From positions 13,771 through 77,770 of the forward strand of contig VHCO01000002.1 of assembly GCA_016871715.1 (NCBI GenBank): a DNA stretch of 64,000 bases, read 5' to 3'. A program made the translations under genes and the position numbers. Below are positions 1 to 64,000 of the stretch, in pieces (within the stretch, counting starts at the first letter, position 1; every line of letters begins with the position of its first letter). A model generated the notes under the pieces. The model made no database searches and was not told the origin of the DNA. It saw only the letters and a program-made list of their open reading frames with translations. This stretch comes from Verrucomicrobiota bacterium (GTDB lineage Bacteria > Verrucomicrobiota > Verrucomicrobiia > Limisphaerales > J093).

Positions 1-76
1 TGAAAGCGTGCGCGCCGCGGGAGTGTGGCGCGGTCGTTTCAGTGACGGGGATTCGTGATTTCGTCGAGGCATTCTC

Positions 77-1900
77 ATGAGCACAGCGACAGTCGGGGTT
101 TCGGAAGCGGCCGCCGCGCCGCCGGTCGAGGCGGTGAAAGAGGCGGTCATACGGATCGCCGGTAATTCGCAGGACGGGATTCAGGCCATTGGCGGGTTCC
201 TGGCGCGGTTGGCGGGACGCAGCGAGCAGGACGTCATGACCTACATGACGATTCCCTCGACGATCTCCGGGGGGCCGTCCATTTTTCAGGTCCGGATTGG
301 CTCGGGGGAGGTGCACAGTTCCGGGGACGAGGCGGACGTCTTGTTGGCCTTCTATCAGCATTCGTACGAGGAGCACATTGTGCATCTGAAGAAAGGGGGC
401 ATTGTGCTTTACGATGCGGACCACGTGGAGCCGAAGCCGGACTGGGAATTGGAGTATCGGCATGTCGGGGTGCCGATTTCCGGGCTGACGGTCGAGGCGA
501 TCGGGGGCACCACACGGGACAAGGGCAAGAACGTGTATGCGCTGGGTCTGATTGCGAAGATGTTCGACCTGGACGCCGCCAAGCTCCGGAACCTGATCGG
601 GGAGCGGTTCAGCGGGAAGGACACCAGCGTGGCGGCCAACGCCCTCAACGCGTTCGAGGCGGGCTACAGCTATTCGGTGGGCCATTTGCTGAACACGTTC
701 CGGTTTGTGGATTCGCAGCGCCGGGGCATCAAGCAAGTGGTCATGAACGGCAACGAAGCCCTCGCGTATGGGTTGATTGCGGCCGGCGTGCGCTTCGGCG
801 CGGGGTACCCCATCACGCCGTGGACGGACATCATGGAGTTGTTGCGGCGGGAGCTCCCGAAGTACGGGGGCATGTTCGTGCAGTGCGAGGACGAGATCGC
901 CTCGATTGCGATGGCGCTGGGCGCCAGTTACGCCGGGCACTTGGCCGTGACGGGCACCAGCGGTCCGGGGCTGTCCCTGAAGACCGAGGCGCTGGGCTGG
1001 GGCGTGATGGCCGAAGTCCCGTTGGTGCTGGTCAATGTGCAACGCGGCGGGCCGTCGACCGGGCTGCCGACCAATGTCGAGCAGTCGGATCTGAACATCG
1101 CCTGTTTTGGCAGTCACGGCGACTGTCCACGGGTGGTGCTGGCGCCGGCGAACGTCGAGGATTGCTTCTACACGGCGATCGAGGCGGTCAACCAAGCTCG
1201 CCAGTACAGCGTGCCGGTGATCATCCTGACCGACCAGGCCATCGCGACACGGATCGAGGCGTTCGAGCAGCCCAAGTTGGAGCAGATTTGCCAGCAGCTC
1301 ACACCCGATTTCACGCCCGTTGCCACGTTCAAACCGTACGATCTCTCCGCCCCCAACGGCATCGCCCACCACCGGCCGCCCGGGACCCGGATCCTGGACG
1401 GACGTTACCCCATTGCCTCGGGGCTCGAGCACGACGAGTACGGACACCCCACGGCCTCGGCCAAGCTGCACACGCTGATGAGCGCCAAACGGCGCAAGAA
1501 ACTCCAGGCACTCGCCGCGCAGTTGCCACCCCCCAAGCTGTACGGGCCCCCGCAAGGGAAGCTCTTGTTGGTGGGGTGGGGCTCGACGCACGGGCCGATC
1601 TGCGAGGCCGTCGACCGGGCGCGGGCGATGGGGGAGTCGGTGTCGGCGCTGCATCTGAAGCATCTGCACCCGTTGCCCAACGGCCTCGAGCAACTCTTCT
1701 CCGCCTTCACCCACACCCGCGTCGTCGAGATGAACGACGAGGGCGTCTACGGCTATGGACAGTTGGCCGGCATCCTCCGCGCCCGCTACTGCAACCCCAA
1801 GATTCTCGGCATCAACAAAACCGACGGTTTGACCTTCAAGGTCCGCGAGATCGTCCAGCGCGTGAACGCCGAGGTGGTGGACGGCATGCAAAAGTACTGA
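77..1900 (+). CDS. korA: 2-oxoacid:acceptor (ferredoxin) oxidoreductase subunit alpha (fused gamma-alpha)
   Basis: 607 aa. N-terminal gamma-like domain (RIAGNSQDGIQ), YPITPWTDIME, EDEIASIAMALGAS, TGTSGPGLSLKTE and QRGGPSTGLPT motifs; followed by the beta subunit. Substrate specificity cannot be determined from sequence. Confidence 0.93.
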   Translation: MSTATVGVSEAAAAPPVEAVKEAVIRIAGNSQDGIQAIGGFLARLAGRSEQDVMTYMTIPSTISGGPSIFQVRIGSGEVHSSGDEADVLLAFYQHSYEEHIVHLKKGGIVLYDADHVEPKPDWELEYRHVGVPISGLTVEAIGGTTRDKGKNVYALGLIAKMFDLDAAKLRNLIGERFSGKDTSVAANALNAFEAGYSYSVGHLLNTFRFVDSQRRGIKQVVMNGNEALAYGLIAAGVRFGAGYPITPWTDIMELLRRELPKYGGMFVQCEDEIASIAMALGASYAGHLAVTGTSGPGLSLKTEALGWGVMAEVPLVLVNVQRGGPSTGLPTNVEQSDLNIACFGSHGDCPRVVLAPANVEDCFYTAIEAVNQARQYSVPVIILTDQAIATRIEAFEQPKLEQICQQLTPDFTPVATFKPYDLSAPNGIAHHRPPGTRILDGRYPIASGLEHDEYGHPTASAKLHTLMSAKRRKKLQALAAQLPPPKLYGPPQGKLLLVGWGSTHGPICEAVDRARAMGESVSALHLKHLHPLPNGLEQLFSAFTHTRVVEMNDEGVYGYGQLAGILRARYCNPKILGINKTDGLTFKVREIVQRVNAEVVDGMQKY

Positions 1901-1957
1901 GGCTGGAGGCAGCGCGTTCACCACGTTTACCCTCGACTCGTTTCTCTCCCACGCATC

Positions 1958-2911
1958 ATGAGCGCAACCTTAACTGAACCCGCCCCGCCGCAGGCCACGG
2001 TCGCGGCGCCGGACCCGACGACCGCGGCGGCCGCGGCCGACCGCAAACCTCTGACCCGCAAGGAAATCATTGGCGATCACCCCACCTGGTGTCCTGGCTG
2101 TGGCGATTTCTCGGTCTTGGCCGTTTACTTCAAGCTGATCGAGAAGCGCAAACTCTGGCACGAGAAGATCGTGACCGTGGCGGGCATCGGCTGCTCGAGC
2201 CGTTTCCCTTACTTCCTCCAAGCGCACGGGGCGCACTTCATTCACGGCCGAGCCTTGCCCTTCGCCACGGGACTGTCGCTCGCGCGCCCCGATCTGCACG
2301 TGTTCGCCTTTGGCGGAGATGGCGACGCCTTCTCGATCGGCGGCAACCACTTCACCCACACGGCCCGCAAGAACCTCAACCTGACCTACGTGGTGATGGA
2401 CAACCAGGTTTATGGCCTGACCAAGAAACAGACCTCGCCAACCTCCCCGCTGGGGTTCAAAAGCAAGACCGACCTCTGGGGCGCGGTCGATTACCCGATC
2501 AACCCGATGAAACAGGCCATCATGGCCGGAGCAACCTTCGTGGCGCGCACCAGCCACACCAACCCCGCTCATGTGCTGCAGATGATGGAGGCCGCCCTCG
2601 ACCACGAGGGCTTCAGCTTCATCGAGTGCCTCAGCGAGTGTGTCGAGTTCTATCAGGGCGCCTTCGACGCCTCCAACCCCCGCAAGGGCGGTGCCTTTAA
2701 CCTCGTCCCTGCCGAGCACGACGTGACCGACGAAATGGCCGCCTACCGGTTGGCGGGCGAGCCGCTGCCTGGCCATTTCGGGATCTTCTACCAAGTCAAA
2801 CGCCCCACCAAGAACGCCCTCGAAGCCAAGATCATCAAAGACGTGCGCGAGAAGTTTAAGGGGCTCGAAGACTGGCAAATCCTCCAGAAGACCTTCGATC
2901 GGATGAACTAA
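1958..2911 (+). CDS. korB: 2-oxoacid:ferredoxin oxidoreductase subunit beta (TPP-binding)
   Basis: 317 aa. WCPGCGDF, GIGCSSR, HGRALP, GGDGD...GGNH TPP motif and MDNQVYGLTKKQ. Confidence 0.93.
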   Translation: MSATLTEPAPPQATVAAPDPTTAAAAADRKPLTRKEIIGDHPTWCPGCGDFSVLAVYFKLIEKRKLWHEKIVTVAGIGCSSRFPYFLQAHGAHFIHGRALPFATGLSLARPDLHVFAFGGDGDAFSIGGNHFTHTARKNLNLTYVVMDNQVYGLTKKQTSPTSPLGFKSKTDLWGAVDYPINPMKQAIMAGATFVARTSHTNPAHVLQMMEAALDHEGFSFIECLSECVEFYQGAFDASNPRKGGAFNLVPAEHDVTDEMAAYRLAGEPLPGHFGIFYQVKRPTKNALEAKIIKDVREKFKGLEDWQILQKTFDRMN

Positions 2912-2961
2912 ACGGCGGATGCCGGCGGGGGGGGGTGACCGAACTACCCTGCTCCCGCGGC

Positions 2962-2989
2962 TTGACGGCGGCGCGCGCCTTACTAGTTT
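2962..2989 (+). promoter_or_regulatory. Putative sigma70 promoter for the Zn-ribbon gene
   Basis: TTGACG (2962-2967), 16-bp spacer, TAGTTT (2984-2989), about 40 nt upstream of the ATG at 3030. Confidence 0.45.
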
Positions 2990-3029
2990 AATCGGGCGCA
3001 GCGCGAGTCGCAGCGCACGAAGACTGAGT

Positions 3030-3551
3030 ATGCCGATCTACGAATTTGCCTGTCCCAAATGCCGGGTGATCTACAACTTCCTCTCGAAGAAGGTCAACCC
3101 AGCTCACTCGCCCACTTGTCCCAAGTGCGGCCACAAAAAGCTCGCCAAGCAGATGAGCCGGTTCGCCGCGCCGAAAGGCCTCAAAGAACCGGCCGCCAAA
3201 CCGGAGACGGAGGGGGATGAGCCGCCCATGCCGGACTTCGACGATCCGCGGATCGAGCGGGTGATGGGGGAGCTCGAGCGGGACATGGAGCATCTGGACG
3301 AGAACAACCCGCGGCACATGGCGCACATGATGAAGAAGATGAAGGAGGTCATGCCGGCCGGGGTGATGCCCAAGGAAATGGACGTCGCCATCAAACGCCT
3401 CGAACAGGGCGAGGACCCGGAGAAGATCGAGGAGGACATGGGCGATGTGTTGGGCGACTTCCTCGGGTCGGAAGGCGAGCCGGACGAATACGGCGGCTAC
3501 GGTGGTGGCGGCGGCGGGTATAGCCGCGATGCTGGGCTCTACGACTACTGA
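3030..3551 (+). CDS. FmdB-family zinc-ribbon protein with acidic C-terminal extension
   Basis: MPIYEFACPKC...CPKCG...KQMSRF is the FmdB-type Zn-ribbon start, so the start is reassigned from 2919 to the ATG at 3030 (173 aa). Confidence 0.8.
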   Translation: MPIYEFACPKCRVIYNFLSKKVNPAHSPTCPKCGHKKLAKQMSRFAAPKGLKEPAAKPETEGDEPPMPDFDDPRIERVMGELERDMEHLDENNPRHMAHMMKKMKEVMPAGVMPKEMDVAIKRLEQGEDPEKIEEDMGDVLGDFLGSEGEPDEYGGYGGGGGGYSRDAGLYDY

Positions 3552-3574
3552 GCCGCCCGCGCACTCGCCGGGGC

Positions 3575-4276
3575 CTACTTGTTGAAGCGGAAGTTGGCCA
3601 CGTCGTAGTCCTGCATCACATAGGACTTGAGCTCGAGCCGCTGCTTGCCGGCGCGCTTGGCTTGGGTCTCGCCCCCCGCTGCCACCAGATCGCCCCAGCC
3701 GATGATCTCCGCCCGGATGAAGCCCTTTTGGATGTCCGTATGAATCGTGCCGGCGGCGGCCCAGGCGGTCGTGCCCTGGGAAATGGGCCATGCCCGATTC
3801 TCCTTGCCCCCCACGGTCAGGAAGCACAGGTAGCCACCCTCCCGAAAGGCCCGTAGCATCGTCGCCTCCGGGGCCGACAGATCGGCGTCGTCCGCCACCA
3901 CCACCGGTTTGTGGGTGTGGAAGTTGTGGGCGGCCACCGCCTGCAACTCGGCCTTGCTGAGACCCGCCTTGTACATGGTCCGCTCACTCTCGAGCTCGGC
4001 ACGAATCCGCTCGAGCACGACCCGTTCCGCCTCCGCCGGTTGGCGTCCCAGCCGCGTCTCCACAAACTCGAGGTCGTGCAGGATCAGGTCCGGAAAACGG
4101 TCGCGATGCACCAGGATCGCGTCGGCTTCGAGCGTGGCGTCGTCGCCCAGCACGTCGACTTGCGCATAGGTCCGCTTCTTGGCCTCGACCAGGGCGTGAA
4201 CCTGGTCGAGCCGCGGGTCTTTGAGGTTGTGTTTGCCCAGGGGAATCCCCGTCACGCCAAACAAAGAAATCTTCAT
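3575..4276 (-). CDS. YchF-like (DUF933/TGS-domain) protein lacking recognisable NTPase motifs
   Basis: The C-terminus FLTVGGKENRAW...AAGTIHTDIQKGFIRAE...YVMQDYDVANFRFN matches the YchF TGS domain, and KDPRLDQV...KKRTYAQV matches the YchF N-region. Only 233 aa. Confidence 0.8.
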   Translation of the reverse strand: MKISLFGVTGIPLGKHNLKDPRLDQVHALVEAKKRTYAQVDVLGDDATLEADAILVHRDRFPDLILHDLEFVETRLGRQPAEAERVVLERIRAELESERTMYKAGLSKAELQAVAAHNFHTHKPVVVADDADLSAPEATMLRAFREGGYLCFLTVGGKENRAWPISQGTTAWAAAGTIHTDIQKGFIRAEIIGWGDLVAAGGETQAKRAGKQRLELKSYVMQDYDVANFRFNK

Positions 4277-4399
4277 CCGCTTTCCTTAGGGACAGGCCGT
4301 GCCCAGGTCAAGGGCCTAGGCGCCGAATCGTGCCGAATCGCGCCTTGCCATACGCCGCACCTCAATCGAAGCTGAAGGGATGCGTGGTATCCACGGCCC

Positions 4400-6814
4400 A
4401 TGAGCCCGCAGGATCCAACCCAACCTCAACCTCCGCACGGTCGAGAGCGCCGGCATTGCCTGGTGGACGCGGTGGCCGATTCGTTGGCGGCCGAGCCCGC
4501 CCTCGAGGCGGTGACCATCGACCGGTCCCAACGGCGCGTCTCGGTGGCCACCTTGGGCAAGGTCCAGAACCCCGCTTTGGGCGAGGCGCTCGCGGCCAGC
4601 CTCCAACAAGCCCAGGAGGCTGGCGCCGACCCCCACTGCTGCCTGCTTGAAGGGGCGCCCGATTGCCGAACCTGCGACCTGCCGGTCGAACCGTTCGCGC
4701 GTCGGGGCCTGACGGTCACCCAGGCTGGCCAACGCACCACGGTGGCTCGAGCCACCTGTCCCACGGCACCGCGGTTTTGGCGCTGGCGCGATCTGCCGCT
4801 CCCCAAAGTGGTGCCGCGCGAGGTCGAGATTCCCGAAGACGACCAGCACCTCGAGGAGTGGAAGTGGCAACTTCTGGCCGCCGGGCTCTGCGGCGCGTTG
4901 GCCTGGGTCGCTTGGCGGATCGGAGAACGACCGGTTGCGCTGGGCTTCCACCTGGCGGCCTATCTGGCCGGCGGTTGGTTCGCCGCCCAAGAAGTCTGGG
5001 AACGGCTGCGGCAGCGCACCTTGGATGTGCATTTCCTGATGCTCGCCGTCGCCGTGGGCAGCGCCAGCATCGGCCGCTGGGACGAGGGCAGCATCCTCCT
5101 ATTCCTGTTCTCGCTGTCCGGGGCGCTCGAACACTACGCCCTCGGCCGGACGCAGCGGGAAATCCGCTCGTTATTCCGTGACGCGCCGAAGGTCGCCACG
5201 TTGCTCGAAGCCGGAGGGCAGGAGCGCGAGGTGCCGGTGGATCGACTCCTGCCGGGCCAGCGGTTGCTGCTCAAACCGGGCGCCCAGTTTCCAGTCGACG
5301 CCGAGGTGGTCAAGGGCCGGACCGCCGCGGATGAGGCCAACCTGACCGGCGAAGCGACGCCGGTCGACAAGGGGATCGGCGACTTGGTCTTGGCGGGCAC
5401 GCTCAACCTGTGGGGCGTGATCGAGGCCACGGTGCTGCGCCCCGCGCGCGAAAGCGCCCTGCAGAAGATCGTGCGACTCATCCGCGAGGCCCAACACCTC
5501 AAGGCCCCCTCGCAGCGGTTCACCGACAAGTTCGGCACACGCTACACCTACGGCATCACCGGGCTCACCCTGGTCATGTTCTTCGTCTGGTGGCTTGCCT
5601 GGGACCTGCCCGCCTTCACCTCGACCGCGACGACGCGCAGCGCGTTCTATCTGGCCATGACCTTGCTGGTGGTCGCCTCGCCCTGCGCCCTGGTCCTCTC
5701 GATCCCCTCCGCCGTCCTCGCCGCCATCGCTTGGGGTGCGCGCCGGGGCATCCTCTTCCGCGGCGGTGCCGCCGTCGAAAAACTGGCCGAGGTGGACGTG
5801 GTCGCCCTCGACAAGACCGGCACACTCACCACGGGCGAACTCGAGGTCGAACGCATCCAGAGCTTCCCCCACGGCCGGGAAGCCGAGGTCGCCGGGCTCG
5901 CCTTCTCCCTCGAGCGGCTTTCGGCGCATCCGCTCGCCCGCGCCATCACGCGCTACGGCAAACAGCAGGGGCTCTCCGCGGTCGAACTCGAGCGGTTCGA
6001 GTCGGTCACGGGCTTGGGCCTGCGCGCACAGTGGCGAGGGCAACCCGTGCTGCTCGGACGCCGGGAATGGCTCGATGGCTTCTGTCGGCAGTGCCGCGAT
6101 GAGTCGGAATCGCGCGCCGACTCGGCTGGGCGTTGTGACTTCTGCGGCCTGCTGGCCACCGTGCCAGCCGCCGGAACCGGCCACTCCGAGGTCTGGCTGG
6201 CCACCCGCGATTTGCTGGGCCGGATCCTGCTCCAAGATGGCATCCGCCATCAGTCCAGGGCGGTGATCGCCGACTTGCGGCACGCCGGCTTGCATCCGGT
6301 GGTCCTCACGGGCGACCGGGAGGCGGCGGCGGCCGCGCTGCAGAGTTTGCTCGGGCTCGAGGACGTGCGGGCCGAGCTGAAGCCGGAGCAGAAGCTGGCG
6401 GCCATACGCGAACTCAGCGAGGCCGGCCGGCGCGTGGCCATGGTCGGGGATGGGGTGAACGACGCGCCCAGCTTGGCGGCAGCTCATGTGGGCGTGGCCA
6501 TGGGCGCTCGCGGATCCGACGCCGCGCTCGAACAGGCCGAGATCGTCCTGATGCACGATCGACTCGAGAACTTCGTGGCCGCCTTCCGCCTCAGCCAGCG
6601 CGCCCGACGCGTCATCCGTCAGAACCTGGTCGTGTCGCTCGGCACGGTGGCCCTCCTGGTGGGCGGCGCATTAGCGGGAACGATTCCCCTGACCCTCGGG
6701 GTGATCGGCCACGAAGGCAGCACCGTGATCGTGGTGCTCAACAGCCTGCGCTTGCTCCTGGGTGGCCCACCGCGCGCCGAGCCCCCCAGACCCGCGCCCG
6801 CGGGCACACCCTAG
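4400..6814 (+). CDS. Heavy-metal translocating P-type ATPase, P1B-4 subgroup (Co/Zn/Fe-type)
   Basis: 804 aa. TGEA, SPC intramembrane motif, DKTGTLT phosphorylation site, HP motif, TGD, GDGVNDAP and C-terminal HEGST. Confidence 0.92.
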   Translation: MSPQDPTQPQPPHGRERRHCLVDAVADSLAAEPALEAVTIDRSQRRVSVATLGKVQNPALGEALAASLQQAQEAGADPHCCLLEGAPDCRTCDLPVEPFARRGLTVTQAGQRTTVARATCPTAPRFWRWRDLPLPKVVPREVEIPEDDQHLEEWKWQLLAAGLCGALAWVAWRIGERPVALGFHLAAYLAGGWFAAQEVWERLRQRTLDVHFLMLAVAVGSASIGRWDEGSILLFLFSLSGALEHYALGRTQREIRSLFRDAPKVATLLEAGGQEREVPVDRLLPGQRLLLKPGAQFPVDAEVVKGRTAADEANLTGEATPVDKGIGDLVLAGTLNLWGVIEATVLRPARESALQKIVRLIREAQHLKAPSQRFTDKFGTRYTYGITGLTLVMFFVWWLAWDLPAFTSTATTRSAFYLAMTLLVVASPCALVLSIPSAVLAAIAWGARRGILFRGGAAVEKLAEVDVVALDKTGTLTTGELEVERIQSFPHGREAEVAGLAFSLERLSAHPLARAITRYGKQQGLSAVELERFESVTGLGLRAQWRGQPVLLGRREWLDGFCRQCRDESESRADSAGRCDFCGLLATVPAAGTGHSEVWLATRDLLGRILLQDGIRHQSRAVIADLRHAGLHPVVLTGDREAAAAALQSLLGLEDVRAELKPEQKLAAIRELSEAGRRVAMVGDGVNDAPSLAAAHVGVAMGARGSDAALEQAEIVLMHDRLENFVAAFRLSQRARRVIRQNLVVSLGTVALLVGGALAGTIPLTLGVIGHEGSTVIVVLNSLRLLLGGPPRAEPPRPAPAGTP

Positions 6815-6925
6815 CCCTTACCCCATCCCGGCCCCGTGCCGGGCAGTGTGCGAGAGTTGGCCACCCTCGATTCGGCCCTCGCAGGCAATCGACAGACCGC
6901 CAGCGCCCGAGAGACGGCGTCGGCG

Positions 6926-7678
6926 TCAAGGCTTCCGCTGGTCCACAGGCGGTTGCTGCAGAAACGTCAGGAGCGCCGCGCCAGCTATCAACCCAATCAA
7001 GAGCACGCCCAGAAAGGGCAAGGGCGCGGCCACGGTCTCGAGCCCGTGCGCCAAATTGACGCCGAACACGGCGCTGAGGGTGGCGATCGGAAAGAAAAAG
7101 GCCGCCAGCAGATTCAGCCGATGCGCGGACACGGCCAACCGGTGGCTGGCGCGCGCTTGCTCTTCGCTGCGACGGGCGACGAGGTAATTCAGGGAGTGAC
7201 TGGTCTCCTGATCGAGCAGTTCAGCGGTCCGCTCGAGCTCATAAGCGTGGTCCCGCCACACAATCAGTTGCCGATCCTCCGGACAGAGCCGGCGCGCCTC
7301 CTGCAACACTTGATACAGGTTGCGCGTGGCACGATGCAGCGGCGCCAACCCCTTCAAGATGGCAAAGTACTCGTCCGCGGAGGCGGCTGTGCTCGCCCGT
7401 TGCTCGAAGCCGTCCCACGCCGCCGCGTACTGGTCGAGGTGGTTCTGCAGCGCCCCCGCCGCTTGCCCCCACTCACTCGAGGTCCAACTGCCGCTCGGTT
7501 TGCGCCAGAAGAACCGGCCGGTGCGCTTGTCTTCGTCTGGCTGAGGCGGCGCGTGGAGGACCACCAGCAGATGGCCTTCGGCGGTCATCACCCGCTGGCG
7601 ACCGACCTCAACGCCGAGACGCTCACGGATTGCTTCGGGCACCTCCCAAGTGCGGGGCAGGATCGAGGGGGTTTTCAT
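6926..7678 (-). CDS. CorA-like divalent cation transporter family protein
   Basis: 250 aa. Helical soluble region, then two C-terminal TM helices with a GVN (GMN-like) motif (FFPIATLSAVFGVNL). Confidence 0.6.
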   Translation of the reverse strand: MKTPSILPRTWEVPEAIRERLGVEVGRQRVMTAEGHLLVVLHAPPQPDEDKRTGRFFWRKPSGSWTSSEWGQAAGALQNHLDQYAAAWDGFEQRASTAASADEYFAILKGLAPLHRATRNLYQVLQEARRLCPEDRQLIVWRDHAYELERTAELLDQETSHSLNYLVARRSEEQARASHRLAVSAHRLNLLAAFFFPIATLSAVFGVNLAHGLETVAAPLPFLGVLLIGLIAGAALLTFLQQPPVDQRKP

Positions 7679-7970
7679 GGGCCAGATTCAGTTGACGAGG
7701 GGACGTTCATCCGTTCATCGGTGACTTGACGCTGCCGGCCGGAGCCGGTGGCCGGTCTCTGCCGCTACCGGCTCAGATCGCGACTTCGGCAGCCGGCACC
7801 CAGCGTACCGGGCCTTGCACGGGAAGACCAGCGCAACCGCGCCCCGACAACACGCCGTCGGTCGAGGTCAGCGTCGAGGTCGGGTCGATGTTGATCCGCG
7901 GCCGTATGCCGGCCGGAGACACCGTTCGTCTGGGGGTTGGTGGGTGTTGCGAGACCCTAGTCGGACTTTC

Positions 7971-8340
7971 GTGTCAACTCTGTCAACTACTATAAACCAG
8001 TTCTGTAATTGTGTCGGCCGCCTGAGCAGGGAGGAGACAGGTGTCCGAGCCGGCGCCCGGCACCGTACGTCAGCCGAGCCAAGAGCCAAGGACTAGGCAA
8101 GGACAAGGGCCGAAGGCAGCAGCATGGCCCTTACCTTCACCCTCACCGCCGCACCGAGGCAGCGGAGCTTTATCGTGTCAACGATTATCATACTGGCGCT
8201 TTGCTTTACACCCCGCGAACGCGAGTAGCCGGCAGAGGCAGGGAGGTCTCGACGGACCTGCAAACAGGCACTGGCACCGTGGGCGAACGGGACCGCGGGC
8301 AGTAAGGCCAGGCCAAGCGCCCCGTGTTGTCAACAATTAG
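7971..8340. repeat. Cluster of four TGTCAAC-core motif copies in an intergenic gap
   Basis: GTGTCAACTC 7971, TGTCAACTACTA 7981, GTGTCAACGATTA 8175, TTGTCAACAATTA 8327. Confidence 0.7.
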
Positions 8341-8373
8341 TATCCTGGTGGGGGACGGACAACCTCAACCGAG

Positions 8374-9858
8374 TCAGGCGCCGCGTTTAAGGCGCTTCAG
8401 TTCGGTCGCCTCGGGCCTGGCCGCATAGTAGTCGTCGAGGGGGTAGCAGCCGCTGATTAGGCCGCCGCGCGGGGCCGTGGTGCAGTCGCTAAAGGTGCGG
8501 CAGAGCAACCGCGGGTTGAGTTGGCCCGTGCGTAAGGTATCGGCAACGATCCCAGGGTAGCTCAAGATCATCCGCCCGATGCCCACCAAATCTGTCCAGC
8601 CCTGGCGCACTACGGCCTGAGCGACCTGCGGCAGATACTCCTGCAAATAGCTGTAAGCCGACCCGAGGACCAGGAGGCCGGCCGGCGCGCGGGCCTTGAG
8701 TTGCCGCACGACATGGATTTGGCGCGCCACTCCCACCAAGGGGTCCTCAGGGGGCTGGTACCCATCGCTGGGGGGGTAGGCAGCAGGGCGTTGGATGTGC
8801 GGGTTGTAGTAGGGGGATCCGGCAGTGAGATTGACGAGCTTCACGCCCAGAGTGGCACACAGTCCGAGGAATCTGTGGGCCTCCGTGAGGTCTGGCTCGA
8901 GGGGATTCTCCGGATTCACGCCGAAGCCGTAACGATACGGGAGGCACGCCCCGAAATCGTCCGGGATCCCGGGACCAGGCTTGCCCGGTTGGGAGCTGGC
9001 TGGGTCGGGTCGGAAGGGTACGAAGTCGAAGGCGCTCAAGCGGACAGCGAGATCGATGGGGTTGCCGCGGGCACGAATGGCCTGCACGATCTCGCGCAGC
9101 AAGCGGGTGCGGTTTTCGAAGGCGCCGCCATACGGCCCGGGGCGCGTGTGGGCGCTGAGGAACTCATGCAACAGGTACCCGTGACAATGCTTGAGGTCGA
9201 CGAAATCGGCGCCTGCCTCCCGAGCCAAATCGGCCGCGGTCGCATAGGCCTGGACCAGGGGCTCCAGTTCGGCATCCGCCAGGACCTGGGTATCGGCGGT
9301 CACACCGAACTTCGCATCCAAAAGGGGGTGGCGGTAGGCGACGCGCGGTTCCATGCGCCGTTTGTCCGTCGGCCGACAAAAGCGGCCCGAGTGCGTGAGC
9401 TGAAAGCCGAGGACGAGGTCGTCCACTGCGCCATGCCGCTCTTGGTGGGTGCGGCGGACCAGGCGGACGAGCTCGACGAAGCCCGGGAGGTTTGGCGCGC
9501 TGAGGACGAGCTGATTGGGATTAGCGCGGCCGTCTGGGCGGACGGCGATGGCCTCGCCGCCGCAGACGAGCTTAGCGCCGCTCTCGCCGAAGCGTTGCCA
9601 GCGTCGGCGGACCTCGTCCGTTACACCTCCGGAAGTCGTGCCATCCCAACCTTCCATGGGCTGAACGGCCCAGCGGTTGCCGAGGCGTTTGCCGTTGATG
9701 AGGACTGGCGGCGCCGGTTGCGCCAACGGGGAGTCCGGAGCGGTGAGGATGCCGTCGTCGCAGGGCAGTTCGAGGCCCAGGGTGACCGTGTGTTGGCGGA
9801 AATCGGCGACGGTCTTGATCGATGGGATGCGGACCAGGGGACGCGGGGGCATGGGCAT
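8374..9858 (-). CDS. NADH:flavin oxidoreductase (Old Yellow Enzyme-like TIM barrel)
   Basis: 494 aa. PMEGWDG, QLTHSGR, DLKHCHGYLLHEFLS, YGGAFENRTRLL and DLVGIGR. Confidence 0.85.
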   Translation of the reverse strand: MPMPPRPLVRIPSIKTVADFRQHTVTLGLELPCDDGILTAPDSPLAQPAPPVLINGKRLGNRWAVQPMEGWDGTTSGGVTDEVRRRWQRFGESGAKLVCGGEAIAVRPDGRANPNQLVLSAPNLPGFVELVRLVRRTHQERHGAVDDLVLGFQLTHSGRFCRPTDKRRMEPRVAYRHPLLDAKFGVTADTQVLADAELEPLVQAYATAADLAREAGADFVDLKHCHGYLLHEFLSAHTRPGPYGGAFENRTRLLREIVQAIRARGNPIDLAVRLSAFDFVPFRPDPASSQPGKPGPGIPDDFGACLPYRYGFGVNPENPLEPDLTEAHRFLGLCATLGVKLVNLTAGSPYYNPHIQRPAAYPPSDGYQPPEDPLVGVARQIHVVRQLKARAPAGLLVLGSAYSYLQEYLPQVAQAVVRQGWTDLVGIGRMILSYPGIVADTLRTGQLNPRLLCRTFSDCTTAPRGGLISGCYPLDDYYAARPEATELKRLKRGA

Positions 9859-9861
9859 AGG

Positions 9862-11292
9862 CTAGGGACGGAAGAACGTGAGGTAAGGCTCCGCGCGCGC
9901 CTCGCGCAGGATCAGCAGGGCAAGTTCGCGCGCGTGGTAGTCGCCCCACATCGAACTCTCGCCATTGGGTACTTTCTGCTTCGGCGCGACGTAGTCCCAG
10001 CCATTGGGCCGGTGATAGACGGAGTGAAGGATGAGTCCTTGGTGCTTGGGGTGAGTCGAGAGGTAAGGTTCGTCGAAGAGGGTGTCGGCGACGGTGAATG
10101 CGGCGAGGCGATAGCGGTTGGCCTCCGAGCGGTGACCTTGGGCGCCAAGATAATTGCCCAGACGCAACAGGCCTTGCGCGGCAATGGCGGCGGCCGAGCT
10201 ATCCACCGGTTCCCAAGCATTGAACGGGTCGGAGGGTTGCGAGGCGTAATCGCCCAGCCGATGGCGGTCGGGCGCCCCGGTATCCCACAGGGGAATCCCG
10301 TCTGCACAGCAGTGGGACAGATAGAACTCCGCTGTAACGCTGGCCGCGCGGAGGAAGGTCTTGCGCGTGGCGGTCGCGCTGAGAGGGTGACGCGCGGGGG
10401 TGCCAACTGATCGCCCGGGCGGTCTGGTGGGCGGGCGGTGGAAGGCGGCGGCCGGGACAGTCTCCAGGAACTCGAGTAGCTCGGCGAAACCGCAGATGGC
10501 CCAGGCCAAACCGCGGGTCCAGGTGCTGAAGGGCGAGTAACCCTGCTGCGAGTTGGGGCAGCGGAACAGGCCGCTGCGCGTGTTGAAGATCGCCTCGTGC
10601 GCGGTTCGGCCGGGCACGTCATAGGCATCGCGCCGCTCGCCGTAGTAGAGGTTGTACCGCGCGGTGTTGAGGCCGTGTTCGACCAGGCGTGCGAGCAGGG
10701 AGATGCGCAGGTCTTGTTCTCCCATCAAGACGTGGCCGAGTTGATGCCCCAAGCCCAACACCCGCAGCGAGCGAACGGTATCCACGAAGAGCGAGTGGGG
10801 GCCGTTGAAGGAGTGGATGAATCCGGTGCCGTCTGCCAGGGTCGTCCAGCGGGCCGCCTGCACAGCGCCACTGACCTTCAAGGCCAACTCGTACCCGTCG
10901 AGCTCGCGGTCGTTGAACCGGAGGCGACCGGCGCGCATCAAGCGCCAGAGGTTGCCGTAGGTCGAGATATTATTGAACCCGTGGTCGTGGACGCCGACGT
11001 GCGAGACATGGGGCGCCATGCGTTCGAGGGTGTGGCGCCGGCCGAGCTCGAGGAAGCGCTCCTCGCCGGTGGCGTCGAACTGCAGCAGGGCCGAGCCGTA
11101 CTGGAATCCTTGGGTCCACTCCGTCCAACCGCGCGAGGTGTAGCGGCCTCGGGCCGTGAAGACGGGCGTCCCGCGCGCAGGCAGCCAGGTCTTCTCGAGG
11201 CTAAGGATCTTCCGGGCCGACAACTCGAAGAGGCGCTCGATTTTCGGGACAAGTTTCCCGGCGGTGAGGTGGGGGAGGAGGCGCAGAGGCAT
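9862..11292 (-). CDS. Glycoside hydrolase family 88-like (unsaturated glucuronyl hydrolase-type) protein
   Basis: 476 aa. WTEWTQGF, HDHGF motif (UGL HDxGF), FVDT, STWTRGLAWA, DSSAAAIAA and WGDY. Confidence 0.8.
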   Translation of the reverse strand: MPLRLLPHLTAGKLVPKIERLFELSARKILSLEKTWLPARGTPVFTARGRYTSRGWTEWTQGFQYGSALLQFDATGEERFLELGRRHTLERMAPHVSHVGVHDHGFNNISTYGNLWRLMRAGRLRFNDRELDGYELALKVSGAVQAARWTTLADGTGFIHSFNGPHSLFVDTVRSLRVLGLGHQLGHVLMGEQDLRISLLARLVEHGLNTARYNLYYGERRDAYDVPGRTAHEAIFNTRSGLFRCPNSQQGYSPFSTWTRGLAWAICGFAELLEFLETVPAAAFHRPPTRPPGRSVGTPARHPLSATATRKTFLRAASVTAEFYLSHCCADGIPLWDTGAPDRHRLGDYASQPSDPFNAWEPVDSSAAAIAAQGLLRLGNYLGAQGHRSEANRYRLAAFTVADTLFDEPYLSTHPKHQGLILHSVYHRPNGWDYVAPKQKVPNGESSMWGDYHARELALLILREARAEPYLTFFRP

Positions 11293-11312
11293 AAGACGTT
11301 GCCGAGCGGTTC

Positions 11313-11331
11313 GAGGGTGAAGGGTGAAGGG
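11313..11331. repeat. Short heptamer tandem repeat (AGGGTGA)n between the SDR and GH88 genes
   Basis: GAGGGTGAAGGGTGAAGGG read directly. Confidence 0.55.
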
Positions 11332-11340
11332 CGCGCGCGC

Positions 11341-12150
11341 CTAGAGCCTCCGCAGGTGGAATCCCCCATCCACATTGAACACCTCGCCGGTACTGAAGGG
11401 GAACCGCTCCTGGACGATGGCGACCACCGCCTGACCGACGTCGGCAGGCGTGCCCCAGCGCGGCATGGGCGTGAGGCCCGAGGCGATGAGGGCGTCGTAC
11501 TTGGCGCGCACCGGCGCGGTCATGTCCGTGTCGATGATGCCGGGTCGGAGCTCGAAGACTTGAATGCCGTCGGCCGCGAGGCGGGCGGCGAACAAGGGGG
11601 TGAGCATGGTCAGGGCCGCTTTGCTCATGCAGTAATCGCCACGGTTGACGGAAGCGGCGTAGGCGCTTATGGACGAGACCGTCACGATCTTAGGGTGGAA
11701 GGGCTCGGCCGCGGCGCCTGCTTGGGCCCGGACGGCTTGCTGCTCGAGCATCCACTGGGCGGCGAGTTGGGTGAGGAAAAAGGGCCCCTTGACGTTCACC
11801 GCTATGAGATGATCGAAGCTCTCCTCGCTCGCGTCGAGCAGGTCGGCCCGGGTCCGGGGCGCGATCCCGGCGTTGTTGACGAGCAGATCCAGCCGGCTGA
11901 ACGTGGACCGGGCCAGGGCGAGCAGTCGCTGGCGGTCGGCTGCGCGACTAATATCCGCCTGGGCCGACACGGCGCGAATGGTGCGGCCCGTTGTCTGGGC
12001 GGCGGCCAGGCAAGCGGCAATGGTCTGGCCGGCTGCCTCTGCATTACCGAGGTAGTTGATCATCACATCGTAGCCAAGCTTGGCCAGTTCGAGCGCGATA
12101 CCGCGCCCGATGCCGCGCGAAGCGCCGGTGATGAGCGCCACAGGGTTCAT
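11341..12150 (-). CDS. Short-chain dehydrogenase/reductase (SDR, FabG-like)
   Basis: 269 aa. TGASRGIG, NNAG, catalytic YCMSK and PGIIDTDM. Confidence 0.92.
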   Translation of the reverse strand: MNPVALITGASRGIGRGIALELAKLGYDVMINYLGNAEAAGQTIAACLAAAQTTGRTIRAVSAQADISRAADRQRLLALARSTFSRLDLLVNNAGIAPRTRADLLDASEESFDHLIAVNVKGPFFLTQLAAQWMLEQQAVRAQAGAAAEPFHPKIVTVSSISAYAASVNRGDYCMSKAALTMLTPLFAARLAADGIQVFELRPGIIDTDMTAPVRAKYDALIASGLTPMPRWGTPADVGQAVVAIVQERFPFSTGEVFNVDGGFHLRRL

Positions 12151-12250
12151 CCGGAGCTCAGTCTACCGGGCGGCTCGGGTTTTGGGAAGCGTTGGCGCGG
12201 TCGAGTCTGAGTTGGCCAACGCGATGCGAGCTTGCTAGCCTGCAGGCGTT

Positions 12251-12769
12251 ATGAGTGCAACAAAACAGCCCAGACAGGCCAAGACCACGAGCCGGCAGCC
12301 CGGCCCATCAGGCAAGGCCTTTCTGCGCGTCGCGCTCGCCCTGGCCGTTCTCGTGCCGATCGCCGCGTTTGTGCTCCTGGACTCCGGACCGCCCACCGCA
12401 AGCCCGACCCGGCCCGAGGCGGCGTCTCCGCCGGGATCGGAGAACGCCGAGGTGGCCAAGCCGCATTTGGGCTTTCTCGAGGGCCGTTGGTACCGGCCGG
12501 ACGGCGGGTACGTTATCGAGCTCCGAGAAGACCAAGCCGCCGGCCGGTGGCAGGCCGCCTACTACAATCCGCAGTCCATCAACGTGTCGCAGGTCCAGGT
12601 CTTCAAGGATGGGCCTGCCACGAAAGTGCTGATCGAGTTGCAGGACGTGAACTATCCCGGGTGCAAGTATGACCTCACCTATATCCCTCAGGAAGATCTG
12701 TTGGCCGGCTCCTACTATCAGGCGGCCCTCGATCAGACGTACGACGTCCAGTTTGTCCGTATGAAGTGA
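12251..12769 (+). CDS. Hypothetical membrane-anchored protein
   Basis: 172 aa. N-terminal hydrophobic helix, then a compact beta-rich domain (GRWYRPDGGY...DVNYPGCKYDLTY); GC3-rich codon usage. Confidence 0.65.
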   Translation: MSATKQPRQAKTTSRQPGPSGKAFLRVALALAVLVPIAAFVLLDSGPPTASPTRPEAASPPGSENAEVAKPHLGFLEGRWYRPDGGYVIELREDQAAGRWQAAYYNPQSINVSQVQVFKDGPATKVLIELQDVNYPGCKYDLTYIPQEDLLAGSYYQAALDQTYDVQFVRMK

Positions 12770-12778
12770 ACCTCGGCT

Positions 12779-14104
12779 TCAGGGCCGAGAGGGCCGCGGG
12801 TCGAGGGTCACCACGCACACCTGGTTGGCCAAACGCTCGGGTGAAGGAATGCGTCGTACAAAGGCGATTTGCCGGCCGTTCGGGGAGAACACGCACGCCT
12901 CGGGCCGGGGCGCTTGGTCGGGGGCCGTCGCTGGGGTCAACCGGTGCGTCTGGCCCGTTTGGGTGTCCGTCACGCACACGCTGCCGTCCATGACATGCGC
13001 AAGGAGTTGCCCGTCTGGGCTCCACGTGAAGGTCGAACCGATGGGCGCGCTGTTACGCGTGAGCTGCACGGGCGGGCCGCCGTTGGGCGAGACGGTCCAG
13101 AGCTGAACGATCCCAGCCTCGTCCCGCATCAGGAACGCAATGCGGCTGCCATCGGGCGCACAACGCAGCCAATGGCGGGGGCCTTGGACACCCGGGTACC
13201 GGCGGTCGGCAGTGTAGGTCAGTCGCCGTTGCGTGACGCCCTTGGGCGGGCGGGGCCGCCACTGCGTGCTCCCCGCTAACGGCCCCTCACCAACCGCCGT
13301 CAGGCCCTCCGGCAAGTCCGCCACAAACACCTCCGTGATCGTCTCCCCGCTGGCCGTGACGACATGCCCTTGGAAGGCGAGCGCGCGTCGTTGCCGCGTG
13401 CCATCTGGCCGCAAGTAACCGCGGGTGCCAATCCAGCCTTCCTCGCAGGCCTTTTTGATCTGGTCGGAACCCGGCTGAGGTCGGGCGGTCGTGTGCGTGA
13501 CGAGCACGGTGAAAAACTCGCCGTCATGGTTCCGTGGGTGATCGCGGTTAACGCGGACGGGGCGTCCGGGCACACTCACACCCACGTTGCGCAAGTTGAT
13601 CTCTTGCTCCGCGGTCTCTTCCCTCATGGAGGCAAGCACGTGGTCCTCGTAGGTGAAGCTCACCCACTCGCCCGCCTGATCCCAGACGTGGACGTGTGAC
13701 CCGCCTCGCAGGGCACCGGCCGTGAAGGGCGGCGTGAGGTCCCGGGCGTCCAGGTTCAAACCCACCCCGGGCCGCGCAACCTCCACGATCACCCCCTGGC
13801 GATGAAACGGGCCGTATTGCCAATCCGGCGTAGGATCCTCTGGGCCAAGAATGAACACCACGCGCTCCTGGCGCGGATGGAACGTGACCACCCCGCAATG
13901 CGCCCCGCGCCGACCCTCGTAGAGCACCCGCACCGCGCCGGTGCGGACCTGCACCATCTCGATGCGGTCGCCGTCGAACACTTCGCCCGCGGGATCGGAT
14001 CGCGTGTCGTAGACGATCCACTCCCCGTCGGGCGACCAGACGCCACTGTTAGTGAGGATGCGACCGCCGGGGCCGCGGGTGACTTGTTGCTCGACAGCGT
14101 TCAT
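12779..14104 (-). CDS. DUF3748/YidR-like TolB-type beta-propeller protein
   Basis: QVTRGPGGRILTNSGVWSPDGEWIVYDTR, GGSHVHVW, KACEEGW and FSPNGRQIAF. Start placed at MNAVEQ (14104); an upstream start adding a signal peptide is possible (ORF open to 14431). Confidence 0.75.
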   Translation of the reverse strand: MNAVEQQVTRGPGGRILTNSGVWSPDGEWIVYDTRSDPAGEVFDGDRIEMVQVRTGAVRVLYEGRRGAHCGVVTFHPRQERVVFILGPEDPTPDWQYGPFHRQGVIVEVARPGVGLNLDARDLTPPFTAGALRGGSHVHVWDQAGEWVSFTYEDHVLASMREETAEQEINLRNVGVSVPGRPVRVNRDHPRNHDGEFFTVLVTHTTARPQPGSDQIKKACEEGWIGTRGYLRPDGTRQRRALAFQGHVVTASGETITEVFVADLPEGLTAVGEGPLAGSTQWRPRPPKGVTQRRLTYTADRRYPGVQGPRHWLRCAPDGSRIAFLMRDEAGIVQLWTVSPNGGPPVQLTRNSAPIGSTFTWSPDGQLLAHVMDGSVCVTDTQTGQTHRLTPATAPDQAPRPEACVFSPNGRQIAFVRRIPSPERLANQVCVVTLDPRPSRP

Positions 14105-14538
14105 ACGATCGGCAGCAAACTGGATCGGTCCAGCGGCCGAGAGGAGCAGCGCGCCGACCAAGGACAACGGCGTCGATAAACCAGCGCTGGCGAAACGCGC
14201 CCAGGAGGACGGCGGCAGCGGCAGACGGCGCGGATGGGCTGGCCGGTTCACAGCGAGGGAGGCTACCACGATCCAGCGATGGCGACGAGCAACTTCCCGA
14301 GCATCACCCGGTTTCACCCAGCTTGCCCTTACCCTCGGTCCGTGGCGAGCCTGGTCATGGTCTTGCCCATCCGCCCCTGAATCTGAGCCTGTCCGGTAAC
14401 CGCTCTCCCTCCCAGGGCCCCGGGGTGACAAGGATGCACTGTGCTTAAAGCCCTGTGGTTAAAGCCGTTGACGCCCCGCCGGCTCTCGACGAGCACCCTC
14501 GCGGCCGCCATGGACTTCCGTCTGTGGGGCTTGGGCTG

Positions 14539-14601
14539 GTGTCAACCATTATTACCCTGGCATAAAGTACTAATGGCGACTTCTACGTGTCAACAATTAA
14601 A
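14539..14601. repeat. Direct pair of GTGTCAACNATTA motifs 48 bp apart
   Basis: GTGTCAACCATTAT at 14539 and GTGTCAACAATTAA at 14587, separated by an AT-rich spacer. Confidence 0.75.
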
Positions 14602-14793
14602 AACCCGGAAGAAAATCGTCATAGTCATGGGGACAGCCTTGGACTGGCGGTTGGCGCCCTGGCGCTCGCGCGGCCGCCAAGGCAAACGCAAAGAGGCTTG
14701 GCAGCGGGCTCGGGTCGGCGCAGCATGCTCGCCACACCGCATTCACATCCACCGCACCCAGCTATGCGAACCGCGCAAACCTTGCGAACCCCG

Positions 14794-15516
14794 ATGAGAC
14801 CCATTCGACCCGCCTCCCCCTTCGCACTGGCCCTCGTATTCCTGTTGGGCTGGACGAGCCACCTGGCTTTACCGGTTCCGTTGAAGGCCGCAGAACCGCT
14901 GTTTCAGGACGATTTCCGCGGCCGACTGGGGGAGGGTTGGTCCTGGATACGGGAGGAGGCCGGGGCATGGCGAGTGACTGAACGCGGGCTCGAGCTGCGA
15001 ATCCTCCCCGGCAATCTGTGGGGCGGGCGCAATAACGCCAAGAACCTCCTGGTGCGCCCGGCGCCCGACACGGCGCAGGGGGAACTGGAGATTGCGGTGA
15101 CCGTCGAGAATCGGCCGACCGGCCAGTACGAACAGGTCGGCTTGGCCTGGTACTACGACGACAGCCACATGGTGAAGTTGGTGCGGGAATTGGTGGATGG
15201 CACCGTGCGCGTCTGCATGGGGCGGGAGCAAGCGGACCGGACGCGGACGCTGGGTTTAGTGCCGGTGGAGGCGCCGTGGTATCGGTTGCGGTTATTGGTG
15301 GCGGGGAACCAGATCCGAGGCCAGTACCGCGCCGCAGGGTCGGAGCAGTGGCTCGAGGCTGGCGCCGCAGACCTGCCGGCGCCTCCGGGTGGCGAGGCCA
15401 AGATCATCCTGCACTCCTACAATGGCCCCGCGGACGCAGAACACTGGGCGAAGCTCACTGAGTTTCGGGTGACGCGCCGGGAGAGGGAGAAGGAAGCAGC
15501 GCGACCTGAGCCCTGA
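14794..15516 (+). CDS. Secreted DUF1349/concanavalin A-like beta-sandwich protein
   Basis: Signal peptide (MRPIRPASPFALALVFLLG...LKAA), then DDFRGRLGEGWSWIRE...YEQVGLAWYYDDSHMVKL. Start 14794 or 14764. Confidence 0.7.
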   Translation: MRPIRPASPFALALVFLLGWTSHLALPVPLKAAEPLFQDDFRGRLGEGWSWIREEAGAWRVTERGLELRILPGNLWGGRNNAKNLLVRPAPDTAQGELEIAVTVENRPTGQYEQVGLAWYYDDSHMVKLVRELVDGTVRVCMGREQADRTRTLGLVPVEAPWYRLRLLVAGNQIRGQYRAAGSEQWLEAGAADLPAPPGGEAKIILHSYNGPADAEHWAKLTEFRVTRREREKEAARPEP

Positions 15517-15533
15517 AACGGGCGGCCGCGGTT

Positions 15534-17339
15534 CTAGACCAGGGCTTGCAGCGGTTGCTGCTTGGCCAGCCGCAACTGCTGTTGGCGGCGGAGCATTTCG
15601 AGGCGTGCGGCTTCGTCGGTGGCGGGGTCGGCGATTTGGCGGGTCAGGGCGGCAATCTCCCTGCTCCAGTACTGGTCGCGCTGGCGCTTGACGACGTCGG
15701 CGAGTTGCTCGGCCCGGTGTTTGATCTCGCGATGCTCGGCGACGGCTTCGGTAATGAGCCGTTGTGCGGCGGGGTCTTGGGTCTCGCCGAGGAGGGCTGC
15801 CACGCCGCGCCAATTACCTTCCGCCTGGGCGGCGAACCGCCGTTCGATCAGGCTACGCACCAAGGGGTGTTGGATCCAGAGAGGGTCCAGGTGGAGCGCA
15901 GCCCAGGCCGGCAGCTCGTCGTCCAGGAGCAGCAATTTCAGTAGCCAGAACTCCTGCGAGGAAGGGGCCACGGCAGGCACGGCTTCGGTTGGTGCCGGGT
16001 TAGGGTCGCGCGGCCGCGAAGGGGCGGGAGCAGCTCGAGCGGCGCGCCGGAACTCGGCGCGCACGGCCTCGGGGCTGACGCCCAGGCGCTGAGCGGTCTT
16101 CAGGGCGTGGGCATCGAGGAGCACGGCGTTCGCGGTTTTGTGGAGGGCCTCGGCCATCACGCGGGTGACGGTCAAGCGACCGCGATCGCTGGCCAGGTCG
16201 TGGGTAGCGCAGAGGTGTTCGAGGAGGAAGTCGAAGAAGCCCTGGGCGCGCTGGATGAGGTCGCGGAAGGCCGGGCCGCCGTGGGCGCGGATGAAGCTGT
16301 CCGGGTCGTGGGGGGCTGGGACGGAAGCGACGCGGATCGCGAGGCCGGAGGCGAGGAGATCGTCGAGCGCGCGCAGGGCGGCGTTCTGGCCGGCGGCATC
16401 CGAGTCGAAGCAGAGGACGACTTCGTCGGTGAAACGCTTGAGGATGCGGCAGTGGTCGGCGGTGAGGGCGGTGCCTTGGGGTGCGACGACATTGCGGACG
16501 TCGGCCAAGTAGCAGGCAATGAGGTCCAGTTGGCCTTCGCAGATGACGGCGTAGCCCGCATCGAGGATAGCGCGTTTAGACTTGTCGAGGCCGAACATGA
16601 TCTTGCCCTTGGTGAAGATGGGGGTTTCGGGCGAGTTCACGTACTTGGCGGTTTTCTCGTCGCCGCTGAGGATGCGGCCGCTGAAGGCGACGACTCGGCC
16701 TTGTTCGTCGCAGATGGGGAACATGAGGCGGCTGCGGAAGCGGTCGTAGCAGTGGGTGTCGCCTTCTTTGCGGACGACAAGGCCGGTCTGCTCGAGGAGG
16801 GCGAGGTCATGGCCCTTGCTTTTGGCCCAGTTGACGGTGTCGTCCCAGGCCTCGGGGGCATAGCCGAGCCGGAATAGCCCAATGGCGTCGGGCGACACGC
16901 CGCGCCGTTCGAGGTAGGCGCGGGCGGTCTGGCCGGCGGCGTCGTGGGTCAGGGCTGCGTGCCACCGTTGGGCGATCTGCTCGTGGATTTGCAGCAGGGT
17001 GTCTTTGAGGAAGCGGGTTTGGGTGGCGCGCGGGTCGGTGTCGAACTCGAGCGGGATTTTGGCGCGCTCGGCGAGGCGCCGCACGGCCTCGACGAAGGTG
17101 AGGTTTTCGTACTCGCGGATGAAGGTGTAGACATCGCCGCCTTTGTGGCAGCCGAAGCAGTGGAAGATCTGGCGGTGGGGGTTGACGTGGAAGCTCGGGG
17201 TACGCTCTTTGTGGAAGGGGCAGAGGGCGACGAAGTTGGCGCCGGCGCGTTTAAGGGGCAAGTAGCTGCCCACCACCTCGACGATGTCGTTGGCCGCGCG
17301 GATCTGGTCGAGGGTGGCGGGCGAGATGAGTCCGGGCAT
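15534..17339 (-). CDS. dnaG: DNA primase
   Basis: 601 aa. CHC2 zinc finger (CPFHKERTPSF...CFGC), DRFRSRLMFPI, KYVNSPET and TOPRIM (EGQLD, DSDAAG). Confidence 0.97.
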   Translation of the reverse strand: MPGLISPATLDQIRAANDIVEVVGSYLPLKRAGANFVALCPFHKERTPSFHVNPHRQIFHCFGCHKGGDVYTFIREYENLTFVEAVRRLAERAKIPLEFDTDPRATQTRFLKDTLLQIHEQIAQRWHAALTHDAAGQTARAYLERRGVSPDAIGLFRLGYAPEAWDDTVNWAKSKGHDLALLEQTGLVVRKEGDTHCYDRFRSRLMFPICDEQGRVVAFSGRILSGDEKTAKYVNSPETPIFTKGKIMFGLDKSKRAILDAGYAVICEGQLDLIACYLADVRNVVAPQGTALTADHCRILKRFTDEVVLCFDSDAAGQNAALRALDDLLASGLAIRVASVPAPHDPDSFIRAHGGPAFRDLIQRAQGFFDFLLEHLCATHDLASDRGRLTVTRVMAEALHKTANAVLLDAHALKTAQRLGVSPEAVRAEFRRAARAAPAPSRPRDPNPAPTEAVPAVAPSSQEFWLLKLLLLDDELPAWAALHLDPLWIQHPLVRSLIERRFAAQAEGNWRGVAALLGETQDPAAQRLITEAVAEHREIKHRAEQLADVVKRQRDQYWSREIAALTRQIADPATDEAARLEMLRRQQQLRLAKQQPLQALV

Positions 17340-17356
17340 GGCAGGCGGGGAGCGGT

Positions 17357-18001
17357 CTACTTGGGTTCGAGGACTTGGTCGACGGCGCGTTCGCGGCGAT
17401 GGGCTGGGGTGTTGGGTTGGCTGCGGCCGGGGGTGGGCACCGACTCGATGAGCAGGTTGCTCAGGTGCCGGGTGACCAGGCGACCGGTCCAGGACTCACG
17501 GAGGACGGCGTGTTGGATGCTGCCGAAGGTGGGGAAGGTGATGACGCCGAAGTTTTCGCGTTGCATGCGCGCGTTGGCGGCGCGTTTGGCTTCGCTAATG
17601 TAGGGAGCGCTGATGAGGGCCATGAAGAAGACGAGCCGGCAGGCATGGCGCAGCGCGCCGGCGGCCATGCCGAAGACGTACTCGGACTGGCCGAAGACGT
17701 CGCTACTGACGAGTTTATCGCCGAGGCCATGTCGGGCGCAGTCGCACAGCCACTTAATCAGCAGCGCATCGAGCGCGTAGACGGCGGCGCGGCAGAAGTT
17801 GGGGTGCAGGCCGCTGGCGAGGTGCAGGAAATCGCCGAAGAGGGCGTAGGTGTACGAGCCAACCACCAGGATCAACAGCCACTGGAGCAAGGGCAGCAGC
17901 TCCTCGGACATGCCGTTGCGCCGGCCGCGGTAGACGCCATACAGGAGGACGGCGGCGACCGCGAGGTCGAACCATTCCAGGCTCATCTGGTCCCACTGCA
18001 T
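17357..18001 (-). CDS. cvpA: CvpA (colicin V production) family membrane protein
   Basis: FDLAVAAVLLYGVYRGRRNGMSEEL and later VFGMAAGALR, typical of CvpA. Start likely at 18001 or 17986. Confidence 0.75.
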   Translation of the reverse strand: MQWDQMSLEWFDLAVAAVLLYGVYRGRRNGMSEELLPLLQWLLILVVGSYTYALFGDFLHLASGLHPNFCRAAVYALDALLIKWLCDCARHGLGDKLVSSDVFGQSEYVFGMAAGALRHACRLVFFMALISAPYISEAKRAANARMQRENFGVITFPTFGSIQHAVLRESWTGRLVTRHLSNLLIESVPTPGRSQPNTPAHRRERAVDQVLEPK

Positions 18002-18218
18002 GTTGCGGCGTGCCCTTACCGTTGAATTCCCAGGCAGAGTAATGCGGCGCGGGCAGATTGCCAGTCCCAAGTGGCGGGTGGAGCGCGCGGGAGGGGGGCG
18101 CGAGGATCAGAAGGTCCCGAGCTCGGCCGGGAGCGGGGCGAGCCCAGTCCAGGCTTGCGGGAAACGGGAGGGACCGGATACTTCGGGGCGGCGGCGTGGA
18201 ATGGCGGGGATCGGTTTC

Positions 18219-18485
18219 ATGATTTGGTCGAGAGTCATGCTGGTGGTGGTGGCGCTGGTGGTGTTGGTGGTATTGGCCAACGTCCTGATGGCGGTGTTGC
18301 CGCTGGTGTTGGCGGTGCTGGGGGCGGCGGTTCCCGTAGGCTTGGCGGTGCTGGGGATTTTGTCGTGCTTAGGCTCGGAGAAAGGCACGAACGTGAAGTT
18401 ATTGTGGGTGCTGGTGATGGTTTTAGCGCCGATCCTGGGCCCGCTGCTGTGGTTTTTTGGGGGCGGCAACACACCTGAGTCATGA
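18219..18485 (+). CDS. Small membrane protein with PLDc N-terminal-like domain
   Basis: Hydrophobic helices and KLLWVLVMVLAPILGPLLWFF (K..W...I...P..G...W motif). The stop overlaps the purF start (ATGA). Start 18201 or 18219. Confidence 0.7.
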   Translation: MIWSRVMLVVVALVVLVVLANVLMAVLPLVLAVLGAAVPVGLAVLGILSCLGSEKGTNVKLLWVLVMVLAPILGPLLWFFGGGNTPES

Positions 18486-19942
18486 CCGAGTACCCGCGCC
18501 ACTACTGCGGTGTCTTTGGCATCTACGGGCATGCGAATGCGGCCGAGCTGACGTACTACGGGTTGTACGCCCTGCAACACCGGGGGCAGGAAAGCGCGGG
18601 GATTGTGAGCTGCGACGGGCGGACGTTTCGGGTGCACCGGGGGATGGGCTTGGTGCCGCAGGTGTTCAACGGCCGGATGCTGCACGACCTGGTGGGGCAC
18701 ATGGCGGTCGGCCACACGCGCTACTCGACGACGGGTTCATCGCACTTGCGCAATGCGCAGCCGTTGACGGTGGATTGCGCGCGCGGGCAGATTGCGATCG
18801 CGCACAACGGGAATCTGACCAACGCGGCGCGGTTGCGGGAGGAACTCGAGGGGCAGGGTTCGATTTTCCAGACCACGGTGGACAGCGAGATCATTCTGCA
18901 TCTGATGGCGCAGCCGATGCTGGGCGGGACGGTGAACAACTTGGTGCAGACGCTGCACCGGATCGAGGGGGCCTATTCGCTGGTCTTGATGACCGAAAAC
19001 GAGGTGATCGGGGTGCGCGATCCGCACGGGTTTCGGCCGCTGACGCTGGGGCGAGTGGGGGAGGCGTGGGTCTTGGCGAGTGAGACCTGCGCATTGGACC
19101 TGATTGGGGCCAAGTGGGTGCGCGACGTCGTCCCGGGGGAGATTGTGGTGATCAACCAGGAAGGGGTGCGGAGCGTGCAGGCCTTTCCGGACCACCAACG
19201 ACGCGCCTTCTGCATTTTCGAGTATGTGTATTTTGCGCGGCCGGACAGCACGGTCAGTGAGCGCAATGTGCATCGGGTGCGAGTCGAGATGGGGCGGCAA
19301 CTGGCCCGCGAGCAGCCGCGGGCAGCGGACATGGTGGTGCCGGTGCCGGACAGCGGGAATTGCGCCGCCCTCGGGTACGCGCTCGAGTCGGGGATCCCGT
19401 TCGAGATGGCCTTTGTGCGCAACCACTATGTGGGGCGGAGCTTTCTGCAGCCGACCCAGCTCATCCGGGATTTCAATGTGCGAGTGAAGTTGAACTTGAT
19501 TGGGGAGGTGGTGCGGGGCAAGCGGGTGATTATCGTCGACGACTCGATTGTGCGGGGGACCACCTGCCGGCAGCGGGTCAACAACCTCAAGGAAGCGGGG
19601 GCGAAGGAAGTCCACGTGATGGTCAGTTGTCCGCCCCACATGCACCCGTGCGTGTACGGAATCGACTTTCCCGATCGGAGCAAACTGATGGCCGCCAGCC
19701 ACTCGTTGGACGAGATTCGCCAATACCTCAAGGCGGATTCGTTGGCGTACTTGTCGCAGGAAGGGTTGGTGAAGGCCACGGGTTTCGGCCCCGAGGCGTT
19801 CTGCATGGCGTGCTACGACGGCCGCTATCCTGTGGCCTACGACGAGCGGTTGGACAAACTGATTATGGAGCGCCGGCGGGCGCGGGTGCAGAGTCTGGGG
19901 GAAGCCCTCGAGTTAGAGGAGCGCCAGACCCGGCTGTTGTAG
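18482..19942 (+). CDS. purF: Amidophosphoribosyltransferase
   Basis: 486 aa. Short propeptide then CGVFG, QHRGQESAG, GHTRYST, HNGN, PRPP-binding VDDSIVRGTT and Fe-S cysteines. Confidence 0.98.
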   Translation: MTEYPRHYCGVFGIYGHANAAELTYYGLYALQHRGQESAGIVSCDGRTFRVHRGMGLVPQVFNGRMLHDLVGHMAVGHTRYSTTGSSHLRNAQPLTVDCARGQIAIAHNGNLTNAARLREELEGQGSIFQTTVDSEIILHLMAQPMLGGTVNNLVQTLHRIEGAYSLVLMTENEVIGVRDPHGFRPLTLGRVGEAWVLASETCALDLIGAKWVRDVVPGEIVVINQEGVRSVQAFPDHQRRAFCIFEYVYFARPDSTVSERNVHRVRVEMGRQLAREQPRAADMVVPVPDSGNCAALGYALESGIPFEMAFVRNHYVGRSFLQPTQLIRDFNVRVKLNLIGEVVRGKRVIIVDDSIVRGTTCRQRVNNLKEAGAKEVHVMVSCPPHMHPCVYGIDFPDRSKLMAASHSLDEIRQYLKADSLAYLSQEGLVKATGFGPEAFCMACYDGRYPVAYDERLDKLIMERRRARVQSLGEALELEERQTRLL

Positions 19943-19949
19943 GCCGGGG

Positions 19950-21809
19950 CTACGGCGCGTCGATCGGGGGCAACTGGGCGCGTTTGCCCGCCAGCCAGGC
20001 CGTCTGGTCCGGGAAGAGCCAGGCCTCGTCCAGGCGCTCGAGGTCCTGTCTGGCCCGATCGAACTGCTGCTGGTGCCAGTGGATCTCGAACCAGTTGAGG
20101 TAGTAGGAGGCGGCTTCGCGGTCCTTGAGTCGGTCGACGTCGAGTCGGCCGAGCAAGGCTGCGGCTTGGTCGAACTGGCGCGCCTGGGTCAAGGCGAGGC
20201 TATGGTTGATGCGGGCGGCGGTCGAGGTTGGACTCCGGGCGAGCAGTTGTTCGGTCAAGCGGGCGGCCTGCTCGGGGAACCGGCGGTTGACCAGCAGGGC
20301 TACGGCGTAGAGGTTCTTCGCGCGCGGGTCGGCGGGGAGCAATTCGAGGGCCTTAGCGGCGGTCTTGAGCAAGCGGGCTGCGTCTTGGCGCAGGCCATAG
20401 GCGATCTCGAACTGGGCCAGCCAGAATTGCGGCTCCGTGGTTAAGTTGGGTTCGTGGGTGGCGAGGATCTGTTTCGCCTCGGCCAGATAACCCATGCGCA
20501 GCAAGCGCACCGCCACGTCGAGGGCGAGCTCAGGATCGGGCCAGAGCGCAGTGGCGGCTTGCTGGAACTCGATCAGGGCCTGCTCGTAGTGGCCCATCCC
20601 GTACTCGGCCCGGCCCGCCATGTAGAAGCTGAAGCCGGTGAGGTAGCACCGGCCCTGATCCAGCGAACGCAGCCGCAACGCCAGCGGCCGCAACTGTGCC
20701 CAATCCCCGTTTTCGGCCAGCAGCTCCGTATAGAACGCCCACGACCGCGCCGCGCCTGGCAGGCCGGGAACGCCGAGGGTGAGGATTCGATCTCGCAGGA
20801 CGCGGAAGGCGGCGGGTTTAAGGCCCAAGAGGCTCAGGGCCTGGCTTAACCGCAACAGTTCGGTGCCCGTCTCCGGTGGTCGCAGGAAGTTCCGGGCGAG
20901 GTCCCGGGCTTCGTCGCTGCGCCCGACCGTACGCAACAGGAGCCAGAAGCCGATATGATCGGCCACGCGATCCTGGCCGAGGCGTTTGAGCCGAGCCAAG
21001 CTGACCTCGTATTCCTGGGGTTCGAGCAACTGGGCGTAAACCAAAAGCCGCAACCGGCTGGCCAGGACCCTGAAGCGGGGGTCTTTCTGGGCGGCAACGA
21101 GTTTGTCCATGCCGCTGCGCATCGTTTCGGGCGGGCCCCACCCGGCCACGTAGGCGGCGCGGAAAAGGGCCAACTCGCGGTCATGGCGCACCTGGTCGCG
21201 CACGCGTTCCCAGCGGGCGTCGAATTGGGACCACTGCCCCTCGCGGAAGAGGGCTTTGAGGTAGGTGGCTTCTTCAGTGGGCGTGAGCCACCCCTCGAGC
21301 GGTCCTAGGAGACTGAGGACACCTTCGCTGACCTCGAAGCGGTCACAGACCTGCGCGGCTAAGGCGACGTCCGCGCGGTTGGTGCCGGTTAGGGCGAGCA
21401 GGTAACGGGCGTGGAACAGGGTGAAGTTGGCGCCCTGGGCGGCGCTCAAGTCAGACTGGGCCAGGTGATGGAGGGCGCCCCGCAGCAGGTTGGGGTTGCC
21501 CAGGTTATTCACCACGGCGGCTTGCCAGGTCTTGGCCGCCTCGTCGTGTTTGCCCTGGGCCGCCAGGTTGGCCGCCGAGCGGCTCAGCGACCAGGCTTGG
21601 ACCATGTCGATGAGGCTGATCTTGACGGGCGGATTGAGATCGGGCGGGGTCGTCACCCACATCTTGGGGAAGCTCACGGCCAGAGCGAGCCCGAGCAACA
21701 GGAACAACCCCAGCACGCGGCGGAACCAGGGTTGGTGGATCAGCAGGTGGACCAGTAGCAGGTCCAACAGCCGATCGGCCAGCCTCAATCTGAACGGTTC
21801 GCTGGCCAT
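19950..21809 (-). CDS. Membrane-anchored tetratricopeptide-repeat (TPR-like) protein
   Basis: All-helical Ala/Leu-rich repeats after an N-terminal TM (VLGLFLLLGLALAVSF). Start reassigned to MASEPF (21809). Confidence 0.65.
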   Translation of the reverse strand: MASEPFRLRLADRLLDLLLVHLLIHQPWFRRVLGLFLLLGLALAVSFPKMWVTTPPDLNPPVKISLIDMVQAWSLSRSAANLAAQGKHDEAAKTWQAAVVNNLGNPNLLRGALHHLAQSDLSAAQGANFTLFHARYLLALTGTNRADVALAAQVCDRFEVSEGVLSLLGPLEGWLTPTEEATYLKALFREGQWSQFDARWERVRDQVRHDRELALFRAAYVAGWGPPETMRSGMDKLVAAQKDPRFRVLASRLRLLVYAQLLEPQEYEVSLARLKRLGQDRVADHIGFWLLLRTVGRSDEARDLARNFLRPPETGTELLRLSQALSLLGLKPAAFRVLRDRILTLGVPGLPGAARSWAFYTELLAENGDWAQLRPLALRLRSLDQGRCYLTGFSFYMAGRAEYGMGHYEQALIEFQQAATALWPDPELALDVAVRLLRMGYLAEAKQILATHEPNLTTEPQFWLAQFEIAYGLRQDAARLLKTAAKALELLPADPRAKNLYAVALLVNRRFPEQAARLTEQLLARSPTSTAARINHSLALTQARQFDQAAALLGRLDVDRLKDREAASYYLNWFEIHWHQQQFDRARQDLERLDEAWLFPDQTAWLAGKRAQLPPIDAP

Positions 21810-22053
21810 GCCGAGTCGGGCGGCGCCACGATCGACGGCATAGTCCGCCGGCACTCCGCCGCGCACTGACGCCAATCCGCCAGCACCGCATCCGTACCCC
21901 ATCGCGCCTGCCGCGTGCGCGCGCCGGTGAGGCAATAGGTGTGACCCGCCGGACGCGTTCGCAACCTCAGGCGAGCGTTGGAATCCACGCGGGCGGTCGC
22001 CACGGGCGCCGGGGGCGATGCCGGGGGCGGCGTTGGCCGGCCCGACGCCGGCG

Positions 22054-22071
22054 GTAGCCCGCCGGCGGGCT
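22054..22071. repeat. GTAG-type REP-like palindrome
   Basis: GTAG overlapping the perfect 16-bp palindrome AGCCCGCCGGCGGGCT (22056-22071), downstream of the GH28-like gene. Confidence 0.45.
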
Positions 22072-22121
22072 GATCTGGTCCGCTCATGTTACTACCTCCT
22101 TCGGCCGGTTGCGGGGCCGGC

Positions 22122-23564
22122 TTAAGGACTTTCTCCGCCGTCGCGGTCGACTCGGCCGACATTGGTCAGGACCAAGGGCTCGGTCACGCCCGGGACGCGC
22201 GTGAACTTGAAGCCGGAGAGATCGAGCCGCGCAACGCCGTCGGCCACCAGCACGGGCCGGAAATCCTCGCGGGCACAACGGAAACGGACATCCTCGAACA
22301 CGACCTGCCCGACGTGACGCGCATAGAAGCCCCAAGCCGGCAGCGGCCGGGGGTCGACCCCGGGTCCTTTGACCGGCGCGCGCCCCTGCTCCGCTTGGCC
22401 GCCGCCGGCGAACTCGATGGTGACATCGCGGAAGACGACGTTGGTCACGGGCGATTCGGCCCAACTCTCGACCGAGGCCGCCGCGCGGTAGACGCCCGTG
22501 GCGTCGAGCCGCGCGACCGTGACGCGGCCGGCGGTATTGCCGGGCTTGATCCAAAGGGTGACTGGCGCGGCCACGTTCCGCATCGTGACGTCCGAGATCA
22601 GCACGTCATCGAGCAGGCCTTGGGTGGCGTCCCAAGCGCCCGGTTGGAGGATGATGCCGGCGAGCATGTTGGTGCGCCGGGCCGGGCCCGAGGTGCGGTG
22701 CGGTTCCAGGCCCGGCCCGTAAAAGAGGCAGTCGTGCACGATGAGCCGGGTGGCGGGACCAATCAGCCTAATCCCGTTGCAGGACGAGTTGATCACGCAG
22801 TCGGCGATCAGCACCTGGTCCCAATACCGCCCCGCAATTGCGTCGTCGCCCGTATAAAACTGGCACCCGATGATCTTCACGTCCTGGCAATCGTGGCCGG
22901 GTGCGCCCCGGAAGTGGACGCCGTCCCAACCGCCGGCGAACCGCACTTGCCGCACCTCGACCTGATGGCTCACCAGGAAGAACAACGCGTAGTTCGCCGA
23001 GTCCACAATCGCGAGGTCGCGCAGGGTGACCCGTCGGCAGTTGACCAGCACAATGGTGTGGGGTCCGCGCATCCGCTCTTCGCCGGTCGGATCGAACACC
23101 TTGCCGCCATCGATGACGCCCGGACCGCCCAGGGTGATGTCCTGGACATTCTCGCCAACGATCAGGCCCCGGTGCCACTTGCCCCATTTGGCCTCGGGCA
23201 GGTAGGCCGGCGGCGTGGGGTGATGATACTCGGTCAGGTTGGTCGTGCCCACGAGGGTAGCGCCGGCCTCGAACCAGAGCGTGGTGCCACTGCGCAGGTG
23301 GACCGTGCCCGAAAGGTAACGACCTGGGGGAAACCGGACCTGCCCACCGCCGGCCGCGGCGCAGGTCTCAATCGCGCGGTTAATGGCGGCCGTATCCGAC
23401 GTGACCCCATCACCCACGGCCCCCAACTCGCGCAGATCAAAAACGCGGCTGGCAGCTACGGGGCGCGGGGCAGGATCGGCGGGCGACCCGGCAGGCAAGG
23501 CCGAGCCACAGGCCCACCAGACGGCAGCCAGCCAGAGCTGAAGGTTCAGGGTCTCAAGTTTCAT
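22122..23564 (-). CDS. Secreted glycoside hydrolase family 28-like / pectin-lyase-fold beta-helix protein
   Basis: Signal peptide at MKLETLNLQLWLAAVWW; GAVGDGVTSDTAAINRAI, PPGRYLSGTVHLRSG, DGVH and TGDDAIA. Confidence 0.8.
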   Translation of the reverse strand: MKLETLNLQLWLAAVWWACGSALPAGSPADPAPRPVAASRVFDLRELGAVGDGVTSDTAAINRAIETCAAAGGGQVRFPPGRYLSGTVHLRSGTTLWFEAGATLVGTTNLTEYHHPTPPAYLPEAKWGKWHRGLIVGENVQDITLGGPGVIDGGKVFDPTGEERMRGPHTIVLVNCRRVTLRDLAIVDSANYALFFLVSHQVEVRQVRFAGGWDGVHFRGAPGHDCQDVKIIGCQFYTGDDAIAGRYWDQVLIADCVINSSCNGIRLIGPATRLIVHDCLFYGPGLEPHRTSGPARRTNMLAGIILQPGAWDATQGLLDDVLISDVTMRNVAAPVTLWIKPGNTAGRVTVARLDATGVYRAAASVESWAESPVTNVVFRDVTIEFAGGGQAEQGRAPVKGPGVDPRPLPAWGFYARHVGQVVFEDVRFRCAREDFRPVLVADGVARLDLSGFKFTRVPGVTEPLVLTNVGRVDRDGGESP

Positions 23565-23619
23565 AATGTTCTCCGTCTGGTTCGAGGTGAGTGGTTCATT
23601 CCGCGCGTCTCGCCTGCCG

Positions 23620-26600
23620 TCACCGTTCGGCCGCCACACGCACTTCGGTCGCGCCCGGGTGGACTGGGGCGATGGTGGTCTTGCCACCGGGCCACCGCAC
23701 ATGCAACTGCGCGGGCTCTGCGGGCCGAGCCAGCACGGCGACCGCGCTGTCCTGCGACCAATAGCCTGAGCCGGCGCGCAGCTCCCGAGCGGGCCCAAGG
23801 CGGCCGCCGCTTTCGAGGCGGAGGATGGCCCCGAGGCCGAGGGGGTTCTCCGGCGGTCCCTCGAGGCGCACCCGCAGGCCGGGTTGCGCGTGCTGGTTGC
23901 GGTAAAGTTTCGTGGGCCAACCGTGTTGCGTCAGCGCAACGTCCACCCGGCCATCGGCGTCGAAATCGCAGAGCGCGCAGGCGCGTTGCTGGCCGGCAGC
24001 GCTCAGGCCGCTTTGCTTGGGTCTCAGGGCGACGAAGTTGCCGCGGCCATCGCCTCGCAGACAGAGCCCCACGCCGCCATCGTAGCGGGAGGTCTCCTGC
24101 TCGACGCTGAAGAAGTTCTGACTCAGCAACAGATCCTCGCAGCCGTCACCGTCGAAGTCGCCCACACCCAGCCCGAAGCCCGGGGCGAACTGAGCCTCGA
24201 CGGGCAGCGGCCGGACCTCGAACTGGTCGCCGCGGTTGAGCAGCAGCACGGAATCGAGTGTGACGGCCTCGAGTCGGCGCGCGTGGGCGAGGCGGTCGCC
24301 GAAGAGCTCGTCCACACTCGCCTCGCCGTAAGCCTGGAAGGTCGGGGCCGCCTCGACGAGGAACGGGAAGGCACGACCGACCGCTTCGTAGCTGCGCCAC
24401 GGCACCCATTTCTCGAGCTCGGGTTCAAAGTAAGCCTCGACCAGGTCGCCCCCACCGGCGCCCGTCAGATCTCCGTAGTAGATGCGCAGCGGGCGCGCCA
24501 GGTAACGCTCGAACCGGGTGTTCCGCCCCCAGTTCGAGGCCACCACGTCCAAGCGCCCGTCGCCGTCGAAGTCGCCCGTGGCGATGCCCTGCCACCATCC
24601 GGTCAGTTGATCCAAACGGGAAGCGGGAGGCAGGTGACGCGGGGGCCGAGACCAGACCAAGGGCGGGTTCCAGACACGGAACCGGCCTGCTTGGTTGCGC
24701 AGGACGCCCAGCCCACCCCATTCGCGGGCGAGCAACAATTCCGGCATACCGTCTCCGTCCAGGTCGCTGAAGGTCGCCCCGTTCACCAACCCGATCTTGG
24801 CCAAAACCCCCTCGTTCGCGGGGTCTGGTCCAAAAGAGGCGTCCCCGGCGTTGCGATAAAGCCGCGAGTCCACCGGCTCAGGGTAATACCCCGGCCGCAC
24901 GCGCCCGCCGACGAACAGGTCGAGGTCTCCGTCGCCATCCACGTCCGCCAACGCGAGCGGTCCTGGGCTGGCAGCGAGCGTGCCGGGAAGGTCGGAAACG
25001 AGCGCGCGGCGCAGGTCGATCAGCCGAGCCGCGGCGGGGTTGGTGCGTGGGGTAGCGTAGGTGCTCGAGCCCGCGATCAGCACTGGCCGATCCGCGCGGG
25101 CATAGAGGCCCAGGACGGTGGTCGTGTCCGTCAGAGTGGCGACGGCGGCGTTGGTGTCGCGGCGGAAGTTGCCCGCGCCGTCGTTGCGCCAGACCGAGAC
25201 GCTCCGCCCCCGGCCGCCGCCCAGGATGAGATCGTCCCAACCGTCGCCATTGGTATCGAACCAGGCCGCCCCCGGCCCCGCCGGGCTCAGCTTCCTCGAG
25301 AGCAGCCCTTGCCGGCCGAAGTCGTCGTAGGGTTCGTTGGCGTCGGCATGGTCGAGACGGTCGCTGACATCGGCGAACCACGGGCGAGGCACGGGCACAA
25401 CGGTTGGCGAGGTGGCTGGCGACGGACCGGCGGCGCCTGCCGGTTCGTCTACTTCATACAGTCGATTGGGCTGCGCCCGCTCGACGGCGCTCCGCTGGCC
25501 GCTGCGCCAGTGGACTTGGATGCGCAGCCCATCGGGGGCCGGTCCTGCCGCGAACATCCGCACGGTGTCGTCGCTCGATAGATAGCGGCCCCCGCACTGC
25601 ATCTCCTGGCTCTGCGGCACCGGCCCGCCTGCGACCTCGAGGCGGGCGCCGACGCCGCGGGTGTTGGGCGGCTGCCCTCGCAACCGCACGGCCAGGCGGG
25701 GCGCCACGCTTTCGTTCCGGAACAGCCCCGCTGCGCCGTTGAGCCGATTGACCACCAGGTCGAGGTCGCCGTCGCGGTCCAGATCCGCACAGGCCATGCC
25801 CTGCCACGGCCCCGGTTCGCTAAACCCCCAGTCGCCACTCCGCTCGGTAAAGGTCAAGTCGCCGTTGTTCCGGTACCCGAGGATGGGGGTGGCGAGGACG
25901 GGAAACTCGCGCCACTCGCGCAGGCGGTCGGCGAGGGTGTTGGGGCCGCGGCGACCGCGTTGGGCGCGGAGGACATCGGCATCTTGCACGTCGTGGTTGT
26001 TGCCGGTTGGGATGAGGAGGTCTTCGTAGCCGTCCAAGTCCACGTCCAGGAAGACGGCGCCCCACGACCACTCGGTACCGTCGACCCCGGCCAACTGGGC
26101 GATCTCGGCGTAGGTGCCGTCGCCGCGGTTGAGAAAGAGGGTGTTGTGCGCTACCTCCGGCCGCGCCTGGGGATCTTCGAGGGCTTGGTTGACCAAACCC
26201 TGCATAAGATTAGGCCGCTGGCGCTGGCGCCAACTGTGGCGCCGGCTCACCATGTCCGACACGAAGAAATCGTCGTGTCCATCCCGATCGATGTCGGCCA
26301 CGTCCAGCCCCATCGACGAAACCGAGATGCGGCGTTGGGCCAAGGCCGGTAAGGCCCGGAAGAAACGCGAACCGTGATTGAGCCAAAACCGGTCCCTCGA
26401 GTAGAAGAAGTCGTTGCAGACGTAAATATCTGGTGTCCCGTCCTGGTTGAAGTCCCGGAAGAAGACCGACAGTCCCCAGTCCAACGGGGGTTGGGGCATG
26501 GATTGGCCGCTCTCGTCCAGGAAGGAACCTGAGGTCCACGAGACCGGCGCAAACCGGCCGCGCCCGTCGTTCAGGTAGAGGAAATCACGCTCGCCCAACT

Positions 26601-27390
26601 CGATGACCTCGACGCCGCCGCTGTGCGGCACCACGGGGACGAAGCGGTCGGCCGGCGTGACCACGATTTTGCCATCCACCATGCGCGCCTCGGGCATTAC
26701 TCCCGGCGGGCGGTCGTTGTAGGTCGTCGTCCGGTAGTTGGTCACGTACAGGTCGAGGTCGCCGTCGGCGTCAATGTCGGCCAAGGCCAAGCTGGTGCTG
26801 CCGAACCGACGGACGAGTCGCGTCCCGGTCAACTCGACGAACCGGCCTTCGCCGTCGTTGAGGAACTGGCGCGTGCCCGCCCCCAGGGCGTTCACCAACA
26901 AGTCCAGGTCCCCGTCGCCGTCCACATCGGCGAAGGCGGCTCCGGTCGAGTACTGGTCGGGGCAAGCCACACCCGCCGCGGCGGTGATGTCTGCAAACCG
27001 CCAATCGCCCAGGTTCCGATACAGCACGTTGGCCCCCTCGAGTCGGCACAGGTACAGGTCGCACCAACCGTCGCCGTCGACATCTCCCAGCGCAACTCCC
27101 GAACCGTTCTCGAGAATCCGATTCACTGCCGAACTGAGCTCGGCGAGGTGATTGGTAAACGTCACTCCCGTCCGCTCCGGCGGCAGCGACCTGAAGCCCG
27201 CGCGGCCCGTCGCCGGCAGCGGCAGTTCGGCCCACCGATAGCCGGCGCCCTCCTGCCAGGCGAGCGGCGCAGGCACGGCCGCATCGGCCAGCACGACCGT
27301 GGCCCAGCCGATCGTCAGGGTCAGGGCCAGGCTCACCGACGCGCCGCCACGGCGTGGCGCCGCGAGGGTCTGTGGTTGGACGTTGGGCAT
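23620..27390 (-). CDS. FG-GAP/VCBS-repeat protein with two ASPIC/UnbV domains (CRTAC1-like)
   Basis: Many DxDGDGxxD Ca-binding repeats in two blocks, each ending in an ASPIC/UnbV-like segment (GVGARLEV...GGRYLSSD; GLGAILRL...GSGYWSQD). Start likely MPNVQP (27390). Confidence 0.85.
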   Translation of the reverse strand: MPNVQPQTLAAPRRGGASVSLALTLTIGWATVVLADAAVPAPLAWQEGAGYRWAELPLPATGRAGFRSLPPERTGVTFTNHLAELSSAVNRILENGSGVALGDVDGDGWCDLYLCRLEGANVLYRNLGDWRFADITAAAGVACPDQYSTGAAFADVDGDGDLDLLVNALGAGTRQFLNDGEGRFVELTGTRLVRRFGSTSLALADIDADGDLDLYVTNYRTTTYNDRPPGVMPEARMVDGKIVVTPADRFVPVVPHSGGVEVIELGERDFLYLNDGRGRFAPVSWTSGSFLDESGQSMPQPPLDWGLSVFFRDFNQDGTPDIYVCNDFFYSRDRFWLNHGSRFFRALPALAQRRISVSSMGLDVADIDRDGHDDFFVSDMVSRRHSWRQRQRPNLMQGLVNQALEDPQARPEVAHNTLFLNRGDGTYAEIAQLAGVDGTEWSWGAVFLDVDLDGYEDLLIPTGNNHDVQDADVLRAQRGRRGPNTLADRLREWREFPVLATPILGYRNNGDLTFTERSGDWGFSEPGPWQGMACADLDRDGDLDLVVNRLNGAAGLFRNESVAPRLAVRLRGQPPNTRGVGARLEVAGGPVPQSQEMQCGGRYLSSDDTVRMFAAGPAPDGLRIQVHWRSGQRSAVERAQPNRLYEVDEPAGAAGPSPATSPTVVPVPRPWFADVSDRLDHADANEPYDDFGRQGLLSRKLSPAGPGAAWFDTNGDGWDDLILGGGRGRSVSVWRNDGAGNFRRDTNAAVATLTDTTTVLGLYARADRPVLIAGSSTYATPRTNPAAARLIDLRRALVSDLPGTLAASPGPLALADVDGDGDLDLFVGGRVRPGYYPEPVDSRLYRNAGDASFGPDPANEGVLAKIGLVNGATFSDLDGDGMPELLLAREWGGLGVLRNQAGRFRVWNPPLVWSRPPRHLPPASRLDQLTGWWQGIATGDFDGDGRLDVVASNWGRNTRFERYLARPLRIYYGDLTGAGGGDLVEAYFEPELEKWVPWRSYEAVGRAFPFLVEAAPTFQAYGEASVDELFGDRLAHARRLEAVTLDSVLLLNRGDQFEVRPLPVEAQFAPGFGLGVGDFDGDGCEDLLLSQNFFSVEQETSRYDGGVGLCLRGDGRGNFVALRPKQSGLSAAGQQRACALCDFDADGRVDVALTQHGWPTKLYRNQHAQPGLRVRLEGPPENPLGLGAILRLESGGRLGPARELRAGSGYWSQDSAVAVLARPAEPAQLHVRWPGGKTTIAPVHPGATEVRVAAER

Positions 27391-27506
27391 CGGCGGGCTC
27401 CACGCTAATGAACCGCGCCCGGTCAGGCCAATCAAAACCAGGCCGGCTCGAGCGTTGCCCCGGAACAAATCGACAAGGGCGGTGTCCAATCCCACAAGAA
27501 CACACC

Positions 27507-30500
27507 ATGAAGAACTCCATGACTCCGCTGCGGAGTCGGTTGCCCTACCACTTGGCGTGGGCGGCCGCTTGGGCCTTGGCCGCCGCCGGCCACACCCAAA
27601 CCCTGTTGAACGTCGATTTCGGCGCCGGCACCGCCAGTCCCAAAGCGGGGTTCGCCGCCACCGGCCAGTCTACGAACGACCTGTGGAACGCCTACAGCCA
27701 TTACCAACCCCGCTTCCAACCGGGCATGGCCCTCGTCGCCGATGGCCGCCTCGAGGGCCTACGGCTTGCCGACGGCAGTGCCACGCCGGTTGTCCTCGCG
27801 CTGACCAACGCCCCGGGGGTGTGGGGGAACGCGACGGGAGACGCCATGCTCGACAGCTACGTGTTCGCGCCCAACGGCTCGAACATTGTGGTCCAACTCA
27901 CCGGGCTCGACCCGGGCCGATACCACTTCTACCTCTATGGCTGGGCGGCCGCCGATGCCGCCCGCGAACAAGCCTCGACCTTCCTGCTCCGCACCGGGAC
28001 GAACGTCTTCGGGCCTTACCCGGCCTCCGGCGCGGCCGGTTGGCGGGCCATCGAGCCCTGGCGCGAAGGCGCCCAGTTTGTCGTCTGTCGGGACGTGCTG
28101 GTCGAGCCCGGGGCGGTCGTGGTGATCGACGTGCTGCCGGGGCCAGGGGGCGTGGCGGTCTTGAACGGGCTGCAAATCCTCTCGCGCGGGACGGGACCGC
28201 CGCGGCGCATCGGTCCGGTGCCCGCCGCGGGCGAGACCTTCACGAACCTCCTGTTCCGCTCGATTCGCTATACCGGCCAGGTGGCTCAGGACAGCGCGCG
28301 CTTCGCCGTCTGCCTCGAGGCGGAGTCGCGCTCGACGAACCAACTTGCAGCGCCGGTTTTCCAGGGTGATTTGGCGTTGCTGGATCCGAAGTTGCCCGCA
28401 GGCTGGCGGATGGTGAAGGAGGGCCGCCAATTCGTCCTGCACGCCACTGAGCCTGGCCGTCACCAACTCGAGTTCGAGCTGATCGCCCAGGTCCAACGCG
28501 AGGAACCGTGGCGCGTGCTGCGGTTCACGGGACCGCCCGCCGCCATCGCCACCGTGACGGTTCGCCCCGCCCAACCGAACCTCGAGGTCCAGTTGGTCAG
28601 CGGCACCCCGCGGCCCGGCCCCGCCACCGAGCCGGGCGTTATCCACGGCGTGTTGGGGGCCGACCGCGAGCTGGGGTTGCGCTGGCAGAGCAAGACCGCC
28701 GAAGCCACACGCGAGGCGCTCGTGACGGCGGACGCGCAGGCGCTGGCGCTGGTGAGTCCCGCCGCGCTCCGCTACACCGTCGAGCTGCGTTATGAGGTGC
28801 TGCAGGCGCCTCTGGCTCAGGTGCGCCTGGGCCTGCCCACGCAACAGACCATCACCAAGCTCGCCGGTGACCAGGTCAAGGACTGGCGAGTCACGACCGA
28901 GCCGGGCGGTCCGGTCTTGGTGGTCGACTTCCTCCGGCCGATCGAGGGAGCGACGGGGTTGACGTTGGCGACCGAGCAGCCCTTGCCGAGCCTGCCTGGA
29001 GCGGTCGAGTTGGTCTTGCCGCAACCGCTCGGCGTGCAGCGGGAGACCGGGGTGTTGCGCGTGCAAACCGAGGACCTCGTTGCCCGGGTCGAGGAGGCCA
29101 CGGGCTTGCGCCAAGTCAACGCCCAAGCCCAGGAGTTCGCCGTCTTCCGCTTCAGCAGCCGGCCCGTGGCGCTGCGGTTGCGCCTGGCGCGCATCGAGCC
29201 GGTCGTCAGCGTGGCCGCCCGGGTCCGAGCGCACCTCGAAGAGAACCGGCTGCGGGTAACCCACGACCTCGCGCTCGAGGTGAGTCGGGCCGGCATTTAC
29301 GGGTTGGACCTCACGCCCCCGACCGGGTTTCTGGTGGCGGAAGTTAGCGGGGAAGGGCTCGAGGACTGGGCCCTGAGCGAAGGGCGGCTGCGGCTCAGCT
29401 TTGCGAAACGTCTCTTGGGCGCAGGCAAGGTGTCCGTGCAACTCGAGCAGTCCTTACCGGCACTCCCCCCCGAACTCGTGCTCGCGCCCCTGGCGGTGGC
29501 GGGCGCCAGCCGGCAGTCCGCGTTCATCGGCGCCGGGTCCGCCCCTGGGTTGCAGCTCAAGACCGCCGACGTGCTGGGCGCGCGCGAGATCCCGGTGAAC
29601 GGCTTGCCGGACCCGCGCGAGGAGCTCTTGGCTTTTCGGGCCGAGACGGGCGAGTGGCGGGTGGGGTTGGCGGCGGAGCGCTTGACCGCGCGGGTGGTGG
29701 CGGAGGTGTTCAACCTGATCACGATCGGTGACGGTTTGGTGGGTGGGAGCGCCACGATTCGCTTTGGCATCGTGAACCAAGGGGTGCAGCAATTCCGCGT
29801 GCGGTTGCCGAGGCACTGGCGGAACGTCGAGTTCACGGGCCCGAACATCCGGCGCAGAGATCAGCAGGAAGATCTCTGGACCATCGGCCTGCAGGACAAG
29901 GCCTGGGGTGGTTACACCCTCGTGATCACGTACGACTACACCTTCGACCCGCAACAGGCCACCCTCGATGCCGCCGGCGCCCATCCCCTGGACGTCGAGC
30001 GCGAGGCCGGCACCGTAGCCGTCACCAGCGCCGCTAACCTCGCCCTGGAACCCGGGCCCATCGCTGACCCACTGCGCCCGCTCGACCCCACCGAACTGGC
30101 CGCCACAGACCGGGCCCTGATCGCCCGGCCGGTCTTGCTGGCCTACCGCTATGATGGGCCGGCGTTTGGCCTGAGCCTGCGGCTGACCCGGCACGAGGAA
30201 TTGCCCGTGCTGGATGCGGTGGCCGATCGCGCCCAGTTGACCAGTGTCCTGACCGGCCGCGGCGAGGTCCTCACCCAAGCCGGGTTCATGGTGAAGAACA
30301 ACGACCGCCAATACCAACGATTCGAGTTGCCCGGCGACGCCACCCTCTGGGGTGTGCTGGTCGATGGCCAACCGGTCAAGGCCGACCGCGACGGCCCCTG
30401 GGTGTTGGTCGCACTGCCGCGGGGCGAGAATCGCGATCGCGTTTTCGCCATCGACCTCAAGTACGCGCAGCAAATCGGCGCGCTGGGCCGGCTGTGGCCC

Positions 30501-33500
30501 AAGACCGTCCAGCTCGCCGCGCCCAGCACCGATGTGCCCGGCACGTATGTCGAGTGGACGCTCTATGTGCCGCCCTCGAGGCACGTGTACGGCTTCGGCG
30601 GGACCATGACCGTCACGGCCGGCACCGATTACGGCTGGCGTGACGGTTGGTCGAGCTTCGCCAATTTCTACCGAGGCCTCTGGCACGACTACGGCGCCGG
30701 CCTGATCGTGGGCGGCGTGACGTTGGCGTTCGTGATCGCCCTGTTCCTGTACGGGCGCAAACGCGGGTTCGGCGGGGTGCTCACGGTGGTGCTCGTGTTC
30801 GGCCTGTTGGCGATCCTGGCGGGCATGATGCTGCCCGCGTTGTCGCGAGCCAAAGCCAAGGCCCAACGAATCAACTCCGCCAATAACCTCAAGCAAATCG
30901 GCCTCGCCGCGCGCCTCTACGCCACCGACCACGAAGGGCGGATGCCCAAGAACTTCGACGAGATGCTCGATGAACTGGGCACGCCCAAGGTCACCTTCGA
31001 TCCCGAGACCGGCCAGCGCTACACCTACATCGGCGCCGGCAAGTCCGAGACCGATCCCACCGCCATCCTGGCCTTCTCGCCCGAACGGAGCGGCGGCGGC
31101 CGCGAAGTGCTCCTCTCCGATGGCAGCGTGCAAATGCTGTCGGCCACCCGGTTCGCCGAAGCCCTGGCCAAGGACCCGTCGTCCGCCTCGCGCCTCCAGG
31201 TGCAGGCGCCCGCCCAACCGCAGGCCGCCCAGGCGCAGGAGCAGGAGCCCCGTGAGCCCGCGTCCCCACAGGTCGCGACCGGCTTGGCGCCCACCCTGCC
31301 AGCACCGGCGCCGGCGCCGACCGCCAGCGGGATCAAGTCCCTCAAGTTCGACCTGCCCAAGTCCGGCCACGCGTACACCTTCACCCGCGTATTGAGTCTC
31401 AGTTCGGAGCCGCCCACCATCGCCGTGCGTGTCATGTCCGGCCGGGCCTTCTCGTTCCTGCGCGCCGCGGCGCAGTTGGCGGCGTTTCTGGTGGGCTTGG
31501 CGTTGGTGCTCTACCAATGGCACCGCCGCGAACCCCGTGCGGTCGGGTTGGCGCTTGGCGTCGTCCTAGCCGTGTGGGCCACCGTGGATCTGCTCATCGC
31601 TTGGCGCCTGCTCGGGTTGGCGCTGATGGTGTCCCTGCCCGGCCTGGCGATCATCGCGGTCGCCGGCCTGGTTTGGCGTTGGCGGCGACGGCGCGGCCAA
31701 CTCGGCCGCCGCTCGCCGCCTGCCCCGCCCGCGCTCAGCTCGGCGCCACCCGCGGTGGCGGCGCTGCTCCTCGCGCTAGGCTCGACCGCGGCCCCGGTCC
31801 GGGGAGCGACACCCTTCAACCCGGCGGTGCCGCCGGTGTCGATCGTGAGCGCCGCTTACACCGGGATCGCGCACGAACAGGCCGCCGAGTTCGAAGTCGA
31901 CTTGGCGTTGCGATCGAGCGCCACCAACCAATCGGTGGCCTTGTTCGGTAAGGAGGCGGCCCTCGAGGCCTTTGCGCCCGTGACGGGCGAGGCCCGCCTT
32001 TGGCGTGAAGGCGACACCGTGGGCGTTCTCTTGCCGGCGGCGGGTGCGGCCCAGGTCCGCTTGCGGCTCGTCGTCAAGTTGGGCGGTGACCTCACGCGGC
32101 GGCACCTAGATTTCGCTGTGCCACCCGCCTTGGGCAGCCAGTTCAGGCTCACCTTGCCCGAGCCGGATGCCGAGGTGGAGTTCCCCGGCGCCGTGATTCT
32201 CGAACGCAACAACGAGGCGGCCGCCACCGCCGTGCGCGCCGTCCTGGGCGCCGCCGAGCGCGTGCAGTTGAGCTGGATGCCGCGACGCAAACGGGCCGCG
32301 GAGTTGGCGGCCACCGTCTTCGCCCGGCAGACCGCTCTGGTCACGCTGGGCGAGGGCGCGGTGAGTACCCGCACCGCTATCGAGTGGCAGGTCAGCCAGG
32401 GCGAACTCCTCCAGGTGCGCGTGCGCCTGCCCCAGGGACAACGCCTGCTCAAGGCCCAGGGCGAACACCTGCGCTCGTGGGACTTCAGCAGCACCAACCG
32501 CGACGTGCTCACGCTCGACCTCGTCAAGCCGGTCGCCCCCGTGCTGCGCCTGACGCTCGAGACCGAGCGGCCCCTCGATTCCTTGCCGGGCCGCGCCCAG
32601 CTCCAATTGCCCGAGGTCCTCGACGTCAAACGCCAGACCGGTTGGGTGGCCGTGCGCCCGACGGAGGAGCTGGGCCTGACCCTCGAACGCGCCGCGGGGC
32701 TCGAGCGCATCGATAACGCCGAGTTCGCCCAAGCCGCCGGCGAACCCCAGCCGGCCCTGTTTAGCGCCTGGCGATTCCTGCAACCGGACTTCGAGTTGGC
32801 GTTGAAGGCGGACTTGTTGCAGCCGCGCCTCGAGGCCACCCAACGGCAGGACTTCACCGTCGGCCTCGAGCAGCTCAGCCTGACGGCACAAATCGATTAC
32901 ACCATCAGCCAAGTCGGGGTTTTCGCCGTGCGCCTCGCGCTGCCGCCCGAGGGGCGCCTCGAACGCGTCGCGTGCGACGCCCTGCAACAATGGGCCGAGC
33001 GCCAGGAGGACGGCCGGCGCGTGCTCGAAGTGGGTTTGCAGCAACGCACTCAAGGGCCTTTGCACCTCGAACTCCGGTTCGAGCGCACCTACACGAACCT
33101 CGCACCCCAACTGACCTTGACCGGTATCCACCCGCTCGACCTCGAACAACTCACCGGCTACGTCACCGTCGCCGCCGAAGCCGGTGTCGGCCTCAAGACC
33201 GCCACCCTCGAGGGCGCCACCGAAGTGCCCGCCGCCACCGTGCCCGGCGTGGCGCCCGGCGCCGCCGGTCTGCTCGCCTTCAAGCACCGCGCGACCGAAC
33301 GGCAACCGGCGCCGGCTTGGCGCATCGCCTTGACCACCGAACCACTCGAGTCCTGGGTGCGCGCTGATCTGGTGAGTCTCGTCATCGTGGGCGAGCGGCT
33401 CGTGAGCGGACGTTCGCTGGTGCGCTACGACATCCAAAACGCCCCCCTCAAGCAGTTCCGCCTGCGCACGCCGGCCACCTGGCGGAACGTCGAAATCCTC

Positions 33501-34937
33501 GGCCCAGGCGTGCGCCGGCGTGACCACACCGACGGCACCTGGCAAGTCGAGCTGCAAAACAAGGTGTCCGGCGAGTACCGCCTCACGCTTCATTGGGAGA
33601 TGCCGCGCGCCGACACCAACGCGTTGACGCTCACGGGGGCGGAGGCGGTCGGGGTCGAACGCGAGACGGGCGCCATCGCGTTGCTGGCGCAGAGCCAGTT
33701 GCAGCTCATACCCGCTCCCAACAGCCAACACCTGCTGCGCATCGATACGCGCGAACTGCCCGACTGGGCCTCGCCCCACGCCGGCGGCCCGCCCGTGCTG
33801 AGCTTCCGGTACCTGCGACCGGGCTGGCAACTGCCGCTCCAGGTCCGCCGCTTCGAAGACGCCTCCGTGTTGCAGGGCCTGATCGATCAGCTCCGACTCC
33901 GCACCGTGATCGCCGACGACGGCCAACACATGACCCAACTCGAGCTGCGCATCCGCAACAACGGCCGCCAACAACTCGCCCTGGTCTTGCCCGCCCAAGC
34001 GGAAGTCTGGTCCGCCTTCGTGGACGGCCGCCCAGTGCGACCGGCCCGCAGCGGCGCCGCGCTCCTGCTCCCCCTCGAACGCGCTCAAAGCGCCGATTCA
34101 CCCATCCCGGTCGAAATGACCTACGTCGGCACCGTCAGCTTCCCCCGCACTTCCGGCACGCTCGAACTGATCTCGCCCCGACTCGATCTGCCGCTCAAGG
34201 ACGCCCGATGGGACGTGTTCTTGCCGCCCGACTTCGCCTATTCGGATTTCCAAGGCACCATGACCTACGAAAGCGCCGAGTTGTTGCCGTTGACCCAGGA
34301 CTTCACGCTGGCCGAGTACCAGCGCCAAGAGCTGTCGAAACAGGAGACGATCGCCGCGCAGGCCGTCGATTTCCTGCGTCGCTCCCAAACCGAGATCGCC
34401 TCCGGCAAATTCGAGTTGGCCAACAACCTCAAGAACTTCCGCGAAGTCCAAATCCGCGACCGCCAAACCGCCGCCGAATTGCGCCAGCTCGAAGCCGAAG
34501 TCAACCGCGGCCAGAGCACCCAGCTCATCGAGGCCCAACGGGCCTATACTTACTCGAACCTCGCCCGGTACGGCCTCCCGGACCGCCCACGGGGCGGGCG
34601 CGGGGAACCCGCGGGCGAATGGTTCAATTACGACGCGAAAGTAGCCGAGCAGCAAGTGGCGCAACTGCAAAAGGCCCAGGCCGTCGCCGAAACCGTGGTC
34701 GCCCCGCTGCGGGCCAACCTGCCCACCCGCGGCCTGCGCTACGCGTTCGTCCAGGTCTTGCAGACGGACACCGACAAGCCCCTCGTCATCCGGTTGCACG
34801 CCCACAATGAGCGCGAACTCGGCTGGCTCGCGCGCCTGGGGCGCGGCGTCGGCGGTTTCCTCCTCCTCTGGCTTGCGGCCGCGGTGACGCTGAAGTTACG
34901 GCCGGTCCGGGAGGGTGAGCGCAGCGCTGGCTCCTGA
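27507..34937 (+). CDS. Giant (~2476 aa) exported, multi-pass membrane protein with two paralogous halves and an embedded type IV pilin-like domain
   Basis: Signal peptide after MKNSMT (27507); uninterrupted GC3-rich frame. Internal ILAGMMLPALSRAKAKAQRINSANNLKQIGLA...VLLSDGSV matches Verrucomicrobia/Planctomycetes DUF1559/H-X9-DG-type pilins. Confidence 0.85.
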   Translation: MKNSMTPLRSRLPYHLAWAAAWALAAAGHTQTLLNVDFGAGTASPKAGFAATGQSTNDLWNAYSHYQPRFQPGMALVADGRLEGLRLADGSATPVVLALTNAPGVWGNATGDAMLDSYVFAPNGSNIVVQLTGLDPGRYHFYLYGWAAADAAREQASTFLLRTGTNVFGPYPASGAAGWRAIEPWREGAQFVVCRDVLVEPGAVVVIDVLPGPGGVAVLNGLQILSRGTGPPRRIGPVPAAGETFTNLLFRSIRYTGQVAQDSARFAVCLEAESRSTNQLAAPVFQGDLALLDPKLPAGWRMVKEGRQFVLHATEPGRHQLEFELIAQVQREEPWRVLRFTGPPAAIATVTVRPAQPNLEVQLVSGTPRPGPATEPGVIHGVLGADRELGLRWQSKTAEATREALVTADAQALALVSPAALRYTVELRYEVLQAPLAQVRLGLPTQQTITKLAGDQVKDWRVTTEPGGPVLVVDFLRPIEGATGLTLATEQPLPSLPGAVELVLPQPLGVQRETGVLRVQTEDLVARVEEATGLRQVNAQAQEFAVFRFSSRPVALRLRLARIEPVVSVAARVRAHLEENRLRVTHDLALEVSRAGIYGLDLTPPTGFLVAEVSGEGLEDWALSEGRLRLSFAKRLLGAGKVSVQLEQSLPALPPELVLAPLAVAGASRQSAFIGAGSAPGLQLKTADVLGAREIPVNGLPDPREELLAFRAETGEWRVGLAAERLTARVVAEVFNLITIGDGLVGGSATIRFGIVNQGVQQFRVRLPRHWRNVEFTGPNIRRRDQQEDLWTIGLQDKAWGGYTLVITYDYTFDPQQATLDAAGAHPLDVEREAGTVAVTSAANLALEPGPIADPLRPLDPTELAATDRALIARPVLLAYRYDGPAFGLSLRLTRHEELPVLDAVADRAQLTSVLTGRGEVLTQAGFMVKNNDRQYQRFELPGDATLWGVLVDGQPVKADRDGPWVLVALPRGENRDRVFAIDLKYAQQIGALGRLWPKTVQLAAPSTDVPGTYVEWTLYVPPSRHVYGFGGTMTVTAGTDYGWRDGWSSFANFYRGLWHDYGAGLIVGGVTLAFVIALFLYGRKRGFGGVLTVVLVFGLLAILAGMMLPALSRAKAKAQRINSANNLKQIGLAARLYATDHEGRMPKNFDEMLDELGTPKVTFDPETGQRYTYIGAGKSETDPTAILAFSPERSGGGREVLLSDGSVQMLSATRFAEALAKDPSSASRLQVQAPAQPQAAQAQEQEPREPASPQVATGLAPTLPAPAPAPTASGIKSLKFDLPKSGHAYTFTRVLSLSSEPPTIAVRVMSGRAFSFLRAAAQLAAFLVGLALVLYQWHRREPRAVGLALGVVLAVWATVDLLIAWRLLGLALMVSLPGLAIIAVAGLVWRWRRRRGQLGRRSPPAPPALSSAPPAVAALLLALGSTAAPVRGATPFNPAVPPVSIVSAAYTGIAHEQAAEFEVDLALRSSATNQSVALFGKEAALEAFAPVTGEARLWREGDTVGVLLPAAGAAQVRLRLVVKLGGDLTRRHLDFAVPPALGSQFRLTLPEPDAEVEFPGAVILERNNEAAATAVRAVLGAAERVQLSWMPRRKRAAELAATVFARQTALVTLGEGAVSTRTAIEWQVSQGELLQVRVRLPQGQRLLKAQGEHLRSWDFSSTNRDVLTLDLVKPVAPVLRLTLETERPLDSLPGRAQLQLPEVLDVKRQTGWVAVRPTEELGLTLERAAGLERIDNAEFAQAAGEPQPALFSAWRFLQPDFELALKADLLQPRLEATQRQDFTVGLEQLSLTAQIDYTISQVGVFAVRLALPPEGRLERVACDALQQWAERQEDGRRVLEVGLQQRTQGPLHLELRFERTYTNLAPQLTLTGIHPLDLEQLTGYVTVAAEAGVGLKTATLEGATEVPAATVPGVAPGAAGLLAFKHRATERQPAPAWRIALTTEPLESWVRADLVSLVIVGERLVSGRSLVRYDIQNAPLKQFRLRTPATWRNVEILGPGVRRRDHTDGTWQVELQNKVSGEYRLTLHWEMPRADTNALTLTGAEAVGVERETGAIALLAQSQLQLIPAPNSQHLLRIDTRELPDWASPHAGGPPVLSFRYLRPGWQLPLQVRRFEDASVLQGLIDQLRLRTVIADDGQHMTQLELRIRNNGRQQLALVLPAQAEVWSAFVDGRPVRPARSGAALLLPLERAQSADSPIPVEMTYVGTVSFPRTSGTLELISPRLDLPLKDARWDVFLPPDFAYSDFQGTMTYESAELLPLTQDFTLAEYQRQELSKQETIAAQAVDFLRRSQTEIASGKFELANNLKNFREVQIRDRQTAAELRQLEAEVNRGQSTQLIEAQRAYTYSNLARYGLPDRPRGGRGEPAGEWFNYDAKVAEQQVAQLQKAQAVAETVVAPLRANLPTRGLRYAFVQVLQTDTDKPLVIRLHAHNERELGWLARLGRGVGGFLLLWLAAAVTLKLRPVREGERSAGS

Positions 34938-35012
34938 GTCGCCGAACCGAGCTACCCATCCACGGCAAGGGGGCGTCGGCTGGGCCTGGCCCCCGCCCTC
35001 CGGACTACGGAA

Positions 35013-36716
35013 TCACTTCGTCGCGCTACGCCAGCAACGCCTCGAGCTCGCTGCGCTTCTGCGCCAGAGGTGTTTCTCCGCCGCGTCCACCAATTGCAGC
35101 AGTTCCTCCGCCTCGAGCAACCGCGTCGTGATGATGTAGCTGGCGCCGGCCTCGTACAGCCGGGGGATGTCCGCCAACTTCTCCGCGTGCATGATCACCT
35201 CAGCCGTCGGGTTCAGCTCCCGCACCAAACGCAGCAACTTCAGATTGCTCGCGCCCTTCAGCACCGTGTCCGGCAACGAACAAACGATCGTGCGCGCCTG
35301 CGCCAGACCAGCGTGTTGCAGCACGTCCCGCTGGGCAATATCGCCGTAGCTCACCGACACACCGCGTCGCTGCAGCCGCTGATAGACCAAGGGATTGAAA
35401 TCGATCACCTGCAGCTCCTCGAGCAAGTCTGAGCGCCGCAGCGTGATTTCCTCGAGCAACGAGCTGGCTGTCCAGGAGAAGCCCAACAGGAAGATCCGCT
35501 TGCCATGATGCGGCTGCGCGGTGGCCGGACTGCCGGCGTCCAAATCTCGACAGCCCCACCGTTTCAACCAGGGACTCACCAGGCGCAAGATCCGGTCGTT
35601 CTGCAGCACAGCGTACGTCGACCCCACCGCCAAGAACGAAAACGCAAACGCCGCAATGCTCATGGTCCCCGAGCTCACGTCGCCCGCCTGCCGGCCCAAC
35701 GTCAGAATCACGAGGGACAGCTCGCTCATCTGGGCGAGGTTGATGGCCGGCAGCAGGCTGCCCTGGTGGCCTTGCCGCATCCCGTACAGCGGCAAAAAGA
35801 CGCTCGCCAGCCGGCTCGCCACCACGAACGCCGACACCACCAACATCCAGCCCACGTAGCCCCAGGTCGGCACGGGTATGGTCAGCCCTAGGGCCACAAA
35901 GAAGAGCGTCACGAAGAAGTCTCGCAGGCTCGTCACCTTCGCCACCACGTCGAGGGTGTAGGGGTAGGTCGAGATCGCCACACCTGCCACCAACGCGCCC
36001 ATCTCCCGCGACAACCCCAACCGATCCGCCAGACCCGACATCGCAAAACACCACGCCAGCGCCCCCACCAACACCAACTCCGGCAGCCGCGCCACCGACC
36101 GAAACACCGGAGGCAACACGTAGCGACTGATCGACATCGCCACCGCAATCAGAAACGCCACCTTGCCCAGCGAAAGGGCTAGCACCGACACGGCCGGCTG
36201 TTTCAGGTTCGGTTGCAGCGCCAAGAACAAAATCGCGAACAAGTCCTGCACCACCAAGACACCCAGCGTCACCCGCCCCGGCAGCGTGTCGAGCTCGCGT
36301 TTGTCGTGCAGCACCTTGACGATGATCACCGTGCTGCTGAGCGCCACCGCCACGCTCAAATAGACCGCCTCGAGCCAACCCGACACCGGCCCCAGCCACC
36401 GGAACAACGCCCAACCCGCCGCGACGCACCCGAGGATCTGCACCGCCGCCGTGACCGCAATCACCTTGCCCGCGTTCAGCATCTTGTGCAGGTCGATCTC
36501 CAGCCCGATCATGAACAGCAACAACACCAGCCCAAGACTCGATAGCGTCTCGATCGACTCCTGATCCTGCACCCACCCCAGACCGTGCGGGCCCAGCACG
36601 AAACCCGCCACCAGATACGCCAGAATGAGCGGTTGCTTGAAGACATGCAGCGCCACCGCCAGCACCCAGGCAGCGACGATGCACAACGAAATCTCCGTCA
36701 GGAGCGAATGATCCAC
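35013..36716 (-). CDS. Cation:proton antiporter (CPA2, KefB/KefC-like) with C-terminal TrkA-N/RCK domain
   Basis: Multiple TM helices, LLLFMIGLE, ALSSTVIIVK, VQDL, GALVAG and LRDFFVTLFFVALG, then a Rossmann-like RCK domain. Start likely GTG at 36716. The C-terminus appears frameshifted (see findings). Confidence 0.88.
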   Translation of the reverse strand: MDHSLLTEISLCIVAAWVLAVALHVFKQPLILAYLVAGFVLGPHGLGWVQDQESIETLSSLGLVLLLFMIGLEIDLHKMLNAGKVIAVTAAVQILGCVAAGWALFRWLGPVSGWLEAVYLSVAVALSSTVIIVKVLHDKRELDTLPGRVTLGVLVVQDLFAILFLALQPNLKQPAVSVLALSLGKVAFLIAVAMSISRYVLPPVFRSVARLPELVLVGALAWCFAMSGLADRLGLSREMGALVAGVAISTYPYTLDVVAKVTSLRDFFVTLFFVALGLTIPVPTWGYVGWMLVVSAFVVASRLASVFLPLYGMRQGHQGSLLPAINLAQMSELSLVILTLGRQAGDVSSGTMSIAAFAFSFLAVGSTYAVLQNDRILRLVSPWLKRWGCRDLDAGSPATAQPHHGKRIFLLGFSWTASSLLEEITLRRSDLLEELQVIDFNPLVYQRLQRRGVSVSYGDIAQRDVLQHAGLAQARTIVCSLPDTVLKGASNLKLLRLVRELNPTAEVIMHAEKLADIPRLYEAGASYIITTRLLEAEELLQLVDAAEKHLWRRSAASSRRCWRSATK

Positions 36717-36877
36717 AGGCGCCGGAAAAGTGACCGCACGCGGCGTCCGCGTCAAATACCGCCTGCTGCCCCCTGCTCCAAGCATGCACGTTCCACCTCC
36801 CTCCAAGCCGGGGGCTCGGATTCCCCGCTACAGGCTCCCGGGTCAGAACCAGCGAGTCGACACATGATATGCCGCCC

Positions 36878-36939
36878 TTTTAATAGTTGACACAACACTT
36901 TGGTCAACAACTCTGCGCCAGGTTTTTAATAGTTGACAC
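36878..36939. repeat. Perfect 16-bp direct repeat TTTTAATAGTTGACAC, 46 bp apart
   Basis: Copies at 36878-36893 and 36924-36939; reverse complement of GTGTCAACTATTAAAA. Confidence 0.85.
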
Positions 36940-37068
36940 GACACCCCAAGTCCAATGCGGGGCTAACCGATGCCGCGGCGCGCAAGGACTTCGCGGCCTA
37001 CCGGCCGGGTTGCCGTCCGGTCGCGGTTTGGAAACCGGCACGGGTGCTGGCGCCGACGCGGCTGTGGC

Positions 37069-40000
37069 TCAAGGGGTTACCGCCCGGTAATAGCGTTGGG
37101 TGAAGTTGAGCGCCTGTTGATCGAGGATGATGACGCTCGTCGTGTTGAGGACGTTGGTGGCAATCGGGGTCCAGGTCTGGAGGTTCGGGCTCGCCTCGAG
37201 AACATAGCGTAGGCCAACCTTGCCGGTGAGTTGGATGCGACTGGCGCCGGACGAGGCGATCGTCAGGGTCAACTGCGCCGCCGCGGGGGTGGGATCTGGA
37301 ACGTCGAGCGGCAGGTAGATGTTGTCGATGAAGCCCGCATCGAGGCCAGCGCTGAAGTTGTTGTCCTTGCGGTAGCGCCAGAGGAGACGATGGCGGCCGG
37401 CGGCCAAGTTGAACTGGTAATTCCGCCACGGCACATCTCCTGACCAACGCTGGAGCTGGACACCATTCACGTAGAATTCGAGCCAGTCATGCCCTTGTTC
37501 CGAGCTTACTCGCACATCGAAGGTGACCGCGCCGGCGCGGGTATCGACCGCCAACTCGAGCGCGCTGACCTCGCCGTGGCTGGTGGGACCCGAGCGCAGT
37601 GCGCCCTTGCCGCTGGCGGTCACCTCGGACTGAACCGTCCAAGGCGCAGTGGTCGAGTTGACCCAAGGGGCAGCGGCGAGGTTGGCCGAGGTGAAGGGCG
37701 CCTCGAAGGTGTGAACGAAGAAGGTGGGTAGGAACTTCGCCGTCAGCGTGTAGTTCCGATCCATGAAGACGCTGAGCGGGTTGGCGGCCGAGTTCGTGGT
37801 CCCTTCCCAGCCGACAAACCGGTAGTCGCGATCGGCCGAGGCGGTCAAGACCTGCGTCGAGCCGGCCGGGTACGGCCCGGCGACTGGGGTCACGGAACCA
37901 CCGAAGGGCGGCGTGAAGATGAGCGAGTAAAACTCGACGCGATCGTTGTCGACGATGGTGAGCACGGCATTGGTTTGGCTGCCCAGGACGGCCGCACCCA
38001 CGGCATTGCGCAGTTCGAGCAGGACCGTCTCGTCCTCCTCCGTGTCTGTGTCGTCGAGGATCGGCAGGTCGACCGTCTTCTCGGTTTCGCCCGCGACGAA
38101 CTGAAGGTTGGCGGTCACAGCGGTGTAATCTTGGCCGGTCTTAGCGGTGCCGTCGCGCGTGCTGAAGTCGACGCTCACGGTGCCGGCGCTGGGGCCGGAC
38201 CGGCGCACGAGGATGCTAGCGACGCCGGCGTTTTCGTTTGCCGAATAGGAGGCGCTGGCGAAGGCGATGGCGCTCTCGTCATCCTCGATCGTCAGCACCG
38301 CCGCATGGGTGCCGGTGAGGGCGAAACCGAGCGGCAGGTTCGTCAGGACGAGGTTGACGGTCTCGTCTCCCTCCGCGAGTTGGTCGTCGAGGATCTTAAC
38401 CTTAAAGGTCTTCTCCGTTTCGCCGGCAGCGAAGTCGAGCCGGCCGGTCGCGGGGGTGTAATCGGCGCCGGCCGTGGCGGTGCCATCCGAGGTTGCATAA
38501 TCCACACTGGCAGCGAGTTGCAGGTCGCCGCTGCGGAGCACGGTCAGGGTGGCTTCGTTGGTGTTCTCCTTCACGCGGAAGAAGGCTGAGGCGAACTGGA
38601 TGGTGTTGAGCACGAATTTCTCGTCGCCGTGGATGCGGGCCAGGTAGCGGCGCGGCAAGCCCTTGAACTGGGTGAAGTCGCCCCCGATGACGATCGCTGT
38701 GTCGGGCTGAACCGCCAGAGCGCGAATGATGCCGTTGGCACCGCTGCCGATGTCGAACCCGGTGTCGATCGTGCCGTTCGGGTTGAGGCGGACGAGGCGG
38801 TTGCGGGCGTTGTCGGCGAAGTTGGTGAAGGCACCGCCGACGATGACCTTGCCGTCGGGTTGGACACCCAGGCCGAGGACGACATCGTTGGCTCCCGAGC
38901 CTGGGTCGAAGGCGGTATCGAGCGAGCCGTCGGGATTGAGGCGGGCCACACGCTTGCGATCGACTCCGTTGAACACGTTGAAGCTACCGCCGATCAAGAT
39001 GCGGCCCAAGCCGTCCACGGCGATGGCCTGGACGGGGCCGTCGGGCCCGGTGTCCGTGTTGAAGGATGCATCCAAGGTGCCGTCGGGGTTAAGCCGGGCC
39101 AAGCGCTGGCGTTGCGCGCCCGCGATGGTGGTGAACCCGCCGCCGACCAAGATCTTGCCGTCCGGCTGAGCCGCGAGGGCCAAGACGCCGCCACTGGCGT
39201 TGGGGTTGAAGGCAGCGTCGAGCGTGCCATCGACGGCCAACAGGGCCACGCCGCTGCGGCCTTGGCCGGCAACCGTGTTGAAGTCGCCGCCTAACACCAC
39301 CTTGCCGTCAGGGGCCACCGCGATCGCCCGCACGGCGCCATCCGCGCCCGCGCCGGGCCGGAACCCGGCATCGGCGGTGCCGTCGGCGTTCAGCCGGAGG
39401 ATACGGTTAGCGGGCACTCCATTGAACTGGGTGAAGTTGCCTCCGACCAGCAGACGTGAATCCGGTTGGACGGCGATGGCAAGCACGGCCGCGCTGGCTC
39501 CGGCGCCGGGGTTAAAGAAACTGTCCAGGTAGCCGTCTTCGTGCACGCGCGCGATGCGGCTCAGGAAGACGTCATTGACCTTCGCGAAGTCGCCGCCGAA
39601 GACGATCTTCCGGTCCGGTTGCACCCCCACCGACCGGACGGGGGCGTCTGGCCCTTGGCCGACGTTGAATTCGTAGTCGACACTGCCGGGCGTCTCGTTA
39701 TCGACGATGGTCACCACGGTGTTGGTTTGTAGACCGAGCGTGACCGTGCCGGCCGGCACCGTAGCGGCGGTTCGCGCGTTGGTGAGGGCGACCAGGAAGT
39801 CCTCATTCCCCTCGCCGATGACGTCATCCAAGATCCGGAACTCGAGCACGCGATTGGTCTCGCCAGGCTGCAAGATGACCGTGCCCGGAACGGTGGGAGA
39901 CGGCACGGTGGTCTCACCCGTGAAGCTCACGGTGCCTCGGGCCGACAGGTAGTCCTTGCCGGCGATGGCCGTGAGGTTCGAGGAGGCGAAGTCGGCATCG

Positions 40001-43000
40001 ACCGGGTGGACAGTGCCGCCGCGGCGTTCGACGGTGACGGCGACGATGCGGGCGTATTCGTCGACGAGGTACGTGCTCGAGGCGAATTGGACATCGCAAT
40101 CGTCCTCGACGATGAGCAAGCCGGCGGTGGACTGCGTGCCGAGCATGGCGCTGCCGGTGACGTTGGTGAGGGAGAGGGCCACCAACTCGTTGGTCTCGAT
40201 GATCGTGTCGTTGAGGATTCGGAGGCGGAAGGTGATATTCGTCACGCCCGGCGAGAAAATCAGCGTCACGTTGGTCGCCACAAAGTCCAGACCGTCGGTG
40301 GCGCTGCCGTTGGTTGCCAACAGATCGACCCGGACGAGGTTGGTGATCACGCCGAGGCGGCGGACCTGGAGCCAAGCCAGGCTGACATGCTCGTTGACCC
40401 GGAACAGGGGCTCGGCGAACTCGACCGCGCTGTCGTCATCGAGGATGCTCAAGACCGTCGTGGTCTGCCCACCCAGCGGCGCGCCGCCCGGACCACTCTG
40501 CAAGGTCAAGTTCACCGTCTCCGTGGGCTCGACGATCTGATCGTCCACCAGGGTGACCTCGATTTCCTTGAGGATCTCGCCCTTGAGGAAAGTGAGGGTG
40601 CCGTTGGTGGCAAGGAAGTCGGCGGTGGGCGTGGCGGTGCCACCCGTGACGGCATACTGCACCGTGACCGCCACGTTGGTGCTGCCGGTGCGACGGACGG
40701 GGATACGCCTGAATCCCGCGTTCTCGGCCACCGAATAGGCCGTAGCGGGGAACTCGACGGTCCCGTCGTTGTCGATGATGTTGACGGTCACGGCGCGCGG
40801 GGCACCGATGGTGGCGCCCGGGGCGCCGATGAGGGTGAGGGTGACCGACTCCATAAACTCGGCGGCGGGATCGTCGACGGGGATCACTGCAATCTGGATC
40901 TCGTCCACGCCCACGGGGAAGGTGAAGTCGAAGGGAATCGGCTCGAAATCGCTCCCCATGGTGGCGGACCCGGTAATGTCCAGCTTAACGGCCTGGGTGC
41001 GGTTCGTTGCGCCGGCGCGCTTGAGCAACAGGACGCCCGGTACGGATTTCTCCTCTTCCGCCGTCGTGTTCACGGCCACGAGGGTGACCACGGCGGCGTC
41101 GTCGTCCTTGATGGTGAGAGTGTGAGACTTGTAGACGTCGAAGTAGGCATTCATCGGGGTGCCGATGATGACCTGGTTGGTCACGACTTCATTGGTTTGC
41201 TCGGGTTCACCCGCGGCGTTGGTGATGGTGATGTCGTTGGTGACGACGTAATTGCTGATGAAATAGAACGGCTCGATCAGCGTCAGCACCACGCTGCGGT
41301 CCGGCTGCAGCAGGTCGTTGGTCATGATCGGGAAGACCAACAACTGGGTACGGTTGGTCATCGCGTTCCGGCCCCCGCTCGGGTTGTGCGGGAAGACTAA
41401 CCGACCCGTCGAGGTGTTGTACGGGTAGTCGACCTCGGGCAGGGCACTGCCCCCGGTGACTTTGTAGTCTACCGTCACGTCGTTGTCCTCGGCCGGATTG
41501 GCGCTGACCGAGACGGCCACCAGGGCGGCGCCGGCGCTCTCGATGACCGTCGAGGAGAGGAAGTTGAAGCCAACGCCCGGGACATTGCTTCCGTCGTCGT
41601 CGTCGACGTTAATCCGGGCCTGGAATTGCGGGCCGATGTTGTACTCGGCGCTGGGCAAGATCTCGAGAACTGCGTACTCGACATCTTCGCGAAGCCGGTC
41701 GTTGATCGGGAAGAGCGTCAGGAGAACCCGGGCTTGGCCGGGCGGGATCCGCACCTGAGTGCCGATCCCGGCGTAGTCGCCCAGTTCCTTGGCCGTACCG
41801 CCCATGCGAATCTTGACGAGCAGTTCCTGAGTCAGATCCCCCACGCGCGAGATCTCGAACTCGCCGTTGTCCGAAGGTTCAGCCGCATCGGCATCGGTCG
41901 CGATGACGCGAACGGTGGGCAAACCTTTCTCCTGGATGAAGACGGTGGCGGCGCCCGGCGAACCCACGTTATAGAGGGTGCTGTCGGAGAGGAAAGCCAC
42001 GACCGTCTTGGTGCCTTCCTTGAGCATATTATCTCGCGGGACGACCGTGAACGTGGCCGAGGGTTGGCCGGCGGCGATGGTCACCGTGCCCGGCAGCGCG
42101 CGATAGTCTAGACCGCTGATGGCCGTGCCCGTGACGAGGTAGTTCACGACCAAGGGCCGAGCCATATCCCCGCTGCGGGTGACCTCGAAGACACCGTCGT
42201 CGCCGCCCGCCTCGAGCGCCACCGCATCGATGGCCGCCAGGGTGACTGTCGGCAGGTCGTTATCCAGGATGGTGACCTCTGCGGTGCCGGTGCCCACGCG
42301 GTAAAGGTCATTGGTCAGGACCGTCACCACCACCTTCTCGTGGCCCTCGAGGTAGGCATCCGGCCGCGCTACCAACGGGAGCAGGGCGAGGGTCTCGTTA
42401 GCCCGCAGCGTCACCCGCCGCGGCATGGGTTCGTAATCCGAGCCGTACTCGGCCGTACCGCCGTAGCTCAACTCGACGTCCACGCTGGGGCCTTTGTCTC
42501 CCGCGCGCGTGATGACGAAGAGCGCCGAGTCGTTCGGGTTTTCCGAGGTGGCCTTATCCAGGGCCAGGATCGAGATGATCGGCTGGGTGGCGGGTTGGGC
42601 ACGCAAGAGGATATTGGTCTCGGCCGCGTAGCCGGGGATGTAATCGTTCTGGCGTTGGAACCAGGTGTCTTGACCTTTGACGGCGCGGACCTCCCAACCG
42701 GTGAAGTTGACCCAGTTGGTGTTCGTGACCGTGGTGGTGCCGTCGCTTGAATTGGTCAGTTCCAACCGCATCGCCTGAAGCGGATACATGACCGTCAACC
42801 GGACTTGCCTGTCGTTGGTGGGGGCGGCCCCCGTGGGCGGTGCGATGGTGATGTTGGTGGTGACCGCTCCGGTTGCGAAGGTGACCTGGTAGAACTTGTA
42901 GACGGCGGTGTTGGCGCCGAAGGGGGTCTGGACCGTATTGGTGTGGTTGACGGTGTTGGTGTAGTCCATGTAGTCCCGACCCGCACTGGCATCGCCGCCC

Positions 43001-45666
43001 AGCAAGAACACGGCCGTTAGTTCCCGATTCGTGTCCCCGGTGCGGCGCAGCACGAAGCCACCCGGCGTCTTGGCCACTAAATCCACGTCCTTGTCCTTCT
43101 CGACGGTCACCTTGGGCAGCGGCGTGGCCAAGAACAACACGTTGTCCGCGCCCTGATTCCCCAAGGTCACCGGCAACTCGAAGTTGAACGGGACAATGTC
43201 GTACCCGTTGAGGAACGCTCCGATGGGATGGCCGCCCGCAGGCAGGCCCACGAGGGTATAGGCCCCGTCGCTATCGGTGTAAGTCCACCCGTAGTTGTCG
43301 GCCAGGTCGAACGTGTTGGTTAGCGCGCCATTCGAGATGCGCACGTCGCGCAGCGGTTGGCCGGTGTCCGCAATCACGCGTCCGCTGATGGTGAGGGTGG
43401 TGGGATTGCCCACACGCACCACCAGGTGCTTGCTGGTCATCCCCCCCTTCCGATCGCTGACCTCGCAGCGCACGACATAATCCCCCGCCTGCGTCCAGAT
43501 CTTGCCAGTCGTCGGGGCGTTCGGGGCGAAGGTGCCGTCGCCAAAATCCCAGAAGTAAGCTAACTCGTCTCGGTCCGGATCGGTGCTCTGCGCGGTCAGA
43601 GTCACGGGTGTGCCTGCGGTGGTGCGGTTGGTCGAAGCCGTCAACTGAACGACGGGCGGGGAATTGCCCGGGAAGGGCCCGCGGTTGATGACCACGTCGT
43701 AGTAAAGGTCGCCGCCAGCACCTCCCTTGGCGACCGGCGTAATGTGCACCTCCGCCTCGCGATCGCTAAAGGTGCGGCCGAGGATGAGGGGCGCGTCGTC
43801 CCGGCCCGGCTTCGAGTCGGGCGTGGTATCGAGGAGGTCGCTGTAGCCGAGGCACTGCTGCCAGGCGCCCCACCGCAACTCGACGCCGTTGCGCATCCAC
43901 GGCGTGTCAATCCGACTGCGCACGCTGACCCAGTAACGTCGCAGCGCGTCCTTCTCGGTGGTCATCGCGTAAGCCCGGTTGGTATCCAGGCGGGGCACGT
44001 CGAACGCGTAAATGCGGCTGGTTTGGCTGTGCCGCGCGTCGAGGATATAGGCATTCGGGAGCCAGCCCAGGCGGTTCTTGCCGACGGGGTTGAAGTGGCC
44101 CGTGGCCGCCGAGATGGTCTGACTGCTCGCCCGCGGGTCTTCCCCACCGCCACTGCCCATGATGTCGAAGATGTCGCCATACTCCAGGTCGTCGCCCACT
44201 CCGATGACCGTCTCGTGGCCCACCACGCTGTCCGGGTCGAAGGGGAGGTTGTTCGGGTTGGGCGGGAAGGTGGGCCGGCGCGTATCCCAAAAGTTGGCGT
44301 GGGCAAGCCCGTAATTGTGCCCTAACTCATGAATCACTAGCCCCACCCCGTCGTACTGCAACCAGGCCGTGCCGCCCCCCCCCAAACCACCCCAGTCGAA
44401 CCCAGGCACGGTCGTGTGGCGGATCACGAAGAGGTCGTAGTTCTTGCGGTTGTAACCCACGAGCACGGCGGCCGCCGCTGCGTCACCCGCCAAGGCGCCA
44501 GGCCCCGCAAACGAATAGTACAACTTCGGATGCGGCAACGACACCAGCGGTGCAATGGTCGACATCAGGGCCGTCTTGTTATACGAGGCTTCCACGTAGT
44601 AATCGTTGACCCGTTGCATCGTGTCCGCCGCCGCGGACTCGCTGGTCGGCACCGTGATGTCGTCCGGGAAGATCACCCGCACATACAAGACCTTCTTCGT
44701 CCCCAGACTGTTGATCGGGTTGGCGGGCGGCGGGTTGGTGCCGGTCGTCCCGACTGTCCCCGGCGCAGGCGCGCCCAACAGCGCCCGCGTGTCTTCCGCC
44801 TTTATCAAGGTGGCGCTCAGTTCGCCGAAGTGTGCGCCCGAGCAAAAGGCCAACAGGTCACCCCCAAAATCCGCCCAAACCGTGTCCGCCGTCGCTTCCG
44901 GCACACCGCCACACACGCCGCACCGCGGGGCTGCCGCGCCCTCCGCGGGCCAACTGGCCTTCGCCTCTTCCGGGGCAATCTCGCGCAGCAACTCCTCGTG
45001 CAACGCCATCGCTTGATCGATCGCGATGCCGTGCAACGGCACATCTTTCTGCGACATCTGCGGCACGCGCCGACCGTACACGTAGGCACGGTAGGTCTGC
45101 CGATCCAACGTCACGTACCGAACCGTTCGCCCAGCCGTATGCCGGTGCTCCGGTCCGGGCACGGGCTGCGCGCAATACACCTCCAGATCGCCCCGCCCGC
45201 TCACCACCGTCTCCAACAAAGCCCTAATCTCGGATGGCAACTGCTGGCGCCACCGCCAAGGCACGGTCCGCGTTAGCGCCTCGCGCGGGTTAGTCCGAAT
45301 CTCCTCCGCCAACGCCGCCCGGCGCTCCTCCGCTAAACGCACCCCTTCCGCTAAGGCAGGTCCCCCCCCGCCCCAAACCCGGGCTCGCAGAAAGGCCTCG
45401 GTCCACCGAGCGAAGTCAGCATGAACCGACTCCGGAGCACGCGGTGCGCTCGCCTCCGCGGGGGCCGCCGCAGCCGGCGGCGCCTCCAAACGCTGTGCTG
45501 AATCGACCGTTAGGAGACTGAACGGGGCAACCGCCGGGGCCAGTAGTGAGGGCGGCACGACCGCGGCCGCTTGAGATGGCGGAGAGGGTCGGTCCATCCG
45601 CTGCTGCAACCAGAACAATAAAGCGAGAGCGGCTAACCCTCCGAAAAACCACTTCAGCATTTTCAT
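37069..45666 (-). CDS. Giant (2865 aa) secreted metzincin (M11/gametolysin-like) protease with PKD, Calx-beta, delta-60-type propeller, B-repeat-like and C-terminal domains
   Basis: N-terminal anchor/signal; HELGHNYGLAH zinc motif and EYGDIFDIMG Met-turn; PKD (WDFGDG); many Calx-beta units (V.V.R.G...V.Y.T.DGTA.AG.DY); QPDGKILVGG.F...RLNPDG.LD repeats. Confidence 0.88.
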   Translation of the reverse strand: MKMLKWFFGGLAALALLFWLQQRMDRPSPPSQAAAVVPPSLLAPAVAPFSLLTVDSAQRLEAPPAAAAPAEASAPRAPESVHADFARWTEAFLRARVWGGGGPALAEGVRLAEERRAALAEEIRTNPREALTRTVPWRWRQQLPSEIRALLETVVSGRGDLEVYCAQPVPGPEHRHTAGRTVRYVTLDRQTYRAYVYGRRVPQMSQKDVPLHGIAIDQAMALHEELLREIAPEEAKASWPAEGAAAPRCGVCGGVPEATADTVWADFGGDLLAFCSGAHFGELSATLIKAEDTRALLGAPAPGTVGTTGTNPPPANPINSLGTKKVLYVRVIFPDDITVPTSESAAADTMQRVNDYYVEASYNKTALMSTIAPLVSLPHPKLYYSFAGPGALAGDAAAAAVLVGYNRKNYDLFVIRHTTVPGFDWGGLGGGGTAWLQYDGVGLVIHELGHNYGLAHANFWDTRRPTFPPNPNNLPFDPDSVVGHETVIGVGDDLEYGDIFDIMGSGGGEDPRASSQTISAATGHFNPVGKNRLGWLPNAYILDARHSQTSRIYAFDVPRLDTNRAYAMTTEKDALRRYWVSVRSRIDTPWMRNGVELRWGAWQQCLGYSDLLDTTPDSKPGRDDAPLILGRTFSDREAEVHITPVAKGGAGGDLYYDVVINRGPFPGNSPPVVQLTASTNRTTAGTPVTLTAQSTDPDRDELAYFWDFGDGTFAPNAPTTGKIWTQAGDYVVRCEVSDRKGGMTSKHLVVRVGNPTTLTISGRVIADTGQPLRDVRISNGALTNTFDLADNYGWTYTDSDGAYTLVGLPAGGHPIGAFLNGYDIVPFNFELPVTLGNQGADNVLFLATPLPKVTVEKDKDVDLVAKTPGGFVLRRTGDTNRELTAVFLLGGDASAGRDYMDYTNTVNHTNTVQTPFGANTAVYKFYQVTFATGAVTTNITIAPPTGAAPTNDRQVRLTVMYPLQAMRLELTNSSDGTTTVTNTNWVNFTGWEVRAVKGQDTWFQRQNDYIPGYAAETNILLRAQPATQPIISILALDKATSENPNDSALFVITRAGDKGPSVDVELSYGGTAEYGSDYEPMPRRVTLRANETLALLPLVARPDAYLEGHEKVVVTVLTNDLYRVGTGTAEVTILDNDLPTVTLAAIDAVALEAGGDDGVFEVTRSGDMARPLVVNYLVTGTAISGLDYRALPGTVTIAAGQPSATFTVVPRDNMLKEGTKTVVAFLSDSTLYNVGSPGAATVFIQEKGLPTVRVIATDADAAEPSDNGEFEISRVGDLTQELLVKIRMGGTAKELGDYAGIGTQVRIPPGQARVLLTLFPINDRLREDVEYAVLEILPSAEYNIGPQFQARINVDDDDGSNVPGVGFNFLSSTVIESAGAALVAVSVSANPAEDNDVTVDYKVTGGSALPEVDYPYNTSTGRLVFPHNPSGGRNAMTNRTQLLVFPIMTNDLLQPDRSVVLTLIEPFYFISNYVVTNDITITNAAGEPEQTNEVVTNQVIIGTPMNAYFDVYKSHTLTIKDDDAAVVTLVAVNTTAEEEKSVPGVLLLKRAGATNRTQAVKLDITGSATMGSDFEPIPFDFTFPVGVDEIQIAVIPVDDPAAEFMESVTLTLIGAPGATIGAPRAVTVNIIDNDGTVEFPATAYSVAENAGFRRIPVRRTGSTNVAVTVQYAVTGGTATPTADFLATNGTLTFLKGEILKEIEVTLVDDQIVEPTETVNLTLQSGPGGAPLGGQTTTVLSILDDDSAVEFAEPLFRVNEHVSLAWLQVRRLGVITNLVRVDLLATNGSATDGLDFVATNVTLIFSPGVTNITFRLRILNDTIIETNELVALSLTNVTGSAMLGTQSTAGLLIVEDDCDVQFASSTYLVDEYARIVAVTVERRGGTVHPVDADFASSNLTAIAGKDYLSARGTVSFTGETTVPSPTVPGTVILQPGETNRVLEFRILDDVIGEGNEDFLVALTNARTAATVPAGTVTLGLQTNTVVTIVDNETPGSVDYEFNVGQGPDAPVRSVGVQPDRKIVFGGDFAKVNDVFLSRIARVHEDGYLDSFFNPGAGASAAVLAIAVQPDSRLLVGGNFTQFNGVPANRILRLNADGTADAGFRPGAGADGAVRAIAVAPDGKVVLGGDFNTVAGQGRSGVALLAVDGTLDAAFNPNASGGVLALAAQPDGKILVGGGFTTIAGAQRQRLARLNPDGTLDASFNTDTGPDGPVQAIAVDGLGRILIGGSFNVFNGVDRKRVARLNPDGSLDTAFDPGSGANDVVLGLGVQPDGKVIVGGAFTNFADNARNRLVRLNPNGTIDTGFDIGSGANGIIRALAVQPDTAIVIGGDFTQFKGLPRRYLARIHGDEKFVLNTIQFASAFFRVKENTNEATLTVLRSGDLQLAASVDYATSDGTATAGADYTPATGRLDFAAGETEKTFKVKILDDQLAEGDETVNLVLTNLPLGFALTGTHAAVLTIEDDESAIAFASASYSANENAGVASILVRRSGPSAGTVSVDFSTRDGTAKTGQDYTAVTANLQFVAGETEKTVDLPILDDTDTEEDETVLLELRNAVGAAVLGSQTNAVLTIVDNDRVEFYSLIFTPPFGGSVTPVAGPYPAGSTQVLTASADRDYRFVGWEGTTNSAANPLSVFMDRNYTLTAKFLPTFFVHTFEAPFTSANLAAAPWVNSTTAPWTVQSEVTASGKGALRSGPTSHGEVSALELAVDTRAGAVTFDVRVSSEQGHDWLEFYVNGVQLQRWSGDVPWRNYQFNLAAGRHRLLWRYRKDNNFSAGLDAGFIDNIYLPLDVPDPTPAAAQLTLTIASSGASRIQLTGKVGLRYVLEASPNLQTWTPIATNVLNTTSVIILDQQALNFTQRYYRAVTP

Positions 45667-46045
45667 GAAAATCAGTTCTGTCCGCGGATCTTACCGGTGC
45701 CCTTACAGGCCTGTAAATGCATTTGTCAGCCAGCCCCATGCGTTCCGAGTCCCAAGCAAGGAAGGAGCACGAACGGCCACGTCCGCCATGCGGTTCTGGC
45801 AACCCGCGCCCCACAAGGCGCACGCAAGTTCTCGCCCAGGACCGCAGCCGACAGGGCCCTCGACGAGCATTCCGGCATCCGTCTCCAGCCCCGCACCCTG
45901 AGCCGGCCTGACGCCCCACCCGCCCCCTGACTGCTGCCCGCGCCCAAACCGGAACGGGAAGGGCGACGTTGGATAATAGCAGGGTACGGGCCAGGTCTCG
46001 CGGATCCTTCCCGCCCACCAACTCACCGCGCCTGGCGGCCAGGGC

Positions 46046-46660
46046 TCAGTCGGCGTCTCCCCGCCGCCATTCGATACCGTCCAAATCTAATGCTCGCTCG
46101 ACCTGTCGGGCTGTAACCGATCGCGGGCCCTCGGTCCAGATCACGCGATGCGCCAGGTCCAGCTTCCGCTCGATGGGCCATTGCGCCTGGATGCGTTGCC
46201 GGCATTCCTCGTGGGACCACCCCCGCTCCGCCAACCGCGCCTCTTGGGTCGCGGCGCTGCAAGCCACGCAAAAGATGGTGTCGAACTCCCTCTCCGCCCC
46301 CGTCTCGAACAGCAGCGGAATGACCACCACCCCAGCAGGTTCGCCGGCCCCCCGCCACCGCACCACGACCTCCCCCCAACGCTCGCGAATCCTAGGATGC
46401 AGGATCGCCTCGAGCCGCCCCCGGGCGATCGCGTCGGCAAACACCAACCGCGCCAACTCCGACCGCCGCAGTTGCCCCTCAGCATCGAGCACGCTGGGGC
46501 CAAAGACCCGGGCGATCTCGGCCAACGCAGGTTGCCCCGGGGCGACTGCCTCGTGCGCCAAAGCGTCCGTGTCCACCACCGGCAATCCACGTGCCTGGCA
46601 GCATTTCGCCACGGTGGTTTTTCCCATCCCAACACCGCCCGTTAAACTTATGAGTTTCAT
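46046..46660 (-). CDS. coaE: Dephospho-CoA kinase
   Basis: MKLISLTGGVGMGKTT P-loop, DTDALAH, LEAILHPRI, IPLLFE and RIQAQWP. Confidence 0.95.
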   Translation of the reverse strand: MKLISLTGGVGMGKTTVAKCCQARGLPVVDTDALAHEAVAPGQPALAEIARVFGPSVLDAEGQLRRSELARLVFADAIARGRLEAILHPRIRERWGEVVVRWRGAGEPAGVVVIPLLFETGAEREFDTIFCVACSAATQEARLAERGWSHEECRQRIQAQWPIERKLDLAHRVIWTEGPRSVTARQVERALDLDGIEWRRGDAD

Positions 46661-46765
46661 CTGGGGCACCATCGAGCATGAACGACTCCGGACTTAACCA
46701 GCGCCAGCCACGCCCTGTCCACCCCGATTCCTCGGCCAACCCACGCCCCTCCCTTTGCTCCTATT

Positions 46766-47040
46766 GTGTCAATTATTAATGCCCTGTCACTCTACCCCTA
46801 CCCATACCCACCCACCCCTTCACCTTCACCCCACCCCACCGCCACCACTACCGCAGCAAGGCACGGTAGACCGGATGGCGATGGGGAGTGTCCTGTCAAC
46901 TATTATTGCTCTGTCACGTAGTGTTCGCAGGGGGCCGCCAGGGGCGGTTTGCTGGAACTCTGCGCTACCCTAAACCCCTACCCCTGACCCTTACCCTACC
47001 GCAGCAGGGCGCGGTAGAGCCGGACGGGGAGGGTGGCGGC
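46766..47040. repeat. Degenerate tandem duplication with TGTCAA motif, C-rich (G4-like on minus strand) tract and copy of the adjacent gene end
   Basis: 25-mers at 46766 and 46893 match 21/25. CTACCGCAGCAAGGCACGGTAG (46848) resembles the gene terminus CTACCGCAGCAGGGCGCGGTAG (46996). Confidence 0.7.
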
Positions 47041-49524
47041 CGACGCATCGGTCCAGACCCACGAACCCTCCGGGGTCGAGTTGGTGTATCGGGCTGTCCA
47101 GGTCAGGAGGTTGGTCGAGCTCTGGATGACATAGGAGCGGCCCGGGTAGCCCTGCAACAGGAGCTGGGGCTGGTCCGGGACGGGCAACCCGATGGAAAGG
47201 GTCGGAGCGAGGTCTTGGTCGGTCAGCGGCAAGTACAGATTGTCGAGGAAGGCAGCATCCAGGCCACGGCTGAAGTTGGCGTCCTTGACGTAACGCCACT
47301 GCAGTTGGTGGCGGCCGGCGTCGACGGCGAACTGGTACTTCTGCCAGTTGACCTCGCCGGTCCAGTGCTTTTGCAGGACCCCATCCAGGTGGAACTCGAG
47401 GATGTCCCAGCCCTCTTCGGAGCTGACCCGGACCTCGAAGGCGGCCGTTCCGGCGACGAGGTTGACATCGAGGGTCAGGACACTGACGCCGTCGTTGCCG
47501 ATGACGCCTGAGCGGAGGGCATAACGGCCGGCGTAGACGACATCCGACTGGACGTACCAAGGCGCGGTTCCAGCGCTGCCATACTTGAGCTTCGGGGCCA
47601 ACCCGCCGGTTTCGTAACCGTCCGTGTAGGCGCTCACCAAGAAACTGGCTTGGAGCGTGTAGTTTTGGGTCATGACCAGGAACAGCGGATTCTGGGCGGT
47701 GGTCGCACTGCCCTGCCAGCCGGTGAACCGGAAGTCGCGCGTGGGCACGGCGGTGACGGTCACATTCGATCCCTCCGGGAACAGGCCGGAAGGCGGGGTG
47801 ACAGTTCCGCCGAGCGCGGGGAGGATGGTCAGGCTATAGAGGATCTCGGTGGTGGTGAAGGTGTGCCCGAGTTGGAGGGTGCCAGTCTCGCCGCCGAAGC
47901 CATCGACGGCGACCCGGACGAGTTGGGCGCGCGCGAGGGCGACGGTGAGTTCGCTGTACCGGCTGCCGGGGGCGGCGTCGTCGTTGGCGGCGACCAGGAC
48001 CAGGTTGGTGAGGTTGTCGCCTAAGTAAACGGCCAGGAGGGTGTCAAAGGTCGAGTTGGCCGTGGTCAACCGCAAGGTGCCGCTGGCTGGGGCGAGGAAC
48101 CAATACCAGACCGAGTGTCCGCCCTCGTTACCGGCGTGGAACGGTTCGCCGGGTTCTTTGGTGGCGCGGCCGTTGTGGGTGCTGGCGGTACCGGCCAAGT
48201 CCACCAGTTCGATGGCCTCGGCGAAGTGGTCGTTGAGGGGGCTGACATAGCGCAACACGACGATGAACGGTCGGCTGACGTTGCCGGCCACGTCGCGGGC
48301 GACCGCGCGAACGACGTTGGTGCCGATCGGCAAGTCGAGGGTGGCGGTCCAGGCGGCGGTGCCGCCGACGGGGGTGGGTGGGTCATCGTTGAGTTGGATG
48401 GTGACCTGCTCGACGCCGGTGGGGTAGGGGCCGAGGTCTTTGGCGGTGCCGGTGAAGGTGATGAGGTTAGTGGTGACGAGGGATTGGCTAGCGGGCGTGA
48501 TGACGATGACCAGGGGCGGCTCGGTATCGGGCACCCCGCCGGGGATGATGCGGAGGTTGATGTCGCCCATGCCGCTCGAGTCGTAGCCGGCCACGGCAAT
48601 GCGATAGGTGACCCCGGCGAGGGCGTCGAACAGGACGTTGGCCTTGAGGTTATTGGGGACGTCGTTGGTGGAGGCGGCAACCTGTTTGAGCGTGGCGAGG
48701 GTCGAGCCGGTGTAGACGGCCAAGACGGGCTGGAACGAGCTGCCGGCGGTGTCCATCAACACGCGGGTGTTGTTGGTGGGCGACCAGGTCCACCACACCG
48801 ACGCCGCCACGGCCGGGTTGGCGCCGTGGAAGGGCTCGGCCGGTTCGATGGTGGCGAGTCGGTTGTTGCCGGTCACTGGGCCGCCGGCCGGGTTGAGCTT
48901 GAACGCATTGGTGAAATGGTCGTTGGCGGGCCGCCCGGCGGTGAGGTAGGTGGTGGTGAAGCTGTTGGTCAGGGTCGCGGTGGGGTCCAACTGACCGGAC
49001 GCGTTGGTGACGGACAAGTCATCGCCTACGACGGTGAAGCGGACGACGAAGTTGGTGGGCACGGGCAGTGCGGGAACGAGCAGGTCGGCGCTGTAGGTGG
49101 CGTCGGCGGGGGCGGCGTCGGGGGGCGCACCGTCATCCAGCATGGGTGTCGAGGTCGAGCTGAGGGTCATGGTGACCGCGACGTTCGTGAACAGGTTGAG
49201 GTTGGCGATGGTGAGAAACACGGCGTTCACCGTTTGGGTCACCATGAGGGTATTGGCCGGTGGCAGGATGCGGACCTGGAACGTGTTCGTCGAGCCCTGC
49301 CCCCACAACGCGCTGCAGAGCGAGCCGAACGCGGCCAAGGCCAGCGCAGGCCGCAGGCACCGGCCGAGCGCGCGGCGAGCGGGGAACCGCGTTAAGGCGG
49401 GGCCGAGCGCCGCGGTTGCTGGGGCGCGCCGCGAGGGGAGGATTGGGCGGGGGAGATTGGGGCCGGGTGGAGGGGTAGTGAGAGGCAACATAAGCCACGT
49501 GCCTTCCGGAAGGGGGTTACTCAT
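46996..49524 (-). CDS. Secreted modular protein (PPC-like x2, Ig-like, B-repeat-like, jelly-roll, C-terminal domain) without a catalytic head
   Basis: NDHF..A..L...N..AT.EP.EP.H...SVW..W..P repeats and an LDDG..D...D..YS motif; paralogous to the C-terminal half of the M36 protein. Start uncertain. Confidence 0.8.
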   Translation of the reverse strand: MSNPLPEGTWLMLPLTTPPPGPNLPRPILPSRRAPATAALGPALTRFPARRALGRCLRPALALAAFGSLCSALWGQGSTNTFQVRILPPANTLMVTQTVNAVFLTIANLNLFTNVAVTMTLSSTSTPMLDDGAPPDAAPADATYSADLLVPALPVPTNFVVRFTVVGDDLSVTNASGQLDPTATLTNSFTTTYLTAGRPANDHFTNAFKLNPAGGPVTGNNRLATIEPAEPFHGANPAVAASVWWTWSPTNNTRVLMDTAGSSFQPVLAVYTGSTLATLKQVAASTNDVPNNLKANVLFDALAGVTYRIAVAGYDSSGMGDINLRIIPGGVPDTEPPLVIVITPASQSLVTTNLITFTGTAKDLGPYPTGVEQVTIQLNDDPPTPVGGTAAWTATLDLPIGTNVVRAVARDVAGNVSRPFIVVLRYVSPLNDHFAEAIELVDLAGTASTHNGRATKEPGEPFHAGNEGGHSVWYWFLAPASGTLRLTTANSTFDTLLAVYLGDNLTNLVLVAANDDAAPGSRYSELTVALARAQLVRVAVDGFGGETGTLQLGHTFTTTEILYSLTILPALGGTVTPPSGLFPEGSNVTVTAVPTRDFRFTGWQGSATTAQNPLFLVMTQNYTLQASFLVSAYTDGYETGGLAPKLKYGSAGTAPWYVQSDVVYAGRYALRSGVIGNDGVSVLTLDVNLVAGTAAFEVRVSSEEGWDILEFHLDGVLQKHWTGEVNWQKYQFAVDAGRHQLQWRYVKDANFSRGLDAAFLDNLYLPLTDQDLAPTLSIGLPVPDQPQLLLQGYPGRSYVIQSSTNLLTWTARYTNSTPEGSWVWTDASAATLPVRLYRALLR

Positions 49525-49551
49525 GAGTCACTGAGATGGACTGCAAGTGGG

Positions 49552-49640
49552 CGGTAGGGCGCGCATTCCTTTCCTCTGCGCGCCGCGGCTTCCTGTGCCC
49601 CCAGCGGTCTGCGGCGCGCAGAGGACGGCGCGCCCTACCG
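49552..49640. repeat. GTAG-type REP doublet / long palindrome
   Basis: Outer arms CGGTAGGGCGCGC (49552-49564) / GCGCGCCCTACCG (49628-49640); inner perfect 15-bp arms TCCTCTGCGCGCCGC (49572-49586) / GCGGCGCGCAGAGGA (49611-49625). Confidence 0.8.
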
Positions 49641-49668
49641 GCAATTGGTCGTCTATCCCGAGCTTTCA

Positions 49669-52600
49669 TCAGTATGGCCAGGGCACATACCGCGCCCGGT
49701 AGAATCGCCAGTTGAAGTTGGGGGTGAACGGATCGACAAACTCGACCCGCGACCCGGTGAAAGCCAGGACGGCGACGGGCGCCCAATCGACGAGGTTCGT
49801 CGAGGCCTCGAGTTGCGCCTGGCCGCCAGGCTCGCCTTCGAGCTCGAGCCGGAACCGATCGGCAGTCCAGACCGGGGCGGCGCCCCAGCGCAACGGCGCG
49901 GGAGGTTCGACTTGGATGGGGACCGGGGCGGAGGCGCGTTGGGCGCCGCGATCGTCGGTGGCCTGGGCGGAGAAGGTATAGCTGCCAGCCAGCAGGTTAG
50001 TCAACCGCAGGGAGAACGGCGGGGCGGTCACTGAGCCGAGCAGGTTCGTGCCCGACAAGAAATCCACTTGGGCGATGGCGCCGTCGGCGTCGAAGACCTC
50101 GGCGACCAGCGAGAGCTCCAGGGGGACGAAGTAGGCGGCGCCTGGGGTGGGGCTGAGGAGGCGGACCATGGGTGGTTGGTTGGTGTTGACCACGATGACC
50201 ACGCTGCTGGAGGTGTTGGTGGCGCCGTCATTATCGACGGCTTGGGCGCTGAGCGAGTAGATCCCGGGCGGCACGTTGGTCCAGCGCAGGGCATAAGGGG
50301 CGTTGGTCAAGGTCCCGAGTCGGTTGGTGCCGGAGAGAAAACTCAGTTGCGCCACGGTCCCGTCGCTGTCGTAGGCTTCAGCGACCAACTCGACCTCGAC
50401 GGGGGCGACGAAGGTCGCGCCGAGGCTAGGCCGGGTGAGACTAACCAGCGGCGGCACGTTCGAGAAGGTCCAGCGGCCGAAGTGCAAGGAGGGCTGTTTG
50501 CCAGCGCTAGTGAACGACCCGCCCACCAACACTTCTCGCCCGCGCACGGTCAGGGCCGCGACCGGTCCGTCCAAGCCACTGCCGAGCACGGCCCACGTGC
50601 TGCCGTCCCAGGAGGCGACGCGATTGGCCGGCAAGCCGCCGGCCGTGGTGAATTCGCCCGCCACATAAAGTGTGCCGCTTGGGTTGACGGCCAGGGCATT
50701 GACAACGACGCTGGGGCCTCCCAAACCGCCGCCCAATGCCCACCATCGACCCCCATCGTACCGTGCCAGATGCGGGATCTGGGCGCTGCCACCTGCGGCG
50801 GTGAAGTCTCCACCCACAAACAGCTCCGGGCCGCGGGTGGCGATCGCCCAGACGCTGCCACTGACACCCGCGCCTACGCTGGCCCACCGCGATCCGTCCC
50901 AGACGGCGATGCGGTTGGCCAGAACCCCGCCGGCCTGGGTGAAATCGCCCCCGGCATAGACGCGGCCATCCGGCGCCACCGCCAGGGCAAAGACCCGGCC
51001 ATTCACCCCGCTATCCAGGCGCGACCAGCTCTGGCCGTCCCAGCGGGCGACCGCATTGGCGCTGAACCCGCCCGCGCGGGTGAACTCGCCTCCGGCAAAT
51101 AGCTCCTCTCCACGGAGGGCGAGGGCGCGGGCTCGGCCGTCCAACCCCAGGCCGAGGGCGGACCATTTGTTGCCGTCCCAGCGGGCCACGCGGAAGGCCG
51201 TCACGCCGCCGGCGACGGTGAACTCACCGCCGGCGAAGAGTTCGCCCCGGGCGTTGACGGCGAGGGCGTGGACGTTGCTGTTAACGCCGGCGCCGAGGGT
51301 GGCCCAGCCGCTGTCGTCCCAACGGGCGACGTTGGACACGGCCAGGCCGCCGGCGTAGAGGAGCGAACCGCCCGCGTACACGGCGCGGTCGGTGCTGGCG
51401 AGGGCGGCGATGGTGCCGACGATACCCCGACCCACAATGCCGTTGCCGAGGGCTTCCCAGTGGCTGGGGGTAAAGCGGGCCAAGTTTTGGACTTGATTCG
51501 AGGCGCTCGAGGCGCGGAACAGGCCGGCGACGTAGATGGGGTTACCCGGGCCGGCCAACGCGAAGAGGTTCCCCGCCGGGCCGCTGTTGGTGCTCTCGTT
51601 CAGCGAGACCCACGCGGCCACTTCCTGGTGCCAGCGAGCGAAGTTCAGCACCCCGATACCGCCGGCGCGAGTGAAGGAGCCTCCGGCATAGACCTCGGTG
51701 CCTTGGACCAGCAGCGATCTGACGGTGCCATTGACACCACTGCCGAGCACCTGCCACCGGGCGCCATCCCAGCGGGCGATGTTGTTGGCGCCGTTGATGA
51801 CCCCCACTTCCGACGCTTCGCCGCCCACGTACAGATCTCCGTTTTGGGCCAGGGCGATCGCCTGCACGGGTTTGCCCACTCCACCGGCCAGGTTGCTCCA
51901 GCGGGCGCCGCTCCACACCGCCACGTTCAGAGCGGCGACACCCCCCGCGTTCGTGAACGCGCCGCCCGCGTAAACCTGGCTGCCTTGCACGGCGATCGCC
52001 TGGACCGGCCCTTCGACACCCGCACCCAACGGGGACCAGGCGTGGCCATCCCATTTGGCAATGTTCCGCGCGTTCACCGAGCCGGCTTGGCTGAAGCTGC
52101 CGCCCACATAAAGGTCGTTGCCGTCGACGCCGAGCGCGAGGGCGGGGCCATCGAGCCCGCCAGCCACTGCCGACCAGTTCGTGCCGTTCCAGCGGGCGAG
52201 GTAACGCGCGCTGATGCCCCCCGCGGTTGCGAAGTTGCCCGCGACAAAGACGTCGTCGCTGCGGATAGCCACCGCCGCGGCCACGCCGCCCACCCCCTCA
52301 CCCAACGCCGACCACTGGCGGCCGTCCCAACGCGCCACGTTCTGGGCCTGGGCGATCCCGGCGCGCGTGAAACTGCCCACCACGAATAACTCACCTCGGG
52401 CGTTGAGTGCGGCGGCGGTGGCGTAGCCGTCGAGGTCTGGGCCAATGGACTCCCAGATGCTGCCGACGTGCCAAGCGGCGATGTTCCGCGCGGCGATCGG
52501 GCCAGCGGACAGGAAATCGCCACCGGCGTAAACCCGGTTGGAGCCGGCGGCGAGGGCATGAACGACGGCGTTGGGGCCGGCGATGCCGGTGCTCAAGACC

Positions 52601-53705
52601 ATCCAGTTGGTCCCGTCCCAACGGGCGGCGTTGCGGGCCGGGGTATCGCCAATACTCGAGAACTGACCGCCTACGTAGACCGAATTGCCGCTGAGCGCGA
52701 TGGCGCGGATGACCGGGACCTCATCGCTCACCGCGACGCCCAGGCCCGTCCAAGAGGCCCCGTTCCAGAGCGCAATGCTCTTCGCCTCGGAACCGCCGAC
52801 GGTCGGGAACGAACCGCCCGCATAGAGGTTGGTGCCGGCAGCCGCCAGGGCATGAACCTCGCCGTCCACACCGCGTGCCAGGCTACCCCAGGCGCCCCCT
52901 TCCCACTTGGCCACACTGCGCGCGGCCAGGCCGCCGGCCTGGGTGAAGTTGCCCCCGGCAAAGACGATGTTGGTCCCCGCCACGCAAATGGCCCGGACGG
53001 GTCCATTGATCCCGTCGCCCATCGGCGTCCAGGCCGCTCCGTCCCATTGGGCTATGTTTTGCGTGTTGGTATCGCTGGCATTGGCGAACTGGCCGCCCGC
53101 ATACACCTTCCCCCCCCCCCACCCAAGGCATATACGGGGCCGTCGACGCCCGTGTCGAGCCCGGTCCAGCGGACACCGTTCCACTTGGCGATGTTGGTGG
53201 CGGCCACACCGCTAGCCCGGACGAACTCGCCTCCGGCGATCAGGTTGGTCCCCTCGAGTGCCAGCGCGTACACCGGTCCGGCCGTCCCGCTGCTCAACGC
53301 CGCCCACCGGTTGCCGTCCCACACCGCCACGTTGTTCACGTCCAACCCGCCGATCGAGACGAACTCCCCGCCTACCCAGACATTGGTGCCGTCGCTGGCC
53401 AAGGCGTACACCGCCCCGTCGACAGCCGAACCGCCGAACCGCGGGTCCCAGCTTCCCTTGGGCGAGCTGCCCACCGAACTCAACCGCACAGACCCAGTTC
53501 GCCTCTCCCATGCAGCAGGGGCGGCCTGCAATTCGAGTTGCACCACGTCGGGCAGGGGCACCGACAGCGTCGCGGGCCCACCTCGCCCCGGCTCGGCCAT
53601 CTCCGAGGTCACTGCCACCGGAAGGGACGCCAATTCTCCAGCCACAGCCGACCCCACAGCCGCCAAGACAAGCCCGCGCCCGATTCGGCGCCGGGCATTC
53701 TCCAT
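49669..53705 (-). pseudogene. Secreted multi-beta-propeller (WDG-repeat) protein with two Ig-like domains and C-terminal domain, split by a frameshift at a G11 tract
   Basis: ORFs 53052-54134 and 49669-53184 carry the same ~50-aa repeat and join at the G run (53110-53120). Adding one base gives ~1345 aa from MENARR (53705). Either phase variation or a sequencing error. Confidence 0.8.
53110..53120 (-). repeat. Poly-G (G11) tract at the frameshift
   Basis: 11 consecutive C on the + strand. Confidence 0.9.
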
Positions 53706-54028
53706 GAACCGGCGGTACCGCCGACTTTCCAGTCGGCCCGATGCCGGTTGGAAAACCGGCGCTGCAGGTTCATAGCCCAATGCGCATCCATCGTGTTGGA
53801 TATCAACATTCTCCTTCTCCATGGGCGCCATGGGCATCCTATCCGGGCGCACTGGAGATCGCGTCCTGGCTGGCTTAATAGGCGGTGCGAGCGCAAGAGC
53901 CAGCCGCCTCATTTCTTGGGAGAATAAGGCCATGGTTTCAGTCAATAGCAATAGCAGGATCTGTTCCCTAATCGACCCAAGGCCAGAGAAAGCGGCCTGA
54001 CGGCGGCTTCTTTGAAAACCCCATCCAA

Positions 54029-54056
54029 GTAGGGCGAGGCTCGAGCTGAGCCGCCC
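54029..54056. repeat. GTAG-type REP-like imperfect palindrome
   Basis: GTAGGGCGAGGCTCGAGCTGAGCCGCCC. Confidence 0.45.
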
Positions 54057-54436
54057 AAGTCCGTAAGACCGTTCAAGGCTGACCCCCCTGGTCTGGCCGG
54101 TGCCCCGTCGATACTTTGGCTGGGAAGCACACACCGCTGGCCGAGTTAGTCATACCTAATATATTTTGCAGCGACTTAATCTAGCCCGCCTACCAAGCAC
54201 CTTATGGGTTACCCAGCTCATGTGTGCGCTGTCGGGATTCGCCCATGCCAACAGCCTACAGGCTGGACACCGAACGGCCAAGGGACCCCATCGCCCATTA
54301 GGTGTGCATGCGCTAGCGGCCAGCATTTGGCGTACACGCCTTAGCGTGCTCGCGGTCGTGACAAGAGCCAACTGCAGCCCGCGTCCGAAGGCCTCCGAGA
54401 GCCTAAAGGCTCGACACCAAACAGTTGCCGCAACGC

Positions 54437-57400
54437 CTATCGCGGGATCGCTCGGAAGAACCGCTGCGGATCGGTCGAGGCCTGTGGATCCACGGTCAAG
54501 CGGATTTCGCCGTAGCTGGCGGCGTTAGTCGAGTAGGGGACCCAGTTGGAGCGGAGCGTGGGTGGGGAGGTCGTGGTGGTTTGGATGATGTAGACCTGGT
54601 TGGTCTTGCCTTGGACCCTCAACTCGACTTGGCCCTGGGGCCGGCGGACCAGCATGAGGCGGGCAGCACTGCTCGCATCGATCGCAGGCTGGATGGGCAG
54701 GTTGACGTTGTCGATGAACGCGGCATCGAGGCCCAGGCTATTCTGGTTGTCCTTGGTGTAGCGCCATTCGAGGGTGTGGGTGCCTGCGGCCAGGCGGAAT
54801 CCGTACGTGCCCCAAGCGATGTCGCCGGACCATTTCTGAACGAGGACACCGTCGACGAGGAAGCTGAGGGCATCCCAAGTGGGTTCCGAGCTGAGGCGCA
54901 GGTCGAACGAGGCGTCCCCGCCGTAGAAGGCAGCAGTCAAGGAAAGCGAACTGGTCTGGGCGTGAGTGATGGCGCCGGACCGCGCGGAGAATTTACCGGC
55001 GGCGGCGGTCGAGTCCGTGACCGTCCAGCCTTTGGCGCCGGCACCGATCCAGGCGAGCTTCGAGAGGTTGCCGGTCTCGAAGTCGTCGGCGTAGAAGCGC
55101 GGGCGGAAGACAGCTCGGACGGTCAGGTTGCGGCGCACGGCAAAGGCGACTGGGTTCGAGGGCGAGATGACATCGCCTTCCCAACCGGCGAACTCGAAGT
55201 GGGCGTCGGGGAGGGCGGTGAGAGTCTCGGTCGAGTCGGCCGGGACGGGGTAGGCGCCCGGGGTACGTTCCCTGATGCGGCCGCCGGCGCTTTGTTCGAC
55301 GGTGAGGACATAGACCTTCATGGGGGTGAAGGTATAGGCCAACTGGATCACGCCGCTGGCGGCGTTGAAGCCATCGATGGCAATGTAGTATTGCTGGCCC
55401 GCGCGGACGGCGAATTGGCTCTTGCTGAAGCGGGAGCCGTCGAAGGCGTCATCGTTGGCGGCGATGGTGGTGAGTTGATCGACCCGGGTGCCGGTGTAGA
55501 CGCCCAAGAGGGTGTCGAAGGAGCTGTTCTCCGTGCTGACCAACAAGGTGCCGTCGGCGGCGGCCCGCCACCAGTACCAGACCGAGCGCCCACCTGGGTT
55601 GTCGGCATGTTCCGGCTCGCCGACCTCCTTGGTGGCCTCGAGGTTATTAACGGAGACGCTGCCCGAGTCGCCGACGAGTTCGGTGGCGAGGGCGAACTGG
55701 TCGTTGGGGACGGGCAGACGGCGGTAAGTGACGGTGATCTGGACGGGGTCAGAAGTATTGCCGACGCCGTCGGTGGCCGTGACGGTAATGGTGTTGCGGC
55801 CGGTGGTGAGGGCAAGCCGGTTGGTCGTGCCCGTGGCCGACGGGACCACGCTCATCACGGCGCCGAACTGACGAGGGCTGACGCCAAAGTTGATGCGGTC
55901 GACGCCGCTGCTGCCGGGCTCGGGATCGACGGCTGAGGCGACGACGTCGACGGTATTCTGGTTAATGATCAGGCCATTGACGGGCTGGCTGACGGTCAGC
56001 AACGGCGCGGTCAGGTCCGGGTTCGCCCCGGGGAGGATGCGCAGGGCGATCTGGCCGGTGGCGTTGGTACTCGAGCCGGCGACGGCCACGTAATAGGTCT
56101 CGCCCTTCTTGGCGGTGAATTGGACATAGCTCTGGCGGTTCTGCGGCGACGTTTGCGCCGAACCGACTTCCTTCAGGCTGGTCAGGTTGGTCCCGGTGTA
56201 AACGCCCAGTACGGTGCTGAACTTGCTGCCGCCGGTATCCACGAGGGCGGGGGTATTGCTGGTGGGAGTCCAGGCCCACCACAAGGAAGAGCCCGCGGTC
56301 GCCACGTTCGCATGGCGCGGTTCGGCGGGCTCGAGGTTGGGGTCGGCGTAGCGGTTGTTACTAGCGATGAACGATCCTTCCGCCTTCACTTTGGTGGCGT
56401 TGGCGAAGAGGTCGTTGGGCGGGCGCGTGGCGACGAAGTAATTGACGGTGTTGGTGCTGGGGATTTTGCCTGGCGCCGTGATGGCCACGGTGATGGTCAG
56501 GTTGGTGGCCGTTAGGGCGGGCGTGACTTCAGCGCTGTAGATCGAGTCGCCGGCCCGGGCGTCGGGGAACACACCGGCGTTGGCGTAAGCGATGGGCAGG
56601 ACGCCATCGACGGTGCCCCGCACGGTGGCGTTGGTGACCCCAGCGCCATCGCGGACGCGGACGAAGACGGGCGCGGTCACACCGGCTTGGAGGGTCGAGT
56701 TGTTGGACGGGATGAAACTGATCTCGAAGATGCCGTCCGGAGGCGCGATGACGACGTCGTCGGGCACGTCGAAGGCCTCGACCACACCGATGGTGGTGTC
56801 GGACGGGGGCGCCTTGGCGCTAAAGCCCATGCCGCGCTTGGCGAACCCGAGCCAGATTTCGTTGCGGTTGGCGCCGCCGTAGGCGATCTGGTCGGCCAAA
56901 AGGATGCCATCGCGCGCCTCGAGGAAGGTGGGGTTAGGCGGGCAAAGCTTCATGCCATCGGTCACTAACTGGAGGGCGGTGTGATTGCCTTCATCCCAGC
57001 CGAGGGTGTCGACCAGATTAGCTCGCACTTCCCACAGGGCCACACACCAGACTTCGCCTTGGTTGTGGACCTCCTCGGGGGCGACACCGAACGCCTCGAG
57101 CCAGGGGCTGATGGGAATGCCCAGGTGCGGGTCAGCGCGGGTGGGATCGATGTCTTTGAACGTGAGCGGATTCTTCATCATGTCCGTCGAGTACGGGTAC
57201 CGGCGGATGCCGAAGTAGTAATTCTCCGTCATGTCGAAGAACATGAAGGTAGCGTAGCCGCCGACGGCGTAGCAGGCGTGCGGATCGTCGGTCGTCTCGC
57301 TGAGGATGCACAAGGGGTAGAAATCCGACCAGCCTTCGCCCATGCCGGCGGTCTGCAACGCGTAGATGCCGACGCCGCCGCCGACCAACCGGTCCGATAA

Positions 57401-59011
57401 TCCATGCACGTATTCGTGGCACACGATCTCGGCGTCCAGGCTGCCATCGCGGTCGGGTTGGGGCCCATCGAACACGTACATCTGCATGCGGCCCGGGAAG
57501 CCGTCGGGTGGCGGATAGAAGTTGGCGTTGTTGACGTGGAAGGGGTCGTTGAGAGCCGCGCCATCCAACGCGTCGGCCTGGATGGCGTCGCCTCCGCGTC
57601 CACCGCGGCCGAAGTTATTGTTTTGGAAGTTGCCCGCCGCCTCGGTAAAGCCGAGGTCGTAGAGGCGATCGTGCATGTAGTTGTTCCAGTAGAACAGATT
57701 CACCACGGACGCGTTGGTGGAGGCCATGGGGGCAATGGCCAGGTCCAGCGGGAAATCGAAGACCGGCGGTGTGGCGTTCGACCAGGGCCGGGGAAGGTCC
57801 GGCCGGTCGTCGTCATCCAGATCGGTATGGGCGTCGACGTTGTTGCCCATGGTGCGGAATTGGCCGGCTGGGTTAGCTGGATCGAGCCAACCGGCGGGCG
57901 AGCCCACGGCGGAGAGCGACGTCAGGTTCTGGAGGAGCGTGCGCGGTACGATGGGAGGTTGTGCGCTGAGCGGTTGCGGGTGGCCGGGGCTGAAGGGCGA
58001 GGGGCTATCGCTGGTAAAGACTCGGTAGGTGCCGGGAATGGCCTGCGGGGGCGCCTGGTACCGAGTCAGGTTGTGGCGCACCAGCACCTCGCCCGTCTCC
58101 GCGTCCACCAGGCTGCGGTACATCTCCGCCCGGGCCCGACTGACGAGGATGACCTGCCAACACAGGCGCATCGAGTCGCGGTCCAGCGGCAGCCAGGTCA
58201 GTTCCGTGTAGCTCGAGCCTTTGAGGCCCGGCGCCTGGAACTCCTGTCTCAGCTCGAGACCGTCGGCCGCGCCCAGGGCGCTCACGGCTGTGGCTTCGAG
58301 GGTCGTCCCCACATTGGCCGCGGCTCGGGCGATGGCCATCTCGGGGCTGAAGGGCGGGCGACTGAGCAGGTTCGCCCAGTGCGGCGCCGCTTTGGCGGCG
58401 GAGCGGCCGGCATCGGGGACGAACTGGCTCGAGAGGGAAGCCAACTCTTCGTTCGCGGTGATGTGGCCCTTGAGGAGCGCCGCGAAGACGGGCACGCCTT
58501 GGAATTCCTGCTGCCAAATCACGGTGCGCAGACCGCTGTGGGCCGCGACGTAATCGCGGGTGATCCGGGCGGAGGCCAATGCGTCGGCGTTATGGCCGAA
58601 CAAGCCAGCATGCTCATTCAGGAAAGCCTTCACGACCCGATGCTGGTCCGTGCGGGGGAAAGCCGCGATGGCCGTCGCCGAGAGGGCTCGGCCTTGGCCG
58701 CCCGGGCCGGTGAGGAAACCGTCATCGGCCACAATATGGCGCGGGGCGTTGAGCAGGGTGTCCCTTCCGATAGCGATGCCGGGGACGCGTTGGTATAAGG
58801 TGCTCAGGGCCTGCGCCTGGGCAGCGTCAGCGGGCACCAGGCCACCCGGGACCGGCGCAAAGGAAGACGCGCGCGCGGCGCCGCCGAGGGTGCGCTTGTC
58901 GAAGTTGGGCAGCGGCGGCCGGGCCGGGGCGACCTGCGCCCAGGCCGCCAGCCAGCCGCTGGCCACCAACGCGAGGCCGAGGACAAAAATGGATCGTGCT
59001 TTCATGGTCAA
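54437..59011 (-). CDS. Secreted M36 (fungalysin-family) metalloprotease with PPC-like, Ig-like, B-repeat-like, jelly-roll and C-terminal domains
   Basis: 1524 aa. Signal peptide, FTP/PepSY-like propeptide, LGFTEAAGNFQ..NFG, HEYVHGLSDRL, GMGEGWSDF, GIRRYPYS and EVHNQGEVW. Confidence 0.92.
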   Translation of the reverse strand: MTMKARSIFVLGLALVASGWLAAWAQVAPARPPLPNFDKRTLGGAARASSFAPVPGGLVPADAAQAQALSTLYQRVPGIAIGRDTLLNAPRHIVADDGFLTGPGGQGRALSATAIAAFPRTDQHRVVKAFLNEHAGLFGHNADALASARITRDYVAAHSGLRTVIWQQEFQGVPVFAALLKGHITANEELASLSSQFVPDAGRSAAKAAPHWANLLSRPPFSPEMAIARAAANVGTTLEATAVSALGAADGLELRQEFQAPGLKGSSYTELTWLPLDRDSMRLCWQVILVSRARAEMYRSLVDAETGEVLVRHNLTRYQAPPQAIPGTYRVFTSDSPSPFSPGHPQPLSAQPPIVPRTLLQNLTSLSAVGSPAGWLDPANPAGQFRTMGNNVDAHTDLDDDDRPDLPRPWSNATPPVFDFPLDLAIAPMASTNASVVNLFYWNNYMHDRLYDLGFTEAAGNFQNNNFGRGGRGGDAIQADALDGAALNDPFHVNNANFYPPPDGFPGRMQMYVFDGPQPDRDGSLDAEIVCHEYVHGLSDRLVGGGVGIYALQTAGMGEGWSDFYPLCILSETTDDPHACYAVGGYATFMFFDMTENYYFGIRRYPYSTDMMKNPLTFKDIDPTRADPHLGIPISPWLEAFGVAPEEVHNQGEVWCVALWEVRANLVDTLGWDEGNHTALQLVTDGMKLCPPNPTFLEARDGILLADQIAYGGANRNEIWLGFAKRGMGFSAKAPPSDTTIGVVEAFDVPDDVVIAPPDGIFEISFIPSNNSTLQAGVTAPVFVRVRDGAGVTNATVRGTVDGVLPIAYANAGVFPDARAGDSIYSAEVTPALTATNLTITVAITAPGKIPSTNTVNYFVATRPPNDLFANATKVKAEGSFIASNNRYADPNLEPAEPRHANVATAGSSLWWAWTPTSNTPALVDTGGSKFSTVLGVYTGTNLTSLKEVGSAQTSPQNRQSYVQFTAKKGETYYVAVAGSSTNATGQIALRILPGANPDLTAPLLTVSQPVNGLIINQNTVDVVASAVDPEPGSSGVDRINFGVSPRQFGAVMSVVPSATGTTNRLALTTGRNTITVTATDGVGNTSDPVQITVTYRRLPVPNDQFALATELVGDSGSVSVNNLEATKEVGEPEHADNPGGRSVWYWWRAAADGTLLVSTENSSFDTLLGVYTGTRVDQLTTIAANDDAFDGSRFSKSQFAVRAGQQYYIAIDGFNAASGVIQLAYTFTPMKVYVLTVEQSAGGRIRERTPGAYPVPADSTETLTALPDAHFEFAGWEGDVISPSNPVAFAVRRNLTVRAVFRPRFYADDFETGNLSKLAWIGAGAKGWTVTDSTAAAGKFSARSGAITHAQTSSLSLTAAFYGGDASFDLRLSSEPTWDALSFLVDGVLVQKWSGDIAWGTYGFRLAAGTHTLEWRYTKDNQNSLGLDAAFIDNVNLPIQPAIDASSAARLMLVRRPQGQVELRVQGKTNQVYIIQTTTTSPPTLRSNWVPYSTNAASYGEIRLTVDPQASTDPQRFFRAIPR

Positions 59012-59092
59012 CTATACTGCGCGCATCCGCCGTCTCCCGCGCGACAATCGGGGCCGTCAGATCATCGGCCGCAGGCGTCGGTGCGTCCTCTG

Positions 59093-62000
59093 CTACAGAT
59101 CATACCGCACGCGATAGTAGCGTTGCCGTTCGACCGGCGCACTTAGCACCTCGGTCACGGTCCGGGTCTCGATGCGGTCCGAGTTGTTCGTGAGCGTCTG
59201 CAACAATCGCCAATCGGGCGCGGATAGACTCGACGTCGACTCGATAAAGTAGGTCGTGCGCGCCGCGGCGTCGAAGGTGATTTCGACGGTGAACGGGCTG
59301 GGATTGGCCACGCGGACATTGCGGATCTTAATGCCGTCGAAGGGCCAGTTATCGAACCCGTTGGCCAGACCGTCGGCGTCCGAGTCGATCACCTTGCTGT
59401 CCAAGAGGGCCAGGTTCACCCGCAGCGTCTTGATCACGTTGCCGCCCATTCGCGACGCCACCTCCGCTGAACTAGCCGGCCCGGCGAAGTCCCGTACCCA
59501 CCGCAAGCGGCCCTCGAAGCGGCCATCCAGGCTCTCGACCGGCACATTCGCGTTGGCGAAGTAAATGGTCATACCCGGGTCGATCGCGACCGTGCCCTCG
59601 AGATCGGCTCGCACGGACGGATCCAACTCGAGGTAATCCACGTAGAGCGCGAAGTTGCCGGGCAAAGGCAGCCCGCCCGCGTCCAACGGCTTGCCGAATC
59701 GCAGCTCGCCGAAAGGAAACACCTTGAGGATCAGCCGGCCGATGGCGGCGTTATCCTTGAAACCGGTGCGCGACGGGCCGCGATCTTCGGCCGCCCAACT
59801 GTGGAACGTGCTGAAGAAGCGGGGGGCGGTGGTGTCGACACGGGTGCCGAGGAGGTCGCCGACCAGGGGCTTGCGCCAGAGGTGGAGGCCGTCCTGGACG
59901 GACAATTGGTTGTTGGCGCCGCCGCCGGTGTCCGAGAGGCTGTTGGTGACGGTCAGATGGAGCGCGCGCCGGGCGACGACGGCGTGGTTGCGCAGCTTGA
60001 GGTCATCGGCGAACAGGAAGATGTCGCCGCCGGAGTCGGTTCGCCCGCCCTCGAGGGTGGCGGCGCCGGCGATCATGGTGTGGGTGGCTTGGCTGGCGAT
60101 GCTGCCGCTGTCGAAGTACTCATCCGCGGCGATGCGGTGCGAGACGGCATTCAGGTTGGCGCGGTTGACGAAGCGGGTCCAGTGCCGGCCGCTGGGGTAA
60201 TCGCTGCCGTAGTTCGCCACGTCCTGCACGTTGAGGGTGCCGGCGTTGGTGAAAAAGCGCAGGCTGGGGGCATTGGTGTGCACCCAATTCACGAGGGCGT
60301 TGGTGAAGGAGATCCGGCCGTTGAGCGTGAAGCTCTCGCCGTCAACGACAAAGTTCTTGCCCAGGACCGCAGCGTCGTTAAACGCGACGTTCGTGCTGCG
60401 GAGGGTAAGGGTATCCACCACGACTTGTTGTGTGCGCGTGAAGAAGTCGGCGCTCAAGATCAGGACATGGATCCCGACGTCGATCGCGTTGGTAACGGGG
60501 TTGAAGTAATTGGTGTTGGCGTCAATGAACCAGTTCGACAACACCAGCGCGTATTGGTTGGTCCACAAACCAGTCCAAGCCATCATGAGCCCTCGGACGC
60601 GATCGACGCTTTCCTTGGTGAGACTCTGCACCGTCAAGAGGCCGTTGGTCGACGCCAGGTCGTACATCAGGTTCTCGCAATCCACACGCGCCCCCGCGCT
60701 GCTCACCAAGTGCTTCGCTTTGACCGCAACCGAACCCATCCCCCGCACGCGCGTCTGAGTCAGGTCCACCGTGTCCCCGACGATCTCGATTCGCCCGGGG
60801 AGATTGGTGGGCGTGACGCCCGGGACCTGCGGCGGACGCGCCTCGAGGTAGTCGACTGACCCGCCCCAAGCGGCAAAGAGGTTGGTGGCTAGAATGTTCG
60901 AGAAACCGGGCTCATAAACTAAGTTGCGGTACAGCTCGGTGTTCCCATTGGCGCCCAAAGCGAACTCGAAGGGCTCCGGCGGCCCGCGCCAGACCTCGTA
61001 GGCGATCGGCCGGGCGCTCAGCGTCCAAACGTCGATGTTCGTCAAGATCAGCGTGTTGGTGTTGACCGCGAGACTGTCGATGAAGTAAAGGGCGTTCACC
61101 TCCTGCGCGTTCCGGACCACGTTGGTGGTCCGCGAGCTGAACTCGACGGCCGCGGTCCGGAACCCGCCTAAGCCTCCGAACCCGCCAAAGAATCGGCAGC
61201 GGACCTGGAAATTGGTGTCGTTGACGCCGACCGCGACGGCTTGGCGCCAGGTGTTTGTGGGGATAAACACGTTCGAGAGCGACCCATCGAAGTTGGTCAG
61301 GGTCAGATTCAGCCCGGAGACGAAGCCGGTATTGCCAAAACTGGTGTTATAGATCAGAGGGATCAGGGTCTGGAAGGACTGGAACCCGTTGAACCCGCCC
61401 CGCGCCGTTACCGGATGCCGCGGTGCCGTGGCCAAGATATCCCCGCCAAAGAAGCGGATGATGTTCGCCGTGTTGATCGGCCCGTTCTGGGGCGGGTCTT
61501 GCACGCCTGCCCCCCACCATTCGTCGTAGATCGCATTGTCCGGCTCGAAGGAATCGGGAATCTGGTCGTCATTTAGGTCGTAGATCGCGTTAGCCCAGGG
61601 GAACGATTCGATGGATAACACCTCGAGACCGCTGCGACTGAGGTTGAGGTTTTGGCCCTCGAGACGCAGGAGACCGGAATTACCGACCGTCATGGTGCGC
61701 CGGCTGACGATGTTGGTGGCGGAGATGCGCAGGGAGCTGGGGGCAAACAAGTTGCTGTAGCCGAAGTAGGCGGCCGAACCCAGGGCGAAGAGGTCGCCTT
61801 CGTTGATAAAGTTCTTCGCCGGACGGCGCCGGCCGAGGTCGTCGGTGGTGTCGATCCGGAAACCGGGGTAACCGTACATGGACCCGCGGTTGGTGTAGTT
61901 GAGGGTATTCTGGAAGTCGTACGGGATCGCGCTCTGGACGGCAAAGATGCCGTAATTGGCAAAGGCGAAGGCGTCGATCTGTGGGGCGTTGGTGAAGACG

Positions 62001-62101
62001 ACCGTGCCGATGTTTTCGTAGAGCGGGATGGTGAACGGCCCGGCGCGCAGGCCGTACCCCGCCAGCCCCCCCAGCACCGCTAGCAGCAAGAACTTTCTCA
62101 T
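59093..62101 (-). CDS. Secreted hypothetical protein with TSP3-like Ca-binding motif and shared C-terminal domain
   Basis: Signal peptide MRKFLLLAVLGGLAGYG (start 62101); DSDADGLANGFD; ends YFIESTSSL..PDW...QRYYRVRYDL. Confidence 0.8.
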   Translation of the reverse strand: MRKFLLLAVLGGLAGYGLRAGPFTIPLYENIGTVVFTNAPQIDAFAFANYGIFAVQSAIPYDFQNTLNYTNRGSMYGYPGFRIDTTDDLGRRRPAKNFINEGDLFALGSAAYFGYSNLFAPSSLRISATNIVSRRTMTVGNSGLLRLEGQNLNLSRSGLEVLSIESFPWANAIYDLNDDQIPDSFEPDNAIYDEWWGAGVQDPPQNGPINTANIIRFFGGDILATAPRHPVTARGGFNGFQSFQTLIPLIYNTSFGNTGFVSGLNLTLTNFDGSLSNVFIPTNTWRQAVAVGVNDTNFQVRCRFFGGFGGLGGFRTAAVEFSSRTTNVVRNAQEVNALYFIDSLAVNTNTLILTNIDVWTLSARPIAYEVWRGPPEPFEFALGANGNTELYRNLVYEPGFSNILATNLFAAWGGSVDYLEARPPQVPGVTPTNLPGRIEIVGDTVDLTQTRVRGMGSVAVKAKHLVSSAGARVDCENLMYDLASTNGLLTVQSLTKESVDRVRGLMMAWTGLWTNQYALVLSNWFIDANTNYFNPVTNAIDVGIHVLILSADFFTRTQQVVVDTLTLRSTNVAFNDAAVLGKNFVVDGESFTLNGRISFTNALVNWVHTNAPSLRFFTNAGTLNVQDVANYGSDYPSGRHWTRFVNRANLNAVSHRIAADEYFDSGSIASQATHTMIAGAATLEGGRTDSGGDIFLFADDLKLRNHAVVARRALHLTVTNSLSDTGGGANNQLSVQDGLHLWRKPLVGDLLGTRVDTTAPRFFSTFHSWAAEDRGPSRTGFKDNAAIGRLILKVFPFGELRFGKPLDAGGLPLPGNFALYVDYLELDPSVRADLEGTVAIDPGMTIYFANANVPVESLDGRFEGRLRWVRDFAGPASSAEVASRMGGNVIKTLRVNLALLDSKVIDSDADGLANGFDNWPFDGIKIRNVRVANPSPFTVEITFDAAARTTYFIESTSSLSAPDWRLLQTLTNNSDRIETRTVTEVLSAPVERQRYYRVRYDL

Positions 62102-62161
62102 AGAGTCTCGAATTCGCATCGGAGCCAAGTCGCCCTATCCGCCACCGTCAAGCCCGCCACG

Positions 62162-63634
62162 CTACGGCGTGCCCGGGGCCCGCCAAGGATTACTGCCCTC
62201 GTCCGCTCGACCCGACAAAACACGCGCCTCCAATTCTCGAATCAAGGTGCCATCCGGATAGACCACGGGCGCGTTCGTGGTCCCGTCGTAAGAACTCCAC
62301 CAAATGTCGATGAAGGCGTCCGTCTGGCCCCCCGGCCCCACATGTAACAAGTCCGGCCCCAGCTTGGTATAGGTGATCTCGATGGGCGGGGTGATCAACC
62401 CTGGCCCCGAGAGGGTCTCGATGCCGTTGATGGTGTCCTGGCTCACAAAGGGAATCGTGCGGGAGAGCCACAGGGGCACGTAGATCGCCAGCCCAAGATC
62501 CGACGCCGTGAACACAATGTCCGGCCGCGCCAGAGTCCGCTGCAACACCTGCGAGCGCAGGGCGAAGTTGGTGATGTACTGGTCGCGCCAGACGTTGGTT
62601 TGGGTCAGCCATAGACCGGTCAACGAGTCGTTGTCCAGCCGCACAAAGGTGAGCTTGTCGATGCCCGGCCGCAGCGCGATGTTCACCAGCACATTGGTCC
62701 CGAAGATGTTGGTGCCGGCCACATTCGTCCCGCCGGGCGCGCCCCAAGGCGAGCCGGAGCCGCCCGTCAACATCCCGTTCCCAGGGACCGTTGTCCCCAC
62801 GGGCGCCACCACGGCGTTGGTCGCCACGCTCTCGACGTTGTAATTGCGGAACTGATAGATGTGGCGCAGCCCTCCAACGTCGTCCCGGGTCAACCCGGTG
62901 AAGAAGAGGCCCGGTTGGAAGGAAGCGGAGCCGCCCACGCCGCCGATGGTGCCGGCGTCCAGCCCGCTCAGGGCGGCCACGGAGGTCACGCTCGGCATGG
63001 TGGGGTCCACCTCGAACTCGACCGCTTCCCAAACCGGGTCGGTGTAGGTCTGCAGAATCTGGTACGTGTAGAGTGCGCCGTTGACATAGCTCGACGGCCG
63101 CAAGGTGACCGGATCGAAACTGCGCTGGATCACCGCAAACGACCAGGGCGGCACATCGACCGCCGACCGCAGCGTCCACACATACCGCTCCGGACAGGCC
63201 AACCCCAACTCCTCGAGCAGCACGCTCATGGTCCACGACTTGAGGTCGTGCAGCGCCAGGGCGGCGGCCAGGTGATTGAACCGGCGCGTGTCCAGCGGGT
63301 ACTCCGCGAGCGTGTCGCTCATGCTCGAGAAGGGAGGCAGATCGTTGAAGACCTGGACCGCCTTTTCGACCTCGAGCACGCCGCGGCTGCCGAAGTAATT
63401 GATGAAGGACTCGTCAAAGCCGTAGGTGATGAACGGCTGGTTCCAGCGGTACTCCTCCCCGAGGTTCATCGGGCCGCCCAGGTCTGCCCCGATTGCATAG
63501 CCCACCACCGGCGTCTGCCAAACTGCGCCCCCGCCATCGATGGCGAAGGGGCCCAACATCGAGAACGCCGTGGCCTGTTGGACCAACCCCACAAGCACAG
63601 CCGCCGATAGAACTCTCTTCAAATGGCGCATCAT
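62162..63634 (-). CDS. Secreted hypothetical protein with matrixin (M10)-like fold signature but no zinc-binding histidines
   Basis: 490 aa. Signal peptide, WNQPFITYGF, DLKSWTMSVLLEELGLACP and LTRDDVGGLRHIY. Confidence 0.75.
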   Translation of the reverse strand: MMRHLKRVLSAAVLVGLVQQATAFSMLGPFAIDGGGAVWQTPVVGYAIGADLGGPMNLGEEYRWNQPFITYGFDESFINYFGSRGVLEVEKAVQVFNDLPPFSSMSDTLAEYPLDTRRFNHLAAALALHDLKSWTMSVLLEELGLACPERYVWTLRSAVDVPPWSFAVIQRSFDPVTLRPSSYVNGALYTYQILQTYTDPVWEAVEFEVDPTMPSVTSVAALSGLDAGTIGGVGGSASFQPGLFFTGLTRDDVGGLRHIYQFRNYNVESVATNAVVAPVGTTVPGNGMLTGGSGSPWGAPGGTNVAGTNIFGTNVLVNIALRPGIDKLTFVRLDNDSLTGLWLTQTNVWRDQYITNFALRSQVLQRTLARPDIVFTASDLGLAIYVPLWLSRTIPFVSQDTINGIETLSGPGLITPPIEITYTKLGPDLLHVGPGGQTDAFIDIWWSSYDGTTNAPVVYPDGTLIRELEARVLSGRADEGSNPWRAPGTP

Positions 63635-63637
63635 AGG

Positions 63638-64000
63638 CTAGCGAATGCGAATCACGCGGTAATAACTGGCCGCGCTCGTGGCCGGAATCAAGGTCGAGGC
63701 CACGTTACCCGCCGCAAACCGCGGGCCCTCGAGATCGCTCCAAGCCGCCAGATCCGCGGAGGCTTGCAGTTGGTAGAGCGAGCCGGGGGCGGCATTCCAC
63801 TCGATCAGGAGACCACCCGTCACGGGAACGATCCGCGTCCGCAGCACGCTCGTCGCTTCCAGCGGGTGCGTGCCGGCCAGGAATTCCTCGAGATTCGATG
63901 CGCCGTCTCGGTCCGAATCCGCGCTTGCCGCGGGCCACTGCTTCGAGTCGGCCCCCCAATAAAGCGTCTGCCAGTCGTCCGGCAGCCCGTCGTAATTGCG
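63638..64000 (-). CDS. C-terminal fragment (gene truncated by window edge) of a secreted protein with TSP3-like repeat and shared C-terminal domain
   Basis: Open frame to the window end: DGLPDDWQTLYWG...DSDRDGASNLEEFLAGTHP...LYQLQASADLAAW...SYYRVIRIR*. Confidence 0.85.
   Translation of the reverse strand, partial: RNYDGLPDDWQTLYWGADSKQWPAASADSDRDGASNLEEFLAGTHPLEATSVLRTRIVPVTGGLLIEWNAAPGSLYQLQASADLAAWSDLEGPRFAAGNVASTLIPATSAASYYRVIRIR

Follow-up and report, generated by a model that had tools for sequence, protein, structure and literature searches.

The dispersed intergenic motif of this verrucomicrobial genome is probably (we put the chance near 0.62) a genus-specific, non-palindromic repeat of 28-32 bp and the cognate flanking module of a family of about 70 RAYT/TIRYT-like Y1 HUH genes, a counterpart of REP and TIR sequences without their hairpin. 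As a flanking and promoter module of the Y1 family it would constitute a REP-like system without hairpins, and the best reading of the motif family is thus a new hairpin-less form of Y1-linked REP/TIR-like repeats.

Sequence and distribution of the repeat

The window, that is, the whole 64-kb stretch of DNA that was analysed, contained nine matches to GTGTCAACNATTA with at most one mismatch, whereas 0.05 were expected from shuffles. A one-mismatch hit at 44600 lies inside a gene for a 2757-aa protein, fails the PWM and is probably due to chance. Full PWM sites also numbered nine, with T1 at 7981, 8176, 8328, 14540 and 14588 on the forward strand, at 36892 and 36938 on the reverse strand, and at 46767 and 46894 on the forward strand. 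All nine are solo copies, located away from Y1 genes. The list of about ten copies in the preliminary description agreed with these sites to within 1-3 nt in nine cases; its entry at 7971 is only a partial duplication of 10 bp. The copies and associated features are as follows.

7971-7980, forward strand: partial 10-bp duplication of the core, with TGTCAAC at 7972-7978; abuts the full copy at 7981; no PWM hit
7981-8008, forward strand: solo repeat copy, ACTA variant, first in cluster A; PWM 37.4 bits
8176-8203, forward strand: solo repeat copy, cluster A, exact 13-mer; PWM 28.7 bits
8328-8355, forward strand: solo repeat copy, cluster A, second half degenerate; PWM 17.1 bits
14540-14567, forward strand: solo repeat copy, cluster B, between divergent genes; PWM 38.0 bits
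14588-14615, forward strand: solo repeat copy, cluster B, 48 bp beyond the copy at 14540; PWM 37.3 bits
36911-36938, reverse strand: solo repeat copy, cluster C; PWM 35.4 bits
36865-36892, reverse strand: solo repeat copy, cluster C, 46 bp beyond the copy at 36911-36938; PWM 29.5 bits
36902-36929, forward strand: weak partial match in inverted orientation (GGTCAAC...), overlapping cluster C; PWM 13.9 bits, sub-threshold
46767-46794, forward strand: solo repeat copy, cluster D unit 1; PWM 28.9 bits
46848-46870, forward strand: hairpin CTACCGCAGCAAGGCACGGTAGA at the end of cluster D unit 1, following a C-rich tract
46894-46921, forward strand: solo repeat copy, cluster D unit 2, 127 bp beyond unit 1; PWM 30.9 bits
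46996-47018, forward strand: second copy of the CTACCGCAGCAAGGCACGGTAGA hairpin, at the end of cluster D unit 2

The cluster D hairpin has only four related copies genome-wide and is therefore regarded as a local tandem duplication. Contigs of the same species from other samples were 99.99-100% identical to the window, and metagenome relatives of a neighbouring gene (at most 66% identical) were devoid of the motif.

A genome-wide PWM scan, as proposed in the preliminary description, recovered 511 sites of at least 16 bits, compared with 1-5 in the reversed genome, a control in which local AT-rich patches are preserved. Over 8.58 Mb, 73 exact occurrences of the 12-mer TGTCAACNATTA were counted, while base composition predicts about 0.5. 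The intergenic placement seen in the window held for 494 of the 511 sites (~97%, with gene positions taken from our own crude gene caller), and around 440 copies are solo.

The 13-base motif proved to be the core of a 28-base non-palindromic repeat, longer than initially noted, with a conserved block of about 28-32 bp that reads sTGTCAAC-W-A(T/C)TA-WAAA-CC-T-G-K-C-A-N-A-T-T-G. In solo copies conservation is limited to positions 0 to ~32, which makes them sharply bounded units. The AT-rich context noted earlier is produced by the motif, whose positions 1-20 have an AT content of 63%; within ~40 bp the value falls back to the 35-38% of the background. The upstream extension GTGTY.TGTCAAC exists as first described, but only 37 of 510 sites carry it. 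The core GTCAA (positions 2-6) and G20 are invariant, while the other positions drift; in a core-blind scan with 486 hits (48 in the control), TGTCAA was found 382 times, CGTCAA 18 times and GGTCAA five times. Such an invariant core amid drift indicates a constraint on a putative protein-binding site. Flanks at different loci share only the motif and neighbouring motif copies, and a MITE or longer mobile unit was rejected.

Copies less than 300 bp apart have the same orientation in 187 of 189 pairs genome-wide, which extends the uniform orientation observed within the window clusters. The 48- and 46-bp spacings of the two close pairs were given correctly and fall within a peak at 45-50 bp seen across the genome (26 pairs), although spacings are heterogeneous overall (37, 47, 78 and 100-130 bp). 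The bodies between tandem copies have detectable homology in only ~24% of pairs when judged against a length-matched control. The orientation of solo copies towards neighbouring genes is biased at most weakly: TTGACA points to the neighbouring gene start in 122 of 200 clusters away from Y1 genes (binomial p = 0.002), 34 clusters sit between convergent genes, and the median distance from a solo copy to a gene start is ~240 bp.

Association with Y1 transposase genes

The genome contains about 65-73 intact, diverged copies of a gene for a 385-aa Y1 HUH protein of the RAYT/TIRYT-like type, represented by 64 N-termini and 73 C-termini without internal stops; most copies are truncated at contig ends, and tblastn revealed no extra gene fragments. 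The proteins match PF01797, and the RAYT model NF047646 below threshold. They bear HFH at residue 59 and YIDLN at residue 170, a HuH-to-Y distance of ~110 aa, and their predicted fold resembles E. coli TnpA_REP (4ER8, TM 0.71) as well as the ISDra2 and IS608 transposases. The copies share ~80% amino-acid identity with a dS of 0.38 and a dN/dS of 0.24, and the C-terminal domain is conserved (dN/dS 0.16).

The motif was present in divergent orientation upstream of 64 of 66 Y1 gene starts, at a modal distance of 34-36 bp; each of these genes bears one or two copies upstream of its ATG that face away from the gene. In Y1 pairs with 95-97% identity over the first 150 coding bases, the motif alone constitutes the common upstream sequence. 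The search for copies beside transposase genes was thus productive, and the initial suggestion of a transposase site or of element-family ends went in the right direction, given these gene starts and the sister genera's own versions of the repeat. The TTGACA noted earlier on the opposite strand is indeed present; it acts as a predicted -35 box at Y1 genes only, where the predicted promoter reads TTGACA-N17-TAACCT-N8-ATG; a -10 box at 17 bp from TTGACA is confined to these genes. This promoter ends ~8 nt before the ATG, and the Y1 mRNA therefore looks leaderless.

On the 3' side of the Y1 genes no consistent motif was found (eight copies in the same and nine in the opposite orientation among 73), nor was there a conserved sequence or right end after the stop codon, so that the repeat occupies the 5' side only. 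Neither target duplications nor terminal inverted repeats were visible at Y1 units. Solo copies possess no -10 box or leader and tblastn added no fragments, and their interpretation as relics of deleted Y1 genes was rejected. The preliminary description had also considered insertion or excision footprints. Y1 elements are not known to leave such footprints, and the sharp boundaries and selected core of the solo copies also lend this reading no support.

A REP-like hairpin was ruled out by two approaches. Single-stranded DNA folding of the consensus and the window copies yielded no hairpin (z-scores -0.6 to +1.3), and mutual information revealed no Watson-Crick or long-range covariation among 510 copies.

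The motif was absent from 32 other genomes of the family, except for Y1-linked copies in genus g2. In this genus TGTCAATAATTAYGAACC is present in 5-8 copies per genome, at Y1 genes where checked. The repeated unit starts at the outer end of the motif in 8 of 8 loci read; the two loci that extend far enough go on to a Y1 gene, while most other contigs stop within ~110 bp of the motif. The motif is unlikely to be an insertion target of Y1 elements, because it forms the start of the repeated unit in all g2 loci read, and this unit continues into the leader and gene of Y1 wherever the contig is long enough. In genus g11 the repeat reads CAAATATC-GTGTCTGTCACTC-TATTTG (201 and 26 copies) and folds as a hairpin with z-scores of -8 to -10; it occurs upstream and downstream of Y1 genes, there as direct repeats, and in solo tandem arrays. 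In two further genera, boxes of the GTGACAG or GGGACAG type precede the Y1 genes. The repeat sequence hence shifts between genera in step with the Y1 lineage.

Alternative explanations

A self-contained promoter, read from TGTCAAC to ATTG and driving hundreds of small non-coding RNAs, is a rather unlikely explanation. It would consist of a -35-like GTGTCA, a 16-bp spacer, an extended -10 (TGn) and CATATT, and tandem clusters would be sibling sRNA genes. Consistent with this layout, every conserved position falls within one compact AT-rich block, and the AT content decays with an enrichment of A near position 34, the expected start site. Orientation independent of flanking genes, including the 34 clusters between convergent genes, the common unit lengths of 100-130 bp and a downstream strand with more G than C would also fit, and cluster D resembles two units, each composed of motif, C-rich tract and hairpin. 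However, A23 and T27 occur together in only 30% of sites and TATAAT is matched at four or more of six positions in only 25%, while the invariant GTCAA and G20 are not the bases most conserved in a sigma-70 -10 box. A downstream T-run or common terminator is absent, the g11 version of the repeat shows no promoter-like layout, and a simple sigma-70 scan of cluster A misses the motif. In addition, the window is without Rfam hits and the motif stands at no fixed distance before tRNA genes. A known RNA family (the window also contains no tRNA or tmRNA) and a housekeeping or tRNA promoter were rejected on the same observations; sigma-54 or ECF-type spacing was a poor fit, judged by eye.

An operator of a host global regulator, or the recognition site of an alternative sigma factor, would make the Y1 genes mere members of a regulon. 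This was among the initial proposals and, for a regulator unrelated to Y1 genes, it is now the less likely account; we consider it improbable. In favour of this role, a fixed core between drifting flanks is typical of a binding site, the 18-bp separation of two TGNCA half-sites could accommodate a dimeric or tandem-binding protein, and GTCAAC-N12-GKCA may loosely resemble SigB/SigF-type promoters. Against such a role, the relation of the motif to genes in orientation and distance is weak at most, with the same 34 clusters between convergent genes. Moreover, the absence of the motif from the 32 other genomes, save for the Y1-linked g2 copies, and the change of the repeat by genus along with the Y1 lineage are at odds with a regulator independent of Y1.

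The repeat might alternatively be a portable half-promoter, in which an outward UP-like AT tract and a TTGACA -35 box form a hybrid promoter wherever a -10 box happens to lie ~17 bp away. This geometry is in use at 64 of 66 Y1 genes, and the orientation of TTGACA towards the neighbouring gene start in the 122 of 200 non-Y1 clusters (p = 0.002) agrees with it. Yet the sigma-70 spacing of -35 and -10 is present in the TTGACA direction at Y1 genes, whereas only 0-1% of solo copies have a -10 hexamer, compared with 1.2% of random intergenic positions, and the gene start is a median of ~240 bp away. As an explanation of the repeat, the half-promoter is very unlikely. That the solo copies are ordinary promoters was not supported either, with -10 boxes not above chance in the TTGACA direction and weak in the other (the 25% at four or more of six positions).

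A chance feature of AT-rich intergenic DNA is refuted by the counts of 511 against 1-5 in the composition-preserving control, and a CRISPR-like mini-array, suggested earlier by the repeat-spacer-repeat look of the 46-48-bp pairs, is hardly credible with such heterogeneous spacings and with two tested spacers that match no phage or plasmid.

Relation to known systems and proposed mechanism

The flanking module of the Y1 family has several described counterparts. TIRtrons with their TIRYT genes (Di Nocera et al. 2013, PMC3733652) roughly correspond to TnpA_REP subclass 2.1 (Quentin et al. 2018, PMC6006769). Common to them and the present system are long Y1 proteins of the RAYT-like type that have HuH and Tyr motifs and are extended at the C-terminus, and flanking repeats other than REPs that form moderately abundant dispersed families, single, as dimers or in clusters (PMC3733652). 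Their box GGGGWSAS resembles the GTGACAG and GGGACAG boxes of the relatives, where GTGACAGG, GTGACAGAC or GGGACAGAC are candidate versions; the likeness to ATG(A/C)CAGG in this genome's repeat (ATGMCAGG) is weaker, with 5 of 8 positions matching. In contrast to TIRtrons, the repeat lies on the 5' side only, without terminal inverted repeats around the gene, and also supplies the gene's -35. Gene copies number ~70 here versus 1-3 there, and the ~510 repeat copies are nearly always in direct tandem.

TnpA_Y1 subclass 2.3 is likewise multicopy within a genome with low identity between copies, and comprises the longest family members (median 325 aa, PMC6006769; homologues here ~322 aa). The HuH-to-Y distance of ~110 aa, the core insertions and the long C-terminal tail also agree. 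Homologues of the protein, carried by other genomes, number more than 3,700. For this subclass, flanking REP-like secondary structures were not found and an associated dispersed repeat was not reported (Quentin et al. 2018, PMC6006769); the present genome similarly lacks flanking hairpins and has more than five diverged copies. Unlike subclass 2.3, which is found mainly in Chromatiales and Alteromonadales (PMC6006769), this genome belongs to the Verrucomicrobia and has an evident dispersed repeat, and the likeness was assessed by the traits published for the subclass.

REP/REPIN-RAYT systems or REPtrons (Nunvar 2010, PMC2817692; Bertels and Rainey 2011, PMC3116915; Ton-Hoang 2012, PMC3333891; structure 4ER8) similarly combine hundreds of short, lineage-specific intergenic repeats of 20-40 bp with a Y1 HUH gene linked to each family and adjoined by the repeat, and show long-term persistence under purifying selection. 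The repeat described here, by contrast, is not palindromic, bears neither a GTAG nor a CGTC tag, and forms direct pairs (the 187 of 189) instead of inverted REPINs or BIMEs. While a REPtron RAYT is single-copy and flanked on both sides, ~65-73 gene copies are present here with the repeat on one side. With IS200/IS605 elements the family shares the Y1 HUH transposase fold, a minimal gene-only unit, the multicopy state and the lack of visible target duplications and inverted terminal repeats. However, the copies are old (dS 0.38, ~80% amino-acid identity) and not near-identical, and the genome shows neither subterminal hairpins nor a conserved right end past the stop codon.

We propose that Y1 enzymes generated the solo copies from the gene-end module, or assisted in this, and that the copies would increase locally through tandem duplication. 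Y1 proteins may still bind the solo copies, possibly via the conserved C-terminal domain and on double-stranded DNA, as the repeat offers no hairpin. The outward-facing TTGACA of solo copies could serve as a portable -35, and most copies would not be complete promoters. To our knowledge, the targets of all Y1 enzymes studied to date are single-strand hairpins. A bolder scenario, which we hold to be speculative and doubtful, is that a hairpin-type Y1 repeat became a hairpin-less double-strand site, and that ~70 maintained Y1 paralogues with C-terminal DNA-binding tails and ~510 sites form a genome-wide protein-site network and not a conventional single-strand 'peel-and-paste' transposon system. 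If so, the network might be regulatory, architectural or a supply of portable -35 elements, and it would represent a new way for HUH-Y1 enzymes to recognise their targets, as well as the bulk domestication of a transposase family.

Although REP/TIR repeats and Y1 enzymes rank among the commonest elements in bacterial genomes, understanding of them is still poor. The relatives provide a natural series within one gene family, from 5-8 copies in g2 and ~200 hairpin copies in g11 to ~510 hairpin-less copies in this genome, which opens to test what Y1 recognition needs, how the repeats spread and whether the -35 rewires the expression of neighbouring genes. The Y1 family and its repeat also explain many contig breaks in the assembly; 114 of the 511 repeat sites lie at most 700 bp from a contig end.

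Extent, number and placement of the repeat

The short motif in the window proved to be real: GTGTCAACNATTA was found nine times with at most one mismatch, as compared to an expectation of 0.05. In the whole draft assembly (8.58 Mb, 65% GC, 554 contigs), the 12-mer TGTCAACNATTA was counted 73 times versus about 0.5 predicted from base composition. The motif of the preliminary description was present but too short, as the alignment of copies extended the consensus to sTGTCAAC-W-A(T/C)TA-WAAA-CC-T-G-K-C-A-N-A-T-T-G. An iterated position-weight matrix (PWM) identified 511 sites at ≥16 bits in the genome and 1-5 in the control, the reversed but not complemented genome in which local AT-rich patches are preserved. 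The matrix was trained on its own hits; this circularity was addressed by split-PWM scans, with part of the motif masked. Nine of the 511 sites fall in the window, where 3.8 per 64 kb are predicted from the genome-wide density. The copy formerly listed at 7971 is not a full one and represents a 10-bp partial duplication of the core.

Repeat sites in the window identified by PWM (position of the first T of TGTCAAC, T1)
7981, plus strand, repeat of cluster A
8176, plus strand, repeat of cluster A
8328, plus strand, repeat of cluster A
14540, plus strand, repeat of cluster B
14588, plus strand, repeat of cluster B
36892, minus strand, repeat of cluster C
36938, minus strand, repeat of cluster C
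46767, plus strand, repeat of cluster D
46894, plus strand, repeat of cluster D

Cluster C also contains a weak inverted partial copy (TGGTCAACAACTC...) at 36902-36929 on the plus strand, which overlaps both minus-strand repeats; this inverted arrangement is among the very few seen. Contigs of the same species from four JGI samples and two SRA runs were 99.99-100% identical to the window.

Gene calls were made with a self-trained ORF caller (5,623 genes, 83% coding); by these calls, which are crude and miss small genes, 494 of the 511 sites are intergenic. Sites less than 300 bp apart shared their orientation in 187 of 189 cases, with spacing peaks at ~37, 45-50, ~78 and 100-130 bp, and the clusters comprised 150 singles, 127 pairs, 29 triples and 5 quadruples. 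When clusters adjoining genes of the Y1 transposase family were left out, the orientation relative to flanking genes was near random. The remaining clusters lie in divergent (62), two kinds of tandem (60 and 44) and convergent (34) regions, in rough keeping with how much intergenic DNA falls into each category. On both sides of the clusters, the distances to genes were symmetric and set solely by the type of neighbour, about 250 bp for a gene start and 120 bp for a gene end. The sole orientation bias was modest: in 122 of the 200 clusters, TTGACA faced a gene start (p = 0.002).

Fixed geometry of the repeat at Y1 transposase genes

Many repeat copies are located near contig ends, adjoining the start of one repeated open reading frame. 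The encoded 385-aa protein belongs to the Y1 transposase superfamily (Y1_Tnp domain PF01797, E = 7e-11), matches the REP-associated tyrosine transposase model below threshold and carries the motifs HFH at residue 59 and YIDLN at residue 170. Structural matches to its AlphaFold model (mean pLDDT 71) were E. coli TnpA_REP in complex with a REP hairpin (4ER8; TM 0.71, rmsd 4.2 Å) and the ISDra2, IS608 and IS200 transposases. The C-terminal ~110 residues are conserved (dN/dS 0.16) and had no fold assignment. Between this domain and the Y1 core, at residues ~215-300, sits a low-complexity Gly/Ala/Glu-rich linker of ~65 aa (dN/dS 0.65, pLDDT <50) that is missing from the ~322-aa homologues of other Verrucomicrobiae. 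Searches with tblastn recovered 64 N-termini and 73 C-termini in the genome, mostly cut by contig ends, and none of these copies contained an internal stop. The 14 full-length copies showed a dS of 0.38 and a dN/dS of 0.24; the family consists of old paralogues under purifying selection and is not a recent IS burst.

Among the 66 gene starts with enough upstream sequence, 64 had a motif no more than 150 bp upstream, oriented away from the gene, and T1 was 34-36 bp from the ATG in most of them. Read in the direction of the gene, the layout is CAATATG(C/A)CAGGTAAATAATnG-TTGACA-N17(16-18)-TAACCT-about 8 nt-ATG, so that the motif would supply the -35 box and the AT-rich upstream tract. As the ATG follows ~8 nt past the -10 box and no Shine-Dalgarno sequence was present at the Y1 genes of this genome (e.g. 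C221:10641, C110:21492), the mRNAs of these paralogues are probably leaderless or nearly so. In contrast, the homologous genes of the sister genus g11 have a 130-nt leader with AAGGAGG. Conservation among the gene copies does not extend past the motif's outer end upstream or past the stop codon downstream. Gene pairs with 95-97% identity over the first 150 coding bases had the motif alone in common upstream, which argues that it is held by function and not by recent common descent.

One of the only two gene starts lacking the motif upstream belongs to a divergent second Y1 lineage (C105:1564-2532), ~50% identical to the main family. At positions 1-260 of a same-species JGI contig (3300020083; L129), which is 99.4% identical to contig C349 of the genome, the 3' end of an IS1595/ISXO2-like transposase ORF immediately precedes a complete Y1 gene. 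This gene lacks the usual TTGACA motif but has kept the TAACCT -10 box, and its counterpart in the genome is truncated by a contig end.

Copies away from Y1 genes

In the 438 solo copies, information was limited to positions 0 to ~32, with no conserved sequence on either side, and beyond the motif nothing was common to copies at different loci. A -10 box in the TTGACA direction occurred in 0-1% of solo copies versus 1.2% in random intergenic DNA and was thus not in excess. In the opposite direction, an embedded TGn-CATATT was weak: A23 and T27 occurred together in 30% of sites, and 25% matched TATAAT at ≥4/6 positions. There were no T-runs downstream of the repeats, no Rfam family in the window and no fixed relation of the motif to tRNA genes.

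The core is constrained. Of 486 hits in a scan with positions 7-29 only (control, 48 hits), 382 had TGTCAA, 18 CGTCAA and 5 GGTCAA, and in a first-half-only scan, 421 of 445 hits had G at position 20. Since GTCAA and G20 are essentially invariant while the remaining positions vary freely, the pattern is that of a putative binding site and not of decaying relics. The repeat does not fold into a hairpin (ssDNA z-scores -0.6 to +1.3), and mutual information gave neighbour effects only, without long-range covariation. One possible reading of the motif is a pair of direct TGNCA...ATT half-sites spaced 18 bp apart.

The bodies between tandem copies were detectably homologous in ~24% of pairs, as exemplified by cluster D, in which each of two units comprises the motif, a C-rich tract and the hairpin CTACCGCAGCARGGCRCGGTAGA. 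The C-rich tracts at 46795-47018 are CCCTACC-like repeats followed by this hairpin; similar tracts precede site 8176 and several Y1 genes on other contigs.

Related genomes and known systems

The repeat expansion was absent from the 32 other genomes available for this family and from 12 genomes of the order's other families. Several of these relatives carry homologous Y1 genes in multiple copies, and each lineage has its own version of the repeat. In the sister genus g2, where each genome has 5-8 copies, the version is TGTCAATAATTAYGAACC. All eight loci read have a repeated unit that starts with the motif's outer end; where the sequence is long enough, at two loci, it continues into the leader and a Y1 reading frame. 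This indicates that the motif moves together with the gene and is more than a target site. Most other g2 contigs stop within ~110 bp of the motif, and one locus (L018) holds the motif and a ~40-nt leader with no Y1 gene after it.

The gene-adjacent repeat of g11 differs (CAAATATC-GTGTCTGTCACTC-TATTTG) and folds strongly into a hairpin (-6 kcal/mol, z -8 to -10). It was counted 201 times in genome G010 and 26 times in G016, with none in the controls. It occurs upstream of the Y1 gene, in solo tandem arrays elsewhere and, in G010, as 126-127-bp tandem pairs of the same orientation ~280 bp downstream of the gene (e.g. L115-L128). In two further genera, the Y1 genes are preceded by GGTGACAGAC or by CAGGGACAGAC in tandem. 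What is shared is a GTGACAG-type box, corresponding to positions 17-24 of the window motif. At two loci of the sister genus g10 (L009 and L015, genome G009), each Y1 gene follows three direct copies of CAGGGACAGAC(A/C)ATGAAATC in tandem, and the g10 box resembles the GGGGWSAS motif reported for TIRYT repeats.

We propose that the repeat is a binding site of the Y1 proteins, perhaps recognised in double-stranded form via the conserved tail. The solo copies may have been seeded by these proteins, and the clusters would have been enlarged by tandem duplication.

The system resembles REP/RAYT in copy number, intergenic position, lineage specificity and Y1 partner. However, REPs are palindromes, usually in inverted pairs around a single-copy gene (PMC2817692, PMC3116915, PMC3333891). 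TIRtrons are closer: TIRYT proteins are long and RAYT-like, and the flanking repeats are non-REP, bear a GGGGWSAS box and in some cases occur as dispersed families, although they are terminal inverted repeats around 1-3 genes (PMC3733652). Judged on features only, the closest fit for the Y1 protein is subclass 2.3 of Quentin et al. (PMC6006769), described as multicopy, of low within-genome identity and ~325 aa long, with ~110 aa from HuH to Y. The repeat and its genes are best regarded as a hairpin-less variant of Y1-associated repeat systems. It is distinguished by repeats that are direct and tandem, lie on one side of the gene and double as its predicted -35 box, and it is set apart from those systems by an unusually large gene family.
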